DNA from: a virus
Length of the DNA stretch: 44,975 nucleotides
Virus genome (UHGV): UHGV-0285350
Direction: 5' to 3' (one strand)
Program-made: the position numbers and the translations under genes
The notes under the pieces: model-generated
The model's database searches: none
Seen by the model: only the letters and a program-made list of their open reading frames with translations
What the model was told of the DNA's origin: nothing
Part shown: positions 1-44,975 of the stretch, piece after piece
How positions within the stretch are numbered: the first letter of the stretch is position 1
Layout of the letters: each line of letters begins with the position of its first letter

Positions 1-374
1 ATATCACCACCATCTTCTGTACTTATGACGCCGACACCTTAAGCAAAGATCCGGCAGATGGTCGTAAAGTGAAAGGTGTTATCCACTGGGTGAGCGCGGC
101 ACATGCGCTGCCGGTTGAAATCCGCTTGTACGATCGTCTGTTCAGCGTGCCGAACCCAGGTGCTGCGGATGATTTCCTGTCGGTGATTAACCCGGAATCG
201 CTGGTGATCAAACAGGGCTTTGCTGAACCGTCTCTGAAAGACGCGGTAGCGGGTAAAGCATTCCAGTTTGAGCGTGAAGGTTATTTCTGCCTCGACAGCC
301 GCCATTCTACGGCGGAAAAACCGGTATTTAACCGCACCGTTGGGCTGCGTGATACCTGGGCGAAGTTAGGTTAA
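1..374 (+). CDS. glnS: glutaminyl-tRNA synthetase, C-terminal fragment (5' end outside window)
   Basis: Translation ...[100 protein letters not shown] matches the conserved enterobacterial GlnS C-terminus as I recall it; frame open to window start, stop TAA 372-374. Confidence 0.9.
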
Positions 375-400
375 TAGGTATTTCGCCACATAAAAAAGTA

Positions 401-426
401 AACGCCGCTACTGCGGCGTTTTTTAC
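401..426. terminator. rho-independent hairpin terminator, usable in both directions (glnS on +, Dam-type gene on -)
   Basis: aacgccgc-tact-gcggcgtt stem-loop followed by tttttt on + strand; on - strand the same hairpin is followed by ctttttt after a 3-nt gap; lies between two convergent stop codons (374 and 423). Confidence 0.6.
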
Positions 427-1328
427 TTCATTATTGCAATTATATCGTTAGCAACTACACGTGTTGACGCCTTGCAGGAAACCGACCGTCTGGCTGCCAT
501 ATGATGTACTTTAAACCCGTTTCCTTCATATAGTTCACGGATGTTTGGCGCACCACTATTTGTTATCACTACCTTAGCGCCGCGCTGGTGGGCTTCCACC
601 AATAGAGATACCAGCCGTTTCTGTTCGTCGAAACGGAAGCTATTTCCTGAATAACTGGTAAACCCTTCTGTATCCGGCAGCGGTTCATACGGCGGATCGC
701 AAAAAATCACATCGCCTTCACCAGCCGCCTCGATGACGCCAGCAAAGTCACCTGATACAAAGGACGTGTTTTTGAGTACGTCATCAGCCAAAAATGCCTC
801 CATCTCTGCATGTGGGAAGTAGGGCGCTTTGTATTTGCCATACCCCACGTTGAACTCGCCATTTTGGTTGTACCGCGTTACGCCATTAAAACAGTGCCGA
901 TTAAGGTACAAAAAGGCGGCAGCATGATGTAGCTGGTCATACTTTCCTCTGTTAAATGCCTCACGCACTTCGAGGTAAGCGTCAGCGTTGTTGTAATTTT
1001 TGAAAAAACTATATGACAGCGTGACGAGCGAATGTCCTTCTCGCTGCAATGTCTGATAGAAGTTAATCAGGTCACCGTTAATATCATTAAGCAGGTTGTG
1101 GCGAAATCCTGCATTCGTAAATACGGAACCGCCACCAACGAATGGTTCTATTAACCGCTTACCGTGTGGTAGATGCTCAAGCACTGTAGGCAATTCTGAG
1201 AATTTACCACCTACCCATTTGAATATCGGACGCTCATATTCATCCGGAGTCCGAATGGTGCGCATATAGCTAATTTCAGCCATCGTATCCTGTTTTTTTA
1301 TGGCTATGCTTGCTATAGATTTACTCAT
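423..1328 (-). CDS. DNA adenine (N6) methyltransferase, Dam / D12 class
   Basis: Translation has FKWVGGK (Dam KWAGGK-type SAM motif) near N-terminus and DPPY catalytic motif; start placed at internal ATG (MSKSIAS...) preceded by AGGGGGTG SD; track ORF extends to 1424 but overlaps the upstream gene. Confidence 0.85.
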   Translation of the reverse strand: MSKSIASIAIKKQDTMAEISYMRTIRTPDEYERPIFKWVGGKFSELPTVLEHLPHGKRLIEPFVGGGSVFTNAGFRHNLLNDINGDLINFYQTLQREGHSLVTLSYSFFKNYNNADAYLEVREAFNRGKYDQLHHAAAFLYLNRHCFNGVTRYNQNGEFNVGYGKYKAPYFPHAEMEAFLADDVLKNTSFVSGDFAGVIEAAGEGDVIFCDPPYEPLPDTEGFTSYSGNSFRFDEQKRLVSLLVEAHQRGAKVVITNSGAPNIRELYEGNGFKVHHMAARRSVSCKASTRVVANDIIAIMK

Positions 1329-2001
1329 AGAGCACCCCCTTATTCGCTTCGAAAACTGCCTTTGCGAATCCATGTGGAGTAGCACTTCGAAAATTAGCCC
1401 TGTCAGGCCCTGGTGGCGCGGCATGGATTCTGTTATCTGGCTTGCCTAATGATTCGTCCATTAGGGCATCAGGCATGACAAAGCCCTGGCCGCTCCAGAG
1501 GCATGTTTTTTTGGTGTAGTTATCTTCCTGACAATATGCAGTGAAGAAGTAAGGGTGAAAGATGTGATCTGGCTTACGCCAGAATGTCGATATTTTGCTG
1601 ACCGGATTTTCAATCATGTACGGACAACCGATCATCTTTGCAATGTCATAACACTGCCAGACAACCTGCATTGCTTTGAACTGGAAAACCGGATCTTTAT
1701 TAGCCTTGTCCGAAAACCAGCGCGCGCCGGAAACAGCCAGGTCAGTACACGGTGGGAACCCGGCCAGAAACACGATGCGCTGCAAATTCTTACGGAGAAA
1801 AGCGTATACTTCATCGCTATCGATGATCGCACTAATACGCGTCAGAACGGCACCTGATTGCATCAGCTCGTCACTGGTCGATAAGTGCTGTGGATCGACG
1901 ATAGCGGCATCGACACCGTATTCCAGCCAGGGGGCAACCATTGCCCCCGTAAAATCACAAAGACTCACAACAAGCGGTCGGTTATTATCGTTCTGCTTCA
2001 C
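1321..2001 (-). CDS. short C5-cytosine-methyltransferase-like protein (motif IV PC and motif VI ENx present; no target-recognition domain; motif I degenerate)
   Basis: [15 protein letters not shown] resembles C5-MTase motif IV (GFPCQxFSxxG) with catalytic Pro-Cys; YMIENPVS resembles motif VI (ENV) about 40 aa later; only about 226 aa. Start uncertain (GTG near 2001 after GGAGG, or ATG near 1941); overlaps rdgC 3' end. Confidence 0.45.
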
Positions 2002-2890
2002 CGCCAATGGCCTCCACCAGCGCGTTAAACAGTGCAGATAATTCGCCCGTAAAGAGCACGAAATCAGCATCAAATCGTTGTGCTACATCCTCCCGGTCGA
2101 TATCGTCGTTCTGGTCATAGAGATCATCACAGAATGTCAGGGCTTTGATACTCATATCATCGTTGACTCTGAACGACGCGCGGTCCATCCAGTTAATTGC
2201 AACGGTCGTAGCTACTTTCCCCGCCTCAATGTGAGACATAATCTCGTCGGACTGTAGATCAACTTTGTTGCAGCGAACGGCACCACCATTATCGAGCAGA
2301 CCCTTTAATGTGGCGTCTTCACCTGCTGTAAATCCGGCAGGGAAGCCGTTTTTAAACCACTCGGTCATTGTAATTTCCAGCGGTTCGCGTGGTGTGAATG
2401 GAATGACAGGCAGGCTGCCGAGCGATTTTCGCAATAAAGCCAGCTGGTCCTCTGCCTTTTTGGCGCTGCTTGCCTCAACGAATACCAGATGGTTGCTGCG
2501 GTCGATCAGGATTTTGGCGAGTGATTTTCTCGTGAAAGCACGAGGAAGAAGAGAGTGAAGCACTTCATCCTTCAGCGAATCTTTTTCGGTCTTCTTCAGC
2601 TTTCTGTCTTGCTCTTCTTCAAGTGTCAGGATTTTTTTCTGTAACTCTTCTTTGAGCACTTGAGAAGGTAGGATTTTTTCCTCTCGTTTATGCTGTATCA
2701 GAAGAAAACCCTGGTATTCATGGGTGAGGTTGTCACCAAGAACGGAGGTCCAACCAGCTTTAGCCATATCCTGAGAACCGCATGGGGTAAACACAAACTT
2801 GCTAAGGGCTGCATTTACTTCTGCAGTATCCCAGCTAACTTCGCGTGAAAGACGATAGATGAAGATATTTTTGAAAGCGACTGATCTCAT
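1985..2890 (-). CDS. rdgC: recombination-associated protein RdgC homologue
   Basis: Full-length similarity to my recollection of enterobacterial RdgC ([14 protein letters not shown]..., [15 protein letters not shown]..., [58 protein letters not shown]); ATG preceded by GGTGAG SD. Confidence 0.85.
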
Positions 2891-2896
2891 GTCTCA

Positions 2897-2940
2897 CCAT
2901 TTGTGTTAGAAAATACATATTAATTATCTAACACAAATGG
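2897..2940. promoter_or_regulatory. perfect 14-bp inverted repeat (ccatttgtgttaga N16 tctaacacaaatgg) directly upstream of rdgC start; candidate operator
   Basis: Read directly from sequence; halves are exact reverse complements; contains the recurring TGTTAGAA/TTCTAACA motif; AT-rich stem so unlikely to be an intrinsic terminator. Confidence 0.4.
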
Positions 2941-2949
2941 GTGCATTTT

Positions 2950-3603
2950 CTATCCTTTCTTGAAATCGAAGTTGCCAGCAGTGGCCTGAAAGGTTCCTCC
3001 TGCCTTGAAAGCTATGTCTCCGTTAGCGGTGACAGCAATATTTTCCCCTTTAACATTGATGTTGTTGGTTGATTTGACGTTAACACTCCCTCCTGCATTC
3101 ACGATTACATCAGCCGGACCAATGATATATATCTGCCCGGACTCATTCATGCCAATCCTTGAGCCTGCTGCCGTATTGGCAATTTCATAGCCGCCACCAG
3201 CAGTTCGTACTTCAAGAATATTGTTGCGGTGAATAACGAAGTCTTTCGTTGCTGAGATTTGGGGGCGGGGAGGTGCTCCATCTACTTCCGGCGGCGTCCA
3301 GCCGTTGCCTTTGCCAGATGCTTCTGGTGCAACGTTTGGAATTCCTCCCGGTGCATCCTGAGCGGCACCAACTATCATTGGGCGTCTGGTGTCTATTCGA
3401 CCGTTAACATCTAAATAAGGAAACTCTACCCAGACCAGGTCACCTTTGACTGTGGGTACAAAAGCGTTTCCGATGGGTAACAGGTATTCCGCCCAGGGTA
3501 GATCGTCATCAGGAACGCCATTCCAGTCAGGTAAAACACGGACTTGAGCACGCATAAGCCCTGCCGGGTGCACAGTTCCAACAATTTGCGCTCTACGCTT
3601 CAT
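2950..3603 (-). CDS. gpV / gp5-type baseplate spike protein (OB-fold N-domain plus Gly/Asn-rich beta-helix-like C-region)
   Basis: N-terminus IVGTVHPAGLMRAQVRVLPDWNGVPDDDLPWAEYLLPIGNAFVPTVKGDLVWVEF fits the phage baseplate-assembly-V OB-fold pattern; C-terminal repeats (IVNAGGSVNVKSTNNINVKGENIAVTANGDIAFKAGG). Confidence 0.6.
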   Translation of the reverse strand: MKRRAQIVGTVHPAGLMRAQVRVLPDWNGVPDDDLPWAEYLLPIGNAFVPTVKGDLVWVEFPYLDVNGRIDTRRPMIVGAAQDAPGGIPNVAPEASGKGNGWTPPEVDGAPPRPQISATKDFVIHRNNILEVRTAGGGYEIANTAAGSRIGMNESGQIYIIGPADVIVNAGGSVNVKSTNNINVKGENIAVTANGDIAFKAGGTFQATAGNFDFKKG

Positions 3604-4580
3604 TTGTTCGGCACTCCCAATATCATTCGTGTTGTGTAGCCTACGCGGTCTTCAAAGTGCGCAACATTTTTTACTATCAGCTTACGGGGCATTGATTCAT
3701 CAATGCGGTTTTCCTGGTCATAGCGGTATACGATAATCTCTATCACCATCCCCGGTTTTATATCAGGATTGCCTGCGACTTCTATATCCATTTTGGGGAC
3801 GAGAGACAGCTGCATATTGCGAAGAGTTTCCATATCAGAGTCGGATATATAACGCACTGGGAGTGAGCTATCGCCATATTCGACGTAGCCATCGGTCATG
3901 GAATACCCAACAAAACGATATTGATTCTTTGCTGTTGTCGCATGTTCCTGTTGGAGTAGGCGCATTTTGGACAAAGTGTATTCTGCTTTAGGGTTATTCC
4001 CCTCGTAGGTAAATGATGGCGTTTGCTTCATCAGATCAGCCAGGGTGTAAAAGTTAAATTCCCCCCGGCATACCCAACATAATGCACCTTTGTCTCGCGC
4101 TATCTCCGAAAGCATTTTTGACGGTTTGTCACCGGCATTCAGATGATATGTAACTGCGCGTTTTAGCACGCTGCTGGTAATTTTAAGCTTGCCGGAATAT
4201 GCCTTGAATATAGCGTCTGGTGTTTTGTTGGTATGTAAATTTGTGCGCGGGGAGGGGATCTTAAACCTGCGCACGTCTTCACTGACAGCAATAACGGTAA
4301 CAACATCACCAGCCAGCATTGCAGACGTAACAAAGAAATCTGTTTTAAAAGTGCCTGCATTACCGTTTGGATCGCCCATTTCAGCCACCAGCGATGCACC
4401 GTATTTGGCTTTCCAGTCATCAATTACGGTGCCGGTAGCGTCATGAATTTCCAGTTTTAGCAAAGGGGCTTTGAGGCTGGTTTTTTCTACATATACTGCG
4501 GTAAAAATCCAGTCTCGTGGCACTTTGTTATCGTTAATGAGCACTGACTGTAGAAAATATTGTTGTAACTCCTGGGCCAC
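3600..4580 (-). CDS. hypothetical protein, possibly baseplate hub (gpD/gp27-like) partner of the adjacent spike
   Basis: 326-aa ORF translationally coupled (overlapping stop/start) to the spike gene; hub assignment is positional inference only. Confidence 0.3.
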   Translation of the reverse strand: MAQELQQYFLQSVLINDNKVPRDWIFTAVYVEKTSLKAPLLKLEIHDATGTVIDDWKAKYGASLVAEMGDPNGNAGTFKTDFFVTSAMLAGDVVTVIAVSEDVRRFKIPSPRTNLHTNKTPDAIFKAYSGKLKITSSVLKRAVTYHLNAGDKPSKMLSEIARDKGALCWVCRGEFNFYTLADLMKQTPSFTYEGNNPKAEYTLSKMRLLQQEHATTAKNQYRFVGYSMTDGYVEYGDSSLPVRYISDSDMETLRNMQLSLVPKMDIEVAGNPDIKPGMVIEIIVYRYDQENRIDESMPRKLIVKNVAHFEDRVGYTTRMILGVPNK

Positions 4581-4583
4581 TTA

Positions 4584-5351
4584 TCACCCCATAGATATCG
4601 AGGTTTCGGTAATAATACGTTTTGCGTCCAACTCCCATGCTGTGATCACGTCTGCAATCACACTTATCGGCGCTTGTGTGGCATAAATACGCTCTTCTCC
4701 AATTGGTGCTGAAACATCCGTAAAGCCGACTTCTTTGGCATCCTGTATCGAGCAAATCAGCGGGACCGGGACACGAACAAGGTGAGTGGTTGCTTCAAAT
4801 TGTGTACCTGTCATCAGGCGAAGCCGTGCGCCCAGCGAATTACACATCAGACTCATGGTCGCTTTATCAGTTGCCATTAACGTGACGTCATACGTCAGAA
4901 TGGCCTGGGTGTATTCCAGTTCTGCTAAAGGCATTCCGGTATCCGGTTCGCAAAAACTGGCTACTTTTTTGCGGTCAATCTGCTGATCATCGTTGATATA
5001 ATTGATATCCATATTGCGTGAGATATTGACCAGGGGGAGAGCATCCCGGTTAATGTTCTGGTTTTCAGGTTTTCTCCCTTGCCCGGCATTTGCGCGACGA
5101 ACTGCTTTAAGAAACTCGATCGCATTGTCGAAACGGGCCACATAGACACGCTCTGCTGGTGGACGATTCAGGAATGACGCAAAGCGTTTTTCTTCCGGCG
5201 CGGGGGCCACCAGTAAGATATCAGAAAAAATGTTGCTGATTAGCGTCGCAAACGCGTTATCCACGTTTTCAAAGCCCGTGGTCTGGAATTTTCCTGTGCG
5301 TGAGGTTTGCCATTCACCTGTTCGCGCCAGGAGGGTTTTATTTGAAGTCAT
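4584..5351 (-). CDS. hypothetical protein (member of leftward 4-gene module)
   Basis: 255-aa ORF, 3-nt gap to downstream gene and overlapping upstream gene; no motif recognised. Confidence 0.5.
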   Translation of the reverse strand: MTSNKTLLARTGEWQTSRTGKFQTTGFENVDNAFATLISNIFSDILLVAPAPEEKRFASFLNRPPAERVYVARFDNAIEFLKAVRRANAGQGRKPENQNINRDALPLVNISRNMDINYINDDQQIDRKKVASFCEPDTGMPLAELEYTQAILTYDVTLMATDKATMSLMCNSLGARLRLMTGTQFEATTHLVRVPVPLICSIQDAKEVGFTDVSAPIGEERIYATQAPISVIADVITAWELDAKRIITETSISMG

Positions 5352-6139
5352 TCGATCACTCCGTTTTGAGTCGTATCAAAATTCCTGGCAGGTATGCAGT
5401 AGTAAAGCGAACCAACATGCTGTGTGCCGTAGCTAAAAATACGGTGCACGTACCACCAGCGGCGCGCTACGCCGTTTACCATCTCTTCATTCCATTCAAG
5501 AATTGAGCCGACGGGGACGTTATTTGCTGCAATACGCAGAATCAGAACATCATCGGTTAAGCCATCCTGCTCACCGTCTGCGTCAATCGCATGGAAAGAG
5601 TCACGCCCGTCAGGGTTATCCAGCACATAAACGATTTCAGGTTCCTGGTAAGTCAGTTCGCGTTGGTTGTTATCCAGTTCGGTGAATGACTCTTCTCCTG
5701 TTTCGTCGCTGACTACCCCATATGTGCCAACATCTGGTCGATATAAGAGAGCCTGAAACGCGTCTGGGCTGGATTCAATAATCAGCATCCAGTCTGCGCG
5801 GATTTGGTCGTTAAAGGCTTTATGCCCGTTATAGCGTGCTTTTAACTGTGGAGTCGGTTCTCTGCCAGCCAGGGAAGATGGAAGTATGGCTATATCTGAT
5901 TCGCCAGCATCCGGAGTAAGGCCACCGTTGCTATCAGCAAAATTATCATGGCTATCAGCTTTGGCGGCGGGTTGCTCTTCCAGAATGCTGAATGAATCCG
6001 AACCGGTATTGCCATGTTCCGGCGCGCCTCCTGCATTCGCTTCAATCGGCGCTGGCGTTTCTCTCTGCGTGCTGTCATGTTCTGACTCCTTACTTGCCAG
6101 GTTTGCATCGTCAGCAAACCATTCGTCAAAACGGCCCAT
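5348..6139 (-). CDS. hypothetical protein with acidic, low-complexity N-terminal half
   Basis: First gene of the leftward module; start placed at ATG (MGRFDEW...) 6 nt after AGGA; track ORF begins at TTG 6151. Confidence 0.5.
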   Translation of the reverse strand: MGRFDEWFADDANLASKESEHDSTQRETPAPIEANAGGAPEHGNTGSDSFSILEEQPAAKADSHDNFADSNGGLTPDAGESDIAILPSSLAGREPTPQLKARYNGHKAFNDQIRADWMLIIESSPDAFQALLYRPDVGTYGVVSDETGEESFTELDNNQRELTYQEPEIVYVLDNPDGRDSFHAIDADGEQDGLTDDVLILRIAANNVPVGSILEWNEEMVNGVARRWWYVHRIFSYGTQHVGSLYYCIPARNFDTTQNGVIE

Positions 6140-6233
6140 AAGCATCCTCAAAGGTCGATCTGTCAGGTATCGAAAGGAAGATTTTCTGGAGATTGTGATT
6201 TTGGATGAAGGAGGGGGAATTCATAAAATGCAC

Positions 6234-6262
6234 TTGCGCACAGTGCAGCGGTGCGCTATAGT
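6234..6262 (+). promoter_or_regulatory. candidate sigma70 promoter for higBA (-35 TTGCGC, 17-bp spacer, -10 TATAGT) overlapped by inverted repeat GCGCAC-N9-GTGCGC
   Basis: Hexamers and spacing read from sequence; palindrome overlapping the spacer is the usual arrangement for antitoxin autorepression. Confidence 0.4.
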
Positions 6263-6301
6263 TATGGCATTCGGTAATCATCACGGAGGATCAAATGACT
6301 A

Positions 6302-6604
6302 ATGACCAAAAAAATTAACATAAAGGATTTCAGGGATGCGTGGCTTGATGATTTTTTTGAATTTTCAACACCACATAGAAAGATACCTCCTGATATTCAT
6401 ATGACATTGTCACGGAAGTTGGACATTATCAATGCCGCAACTACCTGTAAGGATTTAAGATCACCACCAGGTAATCGGTATGAGGAACTGTCAGGGAAGC
6501 TAAATGGCTATTCATCAGTAAGGGTGAATAAGCAATATAGGTTAATTTTTAAGTGGGTTAACGGAAAGGCCGAGGACTTGTATCTCGACCCTCACAAATA
6601 CTAA
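6302..6604 (+). CDS. higB: type II toxin HigB (RelE/ParE superfamily)
   Basis: C-terminal LSGKLNGYSSVRVNKQYRLIFKWVNGKAEDLYLDPHKY aligns with HigB LKGDREGYWSITVRANWRITFQFINGDAYILNYEDYH; toxin-first order with HTH antitoxin directly downstream. Confidence 0.8.
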   Translation: MTKKINIKDFRDAWLDDFFEFSTPHRKIPPDIHMTLSRKLDIINAATTCKDLRSPPGNRYEELSGKLNGYSSVRVNKQYRLIFKWVNGKAEDLYLDPHKY

Positions 6605-6674
6605 AACAGATACCCGGTTACGGACCGGGTTCTGACCAGAGTCCACTTAATACGCACGCTAGTAAGGGCAAAAA

Positions 6675-7013
6675 ATGAAACAGGCAACCAGAAAACCGAC
6701 GACCGTAGGTGATATCCTGCTGTACGAATACCTGGAGCCGTTAGAGCTGAAGATCAACGAGTTGGCAGAAATACTTCATGTTCATCGTAACACCGTAAGT
6801 GCTCTTGTTAATAATAATCGTAAGCTAACGATGGATATGGCATATCGCCTGGCAAAAGCATTCGATACTTCTGTAGATTTTTGGATTAATCTTCAGACCG
6901 CAGTAGACCTGTGGGAAGTCGAAAATGATATGCGCGTTCAGGAAGAGTTAAGTCGTATCAATACTGCTGAAAAATTTATTTCTCAGCGGAACCTGAATAA
7001 AAAAGCAGCCTGA
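6675..7013 (+). CDS. higA: antitoxin HigA (XRE-family HTH, VapI type)
   Basis: N-terminal HTH LAEILHVHRNTVSALVNNNRKLTMDMAYRLAKAFDTSVDFWINLQ typical of HigA/VapI antidote proteins; immediately downstream of higB. Confidence 0.8.
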   Translation: MKQATRKPTTVGDILLYEYLEPLELKINELAEILHVHRNTVSALVNNNRKLTMDMAYRLAKAFDTSVDFWINLQTAVDLWEVENDMRVQEELSRINTAEKFISQRNLNKKAA

Positions 7014-7069
7014 TATAGTAAAACACATACAAAAAGCCCACTTAGCAAGTGGGCTTTCCTTTGTAATTA

Positions 7070-7372
7070 ATGAACATTAAACCTATCCGTACAGAACAAG
7101 ATTATGAGGCCGCACTGCGTGCGGTCGAACCGATGTTCGATAACGAGGAGTACGAGAAAAAACATTACCCAATTGAGCCACCATCACCTATTGAGGCCAT
7201 TAAATTCCGTATGGAACAGCAAGGGCTGACCGTGAAGGATCTGGAACCGGCGATTGGTAAGTCAAATCGTGTTTACGAAGTGCTAAATGGGACACGAAAT
7301 TTGACGTTACCTATGATTCGCCGTTTACATTCCCAGTTTGGCATTCCTCTTGAAAGCTTGGTTGGTATTTGA
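7070..7372 (+). CDS. second HTH (XRE-type, C-terminal HTH) antitoxin-like regulator
   Basis: C-terminal LTVKDLEPAIGKSNRVYEVLNGTRNLTLPMIRRLHSQFGIPLESL resembles HigA-family antitoxins with C-terminal HTH; no cognate toxin directly upstream. Confidence 0.6.
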   Translation: MNIKPIRTEQDYEAALRAVEPMFDNEEYEKKHYPIEPPSPIEAIKFRMEQQGLTVKDLEPAIGKSNRVYEVLNGTRNLTLPMIRRLHSQFGIPLESLVGI

Positions 7373-7434
7373 GTTTGGCGGTCTGGATGACCGCTATTTT
7401 CATAAAATAGATATTAGAAATCACGGTAGTTTAT

Positions 7435-8163
7435 ATGAATACAGATTCATCAACAGAAAAATTGACTGAAAATGATCTAATCAAAGTATCTTTTGGAGAT
7501 GCCATAAAAGACAAGCTTTTTAATAAAGTGTTTGCATATATATTCATTTCTTTTCTAATTATTAATTGGAAAGATATACTAATATTGATGAAGTCAAAGG
7601 ATGATATCCTATATACTTTATCTGTAACATTTGTTGGAGGTAAGATTCCTCTAGTTTATGAAGGCGTTTTGTCTCCTTGGTTTTATCATTTTTGCTTGCC
7701 ATTTATTTTTGGAATTATTGCATCAATTGCAGCTCCGATTGTCACTCTTTGCGTATCAAAGCTAACAAGTAAAATATATACAGAGATAAGGTATTTGGAT
7801 GCCGACATGGATCAAAATAAAAGAAAGGCGTTGCAAATAAAAGAGACTGAAATAATAAAAAGTATTAATGATACACAATTCAACAAAAGAATTATGGATG
7901 AAAATAAAAATGAACTTGAGAGATTGCTTAGGCAGCAAAAAGAGATTATGGCGGCAATAAAATTATTATATGATGATGTTGGAGTTATCATTGAGCTTTT
8001 TAAAAGTAGAGGGGTTGGTATTGACTCCCCAGAAAAGTTATATGATTTTGTAATGGCAATAAAGAAGACTTCGCTTTATAATGGTGATCATGATTTTAAT
8101 AAATTGGTTGCTGATATTTCAAATTTATTTGATAAAACGGAAATTGATTTTTCAAAAAGATGA
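7435..8163 (+). CDS. hypothetical membrane protein (2 predicted TM helices plus Lys/Glu-rich coiled-coil tail) in strongly AT-rich DNA
   Basis: Hydrophobic segments VFAYIFISFLIINW and FYHFCLPFIFGIIASIAAPIVTLCV; region about 7380-8200 is markedly AT-rich relative to flanks. Confidence 0.6.
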   Translation: MNTDSSTEKLTENDLIKVSFGDAIKDKLFNKVFAYIFISFLIINWKDILILMKSKDDILYTLSVTFVGGKIPLVYEGVLSPWFYHFCLPFIFGIIASIAAPIVTLCVSKLTSKIYTEIRYLDADMDQNKRKALQIKETEIIKSINDTQFNKRIMDENKNELERLLRQQKEIMAAIKLLYDDVGVIIELFKSRGVGIDSPEKLYDFVMAIKKTSLYNGDHDFNKLVADISNLFDKTEIDFSKR

Positions 8164-8196
8164 AAGCCTAGCCTAGGCAGCTAGGCTATGTGTGGT

Positions 8197-9390
8197 TTAT
8201 GCTTTTTTTACATACTCCATGAACATTTTTTCAGCTTGTGCTGGTGGTGTTCCAGCCATGACAAGCGCATCAATGAACGCCTGCTTCTTCAGTGCGAACT
8301 GATCGGCAAGGCGTTGCTGAAGCTCCTTGTTTTTCTGTTTCTCACGTTGCAAGGCCGCTTCTTTTGCTGCCGCCCGTTTTTTCTGTGCATCTGACAACTT
8401 TCTGGCCTTGGTCAATTGGTCACGTAGTTTGTCGATCTTGCCGTTGTCCTTTGCCAGTTTTGTACTTAAAGCTGCCTGGCGCTTCTGATAGAGTCTCCAT
8501 TCGCGTTTGGCGGCTTCAACGTTCGTTTTACTGCTACGATTGCGATTAAACTCCTTCTCGTCTTCTTTTGAGAAGTGTTTGGTTGTACGTCGGCGATCGT
8601 CACCAAATGCAATTTGCGTTGCAGCCTTTTGTAGTGCACGAGCAATACTCATTTGCCAACTTGCGGACTGTAACCGCGTCATTGAGTGGATCACGTGTTT
8701 ACAGGCGACGCCTTGTAGCTTAGGGTTACGAACTTTTGGATAGGCGTATTCTTTTGGCGGGGCCAGGGCAAAGTTACCCGCAGTAGCGATGTAACGATAC
8801 CAGTATTGATGACGACCACAGTCACAATCGAAAGACACTCGCCCGGCGCACAGTGATTTAGTGATTTTCAGAGCTGATTTATCGTCTTCTGCGATGTCAT
8901 CGACCATCTGATCCCATTCTTCAAAGCGTATCCGGACGATATGGTGCTGGTGGACGGATATATCCGATGCTTCTACGCGGATATTAATCACGTTGTGGCG
9001 AAGAGATACGGGTGTAGCTCTTTTGATACCAGATCCGTCATCCACGGCGTTATTTGCACGCTTAATATCGATTGCCTGGCTGGATGCCACCAGCTGGGCG
9101 TATGTGATGCCAGCCGTCTTGCTGTCATATTTTTCGCGCGTTTTACTCCGTAGCTTTTCGAAACCTTTCAGGTCGTCTCGCGTGAAGAACGTGCCGCCTT
9201 TTTTCTTCCCTAACTTGAGAATATCTTCGGCGGATTTGTTCCTCAGTCTACCTGGCGTCAGAGTCCGGTGAGCTTGTCGGCGCTTACGGGTTTGTTCTTT
9301 CCTGATAAGATCGAATAAACGCGTGAAGTCCTTAGAGGACAGACCGTCAGTGATATAGCGCCCGTCCTGGTTTTTCAGGAAATCAGGCAT
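8197..9390 (-). CDS. hypothetical protein with SWIM-type zinc-finger motif and Lys/Ala/Gln-rich coiled-coil C-terminus
   Basis: CDCGRHQYWYRY...GVACKHV fits CxC-xn-CxH (SWIM) pattern; 397 aa; stop convergent with the membrane-protein gene. Confidence 0.55.
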   Translation of the reverse strand: MPDFLKNQDGRYITDGLSSKDFTRLFDLIRKEQTRKRRQAHRTLTPGRLRNKSAEDILKLGKKKGGTFFTRDDLKGFEKLRSKTREKYDSKTAGITYAQLVASSQAIDIKRANNAVDDGSGIKRATPVSLRHNVINIRVEASDISVHQHHIVRIRFEEWDQMVDDIAEDDKSALKITKSLCAGRVSFDCDCGRHQYWYRYIATAGNFALAPPKEYAYPKVRNPKLQGVACKHVIHSMTRLQSASWQMSIARALQKAATQIAFGDDRRRTTKHFSKEDEKEFNRNRSSKTNVEAAKREWRLYQKRQAALSTKLAKDNGKIDKLRDQLTKARKLSDAQKKRAAAKEAALQREKQKNKELQQRLADQFALKKQAFIDALVMAGTPPAQAEKMFMEYVKKA

Positions 9391-9712
9391 TTTCTATCTC
9401 CGGTTCCGCGCTCGCGTAATCACGGATCTTGTTCCTCAGCCATGCCACATCAGGAAGAGTTAACGTGGTCCCGGCGGGCATTTCTTCCATTTCTGACTCA
9501 TGGCCCACCAGCACCCGGAATACCCAGCGCAAATCTGCATTGCCATACGCCCTGTAGGCTGCAAGGTCTGAACGATATACTTCATCAATCTTTATCGTGT
9601 ACTGGAAATTATCAGAGTGATACTCCGATACCCGCTTAATCATTTCCTGGTGAAACAGCGCACGAAAAATATCGTCTTCAATGTACCTATCGTCGAGTCT
9701 GCTATAGCCCAT
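9383..9712 (-). CDS. hypothetical protein (upstream partner of SWIM protein, overlapping start/stop)
   Basis: 109-aa ORF whose stop overlaps the start of 8197..9390; no motif recognised. Confidence 0.5.
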   Translation of the reverse strand: MGYSRLDDRYIEDDIFRALFHQEMIKRVSEYHSDNFQYTIKIDEVYRSDLAAYRAYGNADLRWVFRVLVGHESEMEEMPAGTTLTLPDVAWLRNKIRDYASAEPEIENA

Positions 9713-9905
9713 AACAAAGCCTCTCAGTCATAACCTGGGGGAAACTGTATGCAGGGTGTGAAATGCGAGAAACAGACAGGCCACCAGTTCAGGGGGATGT
9801 GGTTCATAAATCCCCTCACTGGTGACAAGTGACTTTCATTAATCTTTATGCGGGGGCCAGCTTCATTTGCTGGCATTAGATTAAAAATTAAACGGAGTGA
9901 ATGAC

Positions 9906-10040
9906 ATGGATGTTATCTTCGAATTATTAATGCTAATTGATCTGTTTATGAACGCTTCATTGACCACTCAAATACTCGCGTCAATATTTTTGTTACTCTT
10001 CTACCTGGTATTGAGGGAGTTAACAAAGCTACTAATGTGA
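9906..10040 (+). CDS. possible small hydrophobic peptide (44 aa, one TM-like segment)
   Basis: ATG after GGAGTG; translation MDVIFELLMLIDLFMNASLTTQILASIFLLLFYLVLRELTKLLM*; AT-rich; below the track's 60-aa cutoff, coordinates from my own reading. Confidence 0.3.
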   Translation: MDVIFELLMLIDLFMNASLTTQILASIFLLLFYLVLRELTKLLM

Positions 10041-10694
10041 TCAAAGTATCACGGTATCTTCATCAACTTCTTTCCCAGCCAGTGACTTTGGCTGGGAGGT
10101 GCCTGCTTTAACTTTTTCATGCCCAATAATGGACAGGAACGAAGCGAGTATGCCTGTTTTTTGCTCTTTCTCGACTGTACCGGTCATCTGCTCTACATAA
10201 TCTGCACTGGCAACGTTGTGGTATACGGTCGCGTAGCAACACAGGATCATCAGAATATGCTCCGGCCTGATATCCTGCCAGTTCACCCTGTAGACTTCTT
10301 CTCCGTTACCGTTGTATTCGGTATCAACGATAGAGTCGGGGATTTCGAAAGCACCTTTGTTATTTTGCGGCAGGGATAATAGTTTCTGGAGTTTTAACTC
10401 TCTGTATCTTTCCATCCCAACGATGATTGCTGCTCTACCATCGGCATGACGGGTCTTGAGAGTCACCTGGCTTGCTCCGGTGCCAGCGGAGATCGTTGGC
10501 GTAATTTCGTCTACTAGAACCTTAAATTTGCTTTTCCGCAGGGCTGCTATAGCTGGAGGAATTTTTTGCTTTTGCTCCAATGCTGACGCGGGAAGGGGTT
10601 TTACTTCGTTAATAATGAGAGCACCGTCTTTCAGTATTGCAGTGAGCATTTGAGGCTTGCTGGTGGTCAGGCTGAATATTGCGATCTTTTCCAT
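10041..10694 (-). CDS. hypothetical protein
   Basis: Start placed at ATG (MEKIAIFSL...) preceded by GGAGGAAGG SD; track ORF extends to 10736. Confidence 0.55.
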   Translation of the reverse strand: MEKIAIFSLTTSKPQMLTAILKDGALIINEVKPLPASALEQKQKIPPAIAALRKSKFKVLVDEITPTISAGTGASQVTLKTRHADGRAAIIVGMERYRELKLQKLLSLPQNNKGAFEIPDSIVDTEYNGNGEEVYRVNWQDIRPEHILMILCCYATVYHNVASADYVEQMTGTVEKEQKTGILASFLSIIGHEKVKAGTSQPKSLAGKEVDEDTVIL

Positions 10695-10721
10695 TTTCCT
10701 TCCTCCACGGATGACGGATAC

Positions 10722-10745
10722 AAAAAAAGGCCGCACATGGCGGCC
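10722..10745 (-). terminator. intrinsic-terminator-like hairpin on minus strand (ggccgc-acatg-gcggcc followed by T7) just upstream of the 10041..10694 gene
   Basis: Stem-loop and adjacent A7 on + strand (T7 on -) read from sequence. Confidence 0.35.
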
Positions 10746-10962
10746 TGCTTTGGCGTTATGACTCCCTACCGCGCTTCGGCTGAAAGTTAATCGTCAAAAG
10801 AACCTTCAACGGGAGCCGTTAGCGCGATGGATTATGTGCAGTTTGTGATTTCCAAAATAGTGTCAACCACTTTTTGTGGATTTTATTTTTTGACCGAAAT
10901 TTGGCCTAAATCATGTTGATGTAGTTAATTGTTTTTATAACATAAAACTTCATTTTGTTTAC

Positions 10963-11586
10963 ATGAAGGATGGTGTAGTGAAGTTAAGGGTTTTAGGGGC
11001 CGCGCTCGCGGCTATGTTGGGATGCGTATCTGCTAATACTGCCAATGCAACTGCGTTACCTGCACAATTCAGGGCAGGGCAGCAGGTTATGAATAACGCT
11101 GGTGGGGATCATTCACAAGCGGCCATTATGGACTTTTGCAAGAGGGAGGGCATTCCATTACGGCCTGTTGGAACTCAGTTTATTGGTAAAACTGACTTTT
11201 GCGTTTTTGCATATACAGCATATCTGACGGGCAAAGCTATAACAAAAACAGGTTACTCAACCAAAGATACTCTTTCCAGATTAAGTCAGGGATGGCAGCA
11301 ATTCGAAGTGTATCGCCAGCAAGGATTAGGTGAGTTATTGCAACCACTTTTTATGCTTGCATTGGTGCCCGAGGGGCAGCAATTTTTGGTTAAAAAGGGA
11401 ATGCTTCGCCAAAGTGATATTGCCGGGTTCGATAGCATGATGGCTTATGAGCGCAAACTAACCGAGCAGCGAAATAAAAAACCATCTGCTTCATGTGTGC
11501 AAAGTAAAACAGCAGAATACAGTGCAGTAGCCGGGCCTTTAGCCAAACAAATGGCAGAGCAATGGTGTAAAAAATACGGGCAATAA
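10963..11586 (+). CDS. hypothetical secreted protein (N-terminal signal peptide)
   Basis: N-terminus KLRVLGAALAAMLGCVSANTANA is signal-peptide-like; true start may be GTG at about 10978. Confidence 0.55.
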   Translation: MKDGVVKLRVLGAALAAMLGCVSANTANATALPAQFRAGQQVMNNAGGDHSQAAIMDFCKREGIPLRPVGTQFIGKTDFCVFAYTAYLTGKAITKTGYSTKDTLSRLSQGWQQFEVYRQQGLGELLQPLFMLALVPEGQQFLVKKGMLRQSDIAGFDSMMAYERKLTEQRNKKPSASCVQSKTAEYSAVAGPLAKQMAEQWCKKYGQ

Positions 11587-11606
11587 GTTACGCAGCGGAG
11601 GCAGAA

Positions 11607-11999
11607 TTGAAAAGATTGGCTATTGCTTTACTGGCGTCTTTCCCTTTGATCGCGAGCGCCGGAAATTTACAAGTTAAGTGCGGTCGGTTTGATATAAAAA
11701 TCTATCCGGATGCCATATTTCTGAATGGGAATAAGGTTGATAACGCACACCGAAAAACTGAATCTGACGTAATGAGCTATGTGTTCCAGGAGTATGCGGA
11801 GATGGGGGGAACTTATACGCTGTACTCGCTGGATGTTCCTTCTCGCGGTGATATGACATTATCCCATCAATGGCAGAACGCCGATGGAGAAGCTCTGCGC
11901 GAGGTTAAAATAGAAAAATGTGGCACTTTCCATTCTTTTAAAGGGAAAGCGCCAAATGTTAAATCTGTGCTTGAAAAACAGCGCACAGGTGAGCTTTAA
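11607..11999 (+). CDS. hypothetical secreted/periplasmic protein (signal peptide)
   Basis: MKRLAIALLASFPLIASA signal peptide with AxA cleavage motif; no other motif recognised. Confidence 0.55.
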   Translation: MKRLAIALLASFPLIASAGNLQVKCGRFDIKIYPDAIFLNGNKVDNAHRKTESDVMSYVFQEYAEMGGTYTLYSLDVPSRGDMTLSHQWQNADGEALREVKIEKCGTFHSFKGKAPNVKSVLEKQRTGEL

Positions 12000-12307
12000 G
12001 CCCCTTTAATCACGGAGATGTCGTTCCCCGTACGATAACGACGGGGAACGGAATTATCCATCAGGTCACGAATTGCTCCCGCTTCACGTAGTTCCTCTGT
12101 TTCCCTGTATCTATTTGTCACCAGATCCAGGCTGGCAATGACTTTGTGCCGGTCATTCGGCATAGCCAATTTTTCTGCCATTATCATCAGCGACAAATCT
12201 TCATCCAGAAGAATTTGATACCAGTTTTTTGATAGTTCTACTTCCCTTATGAGACTGAAACGTCGCTGGATTGTTGCAGCAGAGTAAGTGAAATCTATTT
12301 TCTTCAT
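11996..12307 (-). CDS. hypothetical protein
   Basis: 103-aa ORF; stop overlaps the end of the upstream convergent gene. Confidence 0.45.
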   Translation of the reverse strand: MKKIDFTYSAATIQRRFSLIREVELSKNWYQILLDEDLSLMIMAEKLAMPNDRHKVIASLDLVTNRYRETEELREAGAIRDLMDNSVPRRYRTGNDISVIKGA

Positions 12308-12369
12308 CGTGCGGAGAATCCGGTTATTTAGTAGTTAAAGCCCCGACGACCCCGGGTAACCCTACACCT

Positions 12370-12543
12370 TCAGGCTTTATGCTTGGTTGATTTCTTCTTG
12401 GTTTGCTTGCAGGCGTAGGCCATTGCTTTAGCTTTCACTTCATCCAGTTTACCAGTAATCACTTCTTTTCCGAGAGTGACAAACCAGTCATAGCAACCGC
12501 CAGTAATGTTCTTGATTTGAAAGTTGAGGTAGCGAACAGTCAT
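12370..12543 (-). CDS. possible small basic protein (57 aa, Lys-rich C-terminus)
   Basis: ATG preceded by GGGGGTG SD; translation MTVRYLNFQIKNITGGCYDWFVTLGKEVITGKLDEVKAKAMAYACKQTKKKSTKHKA*; not in track (<60 aa). Confidence 0.35.
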   Translation of the reverse strand: MTVRYLNFQIKNITGGCYDWFVTLGKEVITGKLDEVKAKAMAYACKQTKKKSTKHKA

Positions 12544-12874
12544 TTTGACACCCCCGGCGCGAGTAAAGAATGCAGATTATCGCGTGAGTGGTGGACGACG
12601 AGTGATGGGAAAAGACTGTAGTTGTTCATAGTGTAGTGACTCCTTGCTTTCGGAGCCGCCATCGACTGTTCCACGGTCTGGTGGCGGCGCAATAAAGGCT
12701 GGAACACCGTGAGTCAACGGGGGCTTTTCAGCCACCTATATTGCACCGCCATTGGTATGGCGGCAGCAATCATACGAAAAACTAAATAGTTTGTCTCAAA
12801 AAGTTGACCGGTGTGCCAATCGGTAGTGAATGTACATCGGAGCATTTTTCAATTCAACTTAAAATGTTAGAAAA

Positions 12875-13453
12875 CTAATTTATCAATTCAATCGCCATCT
12901 GATACAACGTCATTTCATCGGCATTGTGCCGCATGAAATCTGCTTTTCCGCCTATTTTTCCATCAGCATGAACAGGGACCAGCCAGGGATATTGTTCTCG
13001 GACCTCGGCTGGCGCTGCGTACTGGTGGTGCCATTTACACAAAGGGAGGACATATTTATGCGCGTTCTCTGCCGTTCTCCCGAAGATATGGTGCAGGGAT
13101 ACCACTGGGCTATGTTGCCCGTGAATATGGCAGGCAATGCAGGGGAGAGTACCGATAGCGGTCTGTATCCGGCGTTCATCGGCTGTGAGTGATCTGCCCT
13201 TCAGGCCGCGTGACGTGCGTGTTTTTTTGGACGGAGTGGATACAGCTTTCTCTTTTCTCCGCTGGTCATATTGCTTTGCTTTTTCAATTCTCTTTTGCCG
13301 ATATTCAGGCGATGCGGCTTTTTCTCTCGCTCGTTGCTGCTGGCGTTGAGCTTGTTGAAGGCGCTTTGCCCTTTGTTCCTCTCGCCAGGCTGGGTCAGCC
13401 AATTTTTGCATGGCTTTTTGTCTCTGTTTCTCCCAATAGCTCTGTTTCTGCAT
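12875..13453 (-). CDS. Ref-like (phage P1 recombination enhancement function) HNH-type nuclease with basic low-complexity N-terminal region
   Basis: N-terminal about 90 aa Arg/Lys/Gln-rich; C-terminal LPCIACHIHGQHSPVVSLHHIFGRTAENAHKYVLPLCKWHHQ has Cys/His spacing of an HNH zinc-finger nuclease; architecture matches P1 Ref as I recall it. Confidence 0.55.
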   Translation of the reverse strand: MQKQSYWEKQRQKAMQKLADPAWREEQRAKRLQQAQRQQQRAREKAASPEYRQKRIEKAKQYDQRRKEKAVSTPSKKTRTSRGLKGRSLTADERRIQTAIGTLPCIACHIHGQHSPVVSLHHIFGRTAENAHKYVLPLCKWHHQYAAPAEVREQYPWLVPVHADGKIGGKADFMRHNADEMTLYQMAIELIN

Positions 13454-13484
13454 GATGGCTGCCTCTTACTTTTCAGCTATTTTT

Positions 13485-13535
13485 CTATGATTGATCAAAA
13501 TAGTTAGATATTCAAAATTGATTTTCTAACACAAA
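13485..13535. promoter_or_regulatory. divergent control region with repeated TTCTA/TTAGA half-sites including TTTTCTAACA
   Basis: ttttcta...tagttagata...attttctaacacaaaac read from sequence between the leftward Ref-like gene and the rightward early operon. Confidence 0.35.
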
Positions 13536-13725
13536 ACATTAATATCATTTCTGATAACTGTTTGGAGGACATGATGCTTATAGCTTTAAGTGCGATCCAC
13601 CAGCCATCTGTGAATGAGATTGGCCTGTTCTATGTGTTGTTTTTCGGGGCGTTGGCGCTACTTGAGCTTGGTATTGAGCTTTTCGCAGTGCTTATGTTTT
13701 GCGTCACGATTTTGGGGAAATTTTG

Positions 13726-14337
13726 ATGGTGAAACGTGTTTTGAAAATTTACATCGCGGGGCCGATGACTGGTTATCCAGATTACAACCGTGCGGCGTTT
13801 AATGCGAAAGCGAGCGAGTTGATGGCTGAAGGGCATATCGTTCTGAATCCAGCTGTGTTACCTGGTGGCCTTTGTCAGAGTGAATACATGGATATTTGCC
13901 TGGCAATGGTGCGTTCTGCTGATGCGATCTACTTGCTCAATCGATGGGAGGAATCGATTGGTGCTCGTGCAGAGCACGCGCTGGCTGAAAAGCTGGGGCT
14001 GACTGTAATTTATGAGTCACCAACCAACATTGAATGCCAGGTTGCTCCGCATATTTACCGGGAACTGGTCAATGCACTGCGTGATATCGCTGCTGTATAT
14101 CACGGCACAGAACAGCTTCGTGAGCGTTTAGCCCATACCATTTTCTATTACCTGTCTTTATCTCATGAGCACAAGCTCCGCCAGAAGGTAATGATCAAAT
14201 TTATCATGAGGTTATCGAAATCCCTGGCAAACGCCGATCCAAAGAATCCATTACCGAAAGAGGCAATGAATTACCTGAAATCCTGCAACGTTGTTTCTGA
14301 AGATGGCGTTCTTTTGGTTAGAAGGAGTTCTGCGTGA
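13726..14337 (+). CDS. DUF4406-like (nucleoside 2-deoxyribosyltransferase-like fold) protein with about 100-aa C-terminal extension
   Basis: KIYIAGPMTGYPDYNRAAFNAKASELMAEGHIVLNPA matches the YIAGPM(T/S)G signature; start at ATG 13726. Confidence 0.55.
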   Translation: MVKRVLKIYIAGPMTGYPDYNRAAFNAKASELMAEGHIVLNPAVLPGGLCQSEYMDICLAMVRSADAIYLLNRWEESIGARAEHALAEKLGLTVIYESPTNIECQVAPHIYRELVNALRDIAAVYHGTEQLRERLAHTIFYYLSLSHEHKLRQKVMIKFIMRLSKSLANADPKNPLPKEAMNYLKSCNVVSEDGVLLVRRSSA

Positions 14338-14366
14338 GCTGGCGGGGATGGGGAAGGGCAGAAATC

Positions 14367-14651
14367 ATGATACTCCGCCAGTGCGCCGGGACTATGACAG
14401 TCGAGAGTATTGGGAGGCTGATCGGGCGTACCGGTAGTGCTGTCAGAACCAAAGCGCGGCAACTGCGGATCTGCATGATTCTGAAAGGAGACTTTCACCC
14501 GTCAGCCAAATACCGGCAGGGCGATATAGAACTGGCACGGCAGCTTCATCGGTGTGGTGTTCCCCGCCGTGAGATCGCGGAAAAACTCGAAATGCCCCTG
14601 GGCATGATTAATCAGTACGTTTATTTCGAAAGGAGAGTGTATGAAGTCTGA
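14367..14651 (+). CDS. hypothetical small protein with two HTH-like segments (putative DNA-binding)
   Basis: Start placed at ATG after GGGAAGGG; track ORF starts at GTG 14334 overlapping the previous stop. Confidence 0.4.
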   Translation: MILRQCAGTMTVESIGRLIGRTGSAVRTKARQLRICMILKGDFHPSAKYRQGDIELARQLHRCGVPRREIAEKLEMPLGMINQYVYFERRVYEV

Positions 14652-15192
14652 AGGTTTAACGCCCGCACAACTGGCAGAGCGTAACGCTGAGTATGTAACG
14701 GAAATTTCCCGACTTGAGAAAGCGTGTGCTGCGCTGGCGGCGGAGAATGCTGGGCTGAAGTCTGAAGCTCCACTTGGTGCCATCGAGAATGGCAGAGCGT
14801 TTGCAGACCGTTTAGAGAATTACCAGTTCGAGTGTGAAGGCGGAAACCTAAACATGTGCAGTGATTGGCAGGAGTTTCGCCGTTGCTTCGAGTATTTATC
14901 TGAATGGGCAATGCATAGCCAGACAGAGCACCCAGCCACCGATGCTTTCCTGGCTGAAGTGAAGACTGAAGCACGCAAGGAGGGCGCTTACTTTGTGGCG
15001 AACAGAATGCTGGCTGCCTGGGAAGCTGGTTTTATTGATGATACTGCGAAGAACGCCGCGGATATTGCCCGGATGATTCTTACCTCTACTGAGTTTATGG
15101 CTAATGCGCCGGAAGGCGATTTTGACCGCTCATTCTCTGATGGCGTTCTCGAAGATATCGCCGCCCAGCTTGGAAAAGGAGGCAAACAGTGA
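14641..15192 (+). CDS. hypothetical protein, paralogue A (coiled-coil N-term; conserved C-terminal domain shared with 16304..17002)
   Basis: Shares ALEAKCAALAAENA(G/R)LK and PATDAFLAEV(K/R)(T/A)EAR(K/N)EG blocks and C-terminal GKGGKQ/RKGSSQ with the downstream paralogue. Confidence 0.6.
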   Translation: MKSEGLTPAQLAERNAEYVTEISRLEKACAALAAENAGLKSEAPLGAIENGRAFADRLENYQFECEGGNLNMCSDWQEFRRCFEYLSEWAMHSQTEHPATDAFLAEVKTEARKEGAYFVANRMLAAWEAGFIDDTAKNAADIARMILTSTEFMANAPEGDFDRSFSDGVLEDIAAQLGKGGKQ

Positions 15193-15377
15193 GTAACCGT
15201 TTTTACATGATGTGCTTGCGTGAAACTGTGGGTAATAACGCCTCATTCCATTGCCATAACGGCAATGGTTACAGTTCTTGGCGCGGCGGAAGCGTTTATG
15301 ATGCAGAAGCATGGCGAGATGGCTATGAAGCAGGGAAAACGCCTGTCGAAGTATATTGTGATGAGTGGGGTGGGTGA
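15189..15377 (+). CDS. small Cys/His-containing protein (62 aa)
   Basis: GTG start overlapping upstream stop (GTGA); stop overlaps methyltransferase ATG (TGAATG); residues C9, HCH, C57. Confidence 0.4.
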   Translation: MSNRFYMMCLRETVGNNASFHCHNGNGYSSWRGGSVYDAEAWRDGYEAGKTPVEVYCDEWGG

Positions 15378-16106
15378 ATGATTTGCCTTCACAACGCAGA
15401 CTGCTTTGACATCTTTCCGCAAATCGCCAGCAACTCCGTAGATCTTGTATGTGCCGATATTCCATATGGAACAACTCGGTGTCGCTGGGATTCTGTTCTC
15501 GACCTGCAGTTGATGTGGAAGCAGATTTACCGTATTTCCAAACCGAACGCTGCAATTGTTCTGTTTTCCGCTCAGCCTTTTACCAGCGTGCTGGTCAACA
15601 GCAATCTTCGTGACTGGAAAACAGAATGGATTTGGGAAAAGCCACACGCGACAGGATTTTTGAACGCAAAAAAACAACCTTTAAGAGCGCATGAAAATAT
15701 TGAAGTTTTTTACAGAAAGCAACCGACATACAACCCACAGATGACGTATGGGCACGCCAGAAAAACCTCAACAAGAGGTAGGCTGAATACTGATGTATAT
15801 GGCGATGCGCTGAAAAAGGTCGTTTACGATTCAACAAGTCGCTATCCGAGAGACGTGCAGAAATTCTCCAGCGACAAGCAAAAGCAGGCACTTCATTCAA
15901 CACAAAAGCCACTGGCTCTGGTGAGATATCTGATTGAAACATATAGCAATATTGGCGACACAGTGTTGGATTTCACTATGGGTAGCGGAACTACTGGCGT
16001 TGCGTGCCAACAATCAGGACGCCGATTTACAGGAATAGAAAAAGATCCAGAAATTTTTCGTATCGCATTAGAGCGTATGGGAATTAAACAGGAGCATGCA
16101 GCATGA
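15378..16106 (+). CDS. DNA methyltransferase, N6-adenine/N4-cytosine beta class
   Basis: Motifs DIPY (catalytic DPPY variant), HSTQKP, and FTMGSGTTGVA (SAM-binding FxGSGTT) in beta-class order. Confidence 0.85.
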   Translation: MICLHNADCFDIFPQIASNSVDLVCADIPYGTTRCRWDSVLDLQLMWKQIYRISKPNAAIVLFSAQPFTSVLVNSNLRDWKTEWIWEKPHATGFLNAKKQPLRAHENIEVFYRKQPTYNPQMTYGHARKTSTRGRLNTDVYGDALKKVVYDSTSRYPRDVQKFSSDKQKQALHSTQKPLALVRYLIETYSNIGDTVLDFTMGSGTTGVACQQSGRRFTGIEKDPEIFRIALERMGIKQEHAA

Positions 16107-16124
16107 TTTTTGTGGAGGCAACCA

Positions 16125-16307
16125 GTGAGCGAAATTAACTATCAAGAACTGCGCGAGGCGGCGGAACAGGCAACGCAAGATGAATGGGTAGCATATATTT
16201 TGCCGGTCATAACGGCATTTATCCTGCGCGCACGTCTGAGGGTAGGCATTGCGGATACTTTATTGACTGGCCTGGCGTCTGTCAGGGGCGGGAGAGCATC
16301 AGCATGA
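16125..16307 (+). CDS. possible small protein (60 aa)
   Basis: GTG 6 nt after GGAGG; stop overlaps start of next gene (ATGA); track lists a longer in-frame ORF from 16110. Confidence 0.35.
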   Translation: MSEINYQELREAAEQATQDEWVAYILPVITAFILRARLRVGIADTLLTGLASVRGGRASA

Positions 16308-17002
16308 GCATCAGAACCTACGCAGTGAATTGCAATGACGCATGGCTAAACACCGAAGGTGATGACATCTCCGGCTCATACGTTAAGTACAAAGACCATC
16401 AGGAAGTGGTTGCCGCTCTTGAGGCCAAGTGCGCGGCGCTGGCAGCGGAGAATGCAAGACTGAAGGCCGGGGCTATGTATTTCTCATATGGCTCTGAATT
16501 TAGTTTCGAGTGTCACAAAACTGCTGAGGAGGCTATCGCTGCTGCTGAGGCTGCAATTGACGACTATAGAGGCGATGCTTGCGATGGATGGAGCGAAGAG
16601 GTCGAAAGCATTTGCTGGGGGGTAATTATTCAGCAGGCAACCAAGGTCGGTGAACGCAAGAAGAGGAAATGCGACAGAGTATCACCATGGATTGAAAGAG
16701 TTTGTGATTATGAGCTTCGACCTAATGTCGAAACCCCAGCCACCGATGCTTTCCTTGCTGAAGTACGTGCTGAAGCACGCAACGAGGGGATTAACTATAC
16801 CGCCAGCCGTCTTGCTGCTGCGTTCAATCACGGATTTATCAATAAGTCTTTGCGTGAAGTTTTCGACGTTACACGCATGATTTTGTCAGCGAAAGAAGAG
16901 TTGGCTAATGAAGCGCATCCGATTGATGGCCTGTCTGGTGAATATGCGGAGAAATCCCTTGAAGAATGGGCGGAACAGATTCGCAAAGGAAGCAGCCAGT
17001 GA
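16304..17002 (+). CDS. hypothetical protein, paralogue B (with Cys-containing insertion)
   Basis: Same conserved blocks as 14641..15192 plus an about 60-aa insertion (CHKTAEEA...CDGWSEEVESICWG...KCDRVSPWIERVCD). Confidence 0.6.
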   Translation: MSIRTYAVNCNDAWLNTEGDDISGSYVKYKDHQEVVAALEAKCAALAAENARLKAGAMYFSYGSEFSFECHKTAEEAIAAAEAAIDDYRGDACDGWSEEVESICWGVIIQQATKVGERKKRKCDRVSPWIERVCDYELRPNVETPATDAFLAEVRAEARNEGINYTASRLAAAFNHGFINKSLREVFDVTRMILSAKEELANEAHPIDGLSGEYAEKSLEEWAEQIRKGSSQ

Positions 17003-17274
17003 ATATCGACACGACAATAACGATCGATACGCTCCTAAATACCGGTCTGGCACTTCTCGGTTGGCTTTACATCATGTCCCGTACCTGGCGATGGCTGGGT
17101 TCCATTTTCCTAAAAGAGTGGAAAAAACGGCGCAAACAGGAACTACGCCAGAAGGCATTAGAAGCGTTCTATGACGCATTTGAACTTAGCCGCATTGAAC
17201 CAGGCACAACAGCCAGAATAGCGACAAAAGGCGACCTGATGATAGTGATGTTCAGACAGGAGAAAACCAAATGA
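16999..17274 (+). CDS. small membrane protein (1 TM)
   Basis: GTGA overlap with upstream stop; hydrophobic LLNTGLALLGWLYIMS followed by basic stretch. Confidence 0.4.
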   Translation: MNIDTTITIDTLLNTGLALLGWLYIMSRTWRWLGSIFLKEWKKRRKQELRQKALEAFYDAFELSRIEPGTTARIATKGDLMIVMFRQEKTK

Positions 17275-17495
17275 CAGAACAGACGATGACAAATCGCGAA
17301 CTTGTTGATGCCGCGATTGAACTTGCTGGCGATTTTTATTCCATGATGGGGTACACGCATCGCCCAGGCTTCAAATATTGGGAGTCTCCGCACCCGCAAG
17401 AGCAACGGGTATTTCAAATGGCCTGCCGCGCTTTTGAAGTTATTCGCGGTTCTGATGTGATGGACGCGGTTGCTGATTTGGAGGATGAAGAGTGA
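17271..17495 (+). CDS. hypothetical protein
   Basis: 74-aa ORF translationally coupled to neighbours. Confidence 0.45.
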   Translation: MTEQTMTNRELVDAAIELAGDFYSMMGYTHRPGFKYWESPHPQEQRVFQMACRAFEVIRGSDVMDAVADLEDEE

Positions 17496-17803
17496 ACACA
17501 ATTAAAGAAATGCCGGTAGAACGTGATGAATATGGCTGCTGGACACATCCGGAGTATGAAAAGTTTTGCGCAGGTCGTGAATATATTTCTACTGAGGAAT
17601 TTGACGCCTGGATGAAGGAAAATAATCTTCAGTGGACTATTCGCAGTATGGATGAAGATGATTTTGATCTGGACGCAGCTGGTCCCGATATTGCCGCCTG
17701 GGAACCGGAGCGACCAGAGGGTGAAGGCTGGTTTGTTGGCTCTATTCATGACACTGAAGATGGTCCGGTTTGTATCTGGCTGCGTGAGAAGGTTGCCGCA
17801 TGA
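17492..17803 (+). CDS. hypothetical acidic protein
   Basis: 103-aa ORF translationally coupled to neighbours. Confidence 0.45.
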
Positions 17804-18492
17804 CCCAGGCTCTGCATGAAGTGAATTTATATAGCCGTATTGATGGTTCTGGCTATAGAAACATATGGGTTGTTGGTGATCTGCATGGTTGCTACACCAG
17901 ACTGATGTCCGAACTCCATCGTGTGGATTTTGACCCGGCGCAGGATTTACTGATATCGGTTGGCGACCTTATCGATCGCGGTACTGAAAATGTCGAATGT
18001 CTGGAACTATTGCAGATGCCCTGGTTCAGGGCAGTAATGGGGAACCATGAGCGGTTGATGCTTGATGCGTTAAGTCCTGATGGCAACGTGAATAACTGGC
18101 TAATGAATGGCGGACAATGGTTCTTCATGCTGGACACTGATCAGGAAATATTAGCCAAGGCGCTGGTGGAGCTGGTAAAGCGTCTGCCATATATCATTGA
18201 GTTGAACGCCGGGCATGAAACTATCGTTATAGCCCATGCCGACTATCCAGGTGGAGAGTACCAGTTCGGTAAGGATGTGTCGCTTTTTGATGTTGTCTGG
18301 TCGCGCAGTCGCGTCGGTGATTCGATAGATGGCATTGGTGGAGAAATCACAGGCGCAGATCGCTTTATCTTTGGGCACACACCGGTACGAAGACCAAAAG
18401 CATACTGGAATCAGCACTACATAGACACGGGCGCGGTTTTTTGCGGAAATCTGACGCTAATGCAGGTGAAGGGAGGGCAGCTTAAAGTCTGA
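17800..18492 (+). CDS. serine/threonine protein phosphatase (lambda-phosphatase-like metallophosphoesterase)
   Basis: Metallophosphatase motifs GDLHG, GDLIDRG, GNHE in canonical order. Confidence 0.85.
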
Positions 18493-18518
18493 TCAAATCA
18501 TTTACGCACTCAAATCAC

Positions 18519-18546
18519 GTTAGAACATTGATTTTAGTTTTCTAAC
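18519..18546. promoter_or_regulatory. inverted repeat GTTAGAA-N14-TTCTAAC upstream of the 18590 operon; candidate operator
   Basis: Read from sequence; same motif family as 2897-2940 and 13522-13531. Confidence 0.35.
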
Positions 18547-18589
18547 ATATTATTTTACCGATCGGAACAAAACAGAGTCGGTATGCATT

Positions 18590-19585
18590 ATGAGTGCAAT
18601 AATCACCCCATATGTCGTAAATGAAACTGGTGTGGCTGTCTTTCCTGTAGATAAGCCCACCAGCAATTACATCGGCGCAGGACGCCGTTTTCTTATATCC
18701 CCATTGCCGCGTGAACAGGCTGAAAACACCCCTGATGGTGTCGTTGACCTGAATTATTCACTGGTTGCCAACCAGTCACTGGCACCCTTTTTTCAAAGTG
18801 AGCGTGTATTTAACGCGTTAGGTGGTGAGGATTCTCTCGTTCACTGGGTTAGCACCAACATTCACGATTGCCAGGCGCACGATAAGCGCGATTGCAGCCA
18901 CCAGCTAACCACTCATTTCTATAACGGCTCTGCCGTTCGCCTGTGCTGGAAGCATGATGCGGAATACATGATGAAGGGGTACAGCAAGCTGGACGACCAG
19001 TTATCCCTGAATCGTGCCAACTGGGTTATGAACTGGGCTGCGAGCGAGTTAAAACTACCGCCAGAACGCGATCTGAGCATGGTTGAACTCACTTTTTGGG
19101 CCATTCGCCGGAATCTGAAAGATGAGCTGCCAGATGAAGCCGGTCGCATTGCATTTTGTCAGCCAAAAACTGAAATCCCTACCGGTACGCTGAAAGAATC
19201 AGATATCACCTGGGAGCACAGTACCCGCGAGCTGGTGGACATAACCGCAGAGCAGATCGTCAACCTGTCTGTAGATGAGGATTCCGGCCTGCTTTATATG
19301 CGCCGACCAAAAGCGGTCCTCGGTAAAAGCCCGGCTTATCTCCGGTTTGTGGTTTCTCGTCCGTGCATCGGATGCGGTGGCAAAGTTAACCACCCGTTCA
19401 TGTACCGCGCCCGCTCGTTAAACGAACACGACCGCTGGGCTGTTCCTCTTTGCGATGACTGCGCCAGAAGCGCAGAAAACGATGTCCGGGCATGGGAAAA
19501 AGCACATGGCATACGCCTTTACGTAGCCGCTAACCAGCTTTTTGACTTCGCCATCGAGCGCGGAGTGATCACTTTCAATAACTGA
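18590..19585 (+). CDS. hypothetical protein with C-terminal HNH-like zinc-ribbon motif
   Basis: C-terminus RPCIGCGGKVNHPF...SLNEHDRWAVPLCDDCA fits CxxC-x5-H-x10-N-x2-H-x7-CxxC (HNH core); large N-terminal domain unassigned. Confidence 0.5.
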   Translation: MSAIITPYVVNETGVAVFPVDKPTSNYIGAGRRFLISPLPREQAENTPDGVVDLNYSLVANQSLAPFFQSERVFNALGGEDSLVHWVSTNIHDCQAHDKRDCSHQLTTHFYNGSAVRLCWKHDAEYMMKGYSKLDDQLSLNRANWVMNWAASELKLPPERDLSMVELTFWAIRRNLKDELPDEAGRIAFCQPKTEIPTGTLKESDITWEHSTRELVDITAEQIVNLSVDEDSGLLYMRRPKAVLGKSPAYLRFVVSRPCIGCGGKVNHPFMYRARSLNEHDRWAVPLCDDCARSAENDVRAWEKAHGIRLYVAANQLFDFAIERGVITFNN

Positions 19586-19589
19586 TGAG

Positions 19590-20282
19590 GTGGATCAAAA
19601 AATGAAAGAACGCGGGATGATTTTTAACGATGAGATGGTCAGGGCCATCCTCGAAGGAAGGAAGACGCAGACTCGCCGACCTGTAAAAAATGTCAGGGCC
19701 GATAACTGCCTGGTTATCCGTAAACCGACAAAGAAACGCAATGGTGTCTATACCCACGTTATGGATGCACCTGAACATGGTTTATGCCCGTTCGGTAACG
19801 TTGGTGATCGCATATGGGTCCGTGAGGCGTGGGCGATATTAGGCAATGAGGATGGTTGCAGTGTGGACTGGAACGACAACCTTTGTCGTGGCGATGAGAA
19901 GAACGCAGCAAGGATTTATCGGGCCAGTTGTGAGCAAAAGCCGGGTGATTACGGCTTGTGGTCGATACCCGATGATGCCGACTGGAAACCTCACACTGTG
20001 AATGAAAAATTTGATGGCGGGTGGTGTCCATCAATTCACATGCCGCGCTGGGCATCGCGCATTTTGCTGGAAATTACCGACGTGCGTGTGGAACGGCTGC
20101 GTGATATGAGCGAGGCAGATGCTAAAGCAGAAGGCGCATCTCCGGCGATGTACAAAATTACGCCGCCGGAAGCTGTTTATCGCGTTGGTTTTGGTGATAT
20201 CTGGCGCAGTATTTACGGGCAGGATAACTGGCTATCTAACCCGTGGGTATGGGTAATCGAGTTTAAGCGCGTTCAGGAATAA
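19590..20282 (+). CDS. ASCH/PUA-like domain protein (tentative) with Cys-containing insertion
   Basis: N-terminal MIFNDEMVRAILEGRKTQTRR resembles the ASCH GxKxxExR motif; C-terminal ...ILLEITDVRVERLRDMSEADAKAEG resembles the conserved ASCH C-terminal strand; assignment by motif recall only. Confidence 0.45.
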   Translation: MDQKMKERGMIFNDEMVRAILEGRKTQTRRPVKNVRADNCLVIRKPTKKRNGVYTHVMDAPEHGLCPFGNVGDRIWVREAWAILGNEDGCSVDWNDNLCRGDEKNAARIYRASCEQKPGDYGLWSIPDDADWKPHTVNEKFDGGWCPSIHMPRWASRILLEITDVRVERLRDMSEADAKAEGASPAMYKITPPEAVYRVGFGDIWRSIYGQDNWLSNPWVWVIEFKRVQE

Positions 20283-20285
20283 ACC

Positions 20286-21164
20286 GTGAGTATGCATCAA
20301 GTTGTCAGCTTTTCAGGTGGACGAACATCGGCTTATCTCGTTCATCTGATGGAAGCACAGCGAAAAGCTGGCGCTAGCGTCCATTTCATTTTTATGGATA
20401 CCGGCTGTGAACATCCTCTGACGTATCGCTTTATTCGTGAGGTTGTGAAGTTCTGGAACGTACCGCTAACGGTGTTGCAGGTCGATATAAATCCAGAACT
20501 TGGGCAGCCAAATGGTTATACGGAATGGGAACCAAAGGATATTCAGACGCGAATGCCGGTGCTTAAACCGTTTATGGACATGGTTAAAAAGTACGGTACG
20601 CCATACATCGGCGGCGCGTTCTGCACTGACAGATTAAAACTCACCCCCTTCACAAAATACTGCGATGACCATTTCGGACGAGGGAATTACATCACATGGC
20701 TGGGTATTCGTGCAGACGAACCTCGTAGGCTGAAACCAAAATCGGGCGTCCGGTATCTTGCCGAGCTATCTGATTTTGATAAGTCGGATGTTATCCGGTG
20801 GTGGCATAAACAACCTTTTGATTTGCAAATCCCGGAGCATCTCGGGAACTGTATTTTCTGCATCAAAAAGTCCACGCAAAAACTGGGGCTTGCATGTAAA
20901 GACGAACCTGGTCTGATGCGGGTTTTTAATGAACTGGTTACAGGCAAACACGTCAGGGATGGTCATCGCAGAACAGGTAAAGACGTTATGTACCGTGGTC
21001 ACCTGACGCTTGACGGGATTGCCAGAATGTATGCCGACAGCGACTACAGAAATTTGTATCAGGCGATGGTGCAGGCCAAGCGGTTTGATACTGGTTCGTG
21101 TTCCGAATCATGTGAAATCTGGGGTGACCAATTGGAGTTGAAATTCGAAGAGGTAGTGGTATGA
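20286..21164 (+). CDS. PAPS-reductase-family PP-loop protein with C-terminal Cys cluster
   Basis: VVSFSGGRTSAYL is the PP-loop (SGGxxS) of the PAPS reductase / adenine-nucleotide alpha-hydrolase family; cysteines GNCIFCIKK and CSESCEIW suggest a metal or Fe-S site. Confidence 0.75.
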   Translation: MSMHQVVSFSGGRTSAYLVHLMEAQRKAGASVHFIFMDTGCEHPLTYRFIREVVKFWNVPLTVLQVDINPELGQPNGYTEWEPKDIQTRMPVLKPFMDMVKKYGTPYIGGAFCTDRLKLTPFTKYCDDHFGRGNYITWLGIRADEPRRLKPKSGVRYLAELSDFDKSDVIRWWHKQPFDLQIPEHLGNCIFCIKKSTQKLGLACKDEPGLMRVFNELVTGKHVRDGHRRTGKDVMYRGHLTLDGIARMYADSDYRNLYQAMVQAKRFDTGSCSESCEIWGDQLELKFEEVVV

Positions 21165-21640
21165 CAAACAAAATTGACTATCAAAAACTTCGTGAAATCG
21201 CTGAAAAAACAAAAATTGCTGGTGAAGCACCTGTAATGCCTTTCGATCAGCGAATTAATGCGCTTAACGATTTTATGAAGCACTTTTCGCCAGATATCGC
21301 GTTGGCATTGTTGGATGAAGTTAAACGCCTAGAAGACACAAATATTGATTCTATATGCCGAATTGCAGAGATGGAGACGCGGGAAATAAAACCAGCAAAA
21401 GGCGAAGTTCTTGTCGTTGTATCTGGTTTTACTGGTTGCGGAAAAAGCGCCATTGCCGGGGAAATAGAAATCGCGATGAAGGCTATTGGTGTACCGGTTC
21501 AGTGGACTAATGGCGATGCAGAAAAGCGCATGACAGGAGCTGACTGGCTGACAGCAATTGAGATGTACAAACCAACAGTGCGCATCGTTGAAGTTAATGT
21601 GCCACGCGTCCCTGGCATTCGCATCAAAGGAGGTGAGTAA
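21161..21640 (+). CDS. hypothetical small P-loop protein
   Basis: VVVSGFTGCGKSAIA matches Walker A GxxxxGK[ST]; only 159 aa. Confidence 0.45.
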   Translation: MTNKIDYQKLREIAEKTKIAGEAPVMPFDQRINALNDFMKHFSPDIALALLDEVKRLEDTNIDSICRIAEMETREIKPAKGEVLVVVSGFTGCGKSAIAGEIEIAMKAIGVPVQWTNGDAEKRMTGADWLTAIEMYKPTVRIVEVNVPRVPGIRIKGGE

Positions 21641-21816
21641 TGCGTGTGGCATGTATCGGCTTGTTACCGTACCCGACTCGTTTTTGGGCTTCTGCGCTAA
21701 TTGCAAAGCCACATGTACTGATGGCTGACAACATCATCCCGGCACCAAATCGCCGCCATACCGGTATTGCAGCGGCACGACGTGCAGCAAAGAAACGCAG
21801 GAGAGCAAAGCGATGA
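21640..21816 (+). CDS. possible small Arg/Lys-rich protein (58 aa)
   Basis: ATG overlaps upstream stop (TAATG) and is preceded by AAAGGAGGTGA SD; stop overlaps next ATG; not in track (<60 aa). Confidence 0.45.
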   Translation: MRVACIGLLPYPTRFWASALIAKPHVLMADNIIPAPNRRHTGIAAARRAAKKRRRAKR

Positions 21817-21995
21817 AAAACCGTAAGGCAAAAATTCTGTTAGCTCGCAGAAACGGTGTTGGGGTCTGGCGATGGTTGAGGATTAGTAACAGACGAGTGA
21901 GGTTGACGGGGTGTTGCGGGGTGATGTTGCACAGCTGTTGCAAAAAGCCCAGCGCGGCGCAAAACCGCTGGAAGAATCACACTAACGCAAAGTAA
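21813..21995 (+). CDS. possible small Cys-rich basic protein (60 aa)
   Basis: ATGA overlap with upstream ORF; CCGVMLHSCC cluster. Confidence 0.35.
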   Translation: MKNRKAKILLARRNGVGVWRWLRISNRRVRLTGCCGVMLHSCCKKPSAAQNRWKNHTNAK

Positions 21996-22012
21996 TTAAA
22001 TAATAACCAATA

Positions 22013-22038
22013 ACAGACCAAAACATATGTTTTGGTCT
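22013..22038. promoter_or_regulatory. perfect 26-bp palindrome CAGACCAAAACAT|ATGTTTTGGTCTG, followed by a second CCAAAA-N6-TTTTGG repeat
   Basis: Read from sequence; exact dyad symmetry around AT|AT; sits between the early operon and the gemA region. Confidence 0.45.
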
Positions 22039-22062
22039 GCCAAAAGTAGTGTTTTGGTCATT

Positions 22063-22341
22063 ATGAAGATTGAACAAGTCGGAATGGCAGCTTTCAGGCA
22101 ACAGGCTGAAAGCGGTGGCGTGGATGAGTTCGTCGTGCAGCGGTTCGGTGGTGTGTATCACCTCTTCGCTGTGAATCGCCGCGCCGGGGTGTCCTATTTT
22201 CTACAGGAACGCCGTGGCGATTACAAGACGTGGCTGTCTCTTGACCGTGCCGCCGCGTTCCTGTCGGGGATTGGTGTTTCACGTTTTACCGTGCGTTTTG
22301 AGGATAACAAACATGCTGAAAAAGATGATCGGGGCCATTAA
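22063..22341 (+). CDS. hypothetical protein
   Basis: ORF in track (22027..22341); start ambiguous (ATG 22027 inside palindrome, or ATG 22063); no clear SD for either. Confidence 0.35.
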   Translation: MKIEQVGMAAFRQQAESGGVDEFVVQRFGGVYHLFAVNRRAGVSYFLQERRGDYKTWLSLDRAAAFLSGIGVSRFTVRFEDNKHAEKDDRGH

Positions 22342-22708
22342 AGCCGGTCAGGCATATCTGGGGTGGGATGATGCTCTTTATCGCCAGACACTGGTCCGCC
22401 TGACAGGTAAAACCAGCACCACACGCTGCAATCTCGATGAACTGCGCATCATCCGGGAATACATGCACGAACAGGGATTCCCGCGCAAGGCACCCGCTGG
22501 TAAAGGTCGCCGCCCTCGTGTTGCAATGAGCAGAAAATCAGTATTATCCAAAATTGAAGCGTTGCTGGCTGATGCCGGTCGTTCCTGGGCGTATGCAGAA
22601 GGACTGGCATCTCACATGTATAAGCAACATGTGATCGAATGGCTGACGGATGATCAACTGTTTGGGGTGATGGTGGCGCTGGTTAAAGATTCAAGGAGAC
22701 GTAAATGA
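22313..22708 (+). CDS. gemA: GemA-like protein (Mu gp16 / DUF1018 family)
   Basis: MLKKMIGAIKAGQAYLGWDDALYRQTLVRLTGKTSTTRCNLDELRIIREYMHEQGF matches the Mu GemA/gp16 pattern; ATG after GAGGA. Confidence 0.7.
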   Translation: MLKKMIGAIKAGQAYLGWDDALYRQTLVRLTGKTSTTRCNLDELRIIREYMHEQGFPRKAPAGKGRRPRVAMSRKSVLSKIEALLADAGRSWAYAEGLASHMYKQHVIEWLTDDQLFGVMVALVKDSRRRK

Positions 22709-23043
22709 AAAAACTGTTATTACTTATTCTGGCTTTATGTTTTACAGGGATATCCCATGCTTCTGATTCAGAGGAAGATTTGATCAAAAAAACATTACAG
22801 GGCGATTATCAGGCACAACGTAATCTGGCTTATTCATACATGAATGGCTGGGATGATATTTCAAAGGATACCATTAGAGGATGTGCTCTCAGGAAGGTTA
22901 TTCTCTTAACACAAGCCCAAGCTGACATTGGCGATTATGGAAATGAAGCCATAGATTGTCGAAAAGTGCATCCAACAGATAACCAGAAAGTATGGGAGTA
23001 TGTCAGAGGATACCTGGTGTTAATAAACGAGAATAAAAAATAA
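22705..23043 (+). CDS. hypothetical secreted protein (signal peptide), AT-rich moron-like gene
   Basis: MKKLLLLILALCFTGISHA signal peptide; local AT-richness; followed by strong terminator. Confidence 0.55.
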   Translation: MKKLLLLILALCFTGISHASDSEEDLIKKTLQGDYQAQRNLAYSYMNGWDDISKDTIRGCALRKVILLTQAQADIGDYGNEAIDCRKVHPTDNQKVWEYVRGYLVLINENKK

Positions 23044-23055
23044 TATGAACAAAAA

Positions 23056-23080
23056 CCTTCGCAAACGCGGAGGTTTTTTA
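23056..23080 (+). terminator. rho-independent terminator (ccttcgc-aaac-gcggagg then tttttt)
   Basis: Hairpin and U-run read from sequence immediately after stop of 22705..23043. Confidence 0.6.
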
Positions 23081-23084
23081 TGGT

Positions 23085-23113
23085 CTGTACAGGCGATCAT
23101 GTATGGCTATAAT
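23085..23113 (+). promoter_or_regulatory. candidate promoter for Mor/C-family gene (-10 TATAAT at 23108-23113; weak -35 CTGTAC)
   Basis: Consensus -10 hexamer about 30 nt upstream of the 23143 ATG; -35 is poor, compatible with an activator-dependent promoter. Confidence 0.35.
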
Positions 23114-23142
23114 AACAGTAAGTTACTACCGGAGACGCCATC

Positions 23143-23610
23143 ATGCAGACCTTCAGTGAAACAGATCTTCGCGATGCGCAGGCACTGCTGCCCGACTCCG
23201 TGCAGCAACTGATTAGCGTGATTGGCTTCCCCGCTCTGACCCGGTTGATTCGTTCTTTTGGTGGTGTGACGTTAAGTGGTAAAACCGGCGCACACGCCGA
23301 ACGCACCGGCGGTGTCCATGCCCTGTTACATGACGTGCTGACCGAAGACGAAATCAACAAACTGATCCGCTTTCTTGGCGGCGCACCGTTTTACATTCCC
23401 CGTTGCGATCATGCTTTACGTGCCCTGCGTAACACCCGTTTTATGGCTGATTTACAGCGGCATCTCAGGGACGGATTCTCACATCGGCAGGCGCTGGCAC
23501 AGCTTTGTCCCCGTTACGGGATTTCAGACCGGTACGCATGGCAACTGATACACCGACGACAAAAACAGACTTCGCTGAAAAGCCCCACCCAGGTGGGGCT
23601 TTTTGATTAA
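23143..23610 (+). CDS. Mor/C-family transcriptional activator of phage middle/late genes
   Basis: C-terminal HTH ...LAQLCPRYGISDRYAWQLIHRRQK typical of the Mu Mor/C family; cannot tell whether this is the Mor or the C equivalent. Confidence 0.7.
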   Translation: MQTFSETDLRDAQALLPDSVQQLISVIGFPALTRLIRSFGGVTLSGKTGAHAERTGGVHALLHDVLTEDEINKLIRFLGGAPFYIPRCDHALRALRNTRFMADLQRHLRDGFSHRQALAQLCPRYGISDRYAWQLIHRRQKQTSLKSPTQVGLFD

Positions 23611-23635
23611 TGGGCCTCAGAAAAAGGAGACACTT

Positions 23636-23914
23636 ATGACCAACTATACGGCACTTGGCGAGTATACAGCCTACTCAGAGCAGGCCAGGGATGCTGCCGG
23701 ACGCCGCTTCGCTTATATGAAAAATCTGGCCAGCCAGCTAAACCGAATGGCTGAACAACCGGATATGGTTGTTCAGGAAGAAGCGTTGCAGTGTGCCATT
23801 GCTGACATCATCGCCAGCGAAAACGAGATGCGCGCAGCGATGGAAAAGGCGAACGCCTCTGCTCCGCTTTGTAATAAACCTCTTATTACGCCGGATTCTC
23901 TTTCCCGCTTCTGA
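23636..23914 (+). CDS. hypothetical protein
   Basis: ORF in track (23603..23914); start placed at ATG (MTNYTALGEY...). Confidence 0.4.
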   Translation: MTNYTALGEYTAYSEQARDAAGRRFAYMKNLASQLNRMAEQPDMVVQEEALQCAIADIIASENEMRAAMEKANASAPLCNKPLITPDSLSRF

Positions 23915-24096
23915 TTTATCACCCCGCCGCCGCGGGGTGCTGAACTCCCCCAGCAGTACCCACCACACCAGACCGTTTACCCTGTCCACTCAGACCACAA
24001 GGCACCTTAAGGGATAGCGCCCTGCAAAAGGCTTATGTGCCTTTGACAGGGTGTTATTTACGGGCCGTCAGTGGCTCAGATTTACAGGAGAAACTC

Positions 24097-24489
24097 ATGT
24101 CTGAACCCTTATCAGGCGGCGGAGCTGTGGCAGTCACCATCGGTGGTGCCAGTGTGTTTGGCCTTCTCACCAATACCGATTTCGGGGTCGTGGTGGGCGC
24201 GTTTGCCGGGGCGCTTTTTGTTGTCACGCAGCAGAAAGAAATCCCGGTCTGGCGAATGGCTATCCACCTGCTCGTCGCGTTTGTGGTTGGCGTTCTGGGG
24301 GCTGGCGTGGCTGCGTCACTGATGCAGTGGCTGACCCACTACAACGACAAGCCACTCGATGCATTGTGTGCGGTCGGTGTCTCGGCGTTATCCATCAAGA
24401 TACTGACCTTTCTTTATCAACAGGAAATTTCATCGCTGTTCGGCCTGTTTTCCAGACTGCGCGGCGGAGGGGGTGGAAATGGAAAGTAG
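24097..24489 (+). CDS. holin-like membrane protein (3-4 TM, Gly-rich tail)
   Basis: ATG 7 nt after GGAG; hydrophobic segments; first gene of lysis cassette. Confidence 0.5.
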   Translation: MSEPLSGGGAVAVTIGGASVFGLLTNTDFGVVVGAFAGALFVVTQQKEIPVWRMAIHLLVAFVVGVLGAGVAASLMQWLTHYNDKPLDALCAVGVSALSIKILTFLYQQEISSLFGLFSRLRGGGGGNGK

Positions 24490-24775
24490 CCTTGCCGGTA
24501 TCGTGAACGTCTGGCTGTGTCTCGCCATTGTGCTGGGGTTGTTTGTGTATCGCCGCCACGGTGCGGCGCATGAGCCGATGATTACCTGGCTGGCGTACTG
24601 GCTGATGCTCGGCTACATCATCATCCCGTTCCGCTGGCTGTCCGGTACATACACGCACTCCAGCTGGCTGGTTGTGGCGCTGAATCTGGTTTTCTGTGCG
24701 CTTATCGTGTGGGCGCACGGGAATTTGTCAAAAATCCTTTCGTTACTGAGGCATCCACATGAAATCAAAAGATGA
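24479..24775 (+). CDS. lysis-associated membrane protein (holin/antiholin-like, 2-3 TM)
   Basis: ATG after GGAGGGGGTGG; hydrophobic segments; overlaps neighbours. Confidence 0.5.
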   Translation: MESSLAGIVNVWLCLAIVLGLFVYRRHGAAHEPMITWLAYWLMLGYIIIPFRWLSGTYTHSSWLVVALNLVFCALIVWAHGNLSKILSLLRHPHEIKR

Positions 24776-25304
24776 CATTTTTGATGAAGTCCTGGGCAAA
24801 GAAGGCGGTTACGTCAATCACCCGGATGATAAGGGCGGCCCGACCAAATGGGGCATTACGGAAAAAGTCGCCCGTGCCCACGGATACCGTGGCGATATGC
24901 GTGAGTTAACCCGCGAACAGGCGCTGGACATCCTTGAAGCCGATTACTGGTATGGCCCGCGATTTGACCAGGTAGCAGCGTTATCCCCTGATATTGCCGC
25001 AGAGCTGTGTGATACCGGTGTGAATATGGGGCCATCCGTGGCGTCCAGAATGCTCCAACGCTGGCTGAACGTTTTCAACCTGCGCGGCAGGCTGTACCCG
25101 GATATGGACGCAGACGGACGCATCGGACCTCGTACCATCAGCGCATTGCGCGCCTTCCTGAATAATCGCGGTCAGGACGGTGAACGGGTGATGTTGACAG
25201 CCCTGAACTGCACGCAGGGTAACCGCTATCTGGAGCTGGCAGAGAAACGCGAGGCTAACGAATCGTTTGTTTATGGCTGGCTGAAGGAGCGCGTGGTGGT
25301 ATGA
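24759..25304 (+). CDS. endolysin (GH108-type N-domain with EGGY motif plus peptidoglycan-binding C-domain)
   Basis: LGKEGGYVNHPDDKGGPTKWGIT matches the GH108 signature; C-terminal region resembles a PG-binding domain. Confidence 0.8.
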   Translation: MKSKDDIFDEVLGKEGGYVNHPDDKGGPTKWGITEKVARAHGYRGDMRELTREQALDILEADYWYGPRFDQVAALSPDIAAELCDTGVNMGPSVASRMLQRWLNVFNLRGRLYPDMDADGRIGPRTISALRAFLNNRGQDGERVMLTALNCTQGNRYLELAEKREANESFVYGWLKERVVV

Positions 25305-25483
25305 CGCGTCAGCGCTGGACCCACAGAACGCCACGTAAAGCCGCCCGCTGTGTTCTGGCCCTGTTTCTGGTGATGTTGCTTCCGGTGGGATGCACAGACA
25401 TTAACAGAGCAGGACAGCTGTTAGACGCGGCAGCGCAGGTCTGCCGGATTATTGACGGCATCCGGCAGTGTTCACAGAGCTGA
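25301..25483 (+). CDS. outer-membrane lipoprotein, o-spanin (Rz1)-like
   Basis: Basic N-terminus, hydrophobic core and lipobox LLPVGC; ATGA overlap with endolysin stop. Confidence 0.55.
   Translation: MTRQRWTHRTPRKAARCVLALFLVMLLPVGCTDINRAGQLLDAAAQVCRIIDGIRQCSQS
25424..25483 (+). repeat. 60-bp direct repeat, copy 1 (3' end of o-spanin-like gene)
   Basis: gacgcggcagcgcaggtctgccggattattgacggcatccggcagtgttcacagagctga; 56/60 identical to copy 2. Confidence 0.7.
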
Positions 25484-25515
25484 ACATCTGCCAGTTGTTT
25501 CACTAAGGAGAAGTT

Positions 25516-25704
25516 ATGGCATCACCAGTTATGAAATATTTCGCTTATGAACATCTTCCGGCTTCGTTACAGGAAGTGAGTAAACCGATTGGCGATCTGG
25601 CAAGAAAAATGGATGAGTCTCTGCCAGACGGGCCGGAAAAGTCAGTCGGGTTACGTAAATTGCTGGAAGCAAAAGATGCTTTAGTCCGGGCGAAACTGGG
25701 TTAA
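25516..25704 (+). CDS. hypothetical small protein (62 aa) located between the two 60-bp repeat copies
   Basis: ATG after AGGAGAAG; no motif recognised. Confidence 0.45.
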   Translation: MASPVMKYFAYEHLPASLQEVSKPIGDLARKMDESLPDGPEKSVGLRKLLEAKDALVRAKLG

Positions 25705-25730
25705 TGACTTAACAAGGCTACCAATTTTTT

Positions 25731-25790
25731 GACGCGGTAGCGCAGGTCTGCCGGATTATTGACGGTATCCGGCAGTGTTCGCAGAACTGA
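25731..25790 (+). repeat. 60-bp direct repeat, copy 2
   Basis: gacgcggtagcgcaggtctgccggattattgacggtatccggcagtgttcgcagaactga; contains internal hairpin ctgccggat...atccggcag. Confidence 0.7.
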
Positions 25791-25810
25791 TTTTTTGAAG
25801 GTCTGACACA

Positions 25811-26017
25811 GTGAGCATTATCAGATTTACAGAATACAGAGGTTCAGGAGGTGCTGGCGCTGTCATGGTGCTCGCTGAACGCATCACCCATTTTTACCGT
25901 CAGTACGGTACACATGATGGCACGGTCATTGAACTGGATACCGGGAAAAACGTGTTCGTTCTTGAAAATCCCGACGAAGTTCAGCGCAGGATTGAACAGG
26001 CTCAGAAGGACACTTAA
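25811..26017 (+). CDS. hypothetical protein
   Basis: GTG start; stop overlaps next ATG (TAATG). Confidence 0.45.
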   Translation: MSIIRFTEYRGSGGAGAVMVLAERITHFYRQYGTHDGTVIELDTGKNVFVLENPDEVQRRIEQAQKDT

Positions 26018-26517
26018 TGGCGTGGTCACAGGATATCAGGGACAAAGTCCGTAACGGGTACATCTTTGACCAGCTTCCGCTGGATATCGTCGCCATGAAG
26101 TACGCCGTACCGCACGATACCGCGCGGCGCTGGAAAACGCAGGCAATGAAGAACGGCGACGACTGGGACAAGCTGCGGGCCGCGCACGCGCTCGCCGGTG
26201 ACGGGCTGGAAAGTGTCGCCCGCACCGTGCTTATCAGTCTGGTGGTGAAGTGTCAGACGACGCTTGAGCGGCTGAACCAGAACCCGGACATCCCGCCGCA
26301 GGAGTCCGTCGAACTGCTGGCGAGTCTGTCTGACAGTCTCAGTAAGGCGGTGGCCAGCAGTAAAAAAATCCTGCCGGAAACCGACCGGCTCGCCACGGCA
26401 CTGGAAGTGGTGCAGCGGCTCGGCGCGTTCATCAAGGAGCGTCACCCGGCACAGTATGCCCCGTTTCTTGAGGTGCTCGAAGGCTTCGCTAAAGAGCTTG
26501 AGGATAATTTCAGTTAA
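26017..26517 (+). CDS. terminase small subunit-like protein (Mu gp27 position)
   Basis: Immediately upstream of terminase large subunit; N-terminal HTH-like region; positional plus weak motif evidence. Confidence 0.55.
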   Translation: MAWSQDIRDKVRNGYIFDQLPLDIVAMKYAVPHDTARRWKTQAMKNGDDWDKLRAAHALAGDGLESVARTVLISLVVKCQTTLERLNQNPDIPPQESVELLASLSDSLSKAVASSKKILPETDRLATALEVVQRLGAFIKERHPAQYAPFLEVLEGFAKELEDNFS

Positions 26518-26551
26518 CCACAGCGGCCCGGTTTTCCGGGCCGTCTGATAT

Positions 26552-28210
26552 TTGTATACCAGGTGTGACGTGGCAAAACGTAAACTTTCCATTAAAGAGT
26601 TTCAGAGAAGCTTACAGGAATACATCGCCAACCTCCGCCAGACCATCGAGGCTGAATGTCTGGGGTTCGATGTTAACCCGCAGGCCACACAGGCCCGTCG
26701 GGCGGCAGTCTGCGACCCGGTGACGGGCTACGATTATTTTGTCGAAAACTATTTCCCGCATTACGTCCGCAACCCGGCAAAAAGCGAGCTGCATAAATAC
26801 CTGTTCAGCCGTCTGCCACAGGTTGTGGCAAGCCCTGACCCGGAGAACGACGCCATCGCCGCGCCCCGTGGTGAAGCAAAATCCACGCTGGTGACGCAGC
26901 TGTTTACCCTGTGGGCCATTATCCGGGCCATTAAGCATTACCCGGTCATCATTATGGACAGTATCGACCAGGCTTATCCGATGCTGGAAGCCATCAAGGC
27001 TGAACTGGAATTTAACCCCCGTTTAAAAAACGATTTCCCGGAAGTGTGCGGGCAGGGTCGCGTCTGGCGTATGGGGACCATCGTCACGGCCAACAATATC
27101 AAGGTGACCGTTGCCGGTAGTGGTAAAAAACTGCGTGGTCTGCGCCACGGCCCGTACCGTCCTGACCTGGTTATCCTCGACGACATCGAGAATGACGAGA
27201 TGGTGCGTAACCCGGAGCAGCGCGACAAGCTGCACGACTGGCTCACTAAAACCGTGATGCCGCTGGGTGAGGCTGGCGGTAAAACCGATATTATTTATAT
27301 CGGGACCATCCTGCATTACGACTCCGTGCTGTCGCGCACGCTGAATAACCCGATGTGGAAAACAGCCCGCTTTAAGGCTGTTATTCAGTGGCCTGCCAAC
27401 ATGAAGCTGTGGGACGAGTGGGAAGAACTCATCCGCAACAAACAGCCGGAAGCGGCGGAGGCACTTTACCGGCAGAACGAAGCCGAGATGCTCGCCGGGT
27501 CAGTGGTGTCATGGGCGGCGCGCCCCCTGCTGGCACTGATGAAAATCCGTGTCCGTGACGGTCATGACACCTTTGATTCTGAATACCAGAACGACCCGGT
27601 CAGCGGTGAAGACGCGCTGTTTGCGGGCTGCATTAAGTTCTGGGTTAACCGTCTTGATGAATGGGTGTTTTATGGTGCGGTTGACCCCAGTCTCGGGAAG
27701 AAAAACAAAAACCGTGACCCGTCGGCCATTCTCGTGGGGGGCTTTAACCGCTTTACCGGCATTCTGGATGTGGTTGAAGCCGATATCCGCCGACGTCTGC
27801 CAAACAAACTTATCGAAGACGTGATTAAGTATCAGCGGGAATATCACTGCCTGTGCTGGTCGTTTGAGTCCGTCCAGTTTCAGGAGTTTCTGCGTACCGT
27901 GCTGGTTGAGCGTTCGGCAGCGCTGGGCGTGCCGGTTCCGGCGCTGCCGGTCATCCCGCTGGAGGATAAGGCACTGCGTATCGAATCCCTTCAGCCGCAT
28001 ATGGCCAACGGCCTGATTCGTATCAGCCACACACATCAGACGCTGATTGACCAGCTGCGCCACTACCCCAAAGCTGACCACGATGATGGCCCGGACTGTC
28101 TGCACATGCTGTGGACGCTGGCGGTTTCGCGTAGCGCAAAATTTCAGATACACACCCCACGCAGCAGCGGGCGTGACCGTGGCGGGCGTTTTGGTTCAGG
28201 AGGATGGTAA
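26552..28210 (+). CDS. terminase large subunit
   Basis: ATPase motifs APRGEAKST (Walker A-like) and VILDD (Walker B) with C-terminal nuclease-like region; 552 aa; start codon uncertain (TTG 26552 or GTG about 26567). Confidence 0.85.
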   Translation: MYTRCDVAKRKLSIKEFQRSLQEYIANLRQTIEAECLGFDVNPQATQARRAAVCDPVTGYDYFVENYFPHYVRNPAKSELHKYLFSRLPQVVASPDPENDAIAAPRGEAKSTLVTQLFTLWAIIRAIKHYPVIIMDSIDQAYPMLEAIKAELEFNPRLKNDFPEVCGQGRVWRMGTIVTANNIKVTVAGSGKKLRGLRHGPYRPDLVILDDIENDEMVRNPEQRDKLHDWLTKTVMPLGEAGGKTDIIYIGTILHYDSVLSRTLNNPMWKTARFKAVIQWPANMKLWDEWEELIRNKQPEAAEALYRQNEAEMLAGSVVSWAARPLLALMKIRVRDGHDTFDSEYQNDPVSGEDALFAGCIKFWVNRLDEWVFYGAVDPSLGKKNKNRDPSAILVGGFNRFTGILDVVEADIRRRLPNKLIEDVIKYQREYHCLCWSFESVQFQEFLRTVLVERSAALGVPVPALPVIPLEDKALRIESLQPHMANGLIRISHTHQTLIDQLRHYPKADHDDGPDCLHMLWTLAVSRSAKFQIHTPRSSGRDRGGRFGSGGW

Positions 28211-28213
28211 TTA

Positions 28214-29809
28214 ATGGCACAGCTTGTTGATATTTACGGACGCCCGCTGAAACGTGAGGCACTCAAAACCACGCAGTCGGTCAGAGTGGCGGAACGGCTG
28301 CGCATTTATCCAGACCACCCGTCGCGTGGTCTGAACATCAGAAAACTGCCGCGCATTCTGGAAGCCGCCGAACGCGGTTATCTTCCGGCGCAGGCGATGC
28401 TGTTTGCGGATATGGAAGAACGTGATGGCCATCTGTTCGCCGAGATGGAAAAGCGCAAAAAAGCATTGCTGACGCTGGACTGGTCGGTGGAGCCGCCCCG
28501 CAATGCCTCGAAGGCAGAAAAGGAGCTGGCCGCCGCCGTGGATGAATGGCTGCACGGTATCCCGGACATGGAGGACATCATCCTCAACGGGATGAGCAGT
28601 GTCGGTTACGGTTTCAGCTGTCAGGAAATCAGCTGGGCGTTCGTGGATAAAACGTGGTTACCGGATGCGGTGACGCTGCGCCCGCATAACTGGTTCATTA
28701 CCCTGCCGGAACACAATGACGAACTCCGCCTGGATGACGGCGGTCGCGGGGAAGATGGTAAAGACGGTTCCGCACTGTGGCCGTTCGGCTGGCTGGTTCA
28801 TCGTTACAACGCCCGGTCGGGGTTTCTGGGTTCATCCGGCCTGTTCCGCGTACTGGTCTGGCCGTATCTGTTTAAAAACTTTGCGCTGCGTGATATGGCG
28901 GAATTTCTGGAGATTTACGGCCTTCCGGCGCGCATTGCCTACTATGCACAGGGCACCAGTGACGAGGACCGGGACAACATTCTCGAAGCCCTGGTTAATC
29001 TGGGCCATGAAGCGGTGGCAGCCCTGCCGCAGGGTAACGAAATCGAGTTCAAGGAAGCCGCGTCCGGCGGGCCGGAGGCGTTCATGTCGATGGTGGAATG
29101 GGCGGAGCGTACCACCTCAAAAGTGATTCTGGGCAGTACGCTGACCAGCCAGGCCGACGGTAAAACCTCCACCAACGCACTGGGTAATGTCCATAACGAG
29201 GTCCGGCACGACATTCTGACCGCTGATGCACGCCAGCTGTCCGGCATGTTCAGCAGTCTGATACAGATGATGGCCAGTCTCAACGGCTGGCAGGATATCC
29301 CGCCACGCCGTCTGCCGCGTCTGGTGTTTGATGTGCAGCAGGAAGCCGACATTAAGGGGGTGGCGGAAGCCGTCAGTGTGCTGGTCAACAATGTGGGGAT
29401 GAAGGATATCCCGGTGTCGTGGGTGCGCAAAAAAACCGGTATCCCCACCCCGAAAGACGGCGAAGAGGTACTGGTTCCGGTGGCACAGCGTCTCCCTGTG
29501 CAGGCCGGTCTCAGCCAGCTGCGTGAGCGGATGAATGTTGCCGCACTCAGTCAGCAGGACAACGGGGAGGACGACCCGGCACAGCGTGCCATCGACCGGG
29601 CAGAGCTTCCGGCAGGGGCCATCGCGCAGGGGATGAACGAACTGGTGGCCCCACTGGTGCAGGCCATACAGGAAGGCCGGGATGCGGACGAGGCCATGAA
29701 CGTACTGGCGGAAGCGTGGCCGGAGCTGCCGGATGACACGCTGCGGCAGTTGCTGACACAGGCATTCTTTGTGGCTGATATCTGGGGGCGACTGAATGCC
29801 GACAGCTGA
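28214..29809 (+). CDS. portal protein (Mu gp29/H-like)
   Basis: 531 aa directly after the large terminase; N-terminal MAQLVDIYGRPLKREALKTTQ... resembles Mu-type portal family. Confidence 0.8.
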   Translation: MAQLVDIYGRPLKREALKTTQSVRVAERLRIYPDHPSRGLNIRKLPRILEAAERGYLPAQAMLFADMEERDGHLFAEMEKRKKALLTLDWSVEPPRNASKAEKELAAAVDEWLHGIPDMEDIILNGMSSVGYGFSCQEISWAFVDKTWLPDAVTLRPHNWFITLPEHNDELRLDDGGRGEDGKDGSALWPFGWLVHRYNARSGFLGSSGLFRVLVWPYLFKNFALRDMAEFLEIYGLPARIAYYAQGTSDEDRDNILEALVNLGHEAVAALPQGNEIEFKEAASGGPEAFMSMVEWAERTTSKVILGSTLTSQADGKTSTNALGNVHNEVRHDILTADARQLSGMFSSLIQMMASLNGWQDIPPRRLPRLVFDVQQEADIKGVAEAVSVLVNNVGMKDIPVSWVRKKTGIPTPKDGEEVLVPVAQRLPVQAGLSQLRERMNVAALSQQDNGEDDPAQRAIDRAELPAGAIAQGMNELVAPLVQAIQEGRDADEAMNVLAEAWPELPDDTLRQLLTQAFFVADIWGRLNADS

Positions 29810-30962
29810 CGATGTTGACCTGGGTTATGCGTACACACTGAAACCGGAAGAAGCGATTAAGTATTTCGAAAGCAAGGGATACGTTATCGGCTTCCGCTGG
29901 CACGATGTGAAGGACATAGCACACGCCCGGGCGTTCACGGTGGCGGGCGTGCTGAAACTGGATGTTCTGAAGGATATCCGTGATGGCCTGACGGCGGCAA
30001 TGACTGACGGCGGGACATTCCGGGAGTTTGCTGCACAACTGGAACCACTGCTGGAATCAAAAGGCTGGCTGGGTAAAAAGCTGATTGTGGACGAGGACAC
30101 CGGCGAACTGCACGGCAGACAGCTGACGCCGCGCCGGTTGCGCACGATATTTGATACCAATATTCAGTCGTCCTACAACGCCGGGCGTTATCAGCAGCAG
30201 ATGGCGAACGTGGCTGACCGGCCTTATTTTGAGCGCGTGGCGGTGATGGACCTTCACACTCGCCCGAAACATGCCGCCCTGAACGGCTTTACCGCCCGGG
30301 CGGATGACCCGGTCTGGGAGTATTTCTACGCGCCGGACGGATACGGATGCCGCTGCCGTATCCGGGCGCGTTCGGCATCGGATGTGGAGAAATATGGCCT
30401 GACGGTGCAGAGCAGCGAGGGGCGACTGGTTGAGGTTGAGCAGGAATATGGCCAGCCGGGCCAGACCATCAGAACAATGGGGCTGAAGATGCCGGACGGC
30501 TCCGTGTATACCGCCGACCCGGGCTTCGGATTTAATCCCGGTCGGGTGGCATGGCAGCCGGAACTGGAAAAATACGATTACCGCAGCGCCCGCCAGTATG
30601 TCACCGGCACCCTGACCGGGCCGGATTTTGCCCGGGGACTGGCGAACGTCAGTGAGCTGGATGCGCGCCAGCGGTATCCGCTGGCCATCCGTTCACCGGA
30701 ACAGGTCGCCGCCACGAGGGCCGCACGGCAGACGGTAAACCTTACAGCTGACGTTATGAAGCGCCTCAGTGCAACAGACACGCCCCCGACCACCGCCGAC
30801 TATGTGCTGATGCAGCAGACCATCGAACGGGCGGAGCATGTCACGCAGGACGGTAACGCGTGGCGGTATGCGTTACAGTCAGGCGACCGCTGGTCGGTGG
30901 TGACGGTTGAGGATGACGTGCTGACAGACTGGGTTATGCAGGACACACCGGAGGCATCATGA
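29796..30962 (+). CDS. head morphogenesis protein (Mu F-like)
   Basis: Position after portal and family-like N-terminus (LKPEEAIKYFESKGYVIGFRWHDV). Confidence 0.75.
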   Translation: MPTADDVDLGYAYTLKPEEAIKYFESKGYVIGFRWHDVKDIAHARAFTVAGVLKLDVLKDIRDGLTAAMTDGGTFREFAAQLEPLLESKGWLGKKLIVDEDTGELHGRQLTPRRLRTIFDTNIQSSYNAGRYQQQMANVADRPYFERVAVMDLHTRPKHAALNGFTARADDPVWEYFYAPDGYGCRCRIRARSASDVEKYGLTVQSSEGRLVEVEQEYGQPGQTIRTMGLKMPDGSVYTADPGFGFNPGRVAWQPELEKYDYRSARQYVTGTLTGPDFARGLANVSELDARQRYPLAIRSPEQVAATRAARQTVNLTADVMKRLSATDTPPTTADYVLMQQTIERAEHVTQDGNAWRYALQSGDRWSVVTVEDDVLTDWVMQDTPEAS

Positions 30963-31510
30963 GCAGCGGTAAACTGGATATTAAGATTGATTTAAGCGCG
31001 TATAACACCACGCTGGGGAAACTGATTCGTTCCGTGAAGGACCGGCGCGACCTGATGACGGCACTTGCAGGCTCCATGCTGGATGCGGTTGAGACTAACT
31101 TTGAACAACAGGGTCGCCCGAAATGGATGGGCTGGAGTCCGGCTTATGCGAAGCGACGCGGCCCCGGGCAAATCCTTCAGAAGTCCGGGCGACTGGCTGC
31201 CAGTATCCGCTCTGCGGTTAACAATAACGAGGCCACGGTCGGGACAAACGTCCGTTATGCCCGTATCCACAACGAAGGCGGCGAAATCCGCCATCAGGCA
31301 CGGACGCAGAACCTGTATTTTAAACAGTACAAAAACGGCAGCGTCAGCAGCCGTTTTGTGAAAAAGCGCAACAGTAATTTTGTGCAGAGTGCAACGGTCG
31401 GAGCGTATACGGTCAACATGCCCGCGCGCCCCTTCCTTCAGCTTGTGCAGGATGACATCGACGAGCTGGAGAACACCGCAAACCGCTATTTTGCGCGTGT
31501 GATTGACTGA
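30959..31510 (+). CDS. virion morphogenesis protein (Mu G-like)
   Basis: 183 aa, position and pattern consistent with Mu G family. Confidence 0.7.
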   Translation: MSSGKLDIKIDLSAYNTTLGKLIRSVKDRRDLMTALAGSMLDAVETNFEQQGRPKWMGWSPAYAKRRGPGQILQKSGRLAASIRSAVNNNEATVGTNVRYARIHNEGGEIRHQARTQNLYFKQYKNGSVSSRFVKKRNSNFVQSATVGAYTVNMPARPFLQLVQDDIDELENTANRYFARVID

Positions 31511-31708
31511 ATGGCCAGAAACGCGCTGTAATCGTCTGTGACAACATAAACGCCTCACGGATGAGGTATTAGCACCGCACCCCGTAAATGTCGTCAGAAT
31601 CGTTTTTAAAAGGGTTTTAAAAACGGTTTTATTTCCCATTTTATCCTTTCGCGTTATGGCAGGGTGCTGAACACCCTCCACAGTACCCCGTGTTCCCCTT
31701 CCGTCATC

Positions 31709-32833
31709 ATGCCGCGTATGAAGATGAACATTGCGGCGTTAAGCCTCGAAATTACTAAAGCAACCCACAGCGAAATCCAGCTGTTTCCGGCAGGCGAGTT
31801 CAGTGCGGTGGATGGTCGCCCACATACCGATGAAGTCGAAAGCGGTAAATGGGTGCTGACTGCCGAACTGGCCGCGCAGCTTGTCGCACAGGTGGCAGCC
31901 CGTACCACGCCTTTTGTCATTGATTACGAACATCAGACGCTGCGCGCCGTAAACAACGGCAAGCCCGCCCCGGCGGCGGGCTGGTTCAGCCAGGTGGAAT
32001 GGCGAGAAGGTGCGGGCCTGTATGCCACCGGTGTGGAGTGGACGGATAACGCGGCGGCCATGATTGCCGCCGGTGAGTACAAATTTATTTCCCCTGTTTT
32101 TGCCTACAACAAGCGCGGCGAAGTGCTGGAGCTGTTACATGCTGCGCTGACCAATACCCCTGCGCTCGACGGTATGGACGCGGTCATGCTGGCTGCGGCC
32201 AGCCGTCTGGCGAGTCTGTCAACTGAAACGGAGACCACAACGGTGGATGAAGAACTGTTAAACGATTTGCTGTCCAGTCTGCGCTGGATGCTTAACCTTC
32301 CGGTTACCTCAACGGCGGAAGATATTAAAAGTGAGCTGCAAAAGGTCGTTGACATGATTTCGAACGGTCAGGGAACGGCGGCGGCATCCGTCAGCCTGCT
32401 GGCCCTGCTGAATCAGAAAGACGAGCAAATCGCCAGCCTGTCAGCAAATGCCTATGACCCGACGAAGCATATCCCTCTGACGGCATATGAAGAACTTCAG
32501 GGACGTTATGCCGTACTGGCGCAACAGTCCGGTGAAGCCGAAGCCGGGGCACTGATTCAGGCGGCGCTGTCTGACGGGCGACTGCTTCCGGCACAGGAAG
32601 GCTGGGCGAAAGATTACGCCAGCCGCGATATCAACGGCTTTAAGTCCTGGCTGGATAACGCACCAAAACTTGTTGCGCTCAGTCAGACCCAGACCGGCGG
32701 CAAACCACCCAAAACGCCGTCACCGGCCCCGGCGCAGATTAAAACCGGCGATGACGTCGATGTCGATATCGCCATTTGTTCAATGATGGGCGTCGATCCA
32801 GAGGATGTCGCCCGTTACGCAGGAGATGAGTAA
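31709..32833 (+). CDS. head maturation protease / scaffold (Mu I-like)
   Basis: Position before major head gene; N-terminal region ...ITKATHSEIQLFPAGEFSAVDGRPH...; start could be ATG 31709, 31718 or 31724. Confidence 0.7.
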   Translation: MPRMKMNIAALSLEITKATHSEIQLFPAGEFSAVDGRPHTDEVESGKWVLTAELAAQLVAQVAARTTPFVIDYEHQTLRAVNNGKPAPAAGWFSQVEWREGAGLYATGVEWTDNAAAMIAAGEYKFISPVFAYNKRGEVLELLHAALTNTPALDGMDAVMLAAASRLASLSTETETTTVDEELLNDLLSSLRWMLNLPVTSTAEDIKSELQKVVDMISNGQGTAAASVSLLALLNQKDEQIASLSANAYDPTKHIPLTAYEELQGRYAVLAQQSGEAEAGALIQAALSDGRLLPAQEGWAKDYASRDINGFKSWLDNAPKLVALSQTQTGGKPPKTPSPAPAQIKTGDDVDVDIAICSMMGVDPEDVARYAGDE

Positions 32834-33229
32834 ATGGATCGCAATACCCCCTATCGTGACGGCGAACTGAACCCGGTGCCGGTTGCCGCTGCGACCGAAA
32901 TTTTTGGTGGTCATATGGTGGCCGTTAACGCATCCGGTTATGCCGTTCCGGCCAGTGCCACGGCCTCACAGATTACGCTGGGCGTGTCTGATGGCTGGGT
33001 GGATAACAGCAAGGGCAGCGATGGCGACGCCACCGTTCTGGTGCGTTGCGGCAAAGATTTTCTGATGGTGAACAGCACCTCAGACCCGGTCACACAATCG
33101 CAGGTCGGCAAGCTGTGCTACGTGGAAGACAGCGTAACCGTGGCAAAAACCGACAACAGCAGCGCCCGTCCTGTCGCCGGGAAAGTGATCGGCATCTGTG
33201 GCGATGGCGTCTGGGTTCATTTCAGTTAA
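32834..33229 (+). CDS. small head-associated protein (DUF2190-like, Mu Z position)
   Basis: 131 aa between protease/scaffold and major head genes. Confidence 0.5.
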   Translation: MDRNTPYRDGELNPVPVAAATEIFGGHMVAVNASGYAVPASATASQITLGVSDGWVDNSKGSDGDATVLVRCGKDFLMVNSTSDPVTQSQVGKLCYVEDSVTVAKTDNSSARPVAGKVIGICGDGVWVHFS

Positions 33230-33239
33230 GGAGCGAAAC

Positions 33240-34148
33240 GTGTTAGTCAACGTTAAAAACGTCAAACAGATTTTTATCAATCTGAAGGCCACCTTCCAGA
33301 AAGCCTTCGACCAGTCGCCAACTGACTGGCAGAAGGTGGCAATGGAAGTGCCATCAAACGGCAAGGAAAACGACTACAGCTGGTTAAATCGTTTCCCGAA
33401 AATGCGCGAGTGGATTGGTGACAAGGTCGTTAAATCACTGGCGGCATTTAACTACACCATCCGTAACAAGGACTGGGAAGCCACGGTTGAAGTCGATCGT
33501 AACGACATCGAGGACGACCAGATTATGGGCTATGCCCTTCAGGCAAAAGGAGCCGGACAGTCGGCAGCAGAGCTACCGGCAGATATTGTGGCGTCCCTTA
33601 TCAGTAACGGTTTTACCAATCCCTGTTACGACGGCCAGCCGTTCTTTGATACCGACCACCTGGTCGCCGGTAAATCGGTATCCAACAAAGGCACCAAAAA
33701 ACTCAAAGTTGGCTCGCTTGCCGAAGCGAAAGCCTCCTACGGTGCCGCCAGAACTGCCATGCGTAGTCTGAAAGATGACGAAGGCGCATCCCTCAAAATT
33801 CGCCCGAATCTGCTGGTTGTGCCACCGGCGCTGGAGGATGACGCGAACTACCTGATGACCGCCGAGAAGTTCCCGGACGGTACGCCGAACCCGTACCGCA
33901 ATACCGCCGACGTGCTGGTGATGCCGGAGCTGGCGTCGGATTCTGCGTGGTTCCTGTTTGACACCACCAAACCGGTGAAACCGCTGATTTATCAGCTGCG
34001 TAAAAAGCCTGTTTTTGTGGAGCAGACGGACTACAACAGCGACAACGTGTTCAAGCGTAAGAAGTTCCTGTTTGGTGCCGAAGCGCGCTGTAACGGTGGT
34101 TACGGCTTCTGGCAGATGGCGTTTGGCTCTGACGGTACGGAGGAATAA
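33240..34148 (+). CDS. major head subunit (Mu T-like)
   Basis: GTG start 6 nt after AAGGAG; about 303 aa; position and family pattern of Mu major head protein. Confidence 0.8.
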   Translation: MLVNVKNVKQIFINLKATFQKAFDQSPTDWQKVAMEVPSNGKENDYSWLNRFPKMREWIGDKVVKSLAAFNYTIRNKDWEATVEVDRNDIEDDQIMGYALQAKGAGQSAAELPADIVASLISNGFTNPCYDGQPFFDTDHLVAGKSVSNKGTKKLKVGSLAEAKASYGAARTAMRSLKDDEGASLKIRPNLLVVPPALEDDANYLMTAEKFPDGTPNPYRNTADVLVMPELASDSAWFLFDTTKPVKPLIYQLRKKPVFVEQTDYNSDNVFKRKKFLFGAEARCNGGYGFWQMAFGSDGTEE

Positions 34149-34150
34149 GG

Positions 34151-34492
34151 ATGACAAAAGTGATTGAGATTACCGCCCGCCGTGAGGGGTTTCGCCGCTG
34201 CGGTGTGGCACACAGTGCAACCACGAAGGCATGGCCTGCGGATGCGTTCACACCAGAACAACTGGCGGTGCTGAAGGCTGACCCCATGCTGATTGTGGTG
34301 GAACGTGATAAAGCGTCCGGCCAGAACGACGCGGCCCGGGGTGATGAGCTGGCCGCACAGCTGGATGCCGAACGCCAGAAAGTCAGCGAACTGACGGCGC
34401 AGCTGGAAGAAGAACGCCAGAAAGTCAGTGAACTGACCGCACAGCTGAACGCCGCACAGAAAACACAAAAAGCGGACAAAAAGGAGAAGTAA
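34151..34492 (+). CDS. hypothetical head-region protein with tandem coiled-coil repeat
   Basis: Internal duplication AQLDAERQKVSELTAQLEEERQKVSELTAQL. Confidence 0.5.
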   Translation: MTKVIEITARREGFRRCGVAHSATTKAWPADAFTPEQLAVLKADPMLIVVERDKASGQNDAARGDELAAQLDAERQKVSELTAQLEEERQKVSELTAQLNAAQKTQKADKKEK

Positions 34493-34495
34493 CCC

Positions 34496-34927
34496 ATGTC
34501 TTACGCCACACCGGAACAGTTCATCAGGGCATTCAGTGAACGCGAGGCACGCACACTGACGGATGAAGACATGACGGGATTCATCGACGAAGAAAAACTG
34601 GCCTCCGCGCTTGCGCGCGCCAGTGCCCAGATTGATGGCTATCTGGTGGGGCGTTACCGGACCCCGTGGCCTGACAGCCCGGGGATTCTGGTGGGTTACT
34701 GCTGCGATATCGCCCGCTATCACCTGGCGACCGATTACCGTATCTGCTCAGAAGAAATTCAGATGCGCTACCGGGACGCCATCCGCTTTCTGGAGAAAGT
34801 CGCGGCAGGACAAATCAACCTCGGGCGGGATACGTCCGGCAGCGTGATCCAGTCATCGTCACAGGTGCGTATCCGCTCCGGCTCCCGTCAGTTCGGGCGT
34901 GAGTCCACGCGGGGAGGTGCATTCTGA
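34496..34927 (+). CDS. Mu gp36-like protein (DUF1320)
   Basis: N-terminus MSYATPEQFIRAFSEREARTLTDED typical of gp36/DUF1320. Confidence 0.7.
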   Translation: MSYATPEQFIRAFSEREARTLTDEDMTGFIDEEKLASALARASAQIDGYLVGRYRTPWPDSPGILVGYCCDIARYHLATDYRICSEEIQMRYRDAIRFLEKVAAGQINLGRDTSGSVIQSSSQVRIRSGSRQFGRESTRGGAF

Positions 34928-34980
34928 TTACTGAAATTGAACGGGCGCTGGTTGAGCGTCTGCGCTGTGGTCTGGGGCAT

Positions 34981-35571
34981 ATGGTGCAGGATGTCCGCAC
35001 CTATGCCGGTGAACTGGATGAAGACCCGGGCCGGATCGTTCGCAGCCTTCCGGCAGCCTGGGTGACGTTCGGCGGCATCGTGAAAACCGAGCGCTATTCC
35101 ACGTCACGCCAGAAATACATTGCTACAGGACGCTTTGTGGTTGTGGTGGGTGATTACAACACCCGCAGCGAACAGAGCGCCAGACAGGGAGGCACCGTCC
35201 GGGATGAAGTCGGGACAAACCTGCTGGTTGAATCCGTCCGTCGCCTGCTGACCGGTCAGGATTTGGGGCTGGAGATTGATTATTTCGAACCCGGGCGGGT
35301 CAGGACGCTGTTTAACACCGGCGTGGCAGAGCGGGCAATGTCCGTGTTTGCCTGTGAGTTCGATACCCGCTGGGTGGAGCACGCGCTGGAGAACGGCAAA
35401 TGGCCGGAGCGTGGCGCAGAAACGGATATGGCTTTCAACCGTTACCACGGCAGGCTGTCAGACCCTGACCCGGATTTTCTGCGGGCCGGGCTGGACTGTA
35501 CGTCCGGCGTCATCACAGTGTCAGACCTGATTGAACTGAGGAAACAGAAACATGACCAGCATGAAAGTTAA
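34981..35571 (+). CDS. Mu gp37-like protein (DUF1834)
   Basis: Position and pattern; frame is open upstream to the previous stop (ITEIERALVERL...), so the true start may be a non-ATG codon near 34927. Confidence 0.6.
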   Translation: MVQDVRTYAGELDEDPGRIVRSLPAAWVTFGGIVKTERYSTSRQKYIATGRFVVVVGDYNTRSEQSARQGGTVRDEVGTNLLVESVRRLLTGQDLGLEIDYFEPGRVRTLFNTGVAERAMSVFACEFDTRWVEHALENGKWPERGAETDMAFNRYHGRLSDPDPDFLRAGLDCTSGVITVSDLIELRKQKHDQHES

Positions 35572-35785
35572 GGCGGCTCCCGGGATGAAGTTCCCGATGG
35601 AGGATAACGCCCGGAAATACATCACCACGGAAGCGGTGACCGTTGAGAACACCGCTTATTACCGACACGCCGTTCAGGACGGTGACCTGATTCTGGTAAC
35701 TGAAGAGCCTGAAACGGCAGAACAGGATACCGGACCAGAAAAAACGAAGGTGAAGAAAGAGAAACAGGTGGATTCCGATGAGTGA
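35552..35785 (+). CDS. small protein preceding sheath (Mu gp38 position)
   Basis: 77 aa, overlaps neighbours. Confidence 0.5.
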   Translation: MTSMKVKAAPGMKFPMEDNARKYITTEAVTVENTAYYRHAVQDGDLILVTEEPETAEQDTGPEKTKVKKEKQVDSDE

Positions 35786-37199
35786 AATTCAGTTTGACAC
35801 CATTCAGAGTGGTATCCGTAAGCCCGGTGTGCATTTTGAGTTTAATACCCGGCTGGCCGTTAACACGCTGCCGGGTAATGAACAGCGTGTTCTGGTGATT
35901 GGCCCGATGCTGTCAGGCGGCACCGCCACGCCCCTGAATGCCGTCTCCGTGTATTCCGAAGACGAAGCGGATTTGTATTTCGGGGCCGGTTCTCTGGCCG
36001 CAGCAATGGCACGCGCGGCCATTAACGCCAACAGCTATCTGCAACTGGATGTTATCGGTATTGCAGACAGTGGCGCAGGAAAGGCGGCAACCGGCGCAGT
36101 TACCGTCAGTGGCACGGCAACCAGCAGCGGCACGCTGTCGGTATGGGTTGCCGGTGAGCAGGTCACGGTGGATGTGGATACCGGTGATGAACCAGCAAAA
36201 ATCATTCCGGCACTGGTGACGGCAATGACGCAGACGCCATCGCTTCTGGTTACGGGGGAATACAAATCGGAAACCTCTCAGCTGACGGTGACCACCCGGA
36301 CCAAAGGAGCCTGGGGGAATGGCATTACCCTGTCAGCGTCCACCACGGCAGGCGGTCTGACCGTGAGCACCACGGCAATGGCGAACGGCGAAATGGACCC
36401 GGATATTCAGCCCGCACTGGATGCGGTCTTTGCTGCCGGTCACAACATTCTGATTTGTCCGTTCAGTACCACGCCAGCCCTTGCCGCCCTGAAGCAGCAT
36501 CTGGAGAAAACCGGGAACGCGATGGAACAGCGTGGCGCGATTGGCTGTGCGGGCTGGACGGGTAGTCTCGGAAACGGGATCACCCTGGCAGCCGGTGTGA
36601 ACAGCGGGCGCGTGTCCGTCCCCTGGTATCGCGGCTCCGTGAAGCTGCCAGCGGTGCTGGCCGCCATCTACGGCGCTGTGATGGCGGGCGAGGAAGACCC
36701 GGCGCGTCCGCTGAACTCGCTGGCACTGTCCGGGCTGGATGTGGTCGCCATGTCACAGCGTGAAAGCCGTAACGAGCAGGAAAACGCCCTGCATAATGGC
36801 CTGACGCCGGTTGAGGTTGGCCCGGGTAACACGGTACAGATTGTGCGTGCGGTCAGTACGTACACGGTTAACGCACAGGGCGTGACTGACGTCTCGTTAC
36901 TGGATATCACGTCCATCAGAACGCTGGACTACACCCGCAAGGCGTGCCGCGAACGCATCAGCCTTCGCTTCCCGCGCGAAAAACTCAGCACCCGTACTAT
37001 CGCAAAAGTGGAAAGCGAACTGTATGACGTGCTGATTAAGCTGGAGGAAGCGGAGATTCTGGAGAACGTGGAAGCGAACAAGGCAAAGCTGCGCGTTCAG
37101 CGAAACGGGAAAGATGCAAACCGTCTCGACTGCGTGGTTCCGGCGGATGTGGTTAACGGCCTGCATGTGTTTGCCGGTCGCATCGACATGATTTTGTAA
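35778..37199 (+). CDS. tail sheath protein
   Basis: 473 aa, followed by small tube gene; position and size typical of contractile-tail sheath. Confidence 0.8.
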   Translation: MSEIQFDTIQSGIRKPGVHFEFNTRLAVNTLPGNEQRVLVIGPMLSGGTATPLNAVSVYSEDEADLYFGAGSLAAAMARAAINANSYLQLDVIGIADSGAGKAATGAVTVSGTATSSGTLSVWVAGEQVTVDVDTGDEPAKIIPALVTAMTQTPSLLVTGEYKSETSQLTVTTRTKGAWGNGITLSASTTAGGLTVSTTAMANGEMDPDIQPALDAVFAAGHNILICPFSTTPALAALKQHLEKTGNAMEQRGAIGCAGWTGSLGNGITLAAGVNSGRVSVPWYRGSVKLPAVLAAIYGAVMAGEEDPARPLNSLALSGLDVVAMSQRESRNEQENALHNGLTPVEVGPGNTVQIVRAVSTYTVNAQGVTDVSLLDITSIRTLDYTRKACRERISLRFPREKLSTRTIAKVESELYDVLIKLEEAEILENVEANKAKLRVQRNGKDANRLDCVVPADVVNGLHVFAGRIDMIL

Positions 37200-37211
37200 G
37201 GAGCGCGGTAA

Positions 37212-37586
37212 ATGTCCATTAAAGAATATGTCGGCTCGATTGTGCTGGAGGTGGACAGCCAGGAAATCGAGATCACCGACTTCGATGTTCAGATCAACAC
37301 CGGGCGAAAGCTGGTCAAGACCATGAACAAAACCGGCAGGGCCAAAGGCTTTGCCCGTGGCATTGCCACTTACGATATTTCTGTTTCGGCGGTTATCCCT
37401 GATACCAACGAGCCGGACTGGGAAAATCTGGAAGGTGTGAAAATCTCAATTTATCCGCTCAGCAACAGCGGCAAGCGCACCTCCTATCTGGACTGCTTCA
37501 CAGCTGAAGTTGGTGAGAAATACACCGTCGACAGTGAAGCGAAAATTGATATCAAAATGGCTGCACTCAGGAAGGTGACAGGATGA
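37212..37586 (+). CDS. tail tube protein
   Basis: 124 aa immediately after sheath. Confidence 0.75.
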   Translation: MSIKEYVGSIVLEVDSQEIEITDFDVQINTGRKLVKTMNKTGRAKGFARGIATYDISVSAVIPDTNEPDWENLEGVKISIYPLSNSGKRTSYLDCFTAEVGEKYTVDSEAKIDIKMAALRKVTG

Positions 37587-37966
37587 CTTTGATTAATACA
37601 CAGACCGGCGAACTGTCTGATGGCGTGGTATTTAACGGCACCGTTCATAAAAACTTTGAGCTGCGTCTGCCGGTCATGCGTGATAACGGACAGGCACTGG
37701 AAGAAACTGAAGAACGCTTTCAGACGGTGGACGGCTTCGCGGCGGATTATTACTACCGCTGTGCGGTGATGGCGGCAACGCTGGTCCGTCTGGGGGATAT
37801 TCCGCAGGAAGAACTGACGGCGGAGCTGTTGCACGACAACATGACGCCGGACGATTTTAATATTCTGCTGGCATCACGCAACGTCCTGAAGGTAAAGCGG
37901 AACGGCGGGAATCCCGGCTCGCCGGACTCCGGCTCGCAGTCCTCATCCTCGGGCGCTACGGAATAA
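37583..37966 (+). CDS. tail assembly chaperone
   Basis: 127 aa between tube and tape measure; -1 frame stays open across its 3' end (see 37981..38139). Confidence 0.65.
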   Translation: MTLINTQTGELSDGVVFNGTVHKNFELRLPVMRDNGQALEETEERFQTVDGFAADYYYRCAVMAATLVRLGDIPQEELTAELLHDNMTPDDFNILLASRNVLKVKRNGGNPGSPDSGSQSSSSGATE

Positions 37967-37980
37967 CCGAAGAGCAAATC

Positions 37981-38139
37981 ATGACCATGAGCCGTCCCGA
38001 GCTGGACGGCTGGCTTGCCGCCGTTGACAGACTGAACGGCGGCGGCTCAGGAAGGAAGGACACCTCACAGACCACCCGCCAGTCATTTAAATCCCTCAGA
38101 AAGAAACGCAGAAAAGGTAAGCAGAAAAATGGCCGGTAA
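37981..38139 (+). CDS. ORF in -1 frame relative to chaperone; probable frameshift extension or small independent gene
   Basis: -1 frame is open from about 37861 to stop at 38137-38139, overlapping the chaperone stop (37966) and the tape-measure start (38129); ATG at 37981. Confidence 0.4.
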   Translation: MTMSRPELDGWLAAVDRLNGGGSGRKDTSQTTRQSFKSLRKKRRKGKQKNGR

Positions 38140-40402
38140 TTTCAAAGTTGGCATGACCCTGACTGCGAAGGACGAAGCCTCGCAGGTTCTGGAAAAGGGA
38201 CAAAAACAGGTTATCAAAGCCACCGAAGGTGTAACAAAGGCAACCCGGAAGGCAGGCGCAGAGCAGAAGCGTACCGAGCAGGAAAGCGTTAACAGCACGA
38301 AAAAGGCCGCAAAAGAGATACAGCGTGCCGCCCGTGCCCGGGAAACGCTCGGTATTCGTGCAGAACGCGAGATCCGGCGTGAAATTTATCAGACGGTTGC
38401 CAGCTATAACCGTCTGGCCCGCGCCGGTTTTGAATCTGCGCAGGAGCAGGAACGTGCCATGCAGGCCACCCGGGAAAAAGCCCGGGCACTCAAGCGTGAA
38501 CTGGATGGCGTCACTCAGGCTCAGATGAAGATGGCGAAAACGCCCGTTATCCCTGAACCGGGGCGTTTTGCCCGTGCGGCTGCATTTGGCGGGAATGCCG
38601 TGACAACAGGTGGTGGTATTGCGGCAGGTGCTGCCATTATGGCGCAGCCGGTCAAAAAGCAGATGAGCTACGAACGCCAGCTGGCAATGATGGCCAATAC
38701 CGCCTTCAGTGATGGCGGGCTGGAGGGACGCAAAGCCGGTCTTGAGCAGATGAAAAGCAGCATCCGTAACGCGGTGACCTATGGTGGCGGCACAAAAGAG
38801 GATGCAGCCGAAACACTGGATGCCCTGCTGAAAGATGGCGGTATTTCATTTGACACAGCCAGCAAGTGGCTACCTGAACTGATGAAATACGCCACGGCTT
38901 CTGGTGCATCAGCGACAGACCTGGCTAATGTGATGCTTAAGGGCAAAAAGACCTTTGGATTCCGGGATGAAGATATTTCCACTGTCCTGAATATGGCGAT
39001 TGCGGCAGGAAAAGAAGGCAGCTTTGAACTGAACGATATGGCCCGCTGGTTATCCCAACAAATGGGATCTGCGTCAGCTGCGGGAATGAAAGGCAAGGAT
39101 GATTTCGTCAAGATTCTTGCGCTGAATGAAGCCGCCGCGATCACGGCTGGTAGCAGTGATGAAGCAGGGAATAACGTGGTTAACCTGCTGGCTAAACTGA
39201 CCAGCCATGATATTGAAACTGCGGCAAAGAGCATTGATTACAACGGTAAAGGGATTGATTTTTCAGGTACGCTGACTGAAGCGCGCAAGCATGGACTGGA
39301 TCCGATAGACGCGCTTTCCAGCCTGATAGATAAAATCGTTGCCAGCGATAAACGCTATCAGGAGTTGCAAAAGAAACTGTCATCTGCCCGGAATAAAGGT
39401 GAACAGACGGCTGTTTACGATTCGATGGCAAAACTCCTTGAAGGCTTTGGTGTCGGGAAACTGGTTGCAGACCGTCAGGCGTTGATGGCGTTGTTAGCCT
39501 ACCGTAACAACCCGGAATACCGTAAGAAGGTTGAAGACGCGATTAATCAGCAACGTACCCTGCCGGAAGGCCAGCGCGCGGGGGATGTTGATTTCAGATT
39601 CATATCCGGCCTCAATGATTTTAAAACCGAACAGGCTAAAAACACACTTGAATTTTCACAAATGGACAGCGTGAAAAAGCTGGCTGATGCGTCCGGTACT
39701 GTGGCCGATGCCATAAGCTGGGCGGGTGAAAAGTTTCCGGGGCTGACCACGGCAGTGGTGGGTGCCACGACTGCGATTGAAGCGATGACCGCAGCGGCTC
39801 TGACATGGGCCGGGATCAAAATCCTGACCGGGGGTAAACCTGGTGGCAAGGCTGGCGAGGTTGTCGGTGATGTCATTGAAAACACGGTCAAAAAAGGCAA
39901 AGGATTTAAAATCCCCGGCATTGCCGGTAGCCTGCTTTCTTTCGGTGGCACCGTTACGGCACTGGCCACCGCAACCAGCCCGGAAGAAGACGCCGCCGTC
40001 GAAGGAAGCGAAGAACGCTGGAAGCGCATCCGTGCCCGATACCCCCAGGAAATCATCGACGCTGCCCGTAAAAAATACCAGCCGTGGTGGCAGTTTGGGG
40101 AAGGCTACTCCACCGAAAACGAAGAGTGGTTGAGGCGCTGGGAGGAAGACAGGAAAAAAGCCGCAGCTGATGCCCTGCCATCACCGGCGCAGGTCAACAA
40201 AGCCGCCGGAAACACAACGCCTGAATCAGCATCAACGCAACCCGGACGCATCACCCAGCCGGAATACCTCACGCACTGGGGACCACCTGCCAGTCCCATA
40301 AATTTCACCACACAACTGGTGCTTGATGGTCAGGTCGTGGCGGAAGCGGTGAATAAATACAACCTTCAGGATGGTAACAGAGGCACGGGAGGAACTTACT
40401 GA
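38129..40402 (+). CDS. tail tape measure protein
   Basis: 757 aa, Ala/Gly/Lys-rich, long helical regions, C-terminal Gly-rich segments; position after chaperone. Confidence 0.85.
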   Translation: MAGNFKVGMTLTAKDEASQVLEKGQKQVIKATEGVTKATRKAGAEQKRTEQESVNSTKKAAKEIQRAARARETLGIRAEREIRREIYQTVASYNRLARAGFESAQEQERAMQATREKARALKRELDGVTQAQMKMAKTPVIPEPGRFARAAAFGGNAVTTGGGIAAGAAIMAQPVKKQMSYERQLAMMANTAFSDGGLEGRKAGLEQMKSSIRNAVTYGGGTKEDAAETLDALLKDGGISFDTASKWLPELMKYATASGASATDLANVMLKGKKTFGFRDEDISTVLNMAIAAGKEGSFELNDMARWLSQQMGSASAAGMKGKDDFVKILALNEAAAITAGSSDEAGNNVVNLLAKLTSHDIETAAKSIDYNGKGIDFSGTLTEARKHGLDPIDALSSLIDKIVASDKRYQELQKKLSSARNKGEQTAVYDSMAKLLEGFGVGKLVADRQALMALLAYRNNPEYRKKVEDAINQQRTLPEGQRAGDVDFRFISGLNDFKTEQAKNTLEFSQMDSVKKLADASGTVADAISWAGEKFPGLTTAVVGATTAIEAMTAAALTWAGIKILTGGKPGGKAGEVVGDVIENTVKKGKGFKIPGIAGSLLSFGGTVTALATATSPEEDAAVEGSEERWKRIRARYPQEIIDAARKKYQPWWQFGEGYSTENEEWLRRWEEDRKKAAADALPSPAQVNKAAGNTTPESASTQPGRITQPEYLTHWGPPASPINFTTQLVLDGQVVAEAVNKYNLQDGNRGTGGTY

Positions 40403-41751
40403 TGGGCTGGGCTGAAAACCTGCAAAACGCCTCCTTTCGCGGTGTGCAGTTTGAGGTGCTGAATACTGACGAACAAATCAGCCGCGACCATGCGGTCTAT
40501 GAATACCCTTTTGTTGACGGGGCAGATTTGCACGACCTCGGACGCAAGGCGCGACCGTTCCGCATGACGGCGTTCCTGTGGGGCGATGACTATGAATATA
40601 AACTCGGAAAACTGACCGCCGTCCTGGATAAAGGCGGCGATGGTGAACTGATTCATCCGGTTTATGGCTCTGTGCCGTCGGTGATTGTGACCGGCTACAG
40701 CATCCGCCATGACGCAGAAAGCCCGGACAGCTGCACCATTGACATGAGTTTTCTGGAGAACCGCACCGGCAGCGCGTTGTTCAGCACCCCGTTACCGGAG
40801 CTGTTCGCGCAACAGTTGTTTGATGAACTGGATGCTTTACAGACACAGTTAAGCGAATTTTTTGACGCTGTTACGTCCCCTTTAAAGACCATTAACAGCG
40901 TGATTAAAAAAATCCAGACGGTGCGTGCCACGCTGGTGAATACCCTGCTGACGTTCAAAAGTGATTCATTCTCCACAGTCGATAATGTTGTGTCACTGGC
41001 CAGCGAACCCGGAAAGTTTATCGGCGGGCTGGCAGAGGTGCTGGAAATCCACACGTCAGATGTCGGGCACGCGGTGCCGGTGCTGGCGCGTACTGATTCC
41101 GCCACCACGACCGGACTGACCGGAGAAGACAGCGTCGCCAGTTCTGCGACCGTGATGACCTGCTGGAATGAGGTGATGGCTGATATGGATGAGCTGGTCG
41201 CGCTGCCGGTCGCACTGGTCAGCGGTGATAAAACGCCGTCTGTGGCACTTCCGCCGGATGCGTCCGTGGAAGACGTGCAGGACGTGAAAGCGGCTTATGC
41301 GGTTCTGGCGGCCTCAGAGCTGGCCAGCGTGGCAACAGCGATACTGTCCGATGAGGCCCAGTCAGAACAGCTTATACCGGCGGATATCGGGCGACTGGTC
41401 GGGGATGTGCGCACCCGCTTACAGGCAGCCATTACGCTGTTCCGTGAGCGCTATGAAGGCGAACGTGAACGGATAACCGAAACCGCATCACCGCTGGGGC
41501 TGATGTACCCGGAAATCATTCAGAGCATGAAGAACGTGGCGGCATCCGTGCAGGATGTTGGCCTGCTGGTTCTGTCACGCCGCCCACCGCTGACGCAGAA
41601 ACAGGTGCAGGCGGACAGCTGTCTGCTGTTGCTGGCGTGGCAGTGGTACGGTGATTACAGCCGTGCGGCAGAGCTGCAACGTCTGAACCCGCAGCTGCGT
41701 GACCCGAACAACATAACCGCCGGGATGGTGATTAATGCCTACGCAAAATAA
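40402..41751 (+). CDS. DNA circulation protein (Mu N-like)
   Basis: 449 aa directly after tape measure; N-terminus MGWAENLQNASFRGVQFEVL... Confidence 0.75.
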   Translation: MGWAENLQNASFRGVQFEVLNTDEQISRDHAVYEYPFVDGADLHDLGRKARPFRMTAFLWGDDYEYKLGKLTAVLDKGGDGELIHPVYGSVPSVIVTGYSIRHDAESPDSCTIDMSFLENRTGSALFSTPLPELFAQQLFDELDALQTQLSEFFDAVTSPLKTINSVIKKIQTVRATLVNTLLTFKSDSFSTVDNVVSLASEPGKFIGGLAEVLEIHTSDVGHAVPVLARTDSATTTGLTGEDSVASSATVMTCWNEVMADMDELVALPVALVSGDKTPSVALPPDASVEDVQDVKAAYAVLAASELASVATAILSDEAQSEQLIPADIGRLVGDVRTRLQAAITLFRERYEGERERITETASPLGLMYPEIIQSMKNVAASVQDVGLLVLSRRPPLTQKQVQADSCLLLLAWQWYGDYSRAAELQRLNPQLRDPNNITAGMVINAYAK

Positions 41752-42931
41752 CGAAGACAAAATCAGCCTGGTCATTGCCGGAAGGTCGCATTCTGACTGG
41801 AGCAGTTATCGTATTGACAGCGATTTCCTGAAAGCCGCCGACGGCTGGCACCTTCAGCTGGGACTGCCTGAAAAGGTGTTCCCGGCGGATATCGTCCGGG
41901 GTGCGCCGGTCCGTTTGCAGGTGGGAGACGAGACGGTGCTCAGTGGTCGCGTTGACAGCGTGCGCCGCAGTGTATCCCGTCAGAGCTGCACGCTGACCCT
42001 GTCCGGGCGTGATGATGCCGCCATCCTGGTGGACTGTGCCGCACCGGTGTTCAGCGCCAACCAGCTGACGCTGGACGAGGTCATTGACAGGATTGTCAGA
42101 CCGCTGGGGATACAGCGCATCCGCATTCAGGCATCCGGTGTGTCACGTAATGACAAAGTCGTTATTGAGCCGGGGATGCGTGCGTGGGATGCACTGGCCA
42201 AAGCTGCCGCCGGTCGCGGCTTATGGCCGTGGTTTGAGCCTGACGGGACGCTGGTTGTGGGTGGCCCTGACTACACCACCACGCCGGTGGATACGCTGAT
42301 TCTGAAGCTGAACGGCACCGGGAACAACGTGATGGAGCTGGACGATACCCGGTCCATTAACGGCTGTTTCTCCGAACTTACTGTGCTGGCCCAGAGCCAC
42401 GCCCGCCGCGCAGACAGCAAGAAACCGGTGGCCGTGGTGCCGCTGGATATCTGGAACGAGGACGGCAGCGTGCGCACATTGTCCGGGCAGGACAGCGGTA
42501 ATACGGACAGTGGCCAGACAGGCATTCATAACATGAAAGCCGTGGCCACCGACCCCACCGTGGATTATTATCGCCCGCAGATTATCACCCAGGGCGACAC
42601 CAGCAATCTGGAGCAGGTGAGCTGGCGCGCAAAAAAAATGATGAGTGATGCCCGCCTGTCGGGGCTGGATATCGTCGCACTGGTTGCAGGTCATCGCACG
42701 GCAGATGGTGTTCTGTGGCAGCCCGGCCAGCGGGTGCGGATTGTCAGCGAACTCCACGGCATTGATGCCATATTTTTCCTGATGGGGCGTGAGTTCAGCG
42801 GAGGCCGGAACGGGCAGACAACCCGGCTTCGCTTTAAGGAGGACGGCGTGTGGATACCTGACGCCTTCCCGCGCGAGAAGAAACGCCATCACCGCAGGGG
42901 CGTCGCCATTGTTAAGGTCTGGGAGAAATGA
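41735..42931 (+). CDS. baseplate hub / late-control-D-family tail protein (Mu P-like)
   Basis: 398 aa, position between N and spike. Confidence 0.75.
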   Translation: MPTQNNEDKISLVIAGRSHSDWSSYRIDSDFLKAADGWHLQLGLPEKVFPADIVRGAPVRLQVGDETVLSGRVDSVRRSVSRQSCTLTLSGRDDAAILVDCAAPVFSANQLTLDEVIDRIVRPLGIQRIRIQASGVSRNDKVVIEPGMRAWDALAKAAAGRGLWPWFEPDGTLVVGGPDYTTTPVDTLILKLNGTGNNVMELDDTRSINGCFSELTVLAQSHARRADSKKPVAVVPLDIWNEDGSVRTLSGQDSGNTDSGQTGIHNMKAVATDPTVDYYRPQIITQGDTSNLEQVSWRAKKMMSDARLSGLDIVALVAGHRTADGVLWQPGQRVRIVSELHGIDAIFFLMGREFSGGRNGQTTRLRFKEDGVWIPDAFPREKKRHHRRGVAIVKVWEK

Positions 42932-43581
42932 TGTGGGACAAGGTTAATCAGCGCGTACAGCAGGCACTGGCCGCCGTTCGCCAGGCATTCAGGGTGGTGA
43001 CCGGTACGGTGGACAGTTCGACCAAAGTACAGCTACTTCAGCTGAACGGGCTGGCAGGCGAACAGCTGGATGGTGCGGAGTATTTTCAGCATTACGGCCT
43101 CACCACATCCCCGCCGCCCGGCTCAATGGGTATTGCCGTTCCGCTGAATGGCAATACCTCCCATACCGTCATCGTGGCCACAGAGCACGGCGCATATCGC
43201 CTGACGGAACTGAAACCCGGGGAAGTGGCCCTGTATACCGATGAAGGCGCGAAAATCGTACTGAAGCGCGGACGGGTTATTGAGCATGAATGTGACGTTT
43301 ATCGCGTGAAATGCAAACGCTACGAGGTTGAGGCAGAGGAGAACGCCGCGTTCACGACACCGTTACTGACAGCCAGTGACAGGCTGACGGTGGAAGGTAA
43401 AATCACCGGCAACGGTGGCATGGCCATCAGTGGGGGCAAGAAATACGCCGCCACCTTTGAAGGCAACATCAACCATGTGGGTGGTGTGATTACCTCCGTT
43501 GACGTCACCATTAATGGCGTTAAAATCGGAACGCACAAACACCCGACCCCACACGGCATGTCTGACACGCCGGTTAATTAA
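42928..43581 (+). CDS. baseplate spike protein (Mu gp45 / gpV-like)
   Basis: 217 aa; N-terminal OB-fold-like region; C-terminal HKHPTPHG resembles the His-rich spike apex motif. Confidence 0.75.
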   Translation: MMWDKVNQRVQQALAAVRQAFRVVTGTVDSSTKVQLLQLNGLAGEQLDGAEYFQHYGLTTSPPPGSMGIAVPLNGNTSHTVIVATEHGAYRLTELKPGEVALYTDEGAKIVLKRGRVIEHECDVYRVKCKRYEVEAEENAAFTTPLLTASDRLTVEGKITGNGGMAISGGKKYAATFEGNINHVGGVITSVDVTINGVKIGTHKHPTPHGMSDTPVN

Positions 43582-43634
43582 GTGCTGAACACCCTCACCT
43601 GATTCTTACCTGTCCATGCTGCCAGACTGGCGGC

Positions 43635-43985
43635 ATGGACCAGACGATTTCACCTGCAACCGGCGACTACGAACGCCGCCGGATTTATACACTCCATAAC
43701 GCGGTTTATCTGCGACTGGCGACACCGCTTGGCAGTTACTGGGCGGATGCGTCGCTGGGGTCACGCCTGCACGAACTGAAGCGGGAAAAAGACGTTTCCC
43801 GTGTTCACAGGCTGGCGGCGCAGTATGCCAGCCAGGCACTTCAGCCACTGCTTGATGACGGGCGGGCGACAGCAATTACCGTTGACACGAAAGCGGGCCA
43901 GCGCGGCTGGCTGTTGCTGTTAATCACCGTCACGGATAACGCGGGCACACCGCAGACGTTTGAACACCCTGTGAGGATTATGTAA
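43635..43985 (+). CDS. baseplate protein (Mu gp46 / gp25-like)
   Basis: 116 aa after spike. Confidence 0.7.
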   Translation: MDQTISPATGDYERRRIYTLHNAVYLRLATPLGSYWADASLGSRLHELKREKDVSRVHRLAAQYASQALQPLLDDGRATAITVDTKAGQRGWLLLLITVTDNAGTPQTFEHPVRIM

Positions 43986-44975
43986 TGCCGTTTCCTGTTC
44001 CGGGCGTTGCTGAAAACACAGAACGCCAGCTACGTGATATCGCTAACGCCCTGCCGGGAGAAACCATCGACACCGGCGCTGACAGCGATTACCGCATTCG
44101 TGCAAATGCCGTATCCGGCGTGGCGGAGGGGCTTTTTATGCATCAGGGATGGATCCTCCGTCAGGTGTTTCCTGACACGGCAGACCCTGAATATCTGGAG
44201 TTGCACTGCCGCACGCGCAATGTTTTTCGTAAAAAAGCAACAACCTCATCCGGTCAGGCCGTGATTACCGGCACACCCGGTAAGACGCTGCCAGCCGGTG
44301 CGGAAATTCGTGGTGAAGGTGTCAGCGTGGCCACCATAGCAGACTGCACCATCGGTGATGAAGGCAGCGCAGAGGTGACGGTAAAAAGCACCGCCACGGG
44401 TGCACAGATGAATGCATCCACGACGCAGACGGCAACGCTGGTCAGCCCGCCTGAAGGCATCAACAGCACGGTGACGATTAAATCCCTGACCGGCGGAACG
44501 GACAGGGAAAGTGACGCCGACCTGCTGGCGCGTTATCTGGATATTCTGCGCAGGCCGCCCGCTGGCGGTAACAAATATGATTACAAACGCTGGGCGCTGG
44601 AAGTGGATGGCGTTACGTCTGCATATGTGGAGCCATTGCGCAGAGGGAAAGGTACTGTTGATGTGGCCATTACGTCAGCCAATGACCTCCCCTCGCAGGA
44701 ACTGATCAATGCCGTGCTGGCACATATTGAGGAAGTCCGCCCGGTCACAGCGAAAGACACGATGGTACTGGCCCCGACGAAAAAAGCCGTTGATTTCATT
44801 GTCCGGGTAAAAACCAGCGGCCTGACCGTTGAGCAAATAAAACCGCAGATAACTGGCGTTATCACGGATTTTATGAACCGACTGGAGCCGGGGCAGGAAT
44901 TAATTATTTCACAGCTGGAAACACAGATTTCATTAATTTCCGGTGTCAGTGACCGGCGAATCGTTACGCCAGCAG
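43985..44975 (+). CDS. baseplate J-like protein (Mu gp47-like), 3' end outside window
   Basis: ATG overlaps gp46 stop (TAATG); frame open to window end (about 330 codons); my own translation MPFPVPGVAENTERQLRDIANALPGETIDTGADSDYRIRANAVSGVAEGLFMHQGW... Confidence 0.7.
   Translation, partial: MPFPVPGVAENTERQLRDIANALPGETIDTGADSDYRIRANAVSGVAEGLFMHQGWILRQVFPDTADPEYLELHCRTRNVFRKKATTSSGQAVITGTPGKTLPAGAEIRGEGVSVATIADCTIGDEGSAEVTVKSTATGAQMNASTTQTATLVSPPEGINSTVTIKSLTGGTDRESDADLLARYLDILRRPPAGGNKYDYKRWALEVDGVTSAYVEPLRRGKGTVDVAITSANDLPSQELINAVLAHIEEVRPVTAKDTMVLAPTKKAVDFIVRVKTSGLTVEQIKPQITGVITDFMNRLEPGQELIISQLETQISLISGVSDRRIVTPA

Follow-up and report, generated by a model that had tools for sequence, protein, structure and literature searches.

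The viral sequence analysed here (UHGV virus genome UHGV-0285350, 44,975 nucleotides, hereafter the window) carries on its minus strand two overlapping genes that run leftward. The first is an open reading frame of 109 aa with an ATG start (9383-9712), and it is followed by a frame of 397 aa, also with an ATG start, which occupies 8197-9390 with its stop codon; both lie where the initial annotation had placed its leftward two-gene operon. As read from the sequence, the two frames share 8 nt (ATGCCTGA, 9383-9390, minus strand), with the stop codon of the first lying within the start of the second, and a Shine-Dalgarno GGAG (9398-9401, minus strand) is found 7 nt 5' of the second ATG. This overlap and the GGAG fit the translational coupling of the longer frame to its small upstream partner that had been proposed.

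At its downstream end the pair converges with an AT-rich (35% GC) plus-strand frame encoding a 242-aa membrane/coiled-coil protein (7435-8163), as had likewise been noted. A GC-rich hairpin lies between the convergent genes (8165-8188), is common to both strands and was picked out as terminator-like in a terminator scan. The initial annotation had placed the pair inside an accessory region; the two are instead core genes that border that region, as the following comparisons indicate.

Homology to phage D6 and to P1 genes 26 and 25

At the nucleotide level, the 1,516 bp of the pair are 98.9% identical to orf75 and orf74 of phage D6, which the D6 annotation describes as 'similar to P1 gene 26' and 'similar to P1 gene 25', respectively. 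D6 is a P1-like phage-plasmid. The 397-aa protein (hereafter gp25) is 99.5% identical to the product of D6 orf74, aligns with P1 gp25 by BLASTP at 56% identity over 359 aa (E 9e-138), and matches the tail protein family phrog_1722 (4e-197) across residues 2-396. All of the motif residues discussed below are kept between it and P1 gp25, as is the position of its gene right after gene 26; the C-terminal ends diverge, with the BLASTP alignment limited to residues 1-356.

P1 gp26 exceeds the 109-aa protein in length by 16 residues, and the two share 41% identity over 96 aligned residues. The 109-aa protein matches the solved P1 Gp26 chains (PDB 9ay5_S/9vzk) in a phmmer search with an E-value of 1e-16, and belongs to phrog_1269, 'baseplate wedge subunit' (2e-36). 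Comparison with the Pfam family Phage_gp53 (PF11246) gave a subthreshold score (13.6 bits for a cut-off of 21, E 0.053); the assignment of T4 gp53 as the counterpart of P1 gp26 comes from published HHpred analysis and model fitting. In the 2026 whole-virion study of P1, gp26 is the six-fold 'plug' by which the wedges of the baseplate are joined to its central hub (PMC12810830).

By homology, the smaller protein is identified as gp26, the inner-baseplate 'plug' or wedge-clamp protein and counterpart of T4 gp53, and the larger as a member of the P1 gp25 'tail stability' family. The initial annotation had held that its reading of the pair would be overturned if a known structural or replication protein were clearly matched, and P1 gp26, a solved baseplate component, is matched in just this way. 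Genes 26 and 25 are long-known tail-assembly genes of P1 and are in themselves ordinary; what the analysis chiefly yields is a correction of the annotation, in which a core tail/baseplate pair takes the place of presumed defence cargo.

A divided late operon and its neighbourhood

According to the P1 annotation, the late promoter LP26 drives a six-gene late operon in the order 26-25-7-24-6-5. The other four genes are also present on the minus strand of the window, as identified through the D6 annotation: gene 7 at 5348-6151 (matching P1 Gp7, 9ums_B), gene 24 at 4584-5351 (P1 Gp24, 8jan_y), gene 6 at 3600-4580 (P1 Gp6, 9vzk) and gene 5 at 2950-3603. Their P1 products are the connector stopper, the tail terminator, the hub and the spike, respectively (PMC12810830).

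In P1, gene 7 directly follows gene 25 and there is no insert at this site, whereas in both the window and D6 the two genes are separated by 2,045 bp that carry genes on the opposite strand. This cargo cassette (6302-8163, plus strand) encodes a HigB toxin (PF05015, 4e-35), a HigA antitoxin (TIGR02607, 8e-30), a 100-aa HTH protein (7070-7372) resembling the N-terminus of PD-Lambda-2_B among the PADLOC models (3e-32) and, as its last gene, the membrane protein mentioned above. Since the cassette splits the ancestral 26-25-7-24-6-5 unit, genes 26 and 25 take on the appearance of an isolated two-gene operon. Of 78 P1-like viral loci, 45 have genes 25 and 7 next to each other, while in 32 an insert of 0.3-2.9 kb intervenes; such frequent inserts point to the 25|7 junction as a recurrent hotspot for cargo insertion in D6-like phage-plasmids.

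Eight late promoters annotated in P1 gave a consensus, AAGTGACTT-N4-TAnnnT, with which the window was scanned. There is a single match with no mismatch, a perfect P1-type late promoter (AAGTGACTT-N4-TAATCT) at 9827-9845 on the plus strand. Although 115 nt upstream of gene 26, this element is directed away from it; its -22 palindrome is common to both strands, and on the minus strand no -10 follows. The same scan found no P1-type late promoter before gene 26 on the minus strand. It is possible that genes 26 and 25 are transcribed by read-through from mat (10041-10736).

The wider family was surveyed in viral contigs. A first scan returned close P1-like loci only, and a repeat seeded with a distant member yielded 80 loci, on contigs of roughly 60-95 kb. 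In these distant loci a gp26-like gene (PHROG 1269) lies directly upstream of gp25 in 52 of 68 cases, and a conserved gene of ~169 aa (phrog_4597) directly downstream in 57 of 69. The common order runs terminase, Pro-like protease, two unknowns, gp26, gp25, the 169-aa gene, major capsid protein, sheath and PmgG-like tube initiator. A comparison of the 169-aa protein with the gp7 stopper did not demonstrate homology (hhalign probability 4%), and its gene is treated as a positional counterpart only. The 26-25 order is also present in P1, D6 and Acinetobacter phage ABMM1, and in the sample of loci scanned the gp25 family was never seen outside morphogenesis clusters.

These observations bear directly on the suggestion of the initial annotation that the pair has a defence or anti-defence function. 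Read in this way, or as a superinfection-exclusion module, the two genes would be accessory cargo, which is understandable given that a genuine cargo cassette adjoins them, with its HigBA pair, PD-Lambda-2_B-like HTH protein and membrane protein, and that a CRISPRi screen of P1 rated both genes non-essential. Yet the 26-25 order is kept in hundreds of P1-related morphogenesis clusters, gp26 is a baseplate protein of solved structure, and amber mutants in both genes are, in the cited summaries, morphogenesis-defective. Nor did the defence models of PADLOC-DB give a meaningful match: none was found for gp26, and for gp25 only one to the coiled-coil region (E 0.007) with no qualifying stretch. 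The confinement of the family to morphogenesis clusters in our sample, together with this lack of a convincing PADLOC match, rules out a defence or anti-defence role for practical purposes, and we regard it as extremely improbable.

Architecture of gp25 and its SWIM-like core

In gp25 a SWIM-type Cys2-Cys-His module occupies the centre, between N- and C-terminal regions that are both helical and basic. The N-terminal region (residues 1-119; 9034-9390, minus strand) is mostly helical, with AlphaFold2 (AF2) helices at residues 19-39, 46-59, 71-87 and 97-112, and has a net charge of +12 over residues 1-90. It is followed by the SWIM-like core (residues 120-262; 8605-9033, minus strand), laid out as a three-stranded sheet, the strand carrying the CxC, a helix, a 38-residue loop and the helix carrying the CKH. 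The remaining 135 residues (263-397; 8200-8604, minus strand) make up a Lys/Ala/Gln/Glu-rich, coiled-coil-like region with AF2 helices at 291-314, 318-330, 334-378 and 383-396, ending in a short helix-Gly-helix element. This last region has a net charge of +17 and consists to 65% of A, K, E, Q, R and L, a composition that, with its predicted helicity, agrees well with the Lys/Ala/Gln-rich coiled-coil C-terminus described initially. The P1 annotation records a similarity of gp25 to myosin heavy chain. Overall, gp25 of the window carries a net charge of about +36 and has a pI of 10.07, and a pI above 9 was found in all 125 family representatives (median 10.0).

The CxC-xn-CxH motif on which the initial annotation rested can be read directly from the protein as C189-D-C191-G-R-H ... 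G227-V-A-C230-K-H232-V, with codons at 8826-8818 and 8703-8695. The putative zinc ligands C189, C191, C230 and H232 and the loop between them, with its invariant E214, P218, N222 and G227, are encoded by 8695-8826 on the minus strand. All four ligands are invariant among 30 homologues with identities down to 44%. In a broader set of 125-130 diverse representatives, which are 24-46% identical to the query (the family counts 446 representatives at 50% identity), the invariant positions are G94, C189, C191, E214, P218, N222, G227, C230, K231 and H232. The conservation check that had been suggested thus favours the motif, with no homologue lacking the Cys/His residues found among the 125; given this invariance in both sets, the CxC...CxH is not a chance motif.

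Whether it amounts to a SWIM finger is a more delicate question. Scans of gp25 against Pfam and NCBIfam gave nothing significant, and SWIM (PF04434) was not matched at E-values up to 1 by either the whole protein or the isolated core. Pfam SWIM is the family matched by most gp25 relatives, yet this concerns only 6 of 125, and weakly (best E 0.0024). The spacer between CxC and CKH is 38 residues long in the window and 36-43 across the family, mostly 37-38. Such a spacer exceeds the classical SWIM range, and it differs further in carrying an invariant signature of its own, E-x3-P-K-x2-N-x4-G. On the other hand, the predicted fold resembles a solved SWIM domain, the reference example being that of human ZSWIM8 (PDB 9rwz), and a Foldseek search against viral models (BFVD) returned small phage proteins, of which two bear the name 'SWIM-type domain-containing'.

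One might argue from the subthreshold Pfam scores and the long spacer that the motif is no zinc site at all, that its cysteines are structural or fortuitous and that gp25 is merely a coiled-coil protein. We consider this very improbable, since the four ligands and K231 are absolutely invariant at identities of 24-46% and SWIM proteins came up independently in the fold search. Taken together, the invariant ligands, the resemblance of fold and the SWIM matches among relatives support the assignment of the core as a divergent, atypical SWIM-type Cys2-Cys-His module with a putative zinc site. The SWIM zinc finger initially suggested stands as regards its ligands and its fold, and falls short as regards the Pfam threshold and the classical spacing. 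The literature search yielded nothing relevant on SWIM fingers in the tails of phages, and a phage morphogenesis operon, the setting of gp25, is not described for SWIM proteins in the literature searched. The SWIM-like core, together with the strong positive charge of the protein, is the one new point of this analysis.

The place of gp25 in the virion or its assembly

In an account that cites Walker and Walker, amber mutants of P1 gene 25 show a 'tail stability' phenotype, classed as a defect of the tail. Two further genes of the operon belong to the 'tail stability' class, and their products are the head stopper (gp7) and the tail terminator (gp24), which meet from either side at the head-tail joint. 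In the 2023 CRISPRi screen, targeting of gene 25 or 26 gave a plating efficiency of ~0.1 (about a 10-fold drop), in contrast to genes 7, 24, 6 and 5, which were essential. The 2022 P1 proteome reports two gp25 peptides in CsCl-purified virions, in which the 6-copy gp26 and PmgA were undetected; its authors found no HHpred match above 50% for gp25 and raised the possibility of a cofactor role. The 2026 whole-virion study, which models nearly all of the P1 proteins, never mentions gp25 (PMC12810830). Likewise, a search of the PDB with the family profile found no P1 gp25 chain and returned coiled-coil noise (haemagglutinin HA2, tropomyosin), whereas Gp26, Gp7, Gp24 and Gp6 are all present there. 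Gp25 is consequently the sole product of 26-25-7-24-6-5 that is left without a structural or molecular assignment after the cryo-EM studies of 2023-2026, and its invariant SWIM-type core, its family pI near 10 and its fixed synteny with the plug gene offer handles for placing it.

The absence of a PDB chain and the silence of the whole-virion study, set against the two peptides in virions, argue that gp25 is not a symmetric part of the particle. These peptides are no proof of incorporation, since so basic a protein could stick to virions non-specifically.

We propose that gp25 would act not as a symmetric building block of the tail but as a low-copy factor at head-tail joining or tail completion. 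Its putative zinc module and net charge of +36 would bind the end of the packaged DNA or, alternatively, the acidic channel of the neck and tube, and stopper-closed heads could thereby be joined stably to terminator-capped tails; the protein would then depart with the DNA at infection. Of the functions raised initially, the binding of DNA ends is thereby conceivable. The family-wide basicity speaks for this model, as do the identity of the operon's other 'tail stability' products as stopper and terminator and the similar gene neighbourhood in T4 described below. Against it stand the lack of sequence or fold similarity to T4 gp2, the classical phenotype, which in the account available is a tail defect and not a head or DNA defect, the merely ~10-fold loss of plating under CRISPRi, and the subthreshold Pfam score and long spacer of the finger. 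Taken on its own, this DNA- or neck-associated mechanism is tentative, and we would sooner bet against it than for it. The overall reading, in which the locus represents the first two cistrons of a P1-type late tail/baseplate operon in a D6-like phage-plasmid and gp25 a low-copy completion factor, comes close to an even chance without quite reaching it.

Another way to account for the same data is that gp25 never belongs to the finished virion, acting instead as a chaperone or catalyst for stable tails or baseplates that is discarded before or at completion. That no solved P1 structure and neither of the baseplate models contains it would follow naturally, and the weak mass spectrometric signal, the cofactor role suggested by the proteome authors and the tight coupling to gp26 in nearly all relatives fit as well. 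What is harder to reconcile with such a factor is the detection of gp25 in purified virions in which gp26 and PmgA escaped notice, and a conserved net charge near +30, which looks more like that of a nucleic-acid binder. Among phage assembly chaperones such a value is unusual. The factor would have a role like those proposed for T4 gp51, gp26 or gp57A, with the SWIM module and the helical tail binding proteins; SWIM domains of eukaryotes often mediate protein-protein contacts. We consider a role of this kind about as probable as the DNA- or neck-associated mechanism, and likewise more doubtful than not.

A further option would place gp25 inside the tail lumen or baseplate, together with the tape-measure protein Sit, where it would lend stability to the extended tail from inside and be the first to be ejected. 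Sit and the other contents of the lumen are unresolved in the cryo-EM maps (PMC12810830), the lumen of the P1 tube has been characterised as electronegative, which would suit a strongly basic protein with long helices, and gene 25 adjoins the plug, hub and spike genes. In the distant relatives, however, head and connector genes surround gene 25 and the tape-measure gene is far away, and PmgB has already been proposed as the tape-measure chaperone in the 2022 proteome. A lumenal position is, in our estimation, quite unlikely.

Returning to the completion factor, the role proposed for gp25 would be functionally comparable to that of T4 gp2, without homology between the two. Direct comparison detects no homology (hhalign probability 0.2%), and T4 gp2, which has no cysteines, is absent from the BFVD matches. 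The two also differ in that T4 gp2 is a DNA end protector and head-completion protein, while the phenotype reported for gp25 concerns tails. What they would share is that T4 gp2, as proposed for gp25, is not known to form a symmetric part of the virion.

By analogy alone, it is conceivable, if unlikely, that the gp25 family constitutes a hitherto unrecognised class of virion-associated, zinc-dependent proteins of the DNA end or neck channel in P1-like myophages, in effect SWIM-fingered analogues of T4 gp2. Were this so, these proteins would seal or escort the genome terminus, would be needed for stable head-tail joining and would be ejected with the DNA, possibly protecting the DNA ends from RecBCD; this would also account for gp25, alone among the products of the 26-5 operon, being absent from every P1 cryo-EM model. 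The likeness extends to the gene neighbourhood: in T4, the genes for the head closure protein gp4, the DNA end protector gp2 and the terminator gp3 lie beside those for gp53 and gp5, and gp2, which is basic like gp25, is thus encoded next to gp53-type, head-closure/stopper and terminator genes, much as gp25 is in P1.

Cargo between genes 25 and 7

Across the P1-like viral loci (L005-L084), the intergenic gap separating gene 25 from gene 7 emerges as a variable hotspot for insertions. Both genes are adjacent in 45 of the 78 loci counted, and 32 of the 78 possess inserts of about 0.3, 0.4, 0.7-0.9, 1.6, 1.9, 2.1-2.2 or 2.9 kb, these loci belonging mostly to the D6 clade. In the window, the junction is occupied by a cargo cassette (6302-8163, + strand) that encodes the toxin HigB with its antitoxin HigA, an HTH protein of 100 aa similar to PD-Lambda-2_B (3e-32), and the two-TM plus coiled-coil product of an AT-rich ORF of 242 aa (phrog_8191). 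The similarity of the HTH protein is confined to the N-terminal ~120 residues of PD-Lambda-2_B, a 402-aa defence protein. The plausible candidate for defence or exclusion is the cassette, and not the pair of genes 25 and 26 (8197-9390 and 9383-9712, - strand).

Genes 25 and 26: C-terminal element and knock-down data

The last ~30 residues of the gp25 family form a conserved helix-Gly/loop-helix element in alignment A2, which covers diverse family members. Its D6-clade version reads F-[IV]-D-A-L-x3-G-x5-A-E, and that of distant members 'eeAi..FAk.n.l....v.dmAk'; a SAP DNA-binding motif scores weakly (E 0.0028) in one family member. This element could serve as a tail that binds a partner or DNA.

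When P1 genes 25 and 26 were knocked down by CRISPRi, plating fell only ~10-fold, and the screen classed the two as non-essential; genes 7, 24, 6 and 5, which lie downstream of them, proved essential. This pattern speaks against a strong polar effect from 26/25, or in favour of an internal promoter. The non-essential score of the two genes conflicts with the amber-mutant literature.

Mosaic composition of the window

The window is, as judged by sequence comparison, a mosaic. Positions 1-21,632 share 98.4% identity with D6, a P1-like phage-plasmid. Positions 22,014-44,975 have a GC content of 55-60% and yielded no match in the phage database, but share 95-96% identity with Mu-like prophages over the middle and late part of these elements, which occur mostly in E. 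coli chromosomes. The matched region extends from GemA and Mor through the terminase, DUF935 portal, sheath, tape measure and protein N to the baseplate. The match begins within the Mu-like element, and not at a transposon end. The junction itself lies at ~21,795-21,980 (within 21,640-44,975), where ~185 bp are common to both parents, and no plasmid records spanning it were found. Either the mosaic reflects a real recombination event, or the assembly was mis-joined at a repeat.

Regulatory signals and a difference from D6

In the leader of mat (10041-10736), downstream of a TTGACA box and just before the ribosome-binding site of this gene, a strong GC-rich hairpin precedes a run of T (AGGCCGCCATGTGCGGCCT TTTTTTG; 10728-10746, - strand). 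This structure may act as an attenuator or as a target of antitermination. A perfect P1-type late promoter (AAGTGACTT TCAT TAATCT; 9827-9845, + strand) is directed rightward, towards a 47-aa hydrophobic ORF corresponding to D6 orf77 (9897-10040, + strand); no recognisable -10 for gene 26 was found on the opposite strand. In P1, the equivalent position is held by LPpmgL. Finally, in segment 10963-11999 (+ strand), two ORFs of 207 and 130 aa, with signal-peptide-like N-termini, occupy the place of the D6 simB-like gene, so that the window differs from D6 here.

What the first reader, a model, noticed from the sequence alone, without database searches (positions are those of the whole stretch)
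13726..14337. DUF4406-like (nucleoside 2-deoxyribosyltransferase fold) protein with a C-terminal extension as first gene of the long early operon
The YIAGPMTG signature marks a fold family whose members act on nucleosides or nucleotides. A phage copy with an extra about 100-aa domain, heading an operon that also encodes methyltransferase and PP-loop enzymes, could take part in nucleotide-pool manipulation or DNA hypermodification.
Basis: partly seen in the sequence, partly recalled or inferred. Interest (0 to 1): 0.5.

Follow-up and report, generated by a model that had tools for sequence, protein, structure and literature searches.

The report
Phage DUF4406 nucleotide-sugar-cleaving enzyme homologue
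This gene of a D6-like E. coli phage-plasmid encodes a small, already catalogued phage protein (DUF4406) that probably cuts the base off deoxynucleotide monophosphates. It carries a tail of two short shuffled helical modules and shows no conserved link to DNA hypermodification, so it is a fairly ordinary accessory gene.

Summary

The window is a D6-like P1-family phage-plasmid. The gene is D6 orf89, already annotated as DUF4406, and sits on plasmids in 99 of 5,426 complete E. coli genomes.

Profile alignments place invariant Tyr9, Ser77-x-Gly79 and Glu83 on the tyrosine, the 5'-phosphate-binding Ser-x-Gly and the nucleophilic glutamate of MilB and DNPH1. True transferases have Asp where Ser77 lies. 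Mycobacteriophage Wanda fuses DUF4406 to a MazG-type pyrophosphohydrolase. I therefore infer a 2'-deoxynucleoside 5'-monophosphate N-glycosidase. This is untested.

The tail consists of two short modules also found in P22 EaA, the P1 PmgT/PmgU region and DUF551 proteins. It is under purifying selection and recombines independently of the core.

The methyltransferase and PAPS-reductase genes are variable cargo: D6 itself lacks both. A hypermodification pathway is not supported. A 50-aa ORF precedes the gene, so it is not strictly first in the operon. Interest is modest.

The parts
12875..13453 (-). Divergently transcribed Ref-like RecA-dependent endonuclease gene. It is the conserved left neighbour of the locus.
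   Evidence: ORF. Annotated as ref in D6 and in the E. coli plasmids.
13503..13530 (.). Imperfect inverted repeat (GTTAGATATTCAA / TTGATTTTCTAAC) in the ref/DUF4406 divergent spacer. It is a possible operator; function not tested.
   Evidence: 13-nt arms, 85% complementary, 2 nt apart. No sigma-70 consensus promoter and no P1 C1 operator nearby.
13574..13726 (+). 50-aa hydrophobic small ORF (D6 orf88) that precedes the DUF4406 gene. It has a strong GGAGGA ribosome-binding site, and its stop overlaps the DUF4406 start (TGATG).
   Evidence: Sequence. Annotated in D6 and as a 51-aa hypothetical protein in RefSeq plasmids. No Pfam match.
13726..14337 (+). The finding: a 203-aa DUF4406 protein (D6 orf89 homologue).
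13744..14013 (+). DUF4406 core (aa 7-96), a minimal four-strand NDT-fold domain. Predicted catalytic and binding residues: Tyr9, the Gly12-Pro-Met-Thr-Gly16 loop, Cys58, Ser77-x-Gly79 and Glu83.
14038..14175 (+). Tail module A (aa 105-150, 'PHIYRELVNALRD..YHGTEQLRERL'). This is a promiscuous helical module of about 40 aa.
   Evidence: An exhaustive search gave 189 clusters, nearly all matching only this stretch. Sequences and alignment. Found in P22-like EaA/Eaa2, the P1 PmgT/PmgU region, P7 Upf89.5/90.5, SJ46 and RCS47. Some carriers contain DUF551. AF2 helices 101-125 and 130-148, pLDDT 70-77 for blocks 111-150.
14176..14325 (+). Tail module B (aa 151-200, 'LRQKVMIKFIMRLSKSLANADPKNPLPKEAMNYLKSCNVVS'). 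This rarer second module ends in a low-confidence tail.
   Evidence: Also present, attached to unrelated N-termini or in a different order, in P0122, P0126, P0128 and P0177. pLDDT is 29-60 from aa 151, and below 50 for aa 177-203.
14334..14651 (+). Conserved right neighbour: a small helix-turn-helix 'DNA-binding protein'. Either its GTG start overlaps the DUF4406 stop (GTGA), or it starts at the ATG at 14367 as in RefSeq.
   Evidence: Weak Sigma70_r4_2 match. Present next to DUF4406 in every D6-like plasmid inspected. Fused to a truncated DUF4406 protein in variant P0059.

Best explanation
Shown: the gene encodes a member of Pfam DUF4406, a minimal (about 95-aa) version of the nucleoside 2-deoxyribosyltransferase (NDT) fold. 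It is carried as a conserved accessory gene (ref | small ORF | DUF4406 | HTH protein) by D6-like P1-family phage-plasmids of E. coli, Shigella and Salmonella. Its C-terminal 107 residues are a helical tail built from two short modules that are shuffled among mosaic early proteins of enterobacterial temperate phages. Inferred mechanism: the core is an N-glycosidase acting on a 2'-deoxynucleoside 5'-monophosphate, using DNPH1/MilB-type chemistry. Glu83 would attack C1' and be positioned by Tyr9. The 5'-phosphate would be held by Ser77, Gly79 and the backbone of the Gly12-Pro-Met-Thr-Gly16 loop. The products would be a free base and deoxyribose 5-phosphate. The protein would act on its own on the nucleotide pool (sanitation, or removal of a dNMP that the host or a defence system would otherwise use), not as part of a DNA-modification pathway. 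The tail most likely mediates self-association or docking to a partner, and may stand in for the C-terminal lid that neighbouring subunits supply in DNPH1 and NDT. The substrate base is unknown. The confidence value below refers to this inferred mechanism; family and fold membership are near-certain.
Confidence: 0.45

Rival explanations
1. It is a genuine nucleoside 2'-deoxyribosyltransferase that swaps bases between deoxynucleosides for salvage, as the PHROG 355 label and many phage annotations say.
For: PHROG 355 'nucleoside 2-deoxyribosyltransferase', E 8.2e-43. The best sequence-level PDB hit is T. brucei NDT. The Tyr and the nucleophilic Glu are conserved.
Against: The Asp of the NDT 'D-x-G-T-x-x-E' motif is an invariant Ser here, as in the nucleotide-specific MilB and DNPH1. 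The general-acid Asp is not conserved. The C-terminal third of NDTs is absent, because the domain ends near aa 96. In NDTs that part completes the base pocket from the neighbouring subunit (my own knowledge of the L. leichmannii enzyme). The fusions are with NTP pyrophosphohydrolases, which produce NMPs, not nucleosides.
Confidence: 0.12
2. It is not a dNMP hydrolase. Instead it binds or cleaves another ribose-phosphate compound, such as NAD+, NMN, ADP-ribose derivatives or a nucleotide immune signal. It would then work as a counter-defence sponge or TIR-like glycohydrolase.
Against: NDT, MilB and DNPH1 score higher than TIRs and are the only families reached by sequence profiles. The invariant Tyr9 argues for a 2'-deoxy sugar by the MilB F17Y precedent. 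There is no credible match to PADLOC defence or anti-defence models (only E 0.012, 13 bits). No defence-related neighbours are conserved.
Confidence: 0.15
3. One reading: it works with the operon's DNA methyltransferase and PP-loop (PAPS-reductase-like) enzyme in a DNA hypermodification pathway.
For: All three genes lie in one co-directional gene run in this window. In Pseudomonas phage Touem01 a DUF4406 gene is followed by a putative DNA methylase.
Against: The partnership is not conserved. D6 (99% identical locus) has neither gene. NZ_CP067430 lacks the methyltransferase, and NZ_CP047013 lacks both. The operon is a mosaic in which no record covers 80%. The methyltransferase is an ordinary N6/N4 type. 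Across phages the neighbours are replication, recombination and nin genes. An N-glycosidase destroys nucleotides rather than building modified ones.
Confidence: 0.04
4. The C-terminal tail is functionless debris from illegitimate recombination in a mosaic region, and only the 96-aa core matters.
For: Most family members are stand-alone proteins of about 95-101 aa. Extensions differ widely among relatives. The last 27 residues are predicted disordered. The junction is a recombination point.
Against: The tail is kept intact in all 99 E. coli plasmids with the gene. It has two divergent alleles, both open. dN/dS is 0.38-0.50 at dS about 0.5. Modules A and B recur as a unit on other N-terminal domains (P0122, P0126).
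Confidence: 0.1

Closest known systems
DNPH1 / Rcl (2'-deoxynucleoside 5'-phosphate N-hydrolase 1; PDB 4P5E, 8OS9, 2KHZ)
   Different: DUF4406 is about 50 residues shorter and lacks the segment that gives Ser128', Ala129' and Met130' from the second subunit. The Asp80 equivalent is Cys58. Sequence similarity is not significant pairwise. It is a viral or prophage protein, not a eukaryotic one. No activity has been shown.
MilB / BlsM / BcmB CMP and hydroxymethyl-CMP N-glycosidases (PDB 4OHR, 4JEM, 5VTO, 4JEN)
   Different: MilB and BlsM have Phe where DUF4406 has the invariant Tyr9; F17Y turns MilB into a dCMP enzyme. MilB's base- and phosphate-binding Phe22 and Arg23 are Met14 and Thr15 here. 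MilB Asp78 aligns with Cys58. MilB works in antibiotic biosynthesis clusters.
Nucleoside 2'-deoxyribosyltransferases (PF05014; e.g. T. brucei 2A0K, L. leichmannii 1F8X)
   Same: Best sequence-level relative among solved structures (E 7e-4; Foldseek E 3e-4). The 'IYIAGP' start and the nucleophilic Glu are shared.
   Different: NDTs have Asp, not Ser, six residues before the Glu. They also have a general-acid Asp and a C-terminal lid. They act on nucleosides, not nucleotides.
Stand-alone DUF4406 proteins of lambdoid prophages and other phages (PHROG 355; e.g. P0074, Vibrio phage Cla CLA_0047, Arthrobacter phage Tophat gp93)
   Same: Same Pfam family with 36-65% identity in the core and identical invariant residues. 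All are early, replication or nin-region accessory genes.
   Different: They lack the A+B tail. Among 50,697 phage records only D6 has it.
P22-like EaA/Eaa2, P1 PmgT/PmgU-region and DUF551-type mosaic early proteins; compared loosely with lambda Ea22
   Same: They share tail module A (aa 105-150) at 44-67% identity. Like Ea22, they are multi-module early proteins of temperate enterobacterial phages (PMC7093339 and PMC10834534, listed).
   Different: They carry no DUF4406 core. Their functions are unknown. No Pfam Ead_Ea22 match was found in the module-A carriers tested, so the link to Ea22 proper is by analogy only.

Membership tests
Pfam DUF4406 (PF14359) | Match to the family HMM above the curated gathering score, over the full model | tested here: met
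   115.9 bits against a cut-off of 22, E 1.1e-33, profile positions 2-91 of 91.
Pfam DUF4406 (PF14359) | Family-invariant residues present (Y9, G12, P13, N21, F25, P42, W74, S77, G79, A80, E83) | tested here: met
   All are present in the window protein and invariant in alignment A4 of members at 36-60% identity.
NDT-fold superfamily (NDT, DNPH1, MilB; distantly TIR) | Three-layer alpha/beta fold with a parallel sheet that superposes on solved members | tested here: met
NDT-fold superfamily | Nucleophilic Glu at the start of helix 3, partnered by an aromatic residue (Tyr or Phe) at the end of strand 1 | tested here: met
   E83 aligns with the Glu of 'GTAFEVG' (T. brucei NDT) and 'GTHVEIG' (MilB, BlsM). 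Y9 aligns with 'IYIAGP' and 'VFLAGP'. Both are invariant.
Nucleoside 2'-deoxyribosyltransferase (EC 2.4.2.6, PF05014) | Asp six residues before the nucleophile (D-x-G-T-x-x-E) | tested here: not met
   The position is an invariant Ser77. T. brucei NDT has Asp in 'PDCGT'.
Nucleoside 2'-deoxyribosyltransferase (EC 2.4.2.6, PF05014) | General-acid Asp in helix 2, and a C-terminal segment from the neighbouring subunit that completes the base pocket | tested here: not met
   The MilB Asp78 / DNPH1 Asp80 position is Cys58 and is not conserved in the family. The domain ends at about aa 96 and is followed by an unrelated helical tail. PF05014 itself was not matched.
Nucleotide N-glycosidases of the NDT fold (DNPH1, MilB, BlsM, BcmB) | Ser-x-Gly 5'-phosphate-binding motif before the nucleophilic Glu (S-x-G-x-x-x-E) | tested here: met
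   S77-I-G79-A-R-A-E83 aligns with MilB S97-P-G99-T-H-V-E103 and has the same spacing as DNPH1 S98-L-G100-V-G-Y-E104. Roles of these residues come from PMC4081090 and PMC10483697.
Nucleotide N-glycosidases of the NDT fold (DNPH1, MilB, BlsM, BcmB) | General-acid/base Asp (DNPH1 Asp80, MilB Asp78) | tested here: not met
   It aligns with Cys58 in this protein. The position is Asp in four of the five actinophage members aligned, and Cys, Gly or Ala elsewhere.
Nucleotide N-glycosidases of the NDT fold (DNPH1, MilB, BlsM, BcmB) | Measured release of base plus (deoxy)ribose 5-phosphate from an NMP or dNMP | not testable with these tools
   Needs an enzyme assay. The literature holds no such data for DUF4406.
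TIR / SLOG-type NAD+ or ADPR-signal enzymes and binders | Closer structural or sequence match to TIR or SLOG than to NDT-type enzymes; association with defence or anti-defence loci | tested here: not met
Phage DNA hypermodification pathway (nucleotide-level or post-replicative) | Conserved co-occurrence with the modification enzymes proposed as partners (methyltransferase, PP-loop enzyme) | tested here: not met
   Both are absent in D6. One or both are absent in other plasmids carrying the same DUF4406 gene. The operon is a mosaic.
Phage DNA hypermodification pathway (nucleotide-level or post-replicative) | A non-canonical base in virion DNA | not testable with these tools
   Requires nucleoside LC-MS of phage DNA.

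The most novel reading that the evidence does not exclude
DUF4406 proteins could be a large, uncharacterised family of viral minimal dNMP N-glycosidases whose job is counter-defence or pool control. They would destroy a particular deoxynucleotide monophosphate: a precursor of an immune signal, a defence-made toxic nucleotide, or a damaged dNMP. The precedent is T5 Dmp, which defeats the Kongming system by depleting dAMP (bioRxiv 10.1101/2024.12.20.629578). In the D6 lineage, the shuffled A and B tail modules would dock the enzyme onto a partner shared with EaA, PmgT/U and DUF551-type proteins. These ubiquitous mosaic early proteins would then be a common targeting scaffold.
Probability: 0.15. 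Interest if true: 0.6.

Novelty: new member of a known kind. Interest (0 to 1): 0.3.

Why it matters
DUF4406 is one of the commoner unexplained small proteins of phages and prophages. It occurs in 582 of 50,697 phage records and in more than 4,000 protein clusters, from enterobacterial prophages to mycobacteriophages.

The residue-level comparison gives a concrete, cheap test: look for base release from dNMPs, with E83Q, Y9F and S77D as controls. If the test is positive, this would be a viral counterpart of DNPH1 and MilB, adding an enzyme class to phage nucleotide-pool control.

For this particular window the practical message is negative. The gene is an ordinary, already annotated accessory gene of D6-like phage-plasmids. 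Its neighbourhood gives no reason to expect hypermodified DNA.

The promiscuous 40-aa module A is a minor point of interest for understanding how mosaic early proteins of temperate phages are assembled.

Tried and rejected
- **Single-sequence phmmer against PDB:** only chance-level hits (E > 0.5). A profile of close relatives (A2) gave marginal NDT hits. Only the diverse profile A4 gave useful alignments.
- **hhalign of A2 against human DNPH1:** not significant (probability 0.4%). The DNPH1 comparison therefore rests on motif spacing and fold, not on a scored alignment.
- **Word-indexed search with the tail alone:** returned only the same family. The exhaustive search was needed to see module A.
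- **Pfam scan of the tail:** nothing, even at E 10.
- **PADLOC and NCBIfam:** no credible match for the protein or its HTH neighbour.
- **Regulatory signals in the upstream spacer:** the promoter scan found no site, a P1 C1 operator search found none, and a candidate operator word occurs only once. 'Early' or C1-controlled expression remains unverified.
- **Extra copies of modules A and B in the window:** none found.
- **Literature:** 'DUF4406' occurs in three papers, all incidental. Searches on deoxyribosyltransferase plus anti-defence, and on retron N-glycosidase, gave nothing on this family. The 2,6-diaminopurine preprint concerns PF05014, not DUF4406.
- the afdb50 fold library was unavailable. 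Model coordinates are not exposed to scripts, so active-site geometry was not measured.
- **'Deoxycytidylate deaminase' labels on actinophage homologues:** rejected as misannotation. Those proteins are 124-139 aa and contain only DUF4406.

Full report
**What and where**

The window is a D6-like member of the P1 family of phage-plasmids. Bases 13400-14700 are 99.1% identical to Escherichia phage D6 (NC_050154, 76515-77815). The 612-bp gene is found in 99 of 5,426 complete E. coli genomes, always once and always on a plasmid; the listed examples are 87-109 kb.

In D6 the gene is orf89, annotated 'DUF4406 domain-containing protein; similar to N-term half gp57 of phage N15'. The object is therefore already in the databases, with no assigned function.

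**Checking the observation**

The ORF 13726-14337 (+) starts with ATG and encodes 203 aa. Pfam DUF4406 matches residues 7-96 end to end (E 1.1e-33, 115.9 bits). PHROG 5781 covers the whole protein (E 4.5e-101), and PHROG 355, labelled 'nucleoside 2-deoxyribosyltransferase', matches the core (E 8.2e-43). The YIAGPMTG signature is residues 9-16. Residues 97-203 lie outside the Pfam domain.

The methyltransferase (15378-16106, PF01555) and the PAPS-reductase-like PP-loop protein (20286-21164, PF01507) are present in the same gene run.

One detail needs correction. A 50-aa hydrophobic ORF (13574-13726) comes first, behind a GGAGGA ribosome-binding site. Its TGA stop overlaps the DUF4406 ATG (TGATG), which suggests translational coupling. 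At the 3' end the stop overlaps a GTG (GTGA) of the next gene, a small helix-turn-helix protein.

I could not verify 'early' expression. The 120-bp spacer to the divergent ref gene has no consensus sigma-70 promoter and no P1 C1 operator. It contains only a 13-nt imperfect inverted repeat at 13503-13530.

**Fold**

An AlphaFold2 model built on 30 homologues is confident for the core (pLDDT mostly 86-98, with one 10-residue block at 77). It shows a four-strand, three-helix alpha/beta unit (strands 7-11, 38-40, 67-70, 93-96). This is followed by three helices (101-125, 130-148, 154-168; pLDDT 60-77) and a low-confidence end at 177-203.

- Foldseek against the PDB and against viral models gives the same families.
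- By sequence, the single protein finds nothing in the PDB.
- A profile of diverse family members reaches T. brucei NDT (E 7e-4), MilB (E 0.012-0.019) and BlsM (E 0.043).

The fold assignment is sound.

**Active site**

I aligned the window protein with members from Vibrio, Pseudomonas, Ruegeria, Arthrobacter, Gordonia, Microbacterium and Mycobacterium phages (36-60% identity). Eleven positions after the start Met are invariant: Y9, G12, P13, N21, F25, P42, W74, S77, G79, A80 and E83.

| DUF4406 residue | Aligned residue in solved enzymes | Known role there |
|---|---|---|
| E83 | Glu of the NDT motif G-T-x-x-E; MilB Glu103 | Nucleophile; E103A is the inactive MilB mutant |
| S77, G79 | MilB Ser97, Gly99 | Bind the 5'-phosphate of hmCMP (PMC4081090) |
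| S77-x-G79-x-x-x-E83 | DNPH1 Ser98, Gly100, Glu104 (same spacing) | Ser98-OH and Gly100-NH bind the phosphate |
| G12-P-M-T-G16 loop | DNPH1 Ile29, Arg30, Gly31 | Backbone NH groups bind the phosphate |
| Y9 | DNPH1 Tyr24; NDT 'IYIAGP'; Phe of BlsM 'VFLAGP' | Tyr24 hydrogen-bonds Glu104 (PMC10483697) |
| C58 | MilB Asp78; DNPH1 Asp80 | General acid |

Three points follow from the table.

- The nucleoside-specific T. brucei NDT has Asp at the Ser77 position.
- The MilB F17Y mutation reverses specificity from CMP to dCMP (cited in PMC4081090). The invariant Tyr9 therefore argues for a 2'-deoxy sugar.
- The general-acid position is Cys58 here. It is Asp in four of the five actinophage members aligned, so that part of the catalytic set is not conserved.

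The domain also ends after strand 4. It lacks the segment that in DNPH1 supplies Ser128', Ala129' and Met130' from the other subunit.

The sugar-phosphate half of a DNPH1/MilB-type active site is therefore strictly conserved. The base-recognition half is family-specific (N21, F25, P42, W74).

**Context and fusions**

In lambdoid prophages the stand-alone 95-116-aa form sits in the nin region, between the replication genes and Q and near DUF977, hok, DUF968 and RusA. In marine, actinobacterial, Vibrio and Pseudomonas phages it lies among helicase, DnaQ, sliding-clamp, RusA, RNase H and MazG genes.

Mycobacterium phage Wanda gp162 is a fusion of DUF4406 (aa 7-111) with a MazG/PRA-PH-type pyrophosphohydrolase domain. 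Gordonia phage RoyalG has DUF4406, RusA and MazG in a row. Viral structure hits include fusions named 'dATP/dGTP diphosphohydrolase'. A pyrophosphohydrolase makes (d)NMPs, which fits a (d)NMP-consuming partner.

The family is large: 4,218 clusters in the profile search, mostly of 95-101 aa, and 582 phage records, 200 of them mycobacteriophages.

**The supposed partners**

The methyltransferase and the PP-loop gene are not conserved neighbours. D6 has neither in this operon. NZ_CP067430 has the PAPS-reductase gene but no methyltransferase, and NZ_CP047013 has neither. No E. coli record covers 80% of the 8.6-kb stretch.

What is constant is the order ref (-) | small ORF | DUF4406 | HTH protein, and further downstream the ppp phosphoesterase and a DUF968 gene. 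The hypermodification reading therefore has no comparative support.

**The C-terminal extension**

A word-indexed search with residues 101-203 returned only the same family. An exhaustive HMMER search of 1.84 billion representatives with residues 99-203 returned 189 clusters, nearly all matching only residues 105-150 of the full protein.

This 'module A' (H-x-x-R-E-L-V-N-x-L-R-D-x-A-x-x-Y-x-G-x-x-Q-L-R-E-x-L) sits at the N-terminus, the middle or the C-terminus of proteins of very different lengths, sometimes twice. Some of these proteins carry DUF551. In cultured phages it occurs in P22-like EaA/Eaa2, the P1 PmgT/PmgU region, P7 Upf89.5/90.5, SJ46 and RCS47.

'Module B' (residues 151-200) is rarer. 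It follows A on unrelated N-terminal domains in P0122 and P0126. It is in a different order or position in P0128 and P0177. Neither module matches Pfam or occurs elsewhere in the window.

Four plasmid alleles show all combinations of two core types and two tail types. For example, the window against L019 has core dS 0.41 and tail dS 0.05, while the window against L020 has core dS 0.11 and tail dS 0.48. Recombination therefore occurs at the junction. dN/dS is 0.12-0.27 for the core and 0.38-0.50 for the tail, so both halves are constrained, the tail less so. Among 50,697 phage records only D6 has this tail on a DUF4406 core.

I interpret the tail as an oligomerisation or docking appendage. That is inference only.

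**Mechanism and alternatives**

The best-supported reading is a 2'-deoxynucleoside 5'-monophosphate N-glycosidase that acts alone on the nucleotide pool (confidence about 0.45 for the chemistry; family and fold are near-certain).

- A true deoxyribosyltransferase is less likely, because of the Ser-for-Asp change and the missing lid (about 0.12).
- A TIR-like or sponge role on NAD- or ADPR-type ligands cannot be excluded (about 0.15).
- The hypermodification pathway is unlikely (about 0.04).
- The tail may be dispensable debris (about 0.10).

A possible biological rationale has a precedent. T5 Dmp depletes dAMP and thereby blocks the Kongming defence. A dNMP glycosidase could do something similar, but nothing here tests that.

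**Verdict**

This is a correctly spotted but ordinary and already annotated accessory gene. The fold claim is right, the pathway speculation is not supported, and the extension is a pair of shuffled helical modules. The useful outcome is a specific, testable prediction for a widespread family of unknown function.

Noticed in passing
window 13574-13726 (+): A 50-aa, very hydrophobic small ORF (MMLIALSAIHQPSVNEIGLFYVLFFGALALLELGIELFAVLMFCVTILGKF) with a strong GGAGGA ribosome-binding site heads the gene run. It is translationally coupled to the DUF4406 gene. It is probably a small membrane peptide, and it is conserved in D6 and in RefSeq plasmids.
   Followed up: partly
window 13503-13530: A near-palindrome (GTTAGATATTCAA aa TTGATTTTCTAAC) lies in the divergent ref/DUF4406 spacer and could be an operator. 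No P1-type C1 operator is present anywhere in the window.
   Followed up: partly
window 14334-25300 (+), compared with L001 (D6), L002 and L003: The long + strand gene run is highly mosaic between otherwise near-identical D6-like plasmids. The N6/N4 methyltransferase (15378-16106) and two Ea22-like genes (14641-15192, 16184-17002) replace different cassettes in D6. The gene at 19590-20282 plus the PAPS-reductase gene (20286-21164) form a pair present in some plasmids and absent in others. The ppp phosphoesterase (17800-18492) and the DUF968/pdcB gene (18590-19585) are constant.
   Followed up: partly
protein P0059 (E. coli plasmid contig), aligned in A1: A natural variant joins the DUF4406 core and the first half of module A directly to the C-terminal half of the downstream HTH protein. 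This looks like a deletion fusing the two adjacent genes.
   Followed up: no
proteins P0076, P0089, P0094, P0097, P0098, P0099 (alignment A1): Many DUF4406 proteins instead carry an N-terminal module of about 70 aa (MNKLQALNWLxENVTxWP...GWxW...). The family core is therefore repeatedly decorated with different small modules at either end.
   Followed up: no
L012 (Mycobacterium phage Hoonter gp114) and L013 (Microbacterium phage Percival gp30): Stand-alone DUF4406 proteins of 124-139 aa are annotated 'deoxycytidylate deaminase' in several actinophage records. Pfam finds only DUF4406 in them, so the label looks like a propagated misannotation.
   Followed up: yes
NC_050154 (phage D6), second tblastn place for the tail query: D6 has a second locus matching module A. 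By analogy with P1 it is probably in the pmgT/pmgU-like region. No second copy exists in this window.
   Followed up: no
window 5886-7372 (+) by comparison with L001: The D6 annotation places a toxin-antitoxin pair and a transcriptional regulator between tail and baseplate genes, upstream of the locus. ORFs of matching size are present in the window (6302-6604, 6675-7013, 7070-7372).
   Followed up: no

Follow-up and report, generated by a model that had tools for sequence, protein, structure and literature searches.

A probable mosaic of accessory genes around a lambda ninC ortholog in the D6/P1-like phage-plasmid part of UHGV-0285350

Gene content of the region

The window analysed here, the whole 44,975-nt stretch of UHGV-0285350, carries at positions 18590-21640 four open reading frames on one strand (18590-19585, 19590-20282, 20286-21164 and 21161-21640), here designated ORF1 to ORF4. 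As proposed in the initial annotation, the four genes are all present and tightly spaced, with gaps of 4 nt between ORF1 and ORF2 and 3 nt between ORF2 and ORF3, and the stop codon of ORF3 and the start codon of ORF4 overlap in the sequence ATGA. The region is probably read rightward together with its neighbours on the same strand. The features of the locus are as follows.

17800-18492, plus strand: calcineurin-like Ser/Thr phosphatase gene of the P1 Ppp/lambda NinI type (Pfam Metallophos, 4.4e-16), upstream neighbour of ORF1
18519-18546, no strand: inverted repeat GTTAGAA - 14 nt - TTCTAAC, inside the 97-nt spacer between ppp and ORF1
18590-19585, plus strand: ORF1, 331 aa, PdcB homolog (DUF968, 7e-45; phrog_96, 4e-104)
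19602-20282, plus strand: ORF2, 226 aa when counted from the likely ATG (mechanical ORF from GTG 19590)
20286-21164, plus strand: ORF3, 292 aa (290 from ATG 20292), lambda NinC ortholog (80% identity to lambda NinC; phrog_424, 7.9e-93)
21161-21640, plus strand: ORF4, 159 aa (Ead_Ea22, 9e-6), its start overlapping the ORF3 stop
21359-21996, no strand: junction zone from blastn segment maps, with sequence found both in D6-like plasmids and in a transposable Mu-like prophage

Across positions 6000-21980 the window shares 96-97% identity with E. coli D6-like plasmids of ~92 kb. It tracks these plasmids up to the left side of the junction zone; on the other side its sequence agrees with the Mu-like prophage, with genes for GemA and Mor and lysis and late genes. 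The D6 counterpart of the phosphatase gene at 17800-18492 carries the annotation 'similar to P1 gene ppp', and the ppp-type phosphatase belongs to the backbone of D6/P1-like phage-plasmids.

The inverted repeat upstream of ORF1 had been described as operator-like. The repeat itself is present, but the operator label is unsupported: the arms are just 7 nt long, the repeat is one of four comparable pairs within 300 nt, no sigma-70-like promoter was found near it, and a search for the P1 C1 operator across the entire window gave no match.

Products of ORF1, ORF2 and ORF4

The four products had been described initially as an HNH-like zinc-ribbon protein, an ASCH/PUA-like protein, a PAPS-reductase-type PP-loop protein with a Cys cluster and a small P-loop protein, and at this level the descriptions were borne out, that of ORF4 as far as a Walker-A-like motif. 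ORF1 comprises an N-terminal part of 160 aa with no characterised domain and a C-terminal DUF968 domain of the His-Me-finger/Cys4 zinc-ribbon type. The Pfam DUF968 match covers residues 161-325 and all of the profile (positions 1-171 of 171), with 153.6 bits against a gathering threshold of 27.8, and the CxxC...CxxC pattern read from the translation is made up of C259/C262 and C289/C292. DUF968 has been placed in group 7 of the His-Me finger proteins (PMC5714182), and for some of its members an Orf-like N-terminal part was proposed (PMC4118853); no similarity between ORF1 and lambda Orf/NinB was detectable by BLASTP. In D6 the counterpart of ORF1 is orf98, which bears the annotation 'similar to P1 gene pdcB', and ORF1, the same gene as P1/D6 pdcB, is assigned from this correspondence as a backbone gene of D6. 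Its product is probably an independent nuclease, predicted to act in DNA metabolism.

For ORF2, ATG 19602 is the likelier start because of its homologs and the Shine-Dalgarno spacing. Structures were predicted for ORF2 and ORF3, and that of ORF2 has the ASCH fold, with an insertion of ~70 aa modelled at low confidence, although its Pfam ASCH score is below threshold (18.2 bits against 21.2, E 0.0041, residues 160-186 only). Near the N-terminus the motif GRKTQTRR is similar to the ASCH signature, and at the sequence level no match to PDB chains was obtained. ORF2 belongs to a large family that is phage- or prophage-borne, and it is probably an independent protein, predicted to bind or hydrolyse modified nucleic acid in the manner of ASCH proteins.

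ORF4 consists of an Ead/Ea22-like N-terminal coiled region, which scores 26.7 bits with Pfam PF13935 (Ead_Ea22; gathering threshold 27.0), and a conserved C-terminal module of 93 aa. The module is 91-97% identical across proteins of 159-222 aa, including D6 orf100, and homologs, orf100 among them, are annotated as ead/Ea22-like. ORF4 is the counterpart of D6 orf100 with a swapped N-terminus and a gene of the D6 backbone; orf100 itself has no NinC beside it. The P-loop assignment refers to the sequence GFTGCGKS, which fits the Walker A pattern GxxxxGK[ST] and is kept in every homolog seen, in a domain of only ~93 aa whose P-loop Pfam matches (APS_kinase, AAA_16 and ParA, E 0.015-0.1) are all below threshold. 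ATPases of the DndD/SspC/BrxC type are large proteins.

ORF3 is an ortholog of lambda NinC

GTG 20286 and ATG 20292 are both possible starts of ORF3. The product aligns with lambda NinC without gaps over 285 of 290 residues at 80% identity, and it is a protein of the PP-loop ATP-pyrophosphatase fold within the PAPS-reductase/DndC/SspD superfamily. Its PP-loop motif SGGxxS is intact (SFSGGRTS, S8-S15); this motif, a DTGxEH motif and six cysteines (C113, C126, C189xxC192 and C272xxxC276) are invariant in NinC-family alignments of 15 and 24 sequences that reach down to 51-52% identity. The AF2 model has a pLDDT of 85.7, falling below 50 for residues 273-292, which form a disordered, cysteine-bearing C-terminal tail.

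The Pfam PAPS_reduct match (4e-9), together with a Foldseek search in which CysH and APS reductase stood among the best matches beside LarE, MnmA and TtuA, raises the possibility of a CysH-like auxiliary metabolic function, in which ORF3 would boost PAPS or APS reduction, and so sulfate assimilation, in the infected host. This is highly improbable. The Pfam match covers residues 6-72 only and the sequence match to the PDB residues 6-70 only, and the top PDB structures (6vpu, 1sur and 2goy; probability 1.0, E 2e-4) gave TM-scores of just 0.38-0.5; a CysH-like fold match is in any case non-discriminating, because the fold is common to all PP-loop ATP pyrophosphatases. With the CysH equivalog NF002537 ORF3 scored 21.9 bits, far from the cut-off of 154. 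ORF3 retains the ATP-type SGGxxS motif, which is degenerate in PAPS reductases, and presumably lacks the C-terminal ECGLH motif of CysH. Among its relatives, fusion or linkage to DNA adenine methylases recurs, and the genomic context is one of replication and recombination genes throughout. The equivalog score, the intact PP-loop and the methylase-fused relatives set ORF3 clearly apart from ordinary CysH sulfate-assimilation enzymes.

In the PADLOC library, which gives no curated cut-off, the best match of ORF3 was SspD (1.1e-13, 49.5 bits) over residues 5-152, the N-terminal half of the protein, followed by BrxP and DndC. The score with the DndC model TIGR03183 was 17.9 bits, far below its cut-off of 290.4. 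ORF1, ORF2 and ORF4 matched none of the PADLOC models, so that no Dnd, Ssp or BREX partner was detected here, and in the neighbourhood of ORF3 PADLOC found neither an ATPase of the DndD/SspC/BrxC type nor a DndE/SspB DNA-binding partner nor a desulfurase. Pfam and NCBIfam scans contained none of the 7-deazaguanine-pathway families.

Distribution of the four genes

The gene order in D6 is ppp-pdcB-orf99-orf100, with ORF2 and ORF3 absent. Nucleotide identity to D6 ends just past the stop codon of ORF1 and restarts within ORF4, and ORF2 and ORF3 fill the slot that orf99 has in D6. Just 12 of 5426 E. coli genomes contain 80% or more of the 3.5-kb region. Lambda and Stx phages have NinC and lack ORF1, ORF2 and ORF4. 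The 80 closest viral NinC loci comprise 63 in which NinC stands alone, 11 with an ORF2-family gene directly upstream and 5 with DUF968; at diverse NinC loci, the ORF2-family gene was found in 2 of 65 and DUF968 in 4 of 65.

The initial annotation had taken the four genes for one cassette, an undescribed nucleic-acid modification, anti-restriction or modification-dependent nuclease system. The tight spacing and the translational coupling of ORF3 and ORF4 are in its favour, as is a mix of domains (His-Me nuclease, ASCH/PUA-like, PP-loop, Walker A motif) superficially like that of modification systems. In phosphorothioation systems, moreover, a PAPS-reductase-domain protein has a P-loop NTPase as its partner (PMC12914056), and the full set occurs in the 12 E. 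coli genomes and in 4 viral contigs. However, those occurrences are near-identical copies (96-99% nucleotide identity) of a single plasmid lineage, D6 has ORF1 and ORF4 without the other two genes, and the P-loop-like domain of ORF4 is short and has no PADLOC match. The breakpoints lie at gene boundaries, and there is no broad co-occurrence: the genes assort independently, each occurring in other phages without the others, and conserved synteny in related phages is largely absent. A four-gene system is therefore very improbable. Locus comparison indicates instead that phage mosaicism brought the four genes together, and the region is likely to be a mosaic stretch of accessory ('nin/ea-like') genes of a D6/P1-like phage-plasmid, with no dedicated multi-gene machine.

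A narrower proposal is that ORF2 and ORF3 form a two-gene module of P1/D6-like phage-plasmids, with NinC as writer and the ASCH protein as a reader or eraser that would bind or trim modified nucleic acid, ORF1 and ORF4 being bystanders. On P1/D6-like plasmids, in 11 of the 12 NinC loci of highest identity, an ORF2-family gene adjoins NinC at a fixed short spacing, ending 6-9 nt before it, in some cases with no DUF968 detected in the available flank. The ORF2-NinC junction occurs in 30 E. coli genomes, both genes jointly replace D6 orf99, and ASCH domains are described as binders of modified DNA or RNA and also as an N4-acetylcytidine amidohydrolase (YqfB). Against this, the identity of the ORF2 homologs beside a 98%-identical NinC varies between 56% and 100%, and therefore the two do not co-evolve. 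Away from P1/D6-like plasmids the ORF2 family hardly ever adjoins NinC. NinC was found at 1 of 80 ORF2-family loci; the other 79 have Ead/Ea22 proteins, integrase, RecT and DNA methylases next to the ORF2-family gene. Conversely, NinC occurs without ORF2 in lambda, in Stx phages and in diverse prophages, and one P1-like plasmid retains ORF2 beside a deletion scar holding only the first ~70 nt of NinC. Such a module is distinctly unlikely, and the mosaic reading is preferred for this pair as well.

Association of NinC with adenine methylases and possible role of ORF3

The partner that recurs with NinC is a DNA N6-adenine methyltransferase (Dam). Fusions of the two were found in 6 of 10 scanned longer representatives of the NinC family, in both orders and with two methylase families, and in 15 of 36 diverse NinC loci (those with at least 8 kb of context) Dam was either fused to NinC or within 2.4 kb of it. 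No PF05869-type Dam was found in the whole window, where the sole adenine methylase detected is a D12-class gene of the minus strand (423-1424), 19 kb from ORF3.

Residues 3-282 of ORF3 share 55% identity (E 8e-111) and all six cysteines with the PAPS domain of p0018 of Vibrio phage 44E38.1. When p0018 and p0019 were transferred together, the phage could infect a Dnd-carrying host (Piel et al., bioRxiv 10.1101/2021.05.05.442762). The anti-Dnd result thus covers two genes moved jointly, and a Dam-fused PAPS domain rather than the PAPS domain alone.

The probable role of ORF3 is in anti-restriction, acting on DNA and related to sulfur; p0018, which it resembles, is implicated in Dnd evasion. The modification or anti-restriction function initially proposed for the locus may hold for ORF3 alone; synteny and the PADLOC results speak against extending it to the four genes. 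In the mechanism envisaged, ORF3/NinC would be an ATP-dependent PP-loop enzyme that adenylates a DNA-linked substrate. Its six invariant cysteines would form a putative Fe-S or cysteine-persulfide centre, with sulfur supplied by host IscS, and the enzyme would install or mimic a sulfur-containing DNA mark, for example a phosphorothioate. With this mark, the DNA of the phage or plasmid would be shielded from restriction systems that sense modification, such as Dnd, Ssp or BREX type 4. Taken as a whole, from adenylation through sulfur centre and mark to protection, this mechanism is put forward tentatively, its probability lying somewhat short of even. Against it stand the low DndC score and the lack of DndD/SspC-type ATPase and DndE/SspB partners beside ORF3, a P-loop NTPase being regarded as necessary for phosphorothioation (PMC12914056). 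We also know of no report that lambda DNA carries phosphorothioates.

Alternatively, NinC could be a thiolase or modifier of RNA (tRNA, in the manner of TtcA, TtuA, MnmA or TilS) or a small-molecule enzyme, the linkage to Dam reflecting shared anti-defence or accessory hotspots. Its structural neighbours MnmA, TtuA and LarE, a weak match to TilS, and the resemblance of the CxxC and additional cysteines to those of Fe-S tRNA thiolases are consistent with this, and accessory genes cluster whatever their function. Mere co-location, however, hardly accounts for gene fusions that occur in either order and with two unrelated methylase families; the closest match in the defence library, SspD, acts on DNA, and the homolog p0018 is implicated in escape from Dnd; an RNA or small-molecule substrate is thus considered unlikely, and DNA is preferred as the target of NinC.

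A further, improbable extension of the DNA-directed role would make NinC-type proteins, lambda NinC and ORF3 among them, stand-alone DNA-modifying PP-loop/Fe-S enzymes. Using sulfur from host IscS, they would mark phage DNA in a sulfur-containing or some other unrecognised form, and the ORF2 protein of P1/D6-like phage-plasmids would read, edit or limit that mark. If true, NinC and ORF2 would be a previously undescribed two-gene writer/reader module of counter-defence.

Comparison with known systems

ORF1 corresponds to D6 orf98 and P1 PdcB, with ~96% nucleotide identity to orf98 and a full-length DUF968 match, and through the same match it resembles YdfU/YbcO of E. coli prophages (DUF968/DUF1364, His-Me finger group 7). 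ORF2 differs from the ASCH proteins YqfB of E. coli, the N4-acetylcytidine amidohydrolase, and 3s9x, an ASCH domain of L. crispatus, in being twice their length, with the ~70-residue insertion and a helical C-terminal extension added.

ORF3 has the same length, PP-loop and cysteine pattern as lambda NinC (lambdap64, ninR region), the gene of which is non-essential and has no reported phenotype (PMC10695390). The surroundings differ: lambda ninC follows ninB/orf in the nin region between P and Q, whereas ORF3, on a D6-like plasmid, has an ASCH gene before it and an Ead/Ea22-like gene after it, and the NinI-type phosphatase found in the region of lambda ninC is matched here by the Ppp phosphatase two genes upstream. 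With DndC, SspD and BrxP ORF3 shares the superfamily, with its PP-loop and a conserved set of cysteines, but those systems have ATPase and DNA-binding partners, and ORF3 stands without them. In p0018 of Vibrio phage 44E38.1, a PAPS-Dam fusion, the whole N-terminal PAPS domain aligns with ORF3; p0018 continues into its fused Dam domain, whereas ORF3 ends after the PAPS-like domain.

The ORF1–ORF4 region and its genomic setting

The four ORFs proposed by the initial annotation as one cassette were borne out in position, common strand and tight packing, and the stop codon of ORF3 overlaps the start of ORF4 in the sequence ATGA.

Table. Open reading frames of the region.
18590–19585, plus strand: ORF1, DUF968 (PdcB) protein, 331 aa
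19590–20282, plus strand: ORF2, ASCH-fold protein, 230 aa as a mechanical ORF
20286–21164, plus strand: ORF3, PP-loop protein, ortholog of lambda NinC, 292 aa
21161–21640, plus strand: ORF4, Ead/Ea22-like protein, 159 aa

The most likely start codon of ORF2 is ATG 19602, because GAGGTGG lies 8 nt 5' of this codon and both its homologs and the RefSeq annotation open with MKERG. For ORF3, both GTG 20286 and ATG 20292 are possible starts. The inverted repeat at 18519–18546, earlier described as operator-like, does exist but is small (7-nt arms, 14-nt spacer), and is one of four comparable pairs within 300 nt. No promoter-like site was found around it, and the P1 C1 operator consensus, with up to 3 mismatches allowed, had zero matches in the window, so that the label could not be upheld.

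Between 6000 and 21980 the window shares 96–97% identity with E. coli plasmids of ~92 kb that are related to D6, a P1-like phage-plasmid. The plus-strand gene run starts near 13.6 kb, after the divergently oriented ref gene, and between ref and ORF1 it includes plus-strand genes for DUF4406, Ead/Ea22-like and DUF4752 proteins and the phosphatase gene ppp. RefSeq plasmids already contain the ORF1–ORF4 arrangement in annotated form. To the right of ~21.4–22.0 kb, and as far as 44975, the window is a 97% match to a transposable Mu-like prophage, with GemA, Mor, lysis and late genes; this part matches E. coli chromosomal prophages and an insertion in an E. albertii F-plasmid, again at 97%. The Mu-like prophage has c, ner, MuA and MuB genes elsewhere; none of these is in the window, whose Mu-like part is without the left end bearing the repressor, MuA and MuB. 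The crossover falls within a module of ~0.3–0.6 kb common to both elements (21359–21996), consisting of the Ead/Ea22 C-terminal domain and two ORFs of ~58–60 aa, and the D6/Mu hybrid reflects either true recombination or chimeric assembly. A strong terminator-like hairpin (22011–22042, minus strand; 14-bp stem, 4-nt loop and T-rich tail) sits at the D6/Mu junction, oriented opposite to the early genes.

Assignment of ORF1, ORF2 and ORF4

The domain labels of the initial annotation were essentially right, as judged from profile matches and structure models. Residues 161–325 of ORF1 are a full-length match to Pfam DUF968 (7e-45), and the protein matches phrog_96, 'HNH endonuclease' (4e-104). DUF968 has been placed in group 7 of the His-Me finger superfamily with YdfU and YbcO (PMC5714182), and the D6 counterpart of ORF1 is annotated 'similar to P1 gene pdcB'. 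Pfam returned nothing informative for the N-terminal 160 aa. On the simplest prediction ORF1 and ORF2 each act independently, ORF1 as a His-Me nuclease in DNA metabolism and ORF2 as an ASCH-type protein that binds or hydrolyses modified nucleic acid. The possibility that ORF1 and NinC mirror the lambda ninB–ninC pair was set aside as evidence, as BLASTP found no similarity between ORF1 and lambda NinB/Orf.

PDB sequence searches with ORF1, the ORF2 profile and trimmed ORF2 gave no matches, nor did NCBIfam profiles against ORF1 and ORF2 or PADLOC models against ORF1, ORF2 and ORF4. Trimmed ORF2 gave no BLASTP alignment with a YqfB sequence. The ASCH protein carries an insertion of ~70 residues (~86–156), in which the invariant residues include W94, C114, Y121, S125, P127 and W145; it was left unplaced by AlphaFold (pLDDT <50), and some homologs (P0147 and P0184) have a shorter segment in its place.

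The N-terminus of ORF4 is Ead/Ea22-like, scoring 26.7 bits against a threshold of 27.0. Its C-terminal module of 93 aa (residues 67–159; 21359–21640) contains the Walker-A-like motif GFTGCGKS, and every Pfam match to a P-loop family was below threshold. The same 93 aa are 91–97% identical across proteins of 159–222 aa with swapped N-termini, among them D6 orf100 (6487–7134 of the D6 locus), and this module looks like a recombination-prone shared cassette. It is also present in the Mu-like prophage. Nothing informative was obtained from Pfam for D6 orf99, for the protein of 147 aa encoded ahead of NinC in Stx phages, or for the small ORFs at 21640–22341.

Independent assortment of the four gene families

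The gene order in D6 is ppp, pdcB (ORF1), orf99 and orf100, and the nucleotide identity between D6 and the window ends just past the ORF1 stop codon and returns inside ORF4. This pattern, together with the conserved ORF4 C-terminus, indicates that ORF1 and ORF4 are backbone genes and that ORF2 and ORF3 fill a replaceable slot. Of 5426 complete E. coli genomes, just 12 have 80% or more of the 3.5-kb region, in near-identical copies.

Among the 80 closest viral-contig loci with NinC, the gene stands alone in 63, has an ORF2-family gene directly upstream in 11 and is accompanied by DUF968 in 5; the NinC-alone loci are arranged as in Stx phages, where the gene lies in the early-left region, following exo/bet/ssb. 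A more diverse set of 65 NinC loci, drawn from one-genome-per-species contigs, included an ORF2-family gene in two cases, neither directly upstream of NinC, and DUF968 within 3 kb in four, the usual neighbours being SSB, NinG/Rap, NinB, replication genes and Q. Conversely, NinC was present in one of 80 diverse ORF2-family loci, where Ead/Ea22 proteins, integrase, RecT, DksA-like proteins and DNA methylases were the neighbours. A linkage of ASCH and PP-loop proteins at the superfamily level was sought by running the NinC-family HMM against all ORF2-family loci, and only the one known locus was matched. In these broader samples the genes assort independently.

ORF2 and NinC may still form a local pairing within P1/D6-like plasmids. 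Beside NinC proteins that are 98% identical, however, the ORF2 homologs span 56% to 100% identity, which argues that the two genes do not co-evolve. Furthermore, the P1-like plasmid NZ_CP150020.1 (3150–3290, aligned with window 20230–20360) still has the ORF2 homolog and the spacer but only ~70 nt from the 5' end of NinC, and past this remnant come the small ORFs found downstream of NinC in Stx phages. Judged from this alignment, the remnant is a NinC deletion scar, ORF2 having been kept without NinC. Conserved synteny, the test that the initial annotation had itself put forward, was found lacking in D6 and in the locus samples; a four-gene system is unsupported, and with the proposed cassette falls the case for pursuing one. 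The locus also illustrates how accessory regions of phage-plasmids are mosaics assembled from singly exchangeable genes, common to lambdoid and Mu-like phages.

ORF3 belongs to the lambda NinC family

ORF3 is 80% identical to lambda NinC, named a PAPS-reductase family protein in RefSeq. NinC-family alignments down to 51–52% identity retain the PP-loop SFSGGRTS and a DTGxEH motif, as well as six cysteines (C113, C126, C189xxC192 and C272xxxC276). The AF2 model (pLDDT 85.7) has a generic PP-loop ATP-pyrophosphatase fold with the Cys-bearing tail disordered, and its structural neighbours are CysH/APS reductase, LarE, MnmA, TtuA and GMP synthetase (TM 0.38–0.5). The PDB sequence search gave only two weak N-terminal matches, to CysH and APS reductase. 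An ordinary CysH assignment, which the initial annotation had asked to be checked, does not apply, since ORF3 scored 21.9 against 154 bits on the curated model; likewise the DndC equivalog was rejected at 17.9 against 290 bits. The best match in the PADLOC defence library was SspD (1e-13, N-terminal half). By its identity to NinC and these profile scores, ORF3 is classed as a lambda NinC family member outside the CysH and DndC equivalogs.

Matches to NinC at 80% identity also occur in genome contigs of assemblies labelled Pseudomonas, Oceanobacillus, Bradyrhizobium, Kitasatospora, Shewanella and others (L086–L096, L100, L112, L144, L151 and L152). In the five contigs examined for it (L100, L112, L144, L151 and L152), NinB matches lambda NinB at 100% identity, and several other such contigs are ~48.4 kb long, near the lambda genome size. 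Many matches in unrelated genera therefore look like lambda DNA contaminating public assemblies.

Linkage of NinC to adenine methylases

A NinC-family profile search of 1.84 billion representative proteins yielded 2953 members. Fusions to DNA N6-adenine methyltransferases were found in six of ten scanned longer, possibly multi-domain representatives, with the order NinC–Dam in P0241, P0250 and P0271 and Dam–NinC in P0242 and P0243, while P0248 is fused to a different methylase family (PF02086, D12 class). Among 36 diverse NinC loci with at least 8 kb of context (within L098–L142), a PF05869-type Dam is fused or lies up to 2.4 kb downstream on the same strand in 15. The linkage of NinC to Dam is much stronger than that to ORF1, ORF2 or ORF4. 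The sole adenine methylase detected in the window is a 333-aa D12-class N6-adenine DNA methyltransferase at 423–1424 on the minus strand, opposite to ORF3 and 19 kb from it; it matches the methylase half of P0248 (E 1.8e-77).

One further fusion, P0082, is p0018 of Vibrio phage 44E38.1. A related phage that received p0018 together with p0019 could infect a host with the phosphorothioate-based Dnd system (Piel et al., bioRxiv 10.1101/2021.05.05.442762). The entire PAPS domain of p0018 aligns with ORF3 at 55% identity, all six cysteines included. Phage PAPS reductases of variable regions are also among the candidate anti-defence genes named in a 2026 preprint.

Proposed role of NinC

The classical PP-loop of NinC would adenylate the substrate in the manner of other PP-loop enzymes, among them DndC and SspD; the cysteines, probably serving together with a mobile C-terminal tail as an Fe-S or persulfide-relay site, would perform sulfur chemistry on DNA; and the product would be a mark blinding phosphorothioate-sensing restriction. 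Taken as a whole we hold this scheme only tentatively, at somewhat less than even confidence. Against it, phosphorothioation is held to depend on a P-loop NTPase partner (PMC12914056), and no DndD/SspC-type ATPase and no DndE/SspB partner was detected adjoining ORF3; a Dam domain is not fused to ORF3; the Vibrio transfer experiment did not isolate the PAPS domain (bioRxiv 10.1101/2021.05.05.442762); and lambda ninC is non-essential, without a reported phenotype (PMC10695390). The PADLOC scan detected no Dnd, Ssp or BREX partner, and the Pfam and NCBIfam scans no 7-deazaguanine-pathway family. Action of NinC on an RNA or small-molecule substrate remains a competing explanation. A CysH-like metabolic role would fit the weak N-terminal matches of ORF3, but the curated-model scores and the fusions to methylases speak against it.

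No functional study of the ORF1–ORF4 gene set emerged from literature searches on NinC, on DUF968, and on ASCH in combination with PAPS reductase. Through the Dam linkage and the homology to p0018, lambda NinC, a long-known gene without reported function, gains a concrete candidate role, directly testable in lambda, the best-developed phage genetics system. Compared with phage anti-Dnd fusions of the p0018 type, ORF3 has the PAPS domain in common and differs in the absence of the Dam domain. The locus adds to known kinds and is not a new system, and its value is as a pointer to NinC function.

Follow-up and report, generated by a model that had tools for sequence, protein, structure and literature searches.

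Conserved twin palindromes form the leader of a small unnamed gene preceding gemA in a group of Mu-like prophages of Escherichia coli

The window, a stretch of viral DNA of 44,975 nucleotides (UHGV virus genome UHGV-0285350) that was analysed at its full length, contains two adjoining palindromes inside a long operon encoded on a single strand, with no terminator ahead of them (Table 1). The sequence of this region reads ...AATAACAGACCAAAACATATGTTTTGGTCTGCCAAAAGTAGTGTTTTGGTCATTATGAAG. Dyad I had been reported in the first-pass annotation as an exact dyad beginning at 22013. The 13+13 palindrome is indeed exact but begins one base later, the repeat finder giving arms of 13 nt each at 22014-22026 and 22027-22039 that are 100% complementary and have no spacer. 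It is the longest perfect palindrome in the window; arms of 13 nt appeared in 0 of 200 dinucleotide-preserving shuffles of the window (maximum 12, reached once) and in 0 of 1000 shuffles of the 150 nt upstream of orf92. Shorter palindromes with 10-11-nt arms lie inside open reading frames elsewhere, CTGAACAACC-GGATAT-GGTTGTTCAG at 23751-23776 and CGTTTTTAAAA-GGG-TTTTAAAAACG at 31601-31625. The neighbouring CCAAAA-N6-TTTTGG repeat, also described in the first reading, was confirmed as dyad II, which directly adjoins dyad I. Together the two units form a tandem direct repeat with a 22-nt period (80% identity over 20 nt by the repeat finder), and the four arms are one motif in alternation, ACCAAA(A) in arms 1 and 3 and (U)UUUGGU in arms 2 and 4. 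Start-to-start spacing of the half-sites is 12, 10 and 12 bp, giving a 22-bp period equivalent to two turns. All three copies of the exact 9-mer GACCAAAAC in the window are within the element, and CCAAA-N6-12-TTTGG matches only the two dyads. Dyad I ends 23 nt upstream of the orf92 start codon, and dyad II, with arm 4, ends 5 nt upstream of it.

Table 1. Features of the palindrome region and of the genes that follow it (window coordinates)
Feature	Position	Strand	Description
A/T-rich tract ATAATAACCAATAA	22000..22013	+	partly common to all upstream contexts
Dyad I	22014..22039	.	perfect 26-bp palindrome CAGACCAAAACAT|ATGTTTTGGTCTG, arms 1 and 2
Nested hairpin (predicted)	22016..22059	+	arm 1:4 11 bp, 3x3 internal loop, arm 2:3 6 bp, UCUG loop
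Dyad II	22040..22057	.	CCAAAA-GTAGTG-TTTTGG, arms 3 and 4, second 22-nt unit
Weak SD-like GGUCAUU	22056..22065	+	abuts orf92 AUG; GG within arm 4
orf92	22063..22341	+	92-aa protein, phrog_7844, no Pfam family, weak ParC-like signal
gemA	22313..22708	+	PF06252; 29-nt overlap with orf92 end
Lipoprotein-like accessory gene	22705..23043	+	phrog_5882; missing from some relatives, e.g. L031
Intrinsic terminator	23054..23079	+	AACCTTCGC-AAAC-GCGGAGGTT then T run; closes early operon
Promoter-like TGTACA-16-TATAAT	23086..23113	+	ahead of mor; same site in L031
mor	23143..23610	+	PF08765
Bidirectional terminator-like palindrome	23578-23603		12+12, GC-rich, AAAAGCCCCACC|CAGGTGGGGCTTTT; overlaps mor end

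The element lies at the junction between the mosaic accessory segment of the early operon and the conserved gemA/mor segment, as had been stated at the outset. In the block of GemA and Mor envisaged there, mor is a separate unit behind a terminator and a promoter-like site. The complete relative L031 has a strong equivalent of this terminator at 21231-21251, and its whole terminator and promoter-like layout before mor spans 21231-21290; weak leader-like Rfam hits fall on the terminator in the window. Since the promoter-like site follows the terminator directly, the early operon would end after gemA and the lipoprotein-like gene, with mor transcribed separately. By this layout the element appears to head the last two or three genes of the early operon.

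The element's own gene, orf92, had gone unrecognised in the first-pass annotation, in which the palindrome was said to overlap the first ATG of an ORF at 22027. That ATG is in the palindrome, but it is not the start of the gene. The PGAP start in close relatives is the ATG equivalent to 22063 and yields the 92-aa protein, the N-terminal extension from 22027 is not conserved, and the distant homologues, all of which start MK(I/N/T)E, have a stop codon in the upstream frame. The ORF from 22027 results from the way ORFs are listed and is an artefact. Likewise rejected was a 13-codon upstream ORF with an ATGA overlap at its end, which is found only in haplotypes with A14>G and has no Shine-Dalgarno sequence; two haplotypes lack an ATG altogether. 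The only Shine-Dalgarno-like bases before the orf92 AUG are the GGU of arm 4, the likeness of GGUCAUU being weak when judged against the 3' end of 16S rRNA.

The orf92 product is predicted by AlphaFold to form a beta-alpha-beta3-alpha-beta domain (pLDDT 80.6) whose closest fold is ribosomal protein eL38. Fold matches in BFVD were to uncharacterised proteins only, no DNA-binding fold was recognisable in the predicted structure, and searches against PDB sequences and Pfam returned no match and no family, respectively. The profile NF041544 (ParC family partition-associated protein) scored 17.2 bits (E 0.003) against orf92 and hit 10 of 14 family members, with a best E of 3e-5, far below the curated cut-off of 95 bits. 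Membership of NF041544 was rejected on that cut-off, and the ParC-like signal is at most a lead to a possible distant relationship. The family is very small, with 11 representatives in a profile search of 1.84 billion proteins; a search of genome contigs found one locus, and single-protein scans for P0014-P0016 found none. A literature search on gemA promoters and on ParC found nothing usable.

The window itself is of mixed origin, with a left part (1-21980) and a right part (21360-44975). Positions 6000-21980 resemble P1-like phage-plasmids of about 90 kb at 94-97% identity, the sequence from about 21360 rightward matches Mu-like prophages, and the two share only a module of ~620 bp (Ead/Ea22 plus two small ORFs). 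Given these P1-like and Mu-like halves, and since no complete E. coli genome spanning both sides was found, the window either arose by natural recombination or is an assembly chimera, with the shared module as the joint. The element's native context is a transposable Mu-like prophage such as L031, in which a single strand carries, in order, a repressor, a ner-like gene, a transposase, an ATPase, ~20 small early genes, orf92, gemA, mor and Mu-type late genes. The 58-nt element is present in 58 of 5,426 complete E. coli genomes and in ~30 IMG/VR and metagenome contigs, and neither its DNA nor the orf92 protein was found among 50,697 cultured phage records. An orf92 (96% identity) next to gemA also occurs on a 200-kb plasmid of Escherichia albertii (NZ_CP043265.1, 161565-161840), which suggests a Mu-like prophage inserted in the plasmid.

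Throughout this collection the element directly precedes orf92, and at least four unrelated modules begin 15-20 nt upstream of it. The constant linkage on one side and the unrelated modules on the other indicate that the element belongs to the orf92 module and that mosaic junctions lie just 5' of it. The junctions fall 5' of the A/T tract (consensus about ATAATAATCAAnnG), the same 10-14 nt preceding the palindrome in otherwise unrelated upstream contexts. A dispersed repeat of the REP/BIME or MITE kind was rejected because the element has a median of one place per genome, always next to orf92; extra places were indistinguishable from self-matches of the palindrome on the other strand or from second prophages. 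In a group of E. coli Mu-like prophages, the palindrome pair makes up the leader of this small unnamed gene preceding gemA.

Within the E. coli lineage, 14 distinct haplotypes were compared. All frequent changes are confined to the middle of dyad I (positions 11-16) and to the six-base centre of dyad II, where GTAGTG, GTGATG, GCAATG, GCGATG, GTAATG and ATGATG were found; the arms of dyad II are invariant except for one C-to-T change. The rare arm changes C1>T, A4>G, C11>T and C27>T each leave a G.U pair in the + strand RNA. Strain E2348/69 combines C11>A with G16>T, a compensatory change of C11-G16 to A-U, and G16>T alone or G16>A alone breaks the innermost pair of dyad I. Among 279 coding positions, relatives L020 and L070 have 47 and 50 differences from the window, but 0 changes are seen in the 32 arm positions paired in the two-hairpin fold, where ~5 would be expected at the coding rate (p ~0.003 by simple arithmetic). 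The first-pass annotation had let its case depend on the palindrome recurring in related phages, and it does recur, with arms invariant and centres free. The palindrome is real, as is its weaker twin, and both are protected in evolution.

The + strand RNA of the element is predicted to be highly structured. A two-hairpin fold, pairing arms 1:2 and 3:4, gave -25 kcal/mol in a 101-nt context (z -3.8), and a nested 44-nt hairpin was about as stable at -21.1 kcal/mol (z -5.6); no shuffle was equally stable in either predicted-fold test. Both folds remain ~98% paired over the haplotypes, which show a single compensatory pair and, at four positions, five pair variants of the G.U type, and shuffle controls reach the same covariation scores. 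An RNA structure is compatible with the data, though not proven by them, and the haplotypes do not discriminate between the modelled folds. Rfam contains no family for the element (best match RF04343, 19.8 bits against a gathering threshold of 55.8, E 1.9). In either fold arm 4, with its Shine-Dalgarno-like GGU, would be base-paired. The explanation that we tentatively place first, as possible though short of probable, is that the element is an intercistronic RNA structure that masks the weak ribosome-binding region of orf92 and derives from a translational-coupling junction. Against masking stand the covariation scores, which do not exceed those of shuffles, and the two G16 changes that break a dyad I pair.

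The same predicted RNA could instead be a processing or stability hairpin of the RNase III type, which we think improbable. Cleavage of the nested 44-nt hairpin would separate the gemA-proximal mRNA from the variable accessory segment and set the half-lives of both. Variation is greatest at precisely the six positions of its internal loop (14-16 and 33-35), positions 37-38 are invariant though they are loop bases in the two-hairpin fold, and its shape, with ~two helical turns and an internal loop, is like that of T7 R1.1-type sites. The paired change in E2348/69, however, breaks the nested 11:38 pair and supports the 11:16 pair of the two-hairpin fold, L020 loses two basal pairs of the nested fold, and the distant relatives have no stable helix.

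Transcription termination was considered on both strands. An intrinsic + strand terminator was rejected: the stem is stable (11-13 bp) but lacks a U tract, dyad I being followed by CCAAAAG... and dyad II by UCAUUAUGAAG, and the + strand terminator scan made no call. On the minus strand, an intrinsic terminator could stop antisense transcription into the early operon, with the U-rich complement of the conserved ATAATAATCAA tract as its tail, and the scan called three of four contexts terminator-like. We nevertheless regard this reading as very improbable, as the tail is interrupted and begins 3-4 nt after the stem, context C was not called, dyad II is left unexplained, and neither a minus-strand gene nor a conserved minus-strand promoter lies to the right.

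Homologues of orf92 with 63-77% amino acid identity are located upstream of gemA in Mu-like phages of Leminorella and Intestinirhabdus and in metagenomes. Their leaders contain two 22-nt units of the form ACCAAA(A)-N8/9-(T/A)TGG. In six distant relatives compared with the E. coli core, the 22-nt period is kept and the arms match at 19-23 of 24 positions, as against 66-70% in the coding sequence and 3-6 of 20 (random level) in the spacers, with no compensatory arm changes seen. From these alignments the arms appear to be the best-conserved bases of the region, conserved as sequence. The distant leaders fold no better than shuffles (z +0.3 to -1.5) and only 3-4 of 6 positions of hairpin II are paired, which also speaks against masking. 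Fixed arms with randomised spacers fit a sequence-specific binder better than a purely structural RNA; an RNA reading would absorb the arm conservation only if a chain of complementarity anchored on the ribosome-binding region locks the arms.

A binder of this kind could act on DNA, and a tandem operator is a rival that we consider somewhat unlikely while giving it serious weight. Four half-sites would bind two dimers of a sequence-specific protein, which could be phage-encoded and is possibly the orf92 product; the result would be repression of an internal promoter or a block to read-through into orf92-gemA. Besides the contrast between arms and spacers without compensatory change, use of the motif four times with a two-turn period argues for an operator; conserved half-sites, diverged spacers and fixed spacing mark the element, as judged from sequence, as a candidate site. 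In L028 the element follows a terminator-like hairpin, and its unit 1 is overlapped by a promoter-like TTAACC-16-TATATT. However, four distant Mu-like relatives have no significant dyad, and no promoter is conserved across the E. coli contexts. A sigma-70 promoter at a fixed place by the dyad was not found across four upstream contexts: the promoter scan gave 9/12 hits at chance frequency and at differing distances in contexts A, B and L020 and none in context C, and the first base of the hexamer at -12..-7 is never T.

Specific regulators of the phage and host were also compared with the motif. It is not a prophage repressor operator, those of L031 being of the TTTAAACA type, nor a transposase end-binding site, since the left end of L031 carries TCTGGAC-type repeats. 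A Mor-binding site was rejected because the motif is missing from every late-promoter region. Its absence there and from the immunity region also counts against an operator; nor is it enriched elsewhere in the prophage. None of the host transcription-factor sites compared (FadR, PdhR, NrdR, MntR, AllR, marbox, Fis and IHF) appears to fit.

Outside the Mu-like prophages, an exact IMG/VR scan for CCAAAA-N6-TTTTGG-N4-CCAAAA returned orf92 loci and five others, of which three were single matches consistent with chance and two were full double dyads with a 22-bp period. One of the two, at 5942-5990 of the lambdoid E. coli prophage L036, lies upstream of an AbrB-like antitoxin/Doc toxin pair. A single unit is present at 2498-2520 of its close relative L062, and the unit in both, ACCAAAA-N6-TTTTGGT, is located after two terminators. 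The one unit of L062 against the two of L036 indicates that the L036 array arose by a 22-bp tandem duplication. Homology to Stx phages stops ~15 nt before the dyad unit. The other locus, at 6260-6350 of L040, has an array of four or more CCAAAAC-N4-GTTTTGG units repeating every 22 bp; this array is in an 800-nt non-coding, repeat-rich region of an A/T-rich phage contig. The near-identical 22-bp double dyad in an unrelated lambdoid prophage and the four-unit array in L040 both favour a DNA operator.

Plasmid homologues of orf92 extend the comparison further. A Yersinia plasmid homologue with 38% amino acid identity has TCCAAA-ATA-TTTGGA 23 nt before its start codon, a position within the last part of the preceding helix-turn-helix gene, and one variant changes C to T and leaves a U.G pair. 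The 3-nt spacer of this dyad, in place of the 6-8 nt elsewhere, argues against an operator, as a rigid dimer would not tolerate the difference. On the Yersinia plasmids the gene for the helix-turn-helix protein heads a small operon in which the homologue comes second, and a conserved 9+9 palindrome, TATATGAAC-N4-GTTCATATA (L073 2180-2236; also in L076 and L077), overlaps a promoter-like TTGTAT...TATATT. Strong palindromes unrelated in sequence to the element are found at the plasmid operon starts of L073 (9-nt arms, p ~0.004), L075 (9 nt, p ~0.007) and L074 (8 nt, p ~0.03). That plasmid homologues heading their own operons are preceded by strong palindromes of different sequence (L073, L074, L075) is a further point for an operator.

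In three of the distant relatives the ancestry of the element may be read from its position. The units of L021, L022 and L026 are the closing codons of an upstream ORF of 124 aa that is rich in Cys (...NQINTFGEPK*). Its stop codon lies between arms 3 and 4, 12-16 nt ahead of the orf92 AUG, and a GGA Shine-Dalgarno sequence is found between that stop and the AUG. Read in the same frame, the E. coli element encodes DQNICFGLPK..., and stop codons close the frame a few codons upstream. The peptide match to the L021 C-terminus is consistent with the element being a functionless relic of the 3' end of the ancestral upstream gene, carried along next to the orf92 start. A quasi-palindrome would then have been perfected by intrastrand template switching, and the junction position would be where recombinants stay viable. 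The duplication of such units seen in L036 relative to L062 and the loss of the dyads in several distant relatives also favour a relic. We hold this to be improbable given the absence of any change among the paired arm positions of L020 and L070 and the conservation of arms across genera with randomised spacers.

On the two functions offered for the palindrome in the first-pass annotation, a high-affinity protein-binding site or a processing signal, the results point both ways. Arm conservation, at the sequence level, favours specific recognition and with it the protein-binding option, and position, the missing promoter and the G.U-tolerant changes favour a role at the RNA level. Most likely the element controls orf92 expression, either through RNA or through DNA. 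We favour masking of the ribosome-binding region by reason of the proximity to the start codon, the lack of a shared promoter, the stop/start-junction ancestry and the tolerance for G.U changes. Three further observations support masking: the very stable predicted RNA (z -3.8 to -5.6), the Yersinia hairpin UCCAAA-AUA-UUUGGA, which also stands 23 nt before a start codon, and a GC-rich hairpin ~20 nt before the gemA start in Mu.

According to the masking explanation, a structure in the leader of the sense RNA would occlude the orf92 ribosome-binding region and so limit or condition translation of the last early genes, orf92 itself and, through the 29-nt overlap, gemA. The ancestral layout would have been one of translational coupling, in which ribosomes finishing the upstream gene opened the next start site. 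Recombination may then have exchanged the upstream gene in the E. coli lineage, with closure of the frame and a change of the imperfect repeats to near-perfect ones. We infer folding of the RNA in the cell, the lowering of initiation, and its relief by upstream translation or another factor.

The element has parallels in several known systems. Like the intercistronic hairpins that mask ribosome-binding sites in MS2 (coat-replicase) and Mu (the com-mom translation-inhibition stem), it has a stable stem beside a start codon, and as in the coupling of those systems the upstream ORF of the relatives stops within the structure, 12-16 nt before the AUG. Unlike them, the E. coli element has no translated upstream ORF running into it and consists of four arms with two folds, and it has no known activator comparable to Com. 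With RNase III hairpins such as T7 R1.1 and the lambda N leader it shares an intergenic position in an early operon, a helix of ~20 bp with an internal loop, and loop bases that vary freely; it differs in its A-U-rich stems and in an equally stable two-hairpin fold. Use of RNase III processing sites is not known from Mu-like phages. Two consecutive related dyads with a two-turn period are also a feature of Arc/Mnt, toxin-antitoxin and type Ib partition operators, and in a further likeness the family of the adjoining small gene is weakly related to plasmid 'ParC partition-associated' proteins. In contrast to such operators, no promoter was found, the neighbouring protein lacks a recognisable DNA-binding fold, and half-site spacing differs in the Yersinia homologue. 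A parallel in position is found in Mu itself, where the hairpin GGCGGTG-TTGCAG-CACCGCC (Mu 8193-8212, L069 1694-1713) stands ~20 nt before the gemA ATG and follows an untranslated gap of ~275 nt in the early operon, which holds only the oppositely oriented hypothetical gene gp15. The Mu hairpin is nevertheless single, GC-rich and unrelated in sequence, Mu has no orf92 homologue, and mor is behind its own terminator and promoter-like site here but not in Mu.

A more speculative reading, which we would call a long shot, is that the orf92 family comprises new small autoregulators that recognise a CCAAA/UUUGG stem in their own mRNA leader. It derives from the motif recurring at one distance from the start codon, 23 nt upstream, in phage and plasmid homologues with no more than 38% identity between them. 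On this view the four arms would make up a translational operator able to switch between two folds.

Taken together, we conclude that the palindrome pair is a previously undescribed, selected cis element of a familiar general kind. Its position bears on genes of some consequence: the Mu-type lytic programme is timed by gemA and mor, of whose control almost nothing is known outside phage Mu. A compact, strongly conserved cis element and a previously unnoticed gene are now defined, and in this prophage group the early operon would end after gemA. If the binder is not the orf92 product, the element would be an ordinary leader hairpin; if it is, a function would be gained for a protein family that currently has none.

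Follow-up and report, generated by a model that had tools for sequence, protein, structure and literature searches.

How a Mu-type late region comes to lie in a stretch of DNA that holds no Mu-type transposase is the question raised by the window, that is, the whole stretch of 44,975 nt analyzed here. The initial annotation had described a Mu-order late block (22.3-45.0 kb, gemA to gp47) in DNA lacking c, ner, A and B, and had offered three explanations: a mosaic non-transposing phage with a Mu-type virion, a rearranged or defective Mu-like prophage, or a phage with its replication module to the right of the window. Judged from its sequence, the window is instead a part of a D6/P1-type phage-plasmid fused to a Mu-like transposable prophage, of which only the late half is present. 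These two parent elements are unrelated to each other, and each is a temperate element described before. The apparent "Mu without transposase" is an effect of the junction, whether it arose by assembly or by recombination, and neither origin would yield a new class of phage. Each arm falls within a known family as an ordinary member, and the novelty is confined to one unverified junction in a metagenome contig. The case calls for caution, as the striking pattern of Mu virion genes without a transposase dissolves once the arms are matched separately to finished genomes.

Table 1. Features of the window and the evidence by which they were recognized
Feature	Position	Strand	Evidence
D6-like (P1 subgroup 2) phage-plasmid arm: phage glnS 3' end, two DNA methyltransferases, RdgC/HrdC; P1 gene 5/6/24/7/25/26 baseplate and tail homologues; HigB/HigA pair, mat, simB-like gene, Ref, DUF4406, N6_N4 methyltransferase; Ea22, DUF4752, Ppp, DUF968/PdcB, PAPS reductase	1-21358	.	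Nucleotide identity, D6 annotation, Pfam
159-aa Ea22-like gene, D6 type	21161-21640	+	Exact protein on 6 contigs
Shared ead/Ea22 C-terminal segment and two small ORFs	21359-21980	+	Homologous in both parental families, 89-100% identity
58-aa ORF of promiscuous cassette	21640-21816	+	Exact-protein matches in several phage types
Narrowest crossover interval, 29 bp	21682-21710	+	Mismatch maps against best available parents
60-aa ORF, Mu-type allele	21813-21995	+	Exact protein found in Mu-like prophages only
End of Mu-like early region: 104-aa gene, GemA (22313-22708), 112-aa protein	22027-23043	+	Pfam GemA 3.7e-18
Mor-family middle/late transcription activator	23143-23610	+	Pfam Mor 1.5e-7
Lysis cassette: two holins and GH108 endolysin	24097-25304	+	Pfam
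Head and packaging: DUF1804 (26017-26517), TerL, Mu portal, F, G, protease/scaffold I, virion structural protein, T	26017-34148	+	
Neck, tail and baseplate: FluMu_N, gp36, gp37, DUF2635, sheath, tube, chaperone, tape measure, N, P, gp45, gp46, gp47	34151-44975	+	

The right arm holds the late half of a Mu-like genome

Searches with Pfam and PHROGs confirmed the gene order reported for the right arm, GemA and Mor being followed by lysis, head and contractile-tail genes in the order of Mu. PHROGs searches identified the large terminase, the tail tube and the chaperone of tail assembly. The head genes matched the Pfam families Portal_Mu, Phage_Mu_F, virion morphogenesis G, Mu-like protease I and gpT (T being the major head protein) and the neck and tail genes matched FluMu_N, Gp36, Gp37, DUF2635, the sheath and tape-measure families, DNA_circ_N (N), GpP/gp44 domains (P), Gp45, GP46 and Baseplate_J (gp47), the last one cut by the end of the window after 991 of about 1080 nt. 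The 112-aa protein has a signal-peptide-like N-terminus, and a promoter-like site (23086-23113) precedes mor. Where the initial annotation had read "Mor/C", one Mor-family gene is indeed present, but a separate C gene is missing; similarly, the block is real, but Mu-specific DNA begins at about 21.7-22.0 kb and not at 22313. At this boundary, GC content changes from 0.44-0.52 on the left to 0.52-0.61 on the right. The late ORFs have the lengths of those in intact, functional-looking relatives and no decay was seen; the truncation is therefore not old.

The absence of the left-end genes was also confirmed. In tblastn searches of the window with four proteins of the close relative L011 (repressor, Ner, MuA and MuB), neither transposition genes nor left-end early regulators of the repressor/Ner type were matched (best E-value of 0.39, and of 0.5 for MuA and MuB alone). 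The conserved left end of this Mu-like family, TGTGGGGTAGTGATCAATTCTGGGCGG, was not found in the window even when 3 mismatches were tolerated, and the right end lies outside it; the terminal transposase-binding repeats (TG...CA ends, short target duplication) of a transposable phage are thus not present.

In contrast, all relatives with enough upstream sequence showed a canonical layout. Between about 21.7 and 45.0 kb, the window is 94-97% identical to a prophage family present in 55 of 5426 complete Escherichia coli genomes (95.5-96.9% in these 55 for window 26570-31510), at 57 places in total, with two 249-kb E. coli plasmids among the carriers. An intact prophage of this family resides on the F plasmid p1RM9976 of Escherichia albertii (NZ_CP043265.1, 153.5-188.7 kb; 94% identity to window 21795-44958), and further members, with gene order and ORF lengths as in the window, occur in E. 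coli GPEC349-628 and EPEC E2348/69. The first 7.5-9 kb of these relatives, missing in the window, comprise the left end, the repressor, a Ner-like gene, MuA (680 aa), MuB (297 aa), DUF3164 and DUF2786, MuA and MuB lying 5-9 kb upstream of gemA. Also missing from the window are an optional methyltransferase gene between DUF1804 and terL and the region after gp47, which in intact relatives consists of gp48-like and tail-fibre genes, fibre-assembly genes, a Gin-type invertase and the right end (...GCGAAGTTACA). The initial annotation had reasoned that MuA/MuB-like genes in canonical arrangement would make the left arm a separate island, and this is in effect what we observed: MuA and MuB were present at 38 of 38 GemA loci in IMG/VR having at least 6.8 kb of upstream sequence, and repressor, Ner, MuA and MuB stood upstream at all 19 other places that encode the exact 104-aa or 112-aa protein. 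D6 markers were found at none of 43 GemA loci in IMG/VR. The absence of the repressor, ner, A and B is thus due to the position of the join, immediately upstream of gemA in the Mu-like genome, and is not a trait of the phage lineage.

As for the Mu-type ends and 5-bp duplications proposed as a check, the ends are present in the relatives, whose left end adjoins six different flanking sequences. Both ends were available for two elements, and each had 4 matching flanking bases (AATT and TTTG), so that a 5-bp target duplication was not confirmed.

The left arm belongs to a D6-like phage-plasmid

The suggestion that the left part does not belong to a Mu genome was borne out by its identity with D6-like plasmids. 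From position 1 to about 21.7 kb, identity to phage D6 and to plasmid prophages of the D6 type is 96-99.9%. D6 (NC_050154 / MF356679) has been assigned to P1 subgroup 2 (PMC10879196) and exists as a circular plasmid in the prophage state (Gilcrease & Casjens 2018, as cited in PMC6799933). Its region 61213-82691 is collinear with window 1-21632, with the same genes in the same order (93-99.5% identity per segment; 98.4% overall, with 75% covered). Identity to ~90-kb E. coli and Salmonella plasmids was 95-97.5% and that to the closest plasmids and contigs 97.5-100%, the Logan contig SRR6060201_7828 being 100.000% identical over window 978-15230. What had been taken for a spike module at the left is actually the set of P1-type baseplate and tail homologues of D6. 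All 98 places of the D6-like arm in complete E. coli genomes were on plasmids, and none was chromosomal or linked to Mu genes.

The window differs from D6 in two accessory segments, 11014-12082 and 14760-16987, which carry P1-type genes in the window, as in other natural variants. Although the stretch 14500-17200 was absent as one contiguous piece from all PLSDB plasmids, an independent metagenome scaffold was collinear with window 12376-21106 (99.27% identity). Additional chimeric joints within the left arm were considered and rejected on this ground, the inner mosaic joints being natural. That these suspicious joints proved genuine is an observation to be set against an assembly error at the main junction.

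Similarity to D6 stops at its Ea22 cassette. Beyond this point D6 continues with DUF4014, pmgU, hot, humD, phd/doc and cre, whereas the window holds Mu-like DNA and continues into gemA. The replication, partition, C1-type immunity, head and sheath genes of D6 also fall outside the stretch matched by the window; for instance, its partition genes are at 57.1-59.7 kb and cre is at 89.9-91.0 kb.

The arms meet in a cassette common to both families

The switch lies within sequence that two otherwise separate elements have in common, the ead/Ea22 cassette, which has the same orientation in both parental families. Six contigs encode the exact 159-aa protein; five of them go on as a D6-like plasmid, with the D6 genes from DUF4014 to phd/doc, and only the ENA contig described below enters Mu genes. 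The exact 58-aa protein was found in Mu-like, lambdoid/P22-like and D6/P1-like phages and in a fourth phage type. The window matches the D6-like contigs L006-L009 without a mismatch over 20800 to 21710, beyond which they diverge. Its identical stretch with the Mu-like L020 covers 21682-21856, and those with the Mu-like L035, L031 and L034 run from 21812/21822 to 22047-22077. Homology to the D6 family ends at 21980. Direct transposition of a Mu-like phage into a plasmid was considered as the cause of the junction and rejected, as the junction is within homologous genes and not at a Mu end.

The junction is known from a single contig

The junction was found only in contig k119_1479 of ENA ERZ27298367, a MEGAHIT metagenome contig (we take "k119_" to be the naming style of this assembler) whose reads are probably those of SRR6060201, a run accession of which we found no mention in the literature. 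A 3-kb stretch spanning the junction had no record among the 5426 complete E. coli genomes, the junction was absent from PLSDB plasmids and INPHARED phages, and an exact two-anchor pattern gave 0 matches in GTDB genomes, IMG/VR and JGI metagenomes. The ENA record reaches 220 bp further left and the window 188 bp further right, so that two staggered versions of the contig exist, an observation that goes against a path switch of the assembler. A circular element of 44,975 bp was considered in view of these offsets and their 32-bp length difference and rejected, the agreement being an arithmetic tautology; no terminal overlap of the window was found, and homology to each arm reaches exactly to the window ends. 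Logan contigs of SRR6060201, with contig numbers above 160,000, were 100% identical to both arms, those among the matches listed covering 978-15230, 18219-21427 and 27524-31636. One k=31 Logan contig stops at 21427 (21398 + 29), which fits a second Ea22 allele that differs at 21397 and would merge there, and is indirect evidence in favor of a path switch.

Assembly path switch or recombinant molecule

On balance, we favor a join made in silico, by a path switch of MEGAHIT, over a real recombinant. The metagenome is complex, to judge from the contig numbers above 160,000, and its read set would hold at least two copies of the cassette (about 0.3-0.6 kb), which the assembler may have entered on the D6-like path and left on the Mu-like path. 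Exact runs shared by D6-like and Mu-like loci reach 132 bp and are at least 50 bp long in 103 of 240 pairs, and graph collapse is therefore feasible. Several points weigh against such a switch. A de Bruijn assembler normally breaks the contig at a repeat common to two complete genomes of even coverage. A contig running through would need the competing arms, D6-right and Mu-left, to be absent or pruned, which makes a real junction the simpler solution. Furthermore, the 29 bp over which both of the closest parents retrieved are identical to the window at the switch are fewer than k = 119, so that a chimera needs parents in the sample that share more than any retrieved pair, barring one (132 bp).

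The alternative, that the junction is a real molecule formed by homologous recombination in a cell that carried prophages of both kinds, the D6-like one as a plasmid, is a serious possibility to which we give less credence. A single crossover in the Ea22 cassette would integrate the plasmid into the prophage, in which case a reciprocal Mu-left/D6-right junction would exist elsewhere. Alternatively, a Mu-like phage would transpose into the plasmid, after which recombination between the directly repeated cassettes would delete c-ner-A-B and the intervening plasmid DNA. The cassettes, 89-100% identical over about 620 bp in the same orientation with exact runs of 50-132 bp, offer RecA or phage recombinases more than enough homology; the contig runs through them at k = 119, and the informative sites flanking the switch (21589-21628 and 21711) fit inside one 119-mer. 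In addition, the Mu-like family does transpose into plasmids, as seen for the E. albertii F plasmid and the two 249-kb E. coli plasmids, and the intact late genes fit a recent event. P1-like phage-plasmids integrated beside resident prophages have been documented (PMC10879196), which likewise counts against a path switch. On the other side, the junction is a singleton from a metagenome assembly, none of the 57 Mu-like places in complete E. coli genomes is truncated as in the window, and the plasmid-only distribution of the 98 D6-like places includes no parallel. The rearranged or defective Mu-like prophage of the initial annotation would require a junction that exists as a molecule, and the late genes show no decay. 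Such a recombinant would place a transposase-less Mu late region behind the rightward accessory operon of the plasmid. By analogy with Mu, packaging by the Mu-type terminase is improbable for a molecule without the Mu left end, and its DNA probably could not be packaged in this way.

We consider it improbable that the window represents a functional hybrid, namely a phage that replicates as a plasmid, does not transpose and builds a Mu-type head and tail, its Mor-dependent late genes being driven from the regulatory circuit of the phage-plasmid. The morphogenesis genes are all intact and in one orientation downstream of a D6-type operon, with the promoter-like site ahead of mor. However, D6's own P1-type baseplate and tail genes are still in the left arm, so that nothing was replaced, and a mosaic phage with a Mu-type virion finds no support, given the near-identity of that arm to a D6-like fragment and the single contig. 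The packaging site of phage Mu is at its left end; by analogy, that of the hybrid would be expected there as well, and the left end is absent from the window. Moreover, none of the collections searched held a second example, and arms 94-99.9% identical to ordinary family members show no co-adaptation. Should the junction be real and its product active, which we think very unlikely, a D6-like phage-plasmid would have captured a whole Mor-controlled Mu-like late module behind its accessory operon. Mu-type capsids and contractile tails would then be produced from a plasmid that has no transposase, for instance by a phage-plasmid with two particle kinds or by a virion supplier to another element.

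Finally, a complete Mu-like phage with its transposition and replication module past the right edge is hardly credible, since the only point in its favor is that the window ends inside gp47, after which the relatives have only fibre genes, the invertase and the right end, their MuA and MuB always being 5-9 kb upstream of gemA.

Comparison with known systems

The Mu-like arm has the gene order of phage Mu (Muvirus), gemA-mor-lysis-terminase-portal(H)-F-G-I-T-gp36-gp37 followed by sheath(L)-tube(M)-tape measure-N-P-gp45-gp46-gp47, and its genes match Pfam families named after Mu. Apart from the missing C gene, it differs from Mu in having no megablast-level nucleotide similarity to it, and Mu was not among the best 25 portal matches. 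Indeed, megablast against INPHARED gave no nucleotide match of the right arm to any isolated phage, D6 included. By portal protein, the closest isolated phages were Klebsiella phage ST405-OXA48phi1.1 (53% identity, full length) and the Pseudomonas D3112-like transposable phages MP22, JBD88a and MP29 (45%, full length), all of them distant in sequence. The D3112-like phages of Pseudomonas are siphoviruses, whereas the Mu-like arm of the window encodes a contractile tail.

If the junction is real, the window resembles the phage-plasmid/prophage recombinants and integrated P1-like elements described by Pfeifer & Rocha 2024 (PMC10879196), as a P1-type phage-plasmid and an integrative prophage would have exchanged DNA at homologous genes; it differs from them in that Mu-like partners are not mentioned there (0 occurrences of "Mu-like") and in that the junction is in no finished genome. 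It would then be one more case of the gene flow between phage-plasmids and integrative prophages already documented in that study, and the ead/Ea22 small-ORF cassette, seen in four phage types or more, would be a site at which phages of widely differing lifestyles recombine, which would be useful, though not surprising.

Two known elements joined in one cassette

The absence of c, ner, A and B is explained by the joining of two elements within a cassette that both carry, the ead/Ea22 cassette, in which a D6-like phage-plasmid part meets a Mu-like prophage part. Pfam and PHROGs matches, from which the gene order of the right arm was assigned, confirmed the Mu-type late order described in the initial annotation. 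The lysis genes (cf. the table) were followed by DUF1804, large terminase, Mu-type portal, F, G, protease I, a structural protein and the major head protein T, then by a FluMu_N protein, gp36, gp37, DUF2635, sheath, tube, chaperone and tape measure, and lastly by N, P, gp45, gp46 and gp47, which is cut by the window end. Of the proposed "Mor/C", the window has a single Mor-family gene; a C gene apart from it was not found. The reported lack of c/ner/A/B was borne out, as tblastn found no MuA, MuB, Ner or repressor homologues in the window (best E-value 0.39); nor was the conserved left end of the Mu-like family found there. The window yielded no tRNA genes, and its GC content rose near 23 kb from 0.44-0.52 to 0.52-0.61.

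Features of the window and of Mu-like relative loci
Feature	Sequence	Position	Remark
3' end of D6-type phage-encoded glutaminyl-tRNA synthetase gene	window	1-374	window start
HigB-like toxin, HTH_3 antitoxin	window	6302-7013	flanked by two P1-type baseplate gene blocks, as in D6
P1-type segment in D6-type backbone	window	15172-16770	242-aa N6_N4 methyltransferase, 60-aa Ea22 fragment, most of 232-aa gene
159-aa Ea22-like protein	window	21161-21640	
58-aa protein	window	21640-21816	
60-aa protein	window	21813-21995	
27-nt perfect palindrome	window	22014-22040	ACAGACCAAAACATATGTTTTGGTCTG
104-aa protein	window	22027-22341	
GemA	window	22313-22708	Pfam/PHROGs
112-aa protein	window	22705-23043	signal-peptide-like N-terminus; between GemA and Mor; PHROG 5882, function not known
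Mor	window	23143-23610	Pfam/PHROGs
Two holins, GH108 endolysin	window	24097-25304	Pfam/PHROGs
TTCTGGGCG end regions examined	L002	4906-5060; 40520-40595	
TTCTGGGCG end region examined	L003	3690-3850	
246-aa N6_N4 DNA methyltransferase	L002	17465-18205	between DUF1804 and terL; also in L012, L062, L064
246-aa N6_N4 DNA methyltransferase	L003	17409-18149	between DUF1804 and terL

The left arm matches D6-like phage-plasmids

Positions 1-21632 were 98.4% identical to Escherichia phage D6 over 75% of the length (single segments, 93-99.5%) and 95-97.5% identical to D6-like plasmids of about 90 kb from E. coli and Salmonella. In the D6 annotation, the arm comprises dmt-like methyltransferases, hrdC/RdgC, a toxin-antitoxin pair, mat, simB, ref, ppp, pdcB and Ea22, together with homologues of P1 baseplate and tail genes 5, 6, 24, 7, 25 and 26. 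Among 5426 complete E. coli genomes it occurred in 97, at 98 places, all on plasmids. The D6 prophage is a circular plasmid in the account of Gilcrease & Casjens 2018 cited in PMC6799933, and D6 has been assigned to P1 subgroup 2 among phage-plasmids (PMC10879196). Leftward, D6-like contigs continue into a full 553-aa glnS and partition genes. The contiguous P1-type segment arrangement was not found in any PLSDB plasmid; judged by sequence, the suspicious inner joints of this arm proved genuine, and an independent metagenome scaffold (ERZ28565265) was collinear with 12376-21106 at 99.27% identity.

The right arm matches Mu-like prophages

No isolated phage gave a megablast match to the right arm. 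An intact 35-kb Mu-like prophage that lies between traQ and trbB on E. albertii plasmid p1RM9976 was 94% identical to it, and prophages of 55 complete E. coli genomes, EPEC E2348/69 among them, were 95.5-96.9% identical. The late region also occurs on two 249-kb E. coli plasmids (NZ_OZ547097.1 and NZ_OZ547049.1); together with the F plasmid of E. albertii, these show plasmids to be among the insertion targets of the family. Wherever else the exact 104-aa or 112-aa protein occurred, the upstream layout was the same: a leftward repressor, a Ner-like HTH_35 gene, 680-aa MuA, 297-aa MuB, DUF3164, DUF2786, often DUF4752 and Ea22, and small ORFs before gemA; the chromosomal sites of these prophages differed. 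Of 43 IMG/VR loci encoding a GemA relative, none had D6 marker genes, and all 38 whose upstream DNA spanned 6.8 kb or more had MuA and MuB. Six different flanking sequences adjoin the left end of the family (TGTGGGGTAGTGATCAATTCTGGGCGG), the right end reads ...GCGAAGTTACA, and 4-bp flanks matched in both elements with both ends available, a clear 5-bp match not being seen in them. The motif TTCTGGGCG recurs at the ends of the family, with three copies on the left and inverted ones on the right, and these are probably transposase-binding sites. By these sequence features, the relatives are canonical transposable phages. Past gp47, nothing but tail-fibre genes and an invertase precedes their right end, so that the suggestion of a replication module beyond the right edge fails.

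Some relatives carry a methyltransferase gene between DUF1804 and terL that the window and other relatives lack. The place of the 112-aa gene holds other genes (120, 158, 167 or 174 aa) or none in relatives, and because of this variation it looks like a moron slot. The palindrome, 100% conserved in all Mu-like relatives, lies just past the end of D6 homology, runs into the beginning of the 104-aa gene and was called on the minus strand by a terminator scan.

The junction lies in the ead/Ea22 cassette

Mu-family homology begins at 21359 and D6-family homology ends at 21980, the overlap comprising the C-terminal part of the ead/Ea22-like gene and two small ORFs. The exact 159-aa protein was found in six contigs, five of which go on as D6-like plasmid, and the exact 60-aa protein in Mu-like prophages only. 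The exact 58-aa protein occurred in Mu-like, lambdoid/P22-like, D6/P1-like and a fourth phage type (spread seen at 21359-21995 and loci L020-L029), and the cassette is likely a recombination hot spot between lifestyles. The fourth type carries DUF3560 and MT-A70 genes.

In mismatch maps, D6-like contigs equalled the window at 20800-21710, the Mu-like locus L020 at 21682-21856, and other Mu-like loci from 21812/21822 to 22047-22077, which places the crossover, relative to the best available parents, at 21682-21710. When D6-like loci were compared with Mu-like ones in 240 pairs, exact common runs reached at most 132 bp, and 103 pairs shared at least 50 bp.

Origin of the junction

The only record found with the junction, ENA ERZ27298367 contig k119_1479 (45,007 bp; a name in MEGAHIT style), equalled the window over every stretch fetched and was the only contig with the exact tape-measure protein. 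It extends 220 bases further left and the window 188 further right, with identical overlap; thus two contig versions exist. Logan contigs of SRR6060201 were 100% identical to 978-15230, 18219-21427 and 27524-31636, so this is very probably the read set behind the contig, and contig numbering that passes 160,000 indicates a complex metagenome. The k=31 Logan contig stops at 21427 (21398 + 29); since all Mu-like and lambdoid Ea22 alleles differ from the window at 21397, this stop falls where a second allele would merge, and the reads therefore hold at least one further cassette copy.

We slightly favor an assembly path switch, in which the assembler would have made the join. The junction was found just once, in a complex metagenome with more than one cassette copy, both arms are pristine, and none of the 98 D6-like and 57 Mu-like places in finished genomes has it. 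It was found neither in the complete E. coli genomes nor in PLSDB plasmids or INPHARED phages, and the exact two-anchor pattern gave no match in GTDB genomes, IMG/VR or JGI metagenomes. A real homologous recombinant, either a cointegrate or the product of transposition into the plasmid followed by a deletion, is possible but less probable. In its favor, repeats of this kind usually make de Bruijn assemblers end a contig instead of passing through, the best parents available have no more than 29 bp in common where the sequence switches, the inner left-arm joints were real, and P1-like phage-plasmids integrated beside prophages are documented (PMC10879196). The hybrid Mu-virion phage of the initial annotation was set aside as very unlikely, because the D6 arm still has P1-type tail genes of its own, the Mu left end, where the packaging site lies in Mu and would be expected here, is missing, and no second example was found in the collections searched.

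Comparison with known systems

The gene-content observation thus stands, and its interpretation is supported in part; the two joined elements, a D6-like phage-plasmid and a Mu-like prophage, are both already known as judged from their sequences. By portal protein, the isolated phage nearest to the Mu-like arm was Klebsiella phage ST405-OXA48phi1.1 (53%), followed by Pseudomonas D3112-like transposable phages (45%).

Follow-up and report, generated by a model that had tools for sequence, protein, structure and literature searches.

A duplicated lipoprotein gene end as the likely scar of an illegitimate joint that brought a small gene into a phage lysis cassette

In a virus genome of 44,975 nucleotides (UHGV-0285350; the whole of this stretch is referred to as the window), a 62-aa open reading frame, ORF62, stands at the end of the lysis cassette between two copies of the 3' end of a lipoprotein gene. 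We consider it likely (at a probability of roughly 0.78, judged from sequence comparisons) that this repeat was left as a scar by one ancestral illegitimate, i.e., non-homologous, joint between two related phage lysis cassettes. The initial annotation had read the arrangement as the footprint of an insertion by recombination. The gain of a gene by recombination holds, as relatives are 307 bp shorter and the second copy of the repeat is a relic, while an insertion that duplicated its target does not, as in donor phages the lipoprotein gene and ORF62 are already adjacent. Coordinates of the features are collected in Table 1.

Table 1. Features at the end of the lysis cassette (positions in the window).
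Feature	Position	Strand	Description
60-aa lipoprotein gene	25301..25483	+	ORF; lipobox LPVGC; 3 Cys in a mature part of about 30 aa; final resident gene of the cassette
Repeat copy 1	25421..25483	+	3' end of the functional lipoprotein gene, 20 codons and stop; allele resembles the empty-site L001 type
Hairpin, copy 1	25441..25468	+	stems 25441-25449 and 25460-25468, 10-nt loop; encodes C-R-I-I-D-G-I-R-Q
Spacer	25484..25515	+	32 nt; AAGGAG ribosome-binding site at 25505-25510; first bases of the putatively foreign segment
ORF62	25516..25704	+	62 aa; putatively captured gene; phrog_1761/5120; GC 46%, GC3 0.40
Tail after ORF62 stop	25705..25727	+	23 nt, TGACTTAACAAGGCTACCAATTT; some BLAST alignments reach 25719
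Repeat copy 2	25728..25790	+	apparent untranslated relic of the recipient lipoprotein gene end; native upstream context of ORF68
Hairpin, copy 2	25748..25775	+	stems as in copy 1; loop differs by C>T
68-aa ORF (ORF68)	25811..26017	+	phrog_7691; directly 3' of the lipoprotein stop in empty-site relatives

The window is a mosaic prophage, given that it combines Mu-type late genes with an early region that is not Mu-like (RecA-dependent nuclease, DUF968, PAPS reductase and methylases); the non-Mu early part covers positions 1-23000 and the Mu-type late and morphogenesis genes 22214-44975. The gene order runs from GemA and a Mor/C-type late activator through Phage_holin_8, Phage_holin_3_7, a GH108 endolysin with PG_binding_3, the lipoprotein (phrog_7528), ORF62 and the 68-aa ORF (phrog_7691) to DUF1804, the large terminase, a Mu-type portal, Mu F, the tail sheath and a GpP-type baseplate protein. 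With two holins, the endolysin and the lipoprotein upstream, and DUF1804 and the large terminase downstream, the locus does lie at the end of the lysis cassette, where it had first been placed. Several variations surround this backbone in relatives (loci from other genomes carry L numbers): Mu-type late genes occur with Ead/Ea22 lambdoid genes (L006, L013) or MuB/Kil (L009), the lysis backbone is paired with either a GH108 or an M15 endolysin (L002, L004, L011), and an IS66 element lies just upstream of the first holin in two carriers (L005/L008:1-2554). A second polymorphism is found less than 1 kb from the repeat, namely a 741-bp N6_N4 DNA methyltransferase gene which in many relatives (e.g., L001:2508-3248, L002, L004, L011) stands between DUF1804 and the large terminase and which is missing from the window and L003; the corresponding gap in the window, 26517-26552, holds a G+C-rich hairpin at 26523-26544.

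The lipoprotein itself has homologs of 88-97% identity in 20 IMG/VR loci, matches phrog_7528 (E 1.6e-40) and hit no Pfam or NCBIfam family. O-spanins are outer-membrane lipoproteins encoded in the lysis cassette together with an i-spanin partner (which has an N-terminal transmembrane domain and a periplasmic coiled coil). Of these features, a lipobox and a place after the endolysin are seen here, and the only PHROG match is to phrog_7528, which is labelled 'unknown function'. No i-spanin-like ORF was evident at 24759-25811 in the ORF list or in domain and PHROG matches; the cassette at 24037-25483 consists of two holins, the endolysin and the lipoprotein, with no recognisable i-spanin partner.

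A repeat search of the window gave a direct repeat of 63 nt with 58/63 identical positions (92%), a start-to-start spacing of 307 and 244 nt between the copies; the earlier figures (60 bp, 56/60, about 250 bp downstream) describe the same feature at a slightly low size. A 41-nt core of the repeat occurs exactly two times in the window when up to 3 mismatches are allowed (0.00 expected from 100 dinucleotide shuffles). Other elements of the first reading were confirmed: the duplicated segment is the 3' end of the lipoprotein gene including its stop codon (copy 1 being the last 20 codons and the stop, and copy 2 lying in the same register), ORF62 is situated between the copies at 25516-25704, and each copy contains a hairpin with a perfect 9-bp stem and a 10-nt loop, CTGCCGGAT-N10-ATCCGGCAG. 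The window holds about 14 distinct perfect 9-bp hairpins including this one (25 overlapping hits vs. 1.9 expected under a first-order Markov model). At position 12 of each copy (25432 and 25739) the window and L013 have A (GCA, GTA), where every other carrier or empty site has G; this could reflect a short intragenomic gene conversion or shared ancestry.

The two copies differ in state. Copy 2, when read in the register of the lipoprotein, gives FDAVAQVCRIIDGIRQCSQN and a stop, and it is untranslated, given that an in-frame TAA lies upstream (25710-25712) with no start codon after it; it is part of no listed plus-strand ORF. Substitutions specific to the relic are found at its 5' end (copy 2 positions 6, 8 and 11) and, in other carriers, as Cys>Tyr and Gln>Arg. 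Altogether, copy 2 has about 4 nonsynonymous changes of its own and 1 synonymous one, the Cys>Tyr among them; none of these was ever seen in functional genes. One copy is thus part of an intact gene, while the other is truncated, untranslated and evolving neutrally, as looked for in a recombination scar, and on this comparative evidence copy 2 appears to be a truncated, drifting, dead leftover of the lipoprotein gene end. Its 3' part tracks the alleles of empty sites (L002 type in the window, TCA-insertion type in L015 and AGC type in L123), and these matches to circulating alleles suggest that copy 2 still serves as a homology anchor for exchange with phages lacking ORF62. For annotation, the 63-nt relic should be called neither a gene nor a regulatory repeat.

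Relatives without the insert have the arrangement from which such a relic could derive. When we searched positions 25250-25900 against complete E. coli genomes with megablast, 55 records matched, none of which covered the query fully, and the best matches spanned 344 bp against 651 bp in the window, a difference of exactly 307; known carrier genomes such as CP057408 are missing from this collection, so carrier frequency cannot be estimated from it. A single lipoprotein gene was found in the four E. coli loci read (L001-L004) and in 19 of the 20 IMG/VR lipoprotein loci, and at these empty sites TGATTTTTTGAAGG and the next gene come immediately after it. Specifically, in L001, L002 and L004 the gene ends in ...CAGAACTGA, directly after which TTTTTTGAAGGTCTGACACA and the GTG start codon of the 68-aa ORF are found, the same adjacency being present in 15 IMG/VR loci. 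The comparison with related prophages lacking the insert that had been proposed as a check hence returned relatives exactly 307 bp shorter, with one lipoprotein gene abutting the 68-aa ORF, and the length missing in these collinear relatives is one repeat unit plus the ORF62 segment. A different gene follows the lipoprotein in L003: a 106-aa gene (phrog_1935) replaces the 68-aa ORF after the lipoprotein stop there (L003:1756-2076) and in L102, L104, L105 and L110, behind the same linker, TGATTTTTT(T/G)AAGGT. Since either gene can follow this linker, the lipoprotein stop looks like a recurrent exchange point.

The exact ORF62 protein was found in 423 index blocks, and we examined 14 carriers (the window, L005-L015/L101 and L123). 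All 14 have identical junctions at a spacing of 307: ...CTGA joined to ACATCTGCC after copy 1 (also written as ...CTGA joined to ACATCTGCCAGTTG) and ...CCAATT(T/C) joined to TTTGA before copy 2 (also written as ...GGCTACCAATT(T/C) joined to TTTGA). Such uniformity, again as looked for in a recombination scar, argues for one ancestral event. One carrier has an M15 rather than a GH108 endolysin and the early regions vary among carriers, which points to a single event that later would have spread into different backgrounds by homologous recombination. The base composition of the insert is foreign: it has 44% GC against 55-60% in the flanks, and the GC3 of ORF62 (0.40) compares with 0.62-0.75 there. 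The spacer after copy 1 (25484-25515), missing in empty-site relatives, is homologous to the spacer between lipoprotein and ORF62 in donor-type phages, with L161-L164 the closest.

These donor-type phages carry ORF62 in another setting. Among 317 ORF62 relatives in IMG/VR, six loci match the window at about 81% from 25385/25415 to 25704, i.e., over the lipoprotein 3' end, the spacer and ORF62, with the match ending at the ORF62 stop; variants of ORF62 at 90-95% identity led to further donor-type loci in Salmonella and metagenomes. In the 12 donor-type loci analysed (L016-L019, L024, L035, L153, L155, L159-L161 and L163) the lipoprotein 3' end, spacer and ORF62 are contiguous (77-88% identity to window positions 25415/25485-25704), the lipoprotein end is present in a single copy, and homology ceases at the ORF62 stop, with an intact hairpin next. 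Their cassette comprises holin_8, holin_3_7, an M15 or GH108 endolysin, a lipoprotein of the same PHROG as that of the window (phrog_7528) and ORF62, and the packaging genes are unrelated to those of the window (GpA, Terminase_2, or HNH with Terminase_4). In these non-Mu phages, then, lipoprotein, spacer and ORF62 form the natural end of the lysis cassette. Relatives with the same arrangement but no duplicated gene end, which the initial annotation had named as evidence against its reading, were found only among these non-Mu donors, in a different downstream context; they explain the origin of the insert and do not refute a recombination footprint. Both parental arrangements thus exist in nature, the recipient one as the empty sites and the donor one as lipoprotein, ORF62 and hairpin with a single lipoprotein end. 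We found no donor more than about 88% identical over the spacer and ORF62, and none whose sequence after ORF62 matches the 23-nt tail of the window, so that the position of the donor breakpoint is inferred.

The donor hairpin lies directly 3' of the ORF62 stop, as GGCATTACAGCAGCCC-loop-GGGCTGCGATAATGCC. Across 28 phages it covaries, with double compensatory changes in 5 of its 11 predicted pairs, and it has no match in Rfam. The stem-loop CATTAC-CAGCAGCCC-loop-GGGCTGCG-ATAATG and its variants occur after ORF62 in L016-L074 and L153-L163 (e.g., L017:3190-3230); given that sequences diverge completely right after it, the stem-loop marks a module boundary, and it may act as a terminator without a U tract, an RNA stabiliser or a recombination hot spot. 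In the window only 23 nt remain between the ORF62 stop and copy 2, and the 3' arm is gone; from a loose resemblance, this tail is probably a degenerate 5' arm of the hairpin, cut by the joint. A separate observation concerns L161-L164 (e.g., L161:2380-2500), where an internal deletion has removed the lipoprotein gene from the lipobox on and joined what is left of it to the ORF62 spacer, ORF62 itself being intact, so ORF62 does not depend on the lipoprotein.

We propose the following course of events. The donor would have been a temperate phage whose cassette held two holins, an endolysin, a small lipoprotein and ORF62 with its structured hairpin, and the recipient a phage with Mu-type late genes and a cassette of the same kind ending in the lipoprotein gene, directly followed by the 68-aa ORF. 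Upon recombination between the two, the right joint would have been illegitimate, with a site in the donor hairpin, about 23 nt past the ORF62 stop, becoming linked to the recipient lipoprotein gene 63 nt short of its stop, while the left side could have been resolved by homologous recombination across the common lysis genes. The product would be an intact lipoprotein gene, ORF62, a 63-nt dead lipoprotein tail and ORF68. Copy 1 and everything upstream of it are of Mu type in the window (95-97% identical to empty-site alleles) and not of donor type, so under the model homologous recombination must afterwards have exchanged the sequence all the way to the stop codon; crossovers with phages lacking ORF62 may have replaced donor sequence as far as the stop of copy 1, the last shared homologous base. 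Continued homologous recombination would also refresh the 3' part of copy 2 and partly homogenise the repeat. The comparisons directly show the presence or absence of exactly 307 bp, the junctions common to all carriers, the donor arrangement, the decay of copy 2, the foreign composition of the insert and purifying selection on ORF62; we infer the order of events, the breakpoint within the donor hairpin, the replacement up to the copy 1 stop and the refreshing of copy 2. The model predicts a donor phage in which ...GGGTTAATGACTTAACAAGGCTACC continues into the loop and the complementary 3' arm rather than into TTTGACGCGG, and it predicts that recombination between the copies would delete exactly 307 bp.

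Other accounts of the repeat fit less well. It is improbable that a free ORF62 segment (25484-25727) was inserted and 63 bp of its target duplicated by staggered breaks, repair synthesis or a transposition-like event. A direct repeat around a foreign AT-rich segment does have that look, but the homology of the spacer after copy 1 to the donor spacer, where lipoprotein end, spacer and ORF62 are contiguous, means that the linkage between copy 1 and ORF62 predates the event and that no target duplication is needed. Transposable elements have terminal inverted repeats, a transposase and a target duplication of about 2-14 bp. Here a duplication of 63 bp far exceeds those made by transposases, and neither terminal inverted repeats nor a transposase adjoin the insert. 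We therefore rejected a transposon with target-site duplication as a candidate, on the lack of inverted repeats at the insert ends, the length of the duplication (63 nt) and an only inner ORF that encodes a 62-aa helical protein.

A marginally weaker case can be made for the 63-nt unit with its hairpin being a functional site (attC-like or for another recombinase, an RNase site or a terminator) that directed the insertion of the cassette or RNA processing. The perfect 9-bp stem is kept in both copies and is invariant in all Mu-type alleles except for one G.U wobble: in 37 genomes the only one of the 18 stem positions to vary gives the G.U pair, against 15 variable positions of 45 outside (Fisher p = 0.026). 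The native hairpin after ORF62 has been lost, moreover, and that of copy 2 now lies 43 nt past the ORF62 stop. Against this, the stems encode C-R-I and I-R-Q, and when only third codon positions are counted the difference is 1/6 against 9/14 (p = 0.14), while changes specific to the relic fall in the stems in 0 of 5 cases (p = 0.19). The hairpin is missing from donor-type lipoprotein genes, neither junction coincides with a hairpin, one being 20 nt upstream and the other 15 nt downstream, and only one insertion event is seen. A terminator scan calls nothing at either copy, Rfam gives no match, and fold z-scores of the sense strand are only -1.2 to -2.0. The suggestion that the hairpin might be a recombinase or RNase site consequently found no support, its conservation not being statistically separable from protein-coding constraint, and a role of the hairpin in the recombination event seems unlikely.

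Two classes of such sites were considered as candidates in their own right. An attC site is an imperfect palindrome with R''/R' core sites (RYYYAAC / GTTRRRY) at the cassette boundaries and an IntI integrase nearby. Direct repeats around a single small ORF, each of them hairpin-forming, do resemble a transposon or an integron cassette, but the repeat is 63 nt of coding sequence, the event was single and the junctions lie off the hairpin. GTTRRRY and RYYYAAC occur once each in the region, at chance level and without conservation across alleles (the GTTRRRY match at 25420 reads GTTTGAC in most alleles), and the window proteins that were scanned include no member of an integron-type integrase family; the integron cassette was rejected on these grounds. 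An intrinsic terminator is a G+C-rich stem-loop followed immediately by a U tract; this candidate was rejected for the repeat hairpins, at which the scan calls none and where the T6 run of copy 2 starts 15 nt past the stem.

As improbable as a functional site is an ancestral carrier arrangement from which relatives lacking ORF62 arose by recombination between the repeats, which would remove exactly 307 bp and leave the exact empty-site structure, and with which the exchange between the 3' part of copy 2 and empty-site alleles agrees. Against it, the fusion of the truncated gene end in copy 2 to the ORF68 leader requires that lipoprotein and ORF68 had met at an intact junction before the repeat arose, the relic markers (T6, T8, T11, TAT and CGG) are absent from all empty-site alleles, empty sites outnumber carriers by 19 to 1 in IMG/VR, and the insert is of foreign base composition.

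With the illegitimate joint as the preferred reading, the acquisition of ORF62 can be placed among known routes of gene gain. A moron is an extra gene that is absent in collinear relatives, deviates in base composition and has its own promoter and terminator for expression from the prophage. ORF62 is likewise an extra small, AT-rich gene between genes that are adjacent in collinear relatives, located at the boundary of the lysis and packaging modules, and in other phages a conserved leader and a 3' hairpin accompany it. Of the moron hallmarks we found presence/absence and deviant composition but no promoter and terminator of its own: the 3' hairpin is cut here, and consensus scans of 25484-25810, which are weak evidence, gave no sigma-70-like or terminator-like site. 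Such genes and 'moron accretion' in temperate phages were reportedly described by Juhala et al. 2000 and Hendrix et al. 2000. To our knowledge, classical morons have not been described with a flanking 63-nt duplicate of the end of a neighbouring gene. Scars of novel phage joints are mostly removed or go unnoticed. Rad52-like recombinases are reported to generate mosaicism between phages by illegitimate or relaxed-homology recombination (De Paepe et al. 2014). The locus resembles such mosaicism in having one non-homologous joint beside homology, spread into GH108 and M15 and into Mu-type and lambdoid-early backgrounds, and differs in that the joint left a visible partial gene duplication.

The conservation and position of ORF62 allow a guess at its role. 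Its dN/dS of 0.03-0.14 indicates strong purifying selection. The protein belongs to a very large family, with 3,381 homologs, none of which has a name, and 4,416 clusters at 50% identity. Relatives are spread over 309 phage records (Vibrio, Acinetobacter, Erwinia jumbo, Brevibacterium, Gordonia and Mycobacterium phages among them), with 72% identity to gp78 of Mycobacterium phage Nazo and 84-89% to Xanthobacter proteins. In many enterobacterial phages ORF62 closes the lysis cassette, its immediate upstream neighbours being Rz-type spanin genes or the small lipoprotein. The lipoprotein stop and the ORF62 start are only 32 nt apart in the window, and ORF62 is most likely expressed with the rest of the late lysis operon. 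Searches for Pfam, NCBIfam and PADLOC families and for a trace in the literature returned nothing for ORF62. An AlphaFold2 model (pLDDT 96.8) shows a short helix and then a two-helix hairpin, with no specific match among solved structures. Our best guess, which goes by position and conservation alone, is that the protein is soluble, expressed late and has an accessory or host-interacting role.

A more specific identity was considered in the Acb2/Tad1 hairpin-domain sponge proteins (Pfam PF24729; T4 Vs.4, PDB 7UQ2), for which the binding of cyclic nucleotide immune signals by an oligomer is a defining trait. These, like ORF62, are small phage proteins, and ORF62 is predicted to have a short N-terminal helix and two long antiparallel helices. 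Foldseek against BFVD gave weak ORF62 matches to entries labelled Acb2/Tad1 hairpin domain (TM 0.63-0.69), and 10 of 88 ORF62 family members had sub-threshold matches to PF24729, those checked scoring 12.5-17.9 bits against a cutoff of 27. ORF62 itself had no hit to PF24729, and hhalign against T4 Vs.4 and its family gave a probability of 0.3%. With scores below the gathering cutoff of 27 and this hhalign result, membership is not supported. A broader reading, which we regard as rather unlikely and yet worth considering in view of the identities to mycobacteriophage and Xanthobacter proteins, the number of clusters and the lack of annotation, is that ORF62 belongs to a very large, as yet unnamed class of phage host-manipulation proteins (e.g., an Acb2-like small-molecule sponge or a lysis-timing factor), that the repeat keeps it in a precisely removable and exchangeable 307-bp cassette where the lysis module ends, and that the copy 2 hairpin could replace the lost 3' stem-loop of the ORF62 transcript.

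The capture of ORF62 is a moron-like gain via an illegitimate joint, a well-known route of ordinary phage mosaicism. It is unusual for the sequence still to reveal the scar together with the two parental arrangements and the homogenisation that came later. The locus is therefore a clean natural teaching and benchmark case for the gain of a gene by a phage module. The remaining interest lies mostly in the uncharacterised ORF62 family and in the covarying 3' hairpin that accompanies it, outside Rfam, in many enterobacterial phages. Found in phages of Proteobacteria and Actinobacteria, and with a confidently predicted fold but no Pfam family, solved structure or literature trace, the ORF62 family is a good candidate for functional screening.
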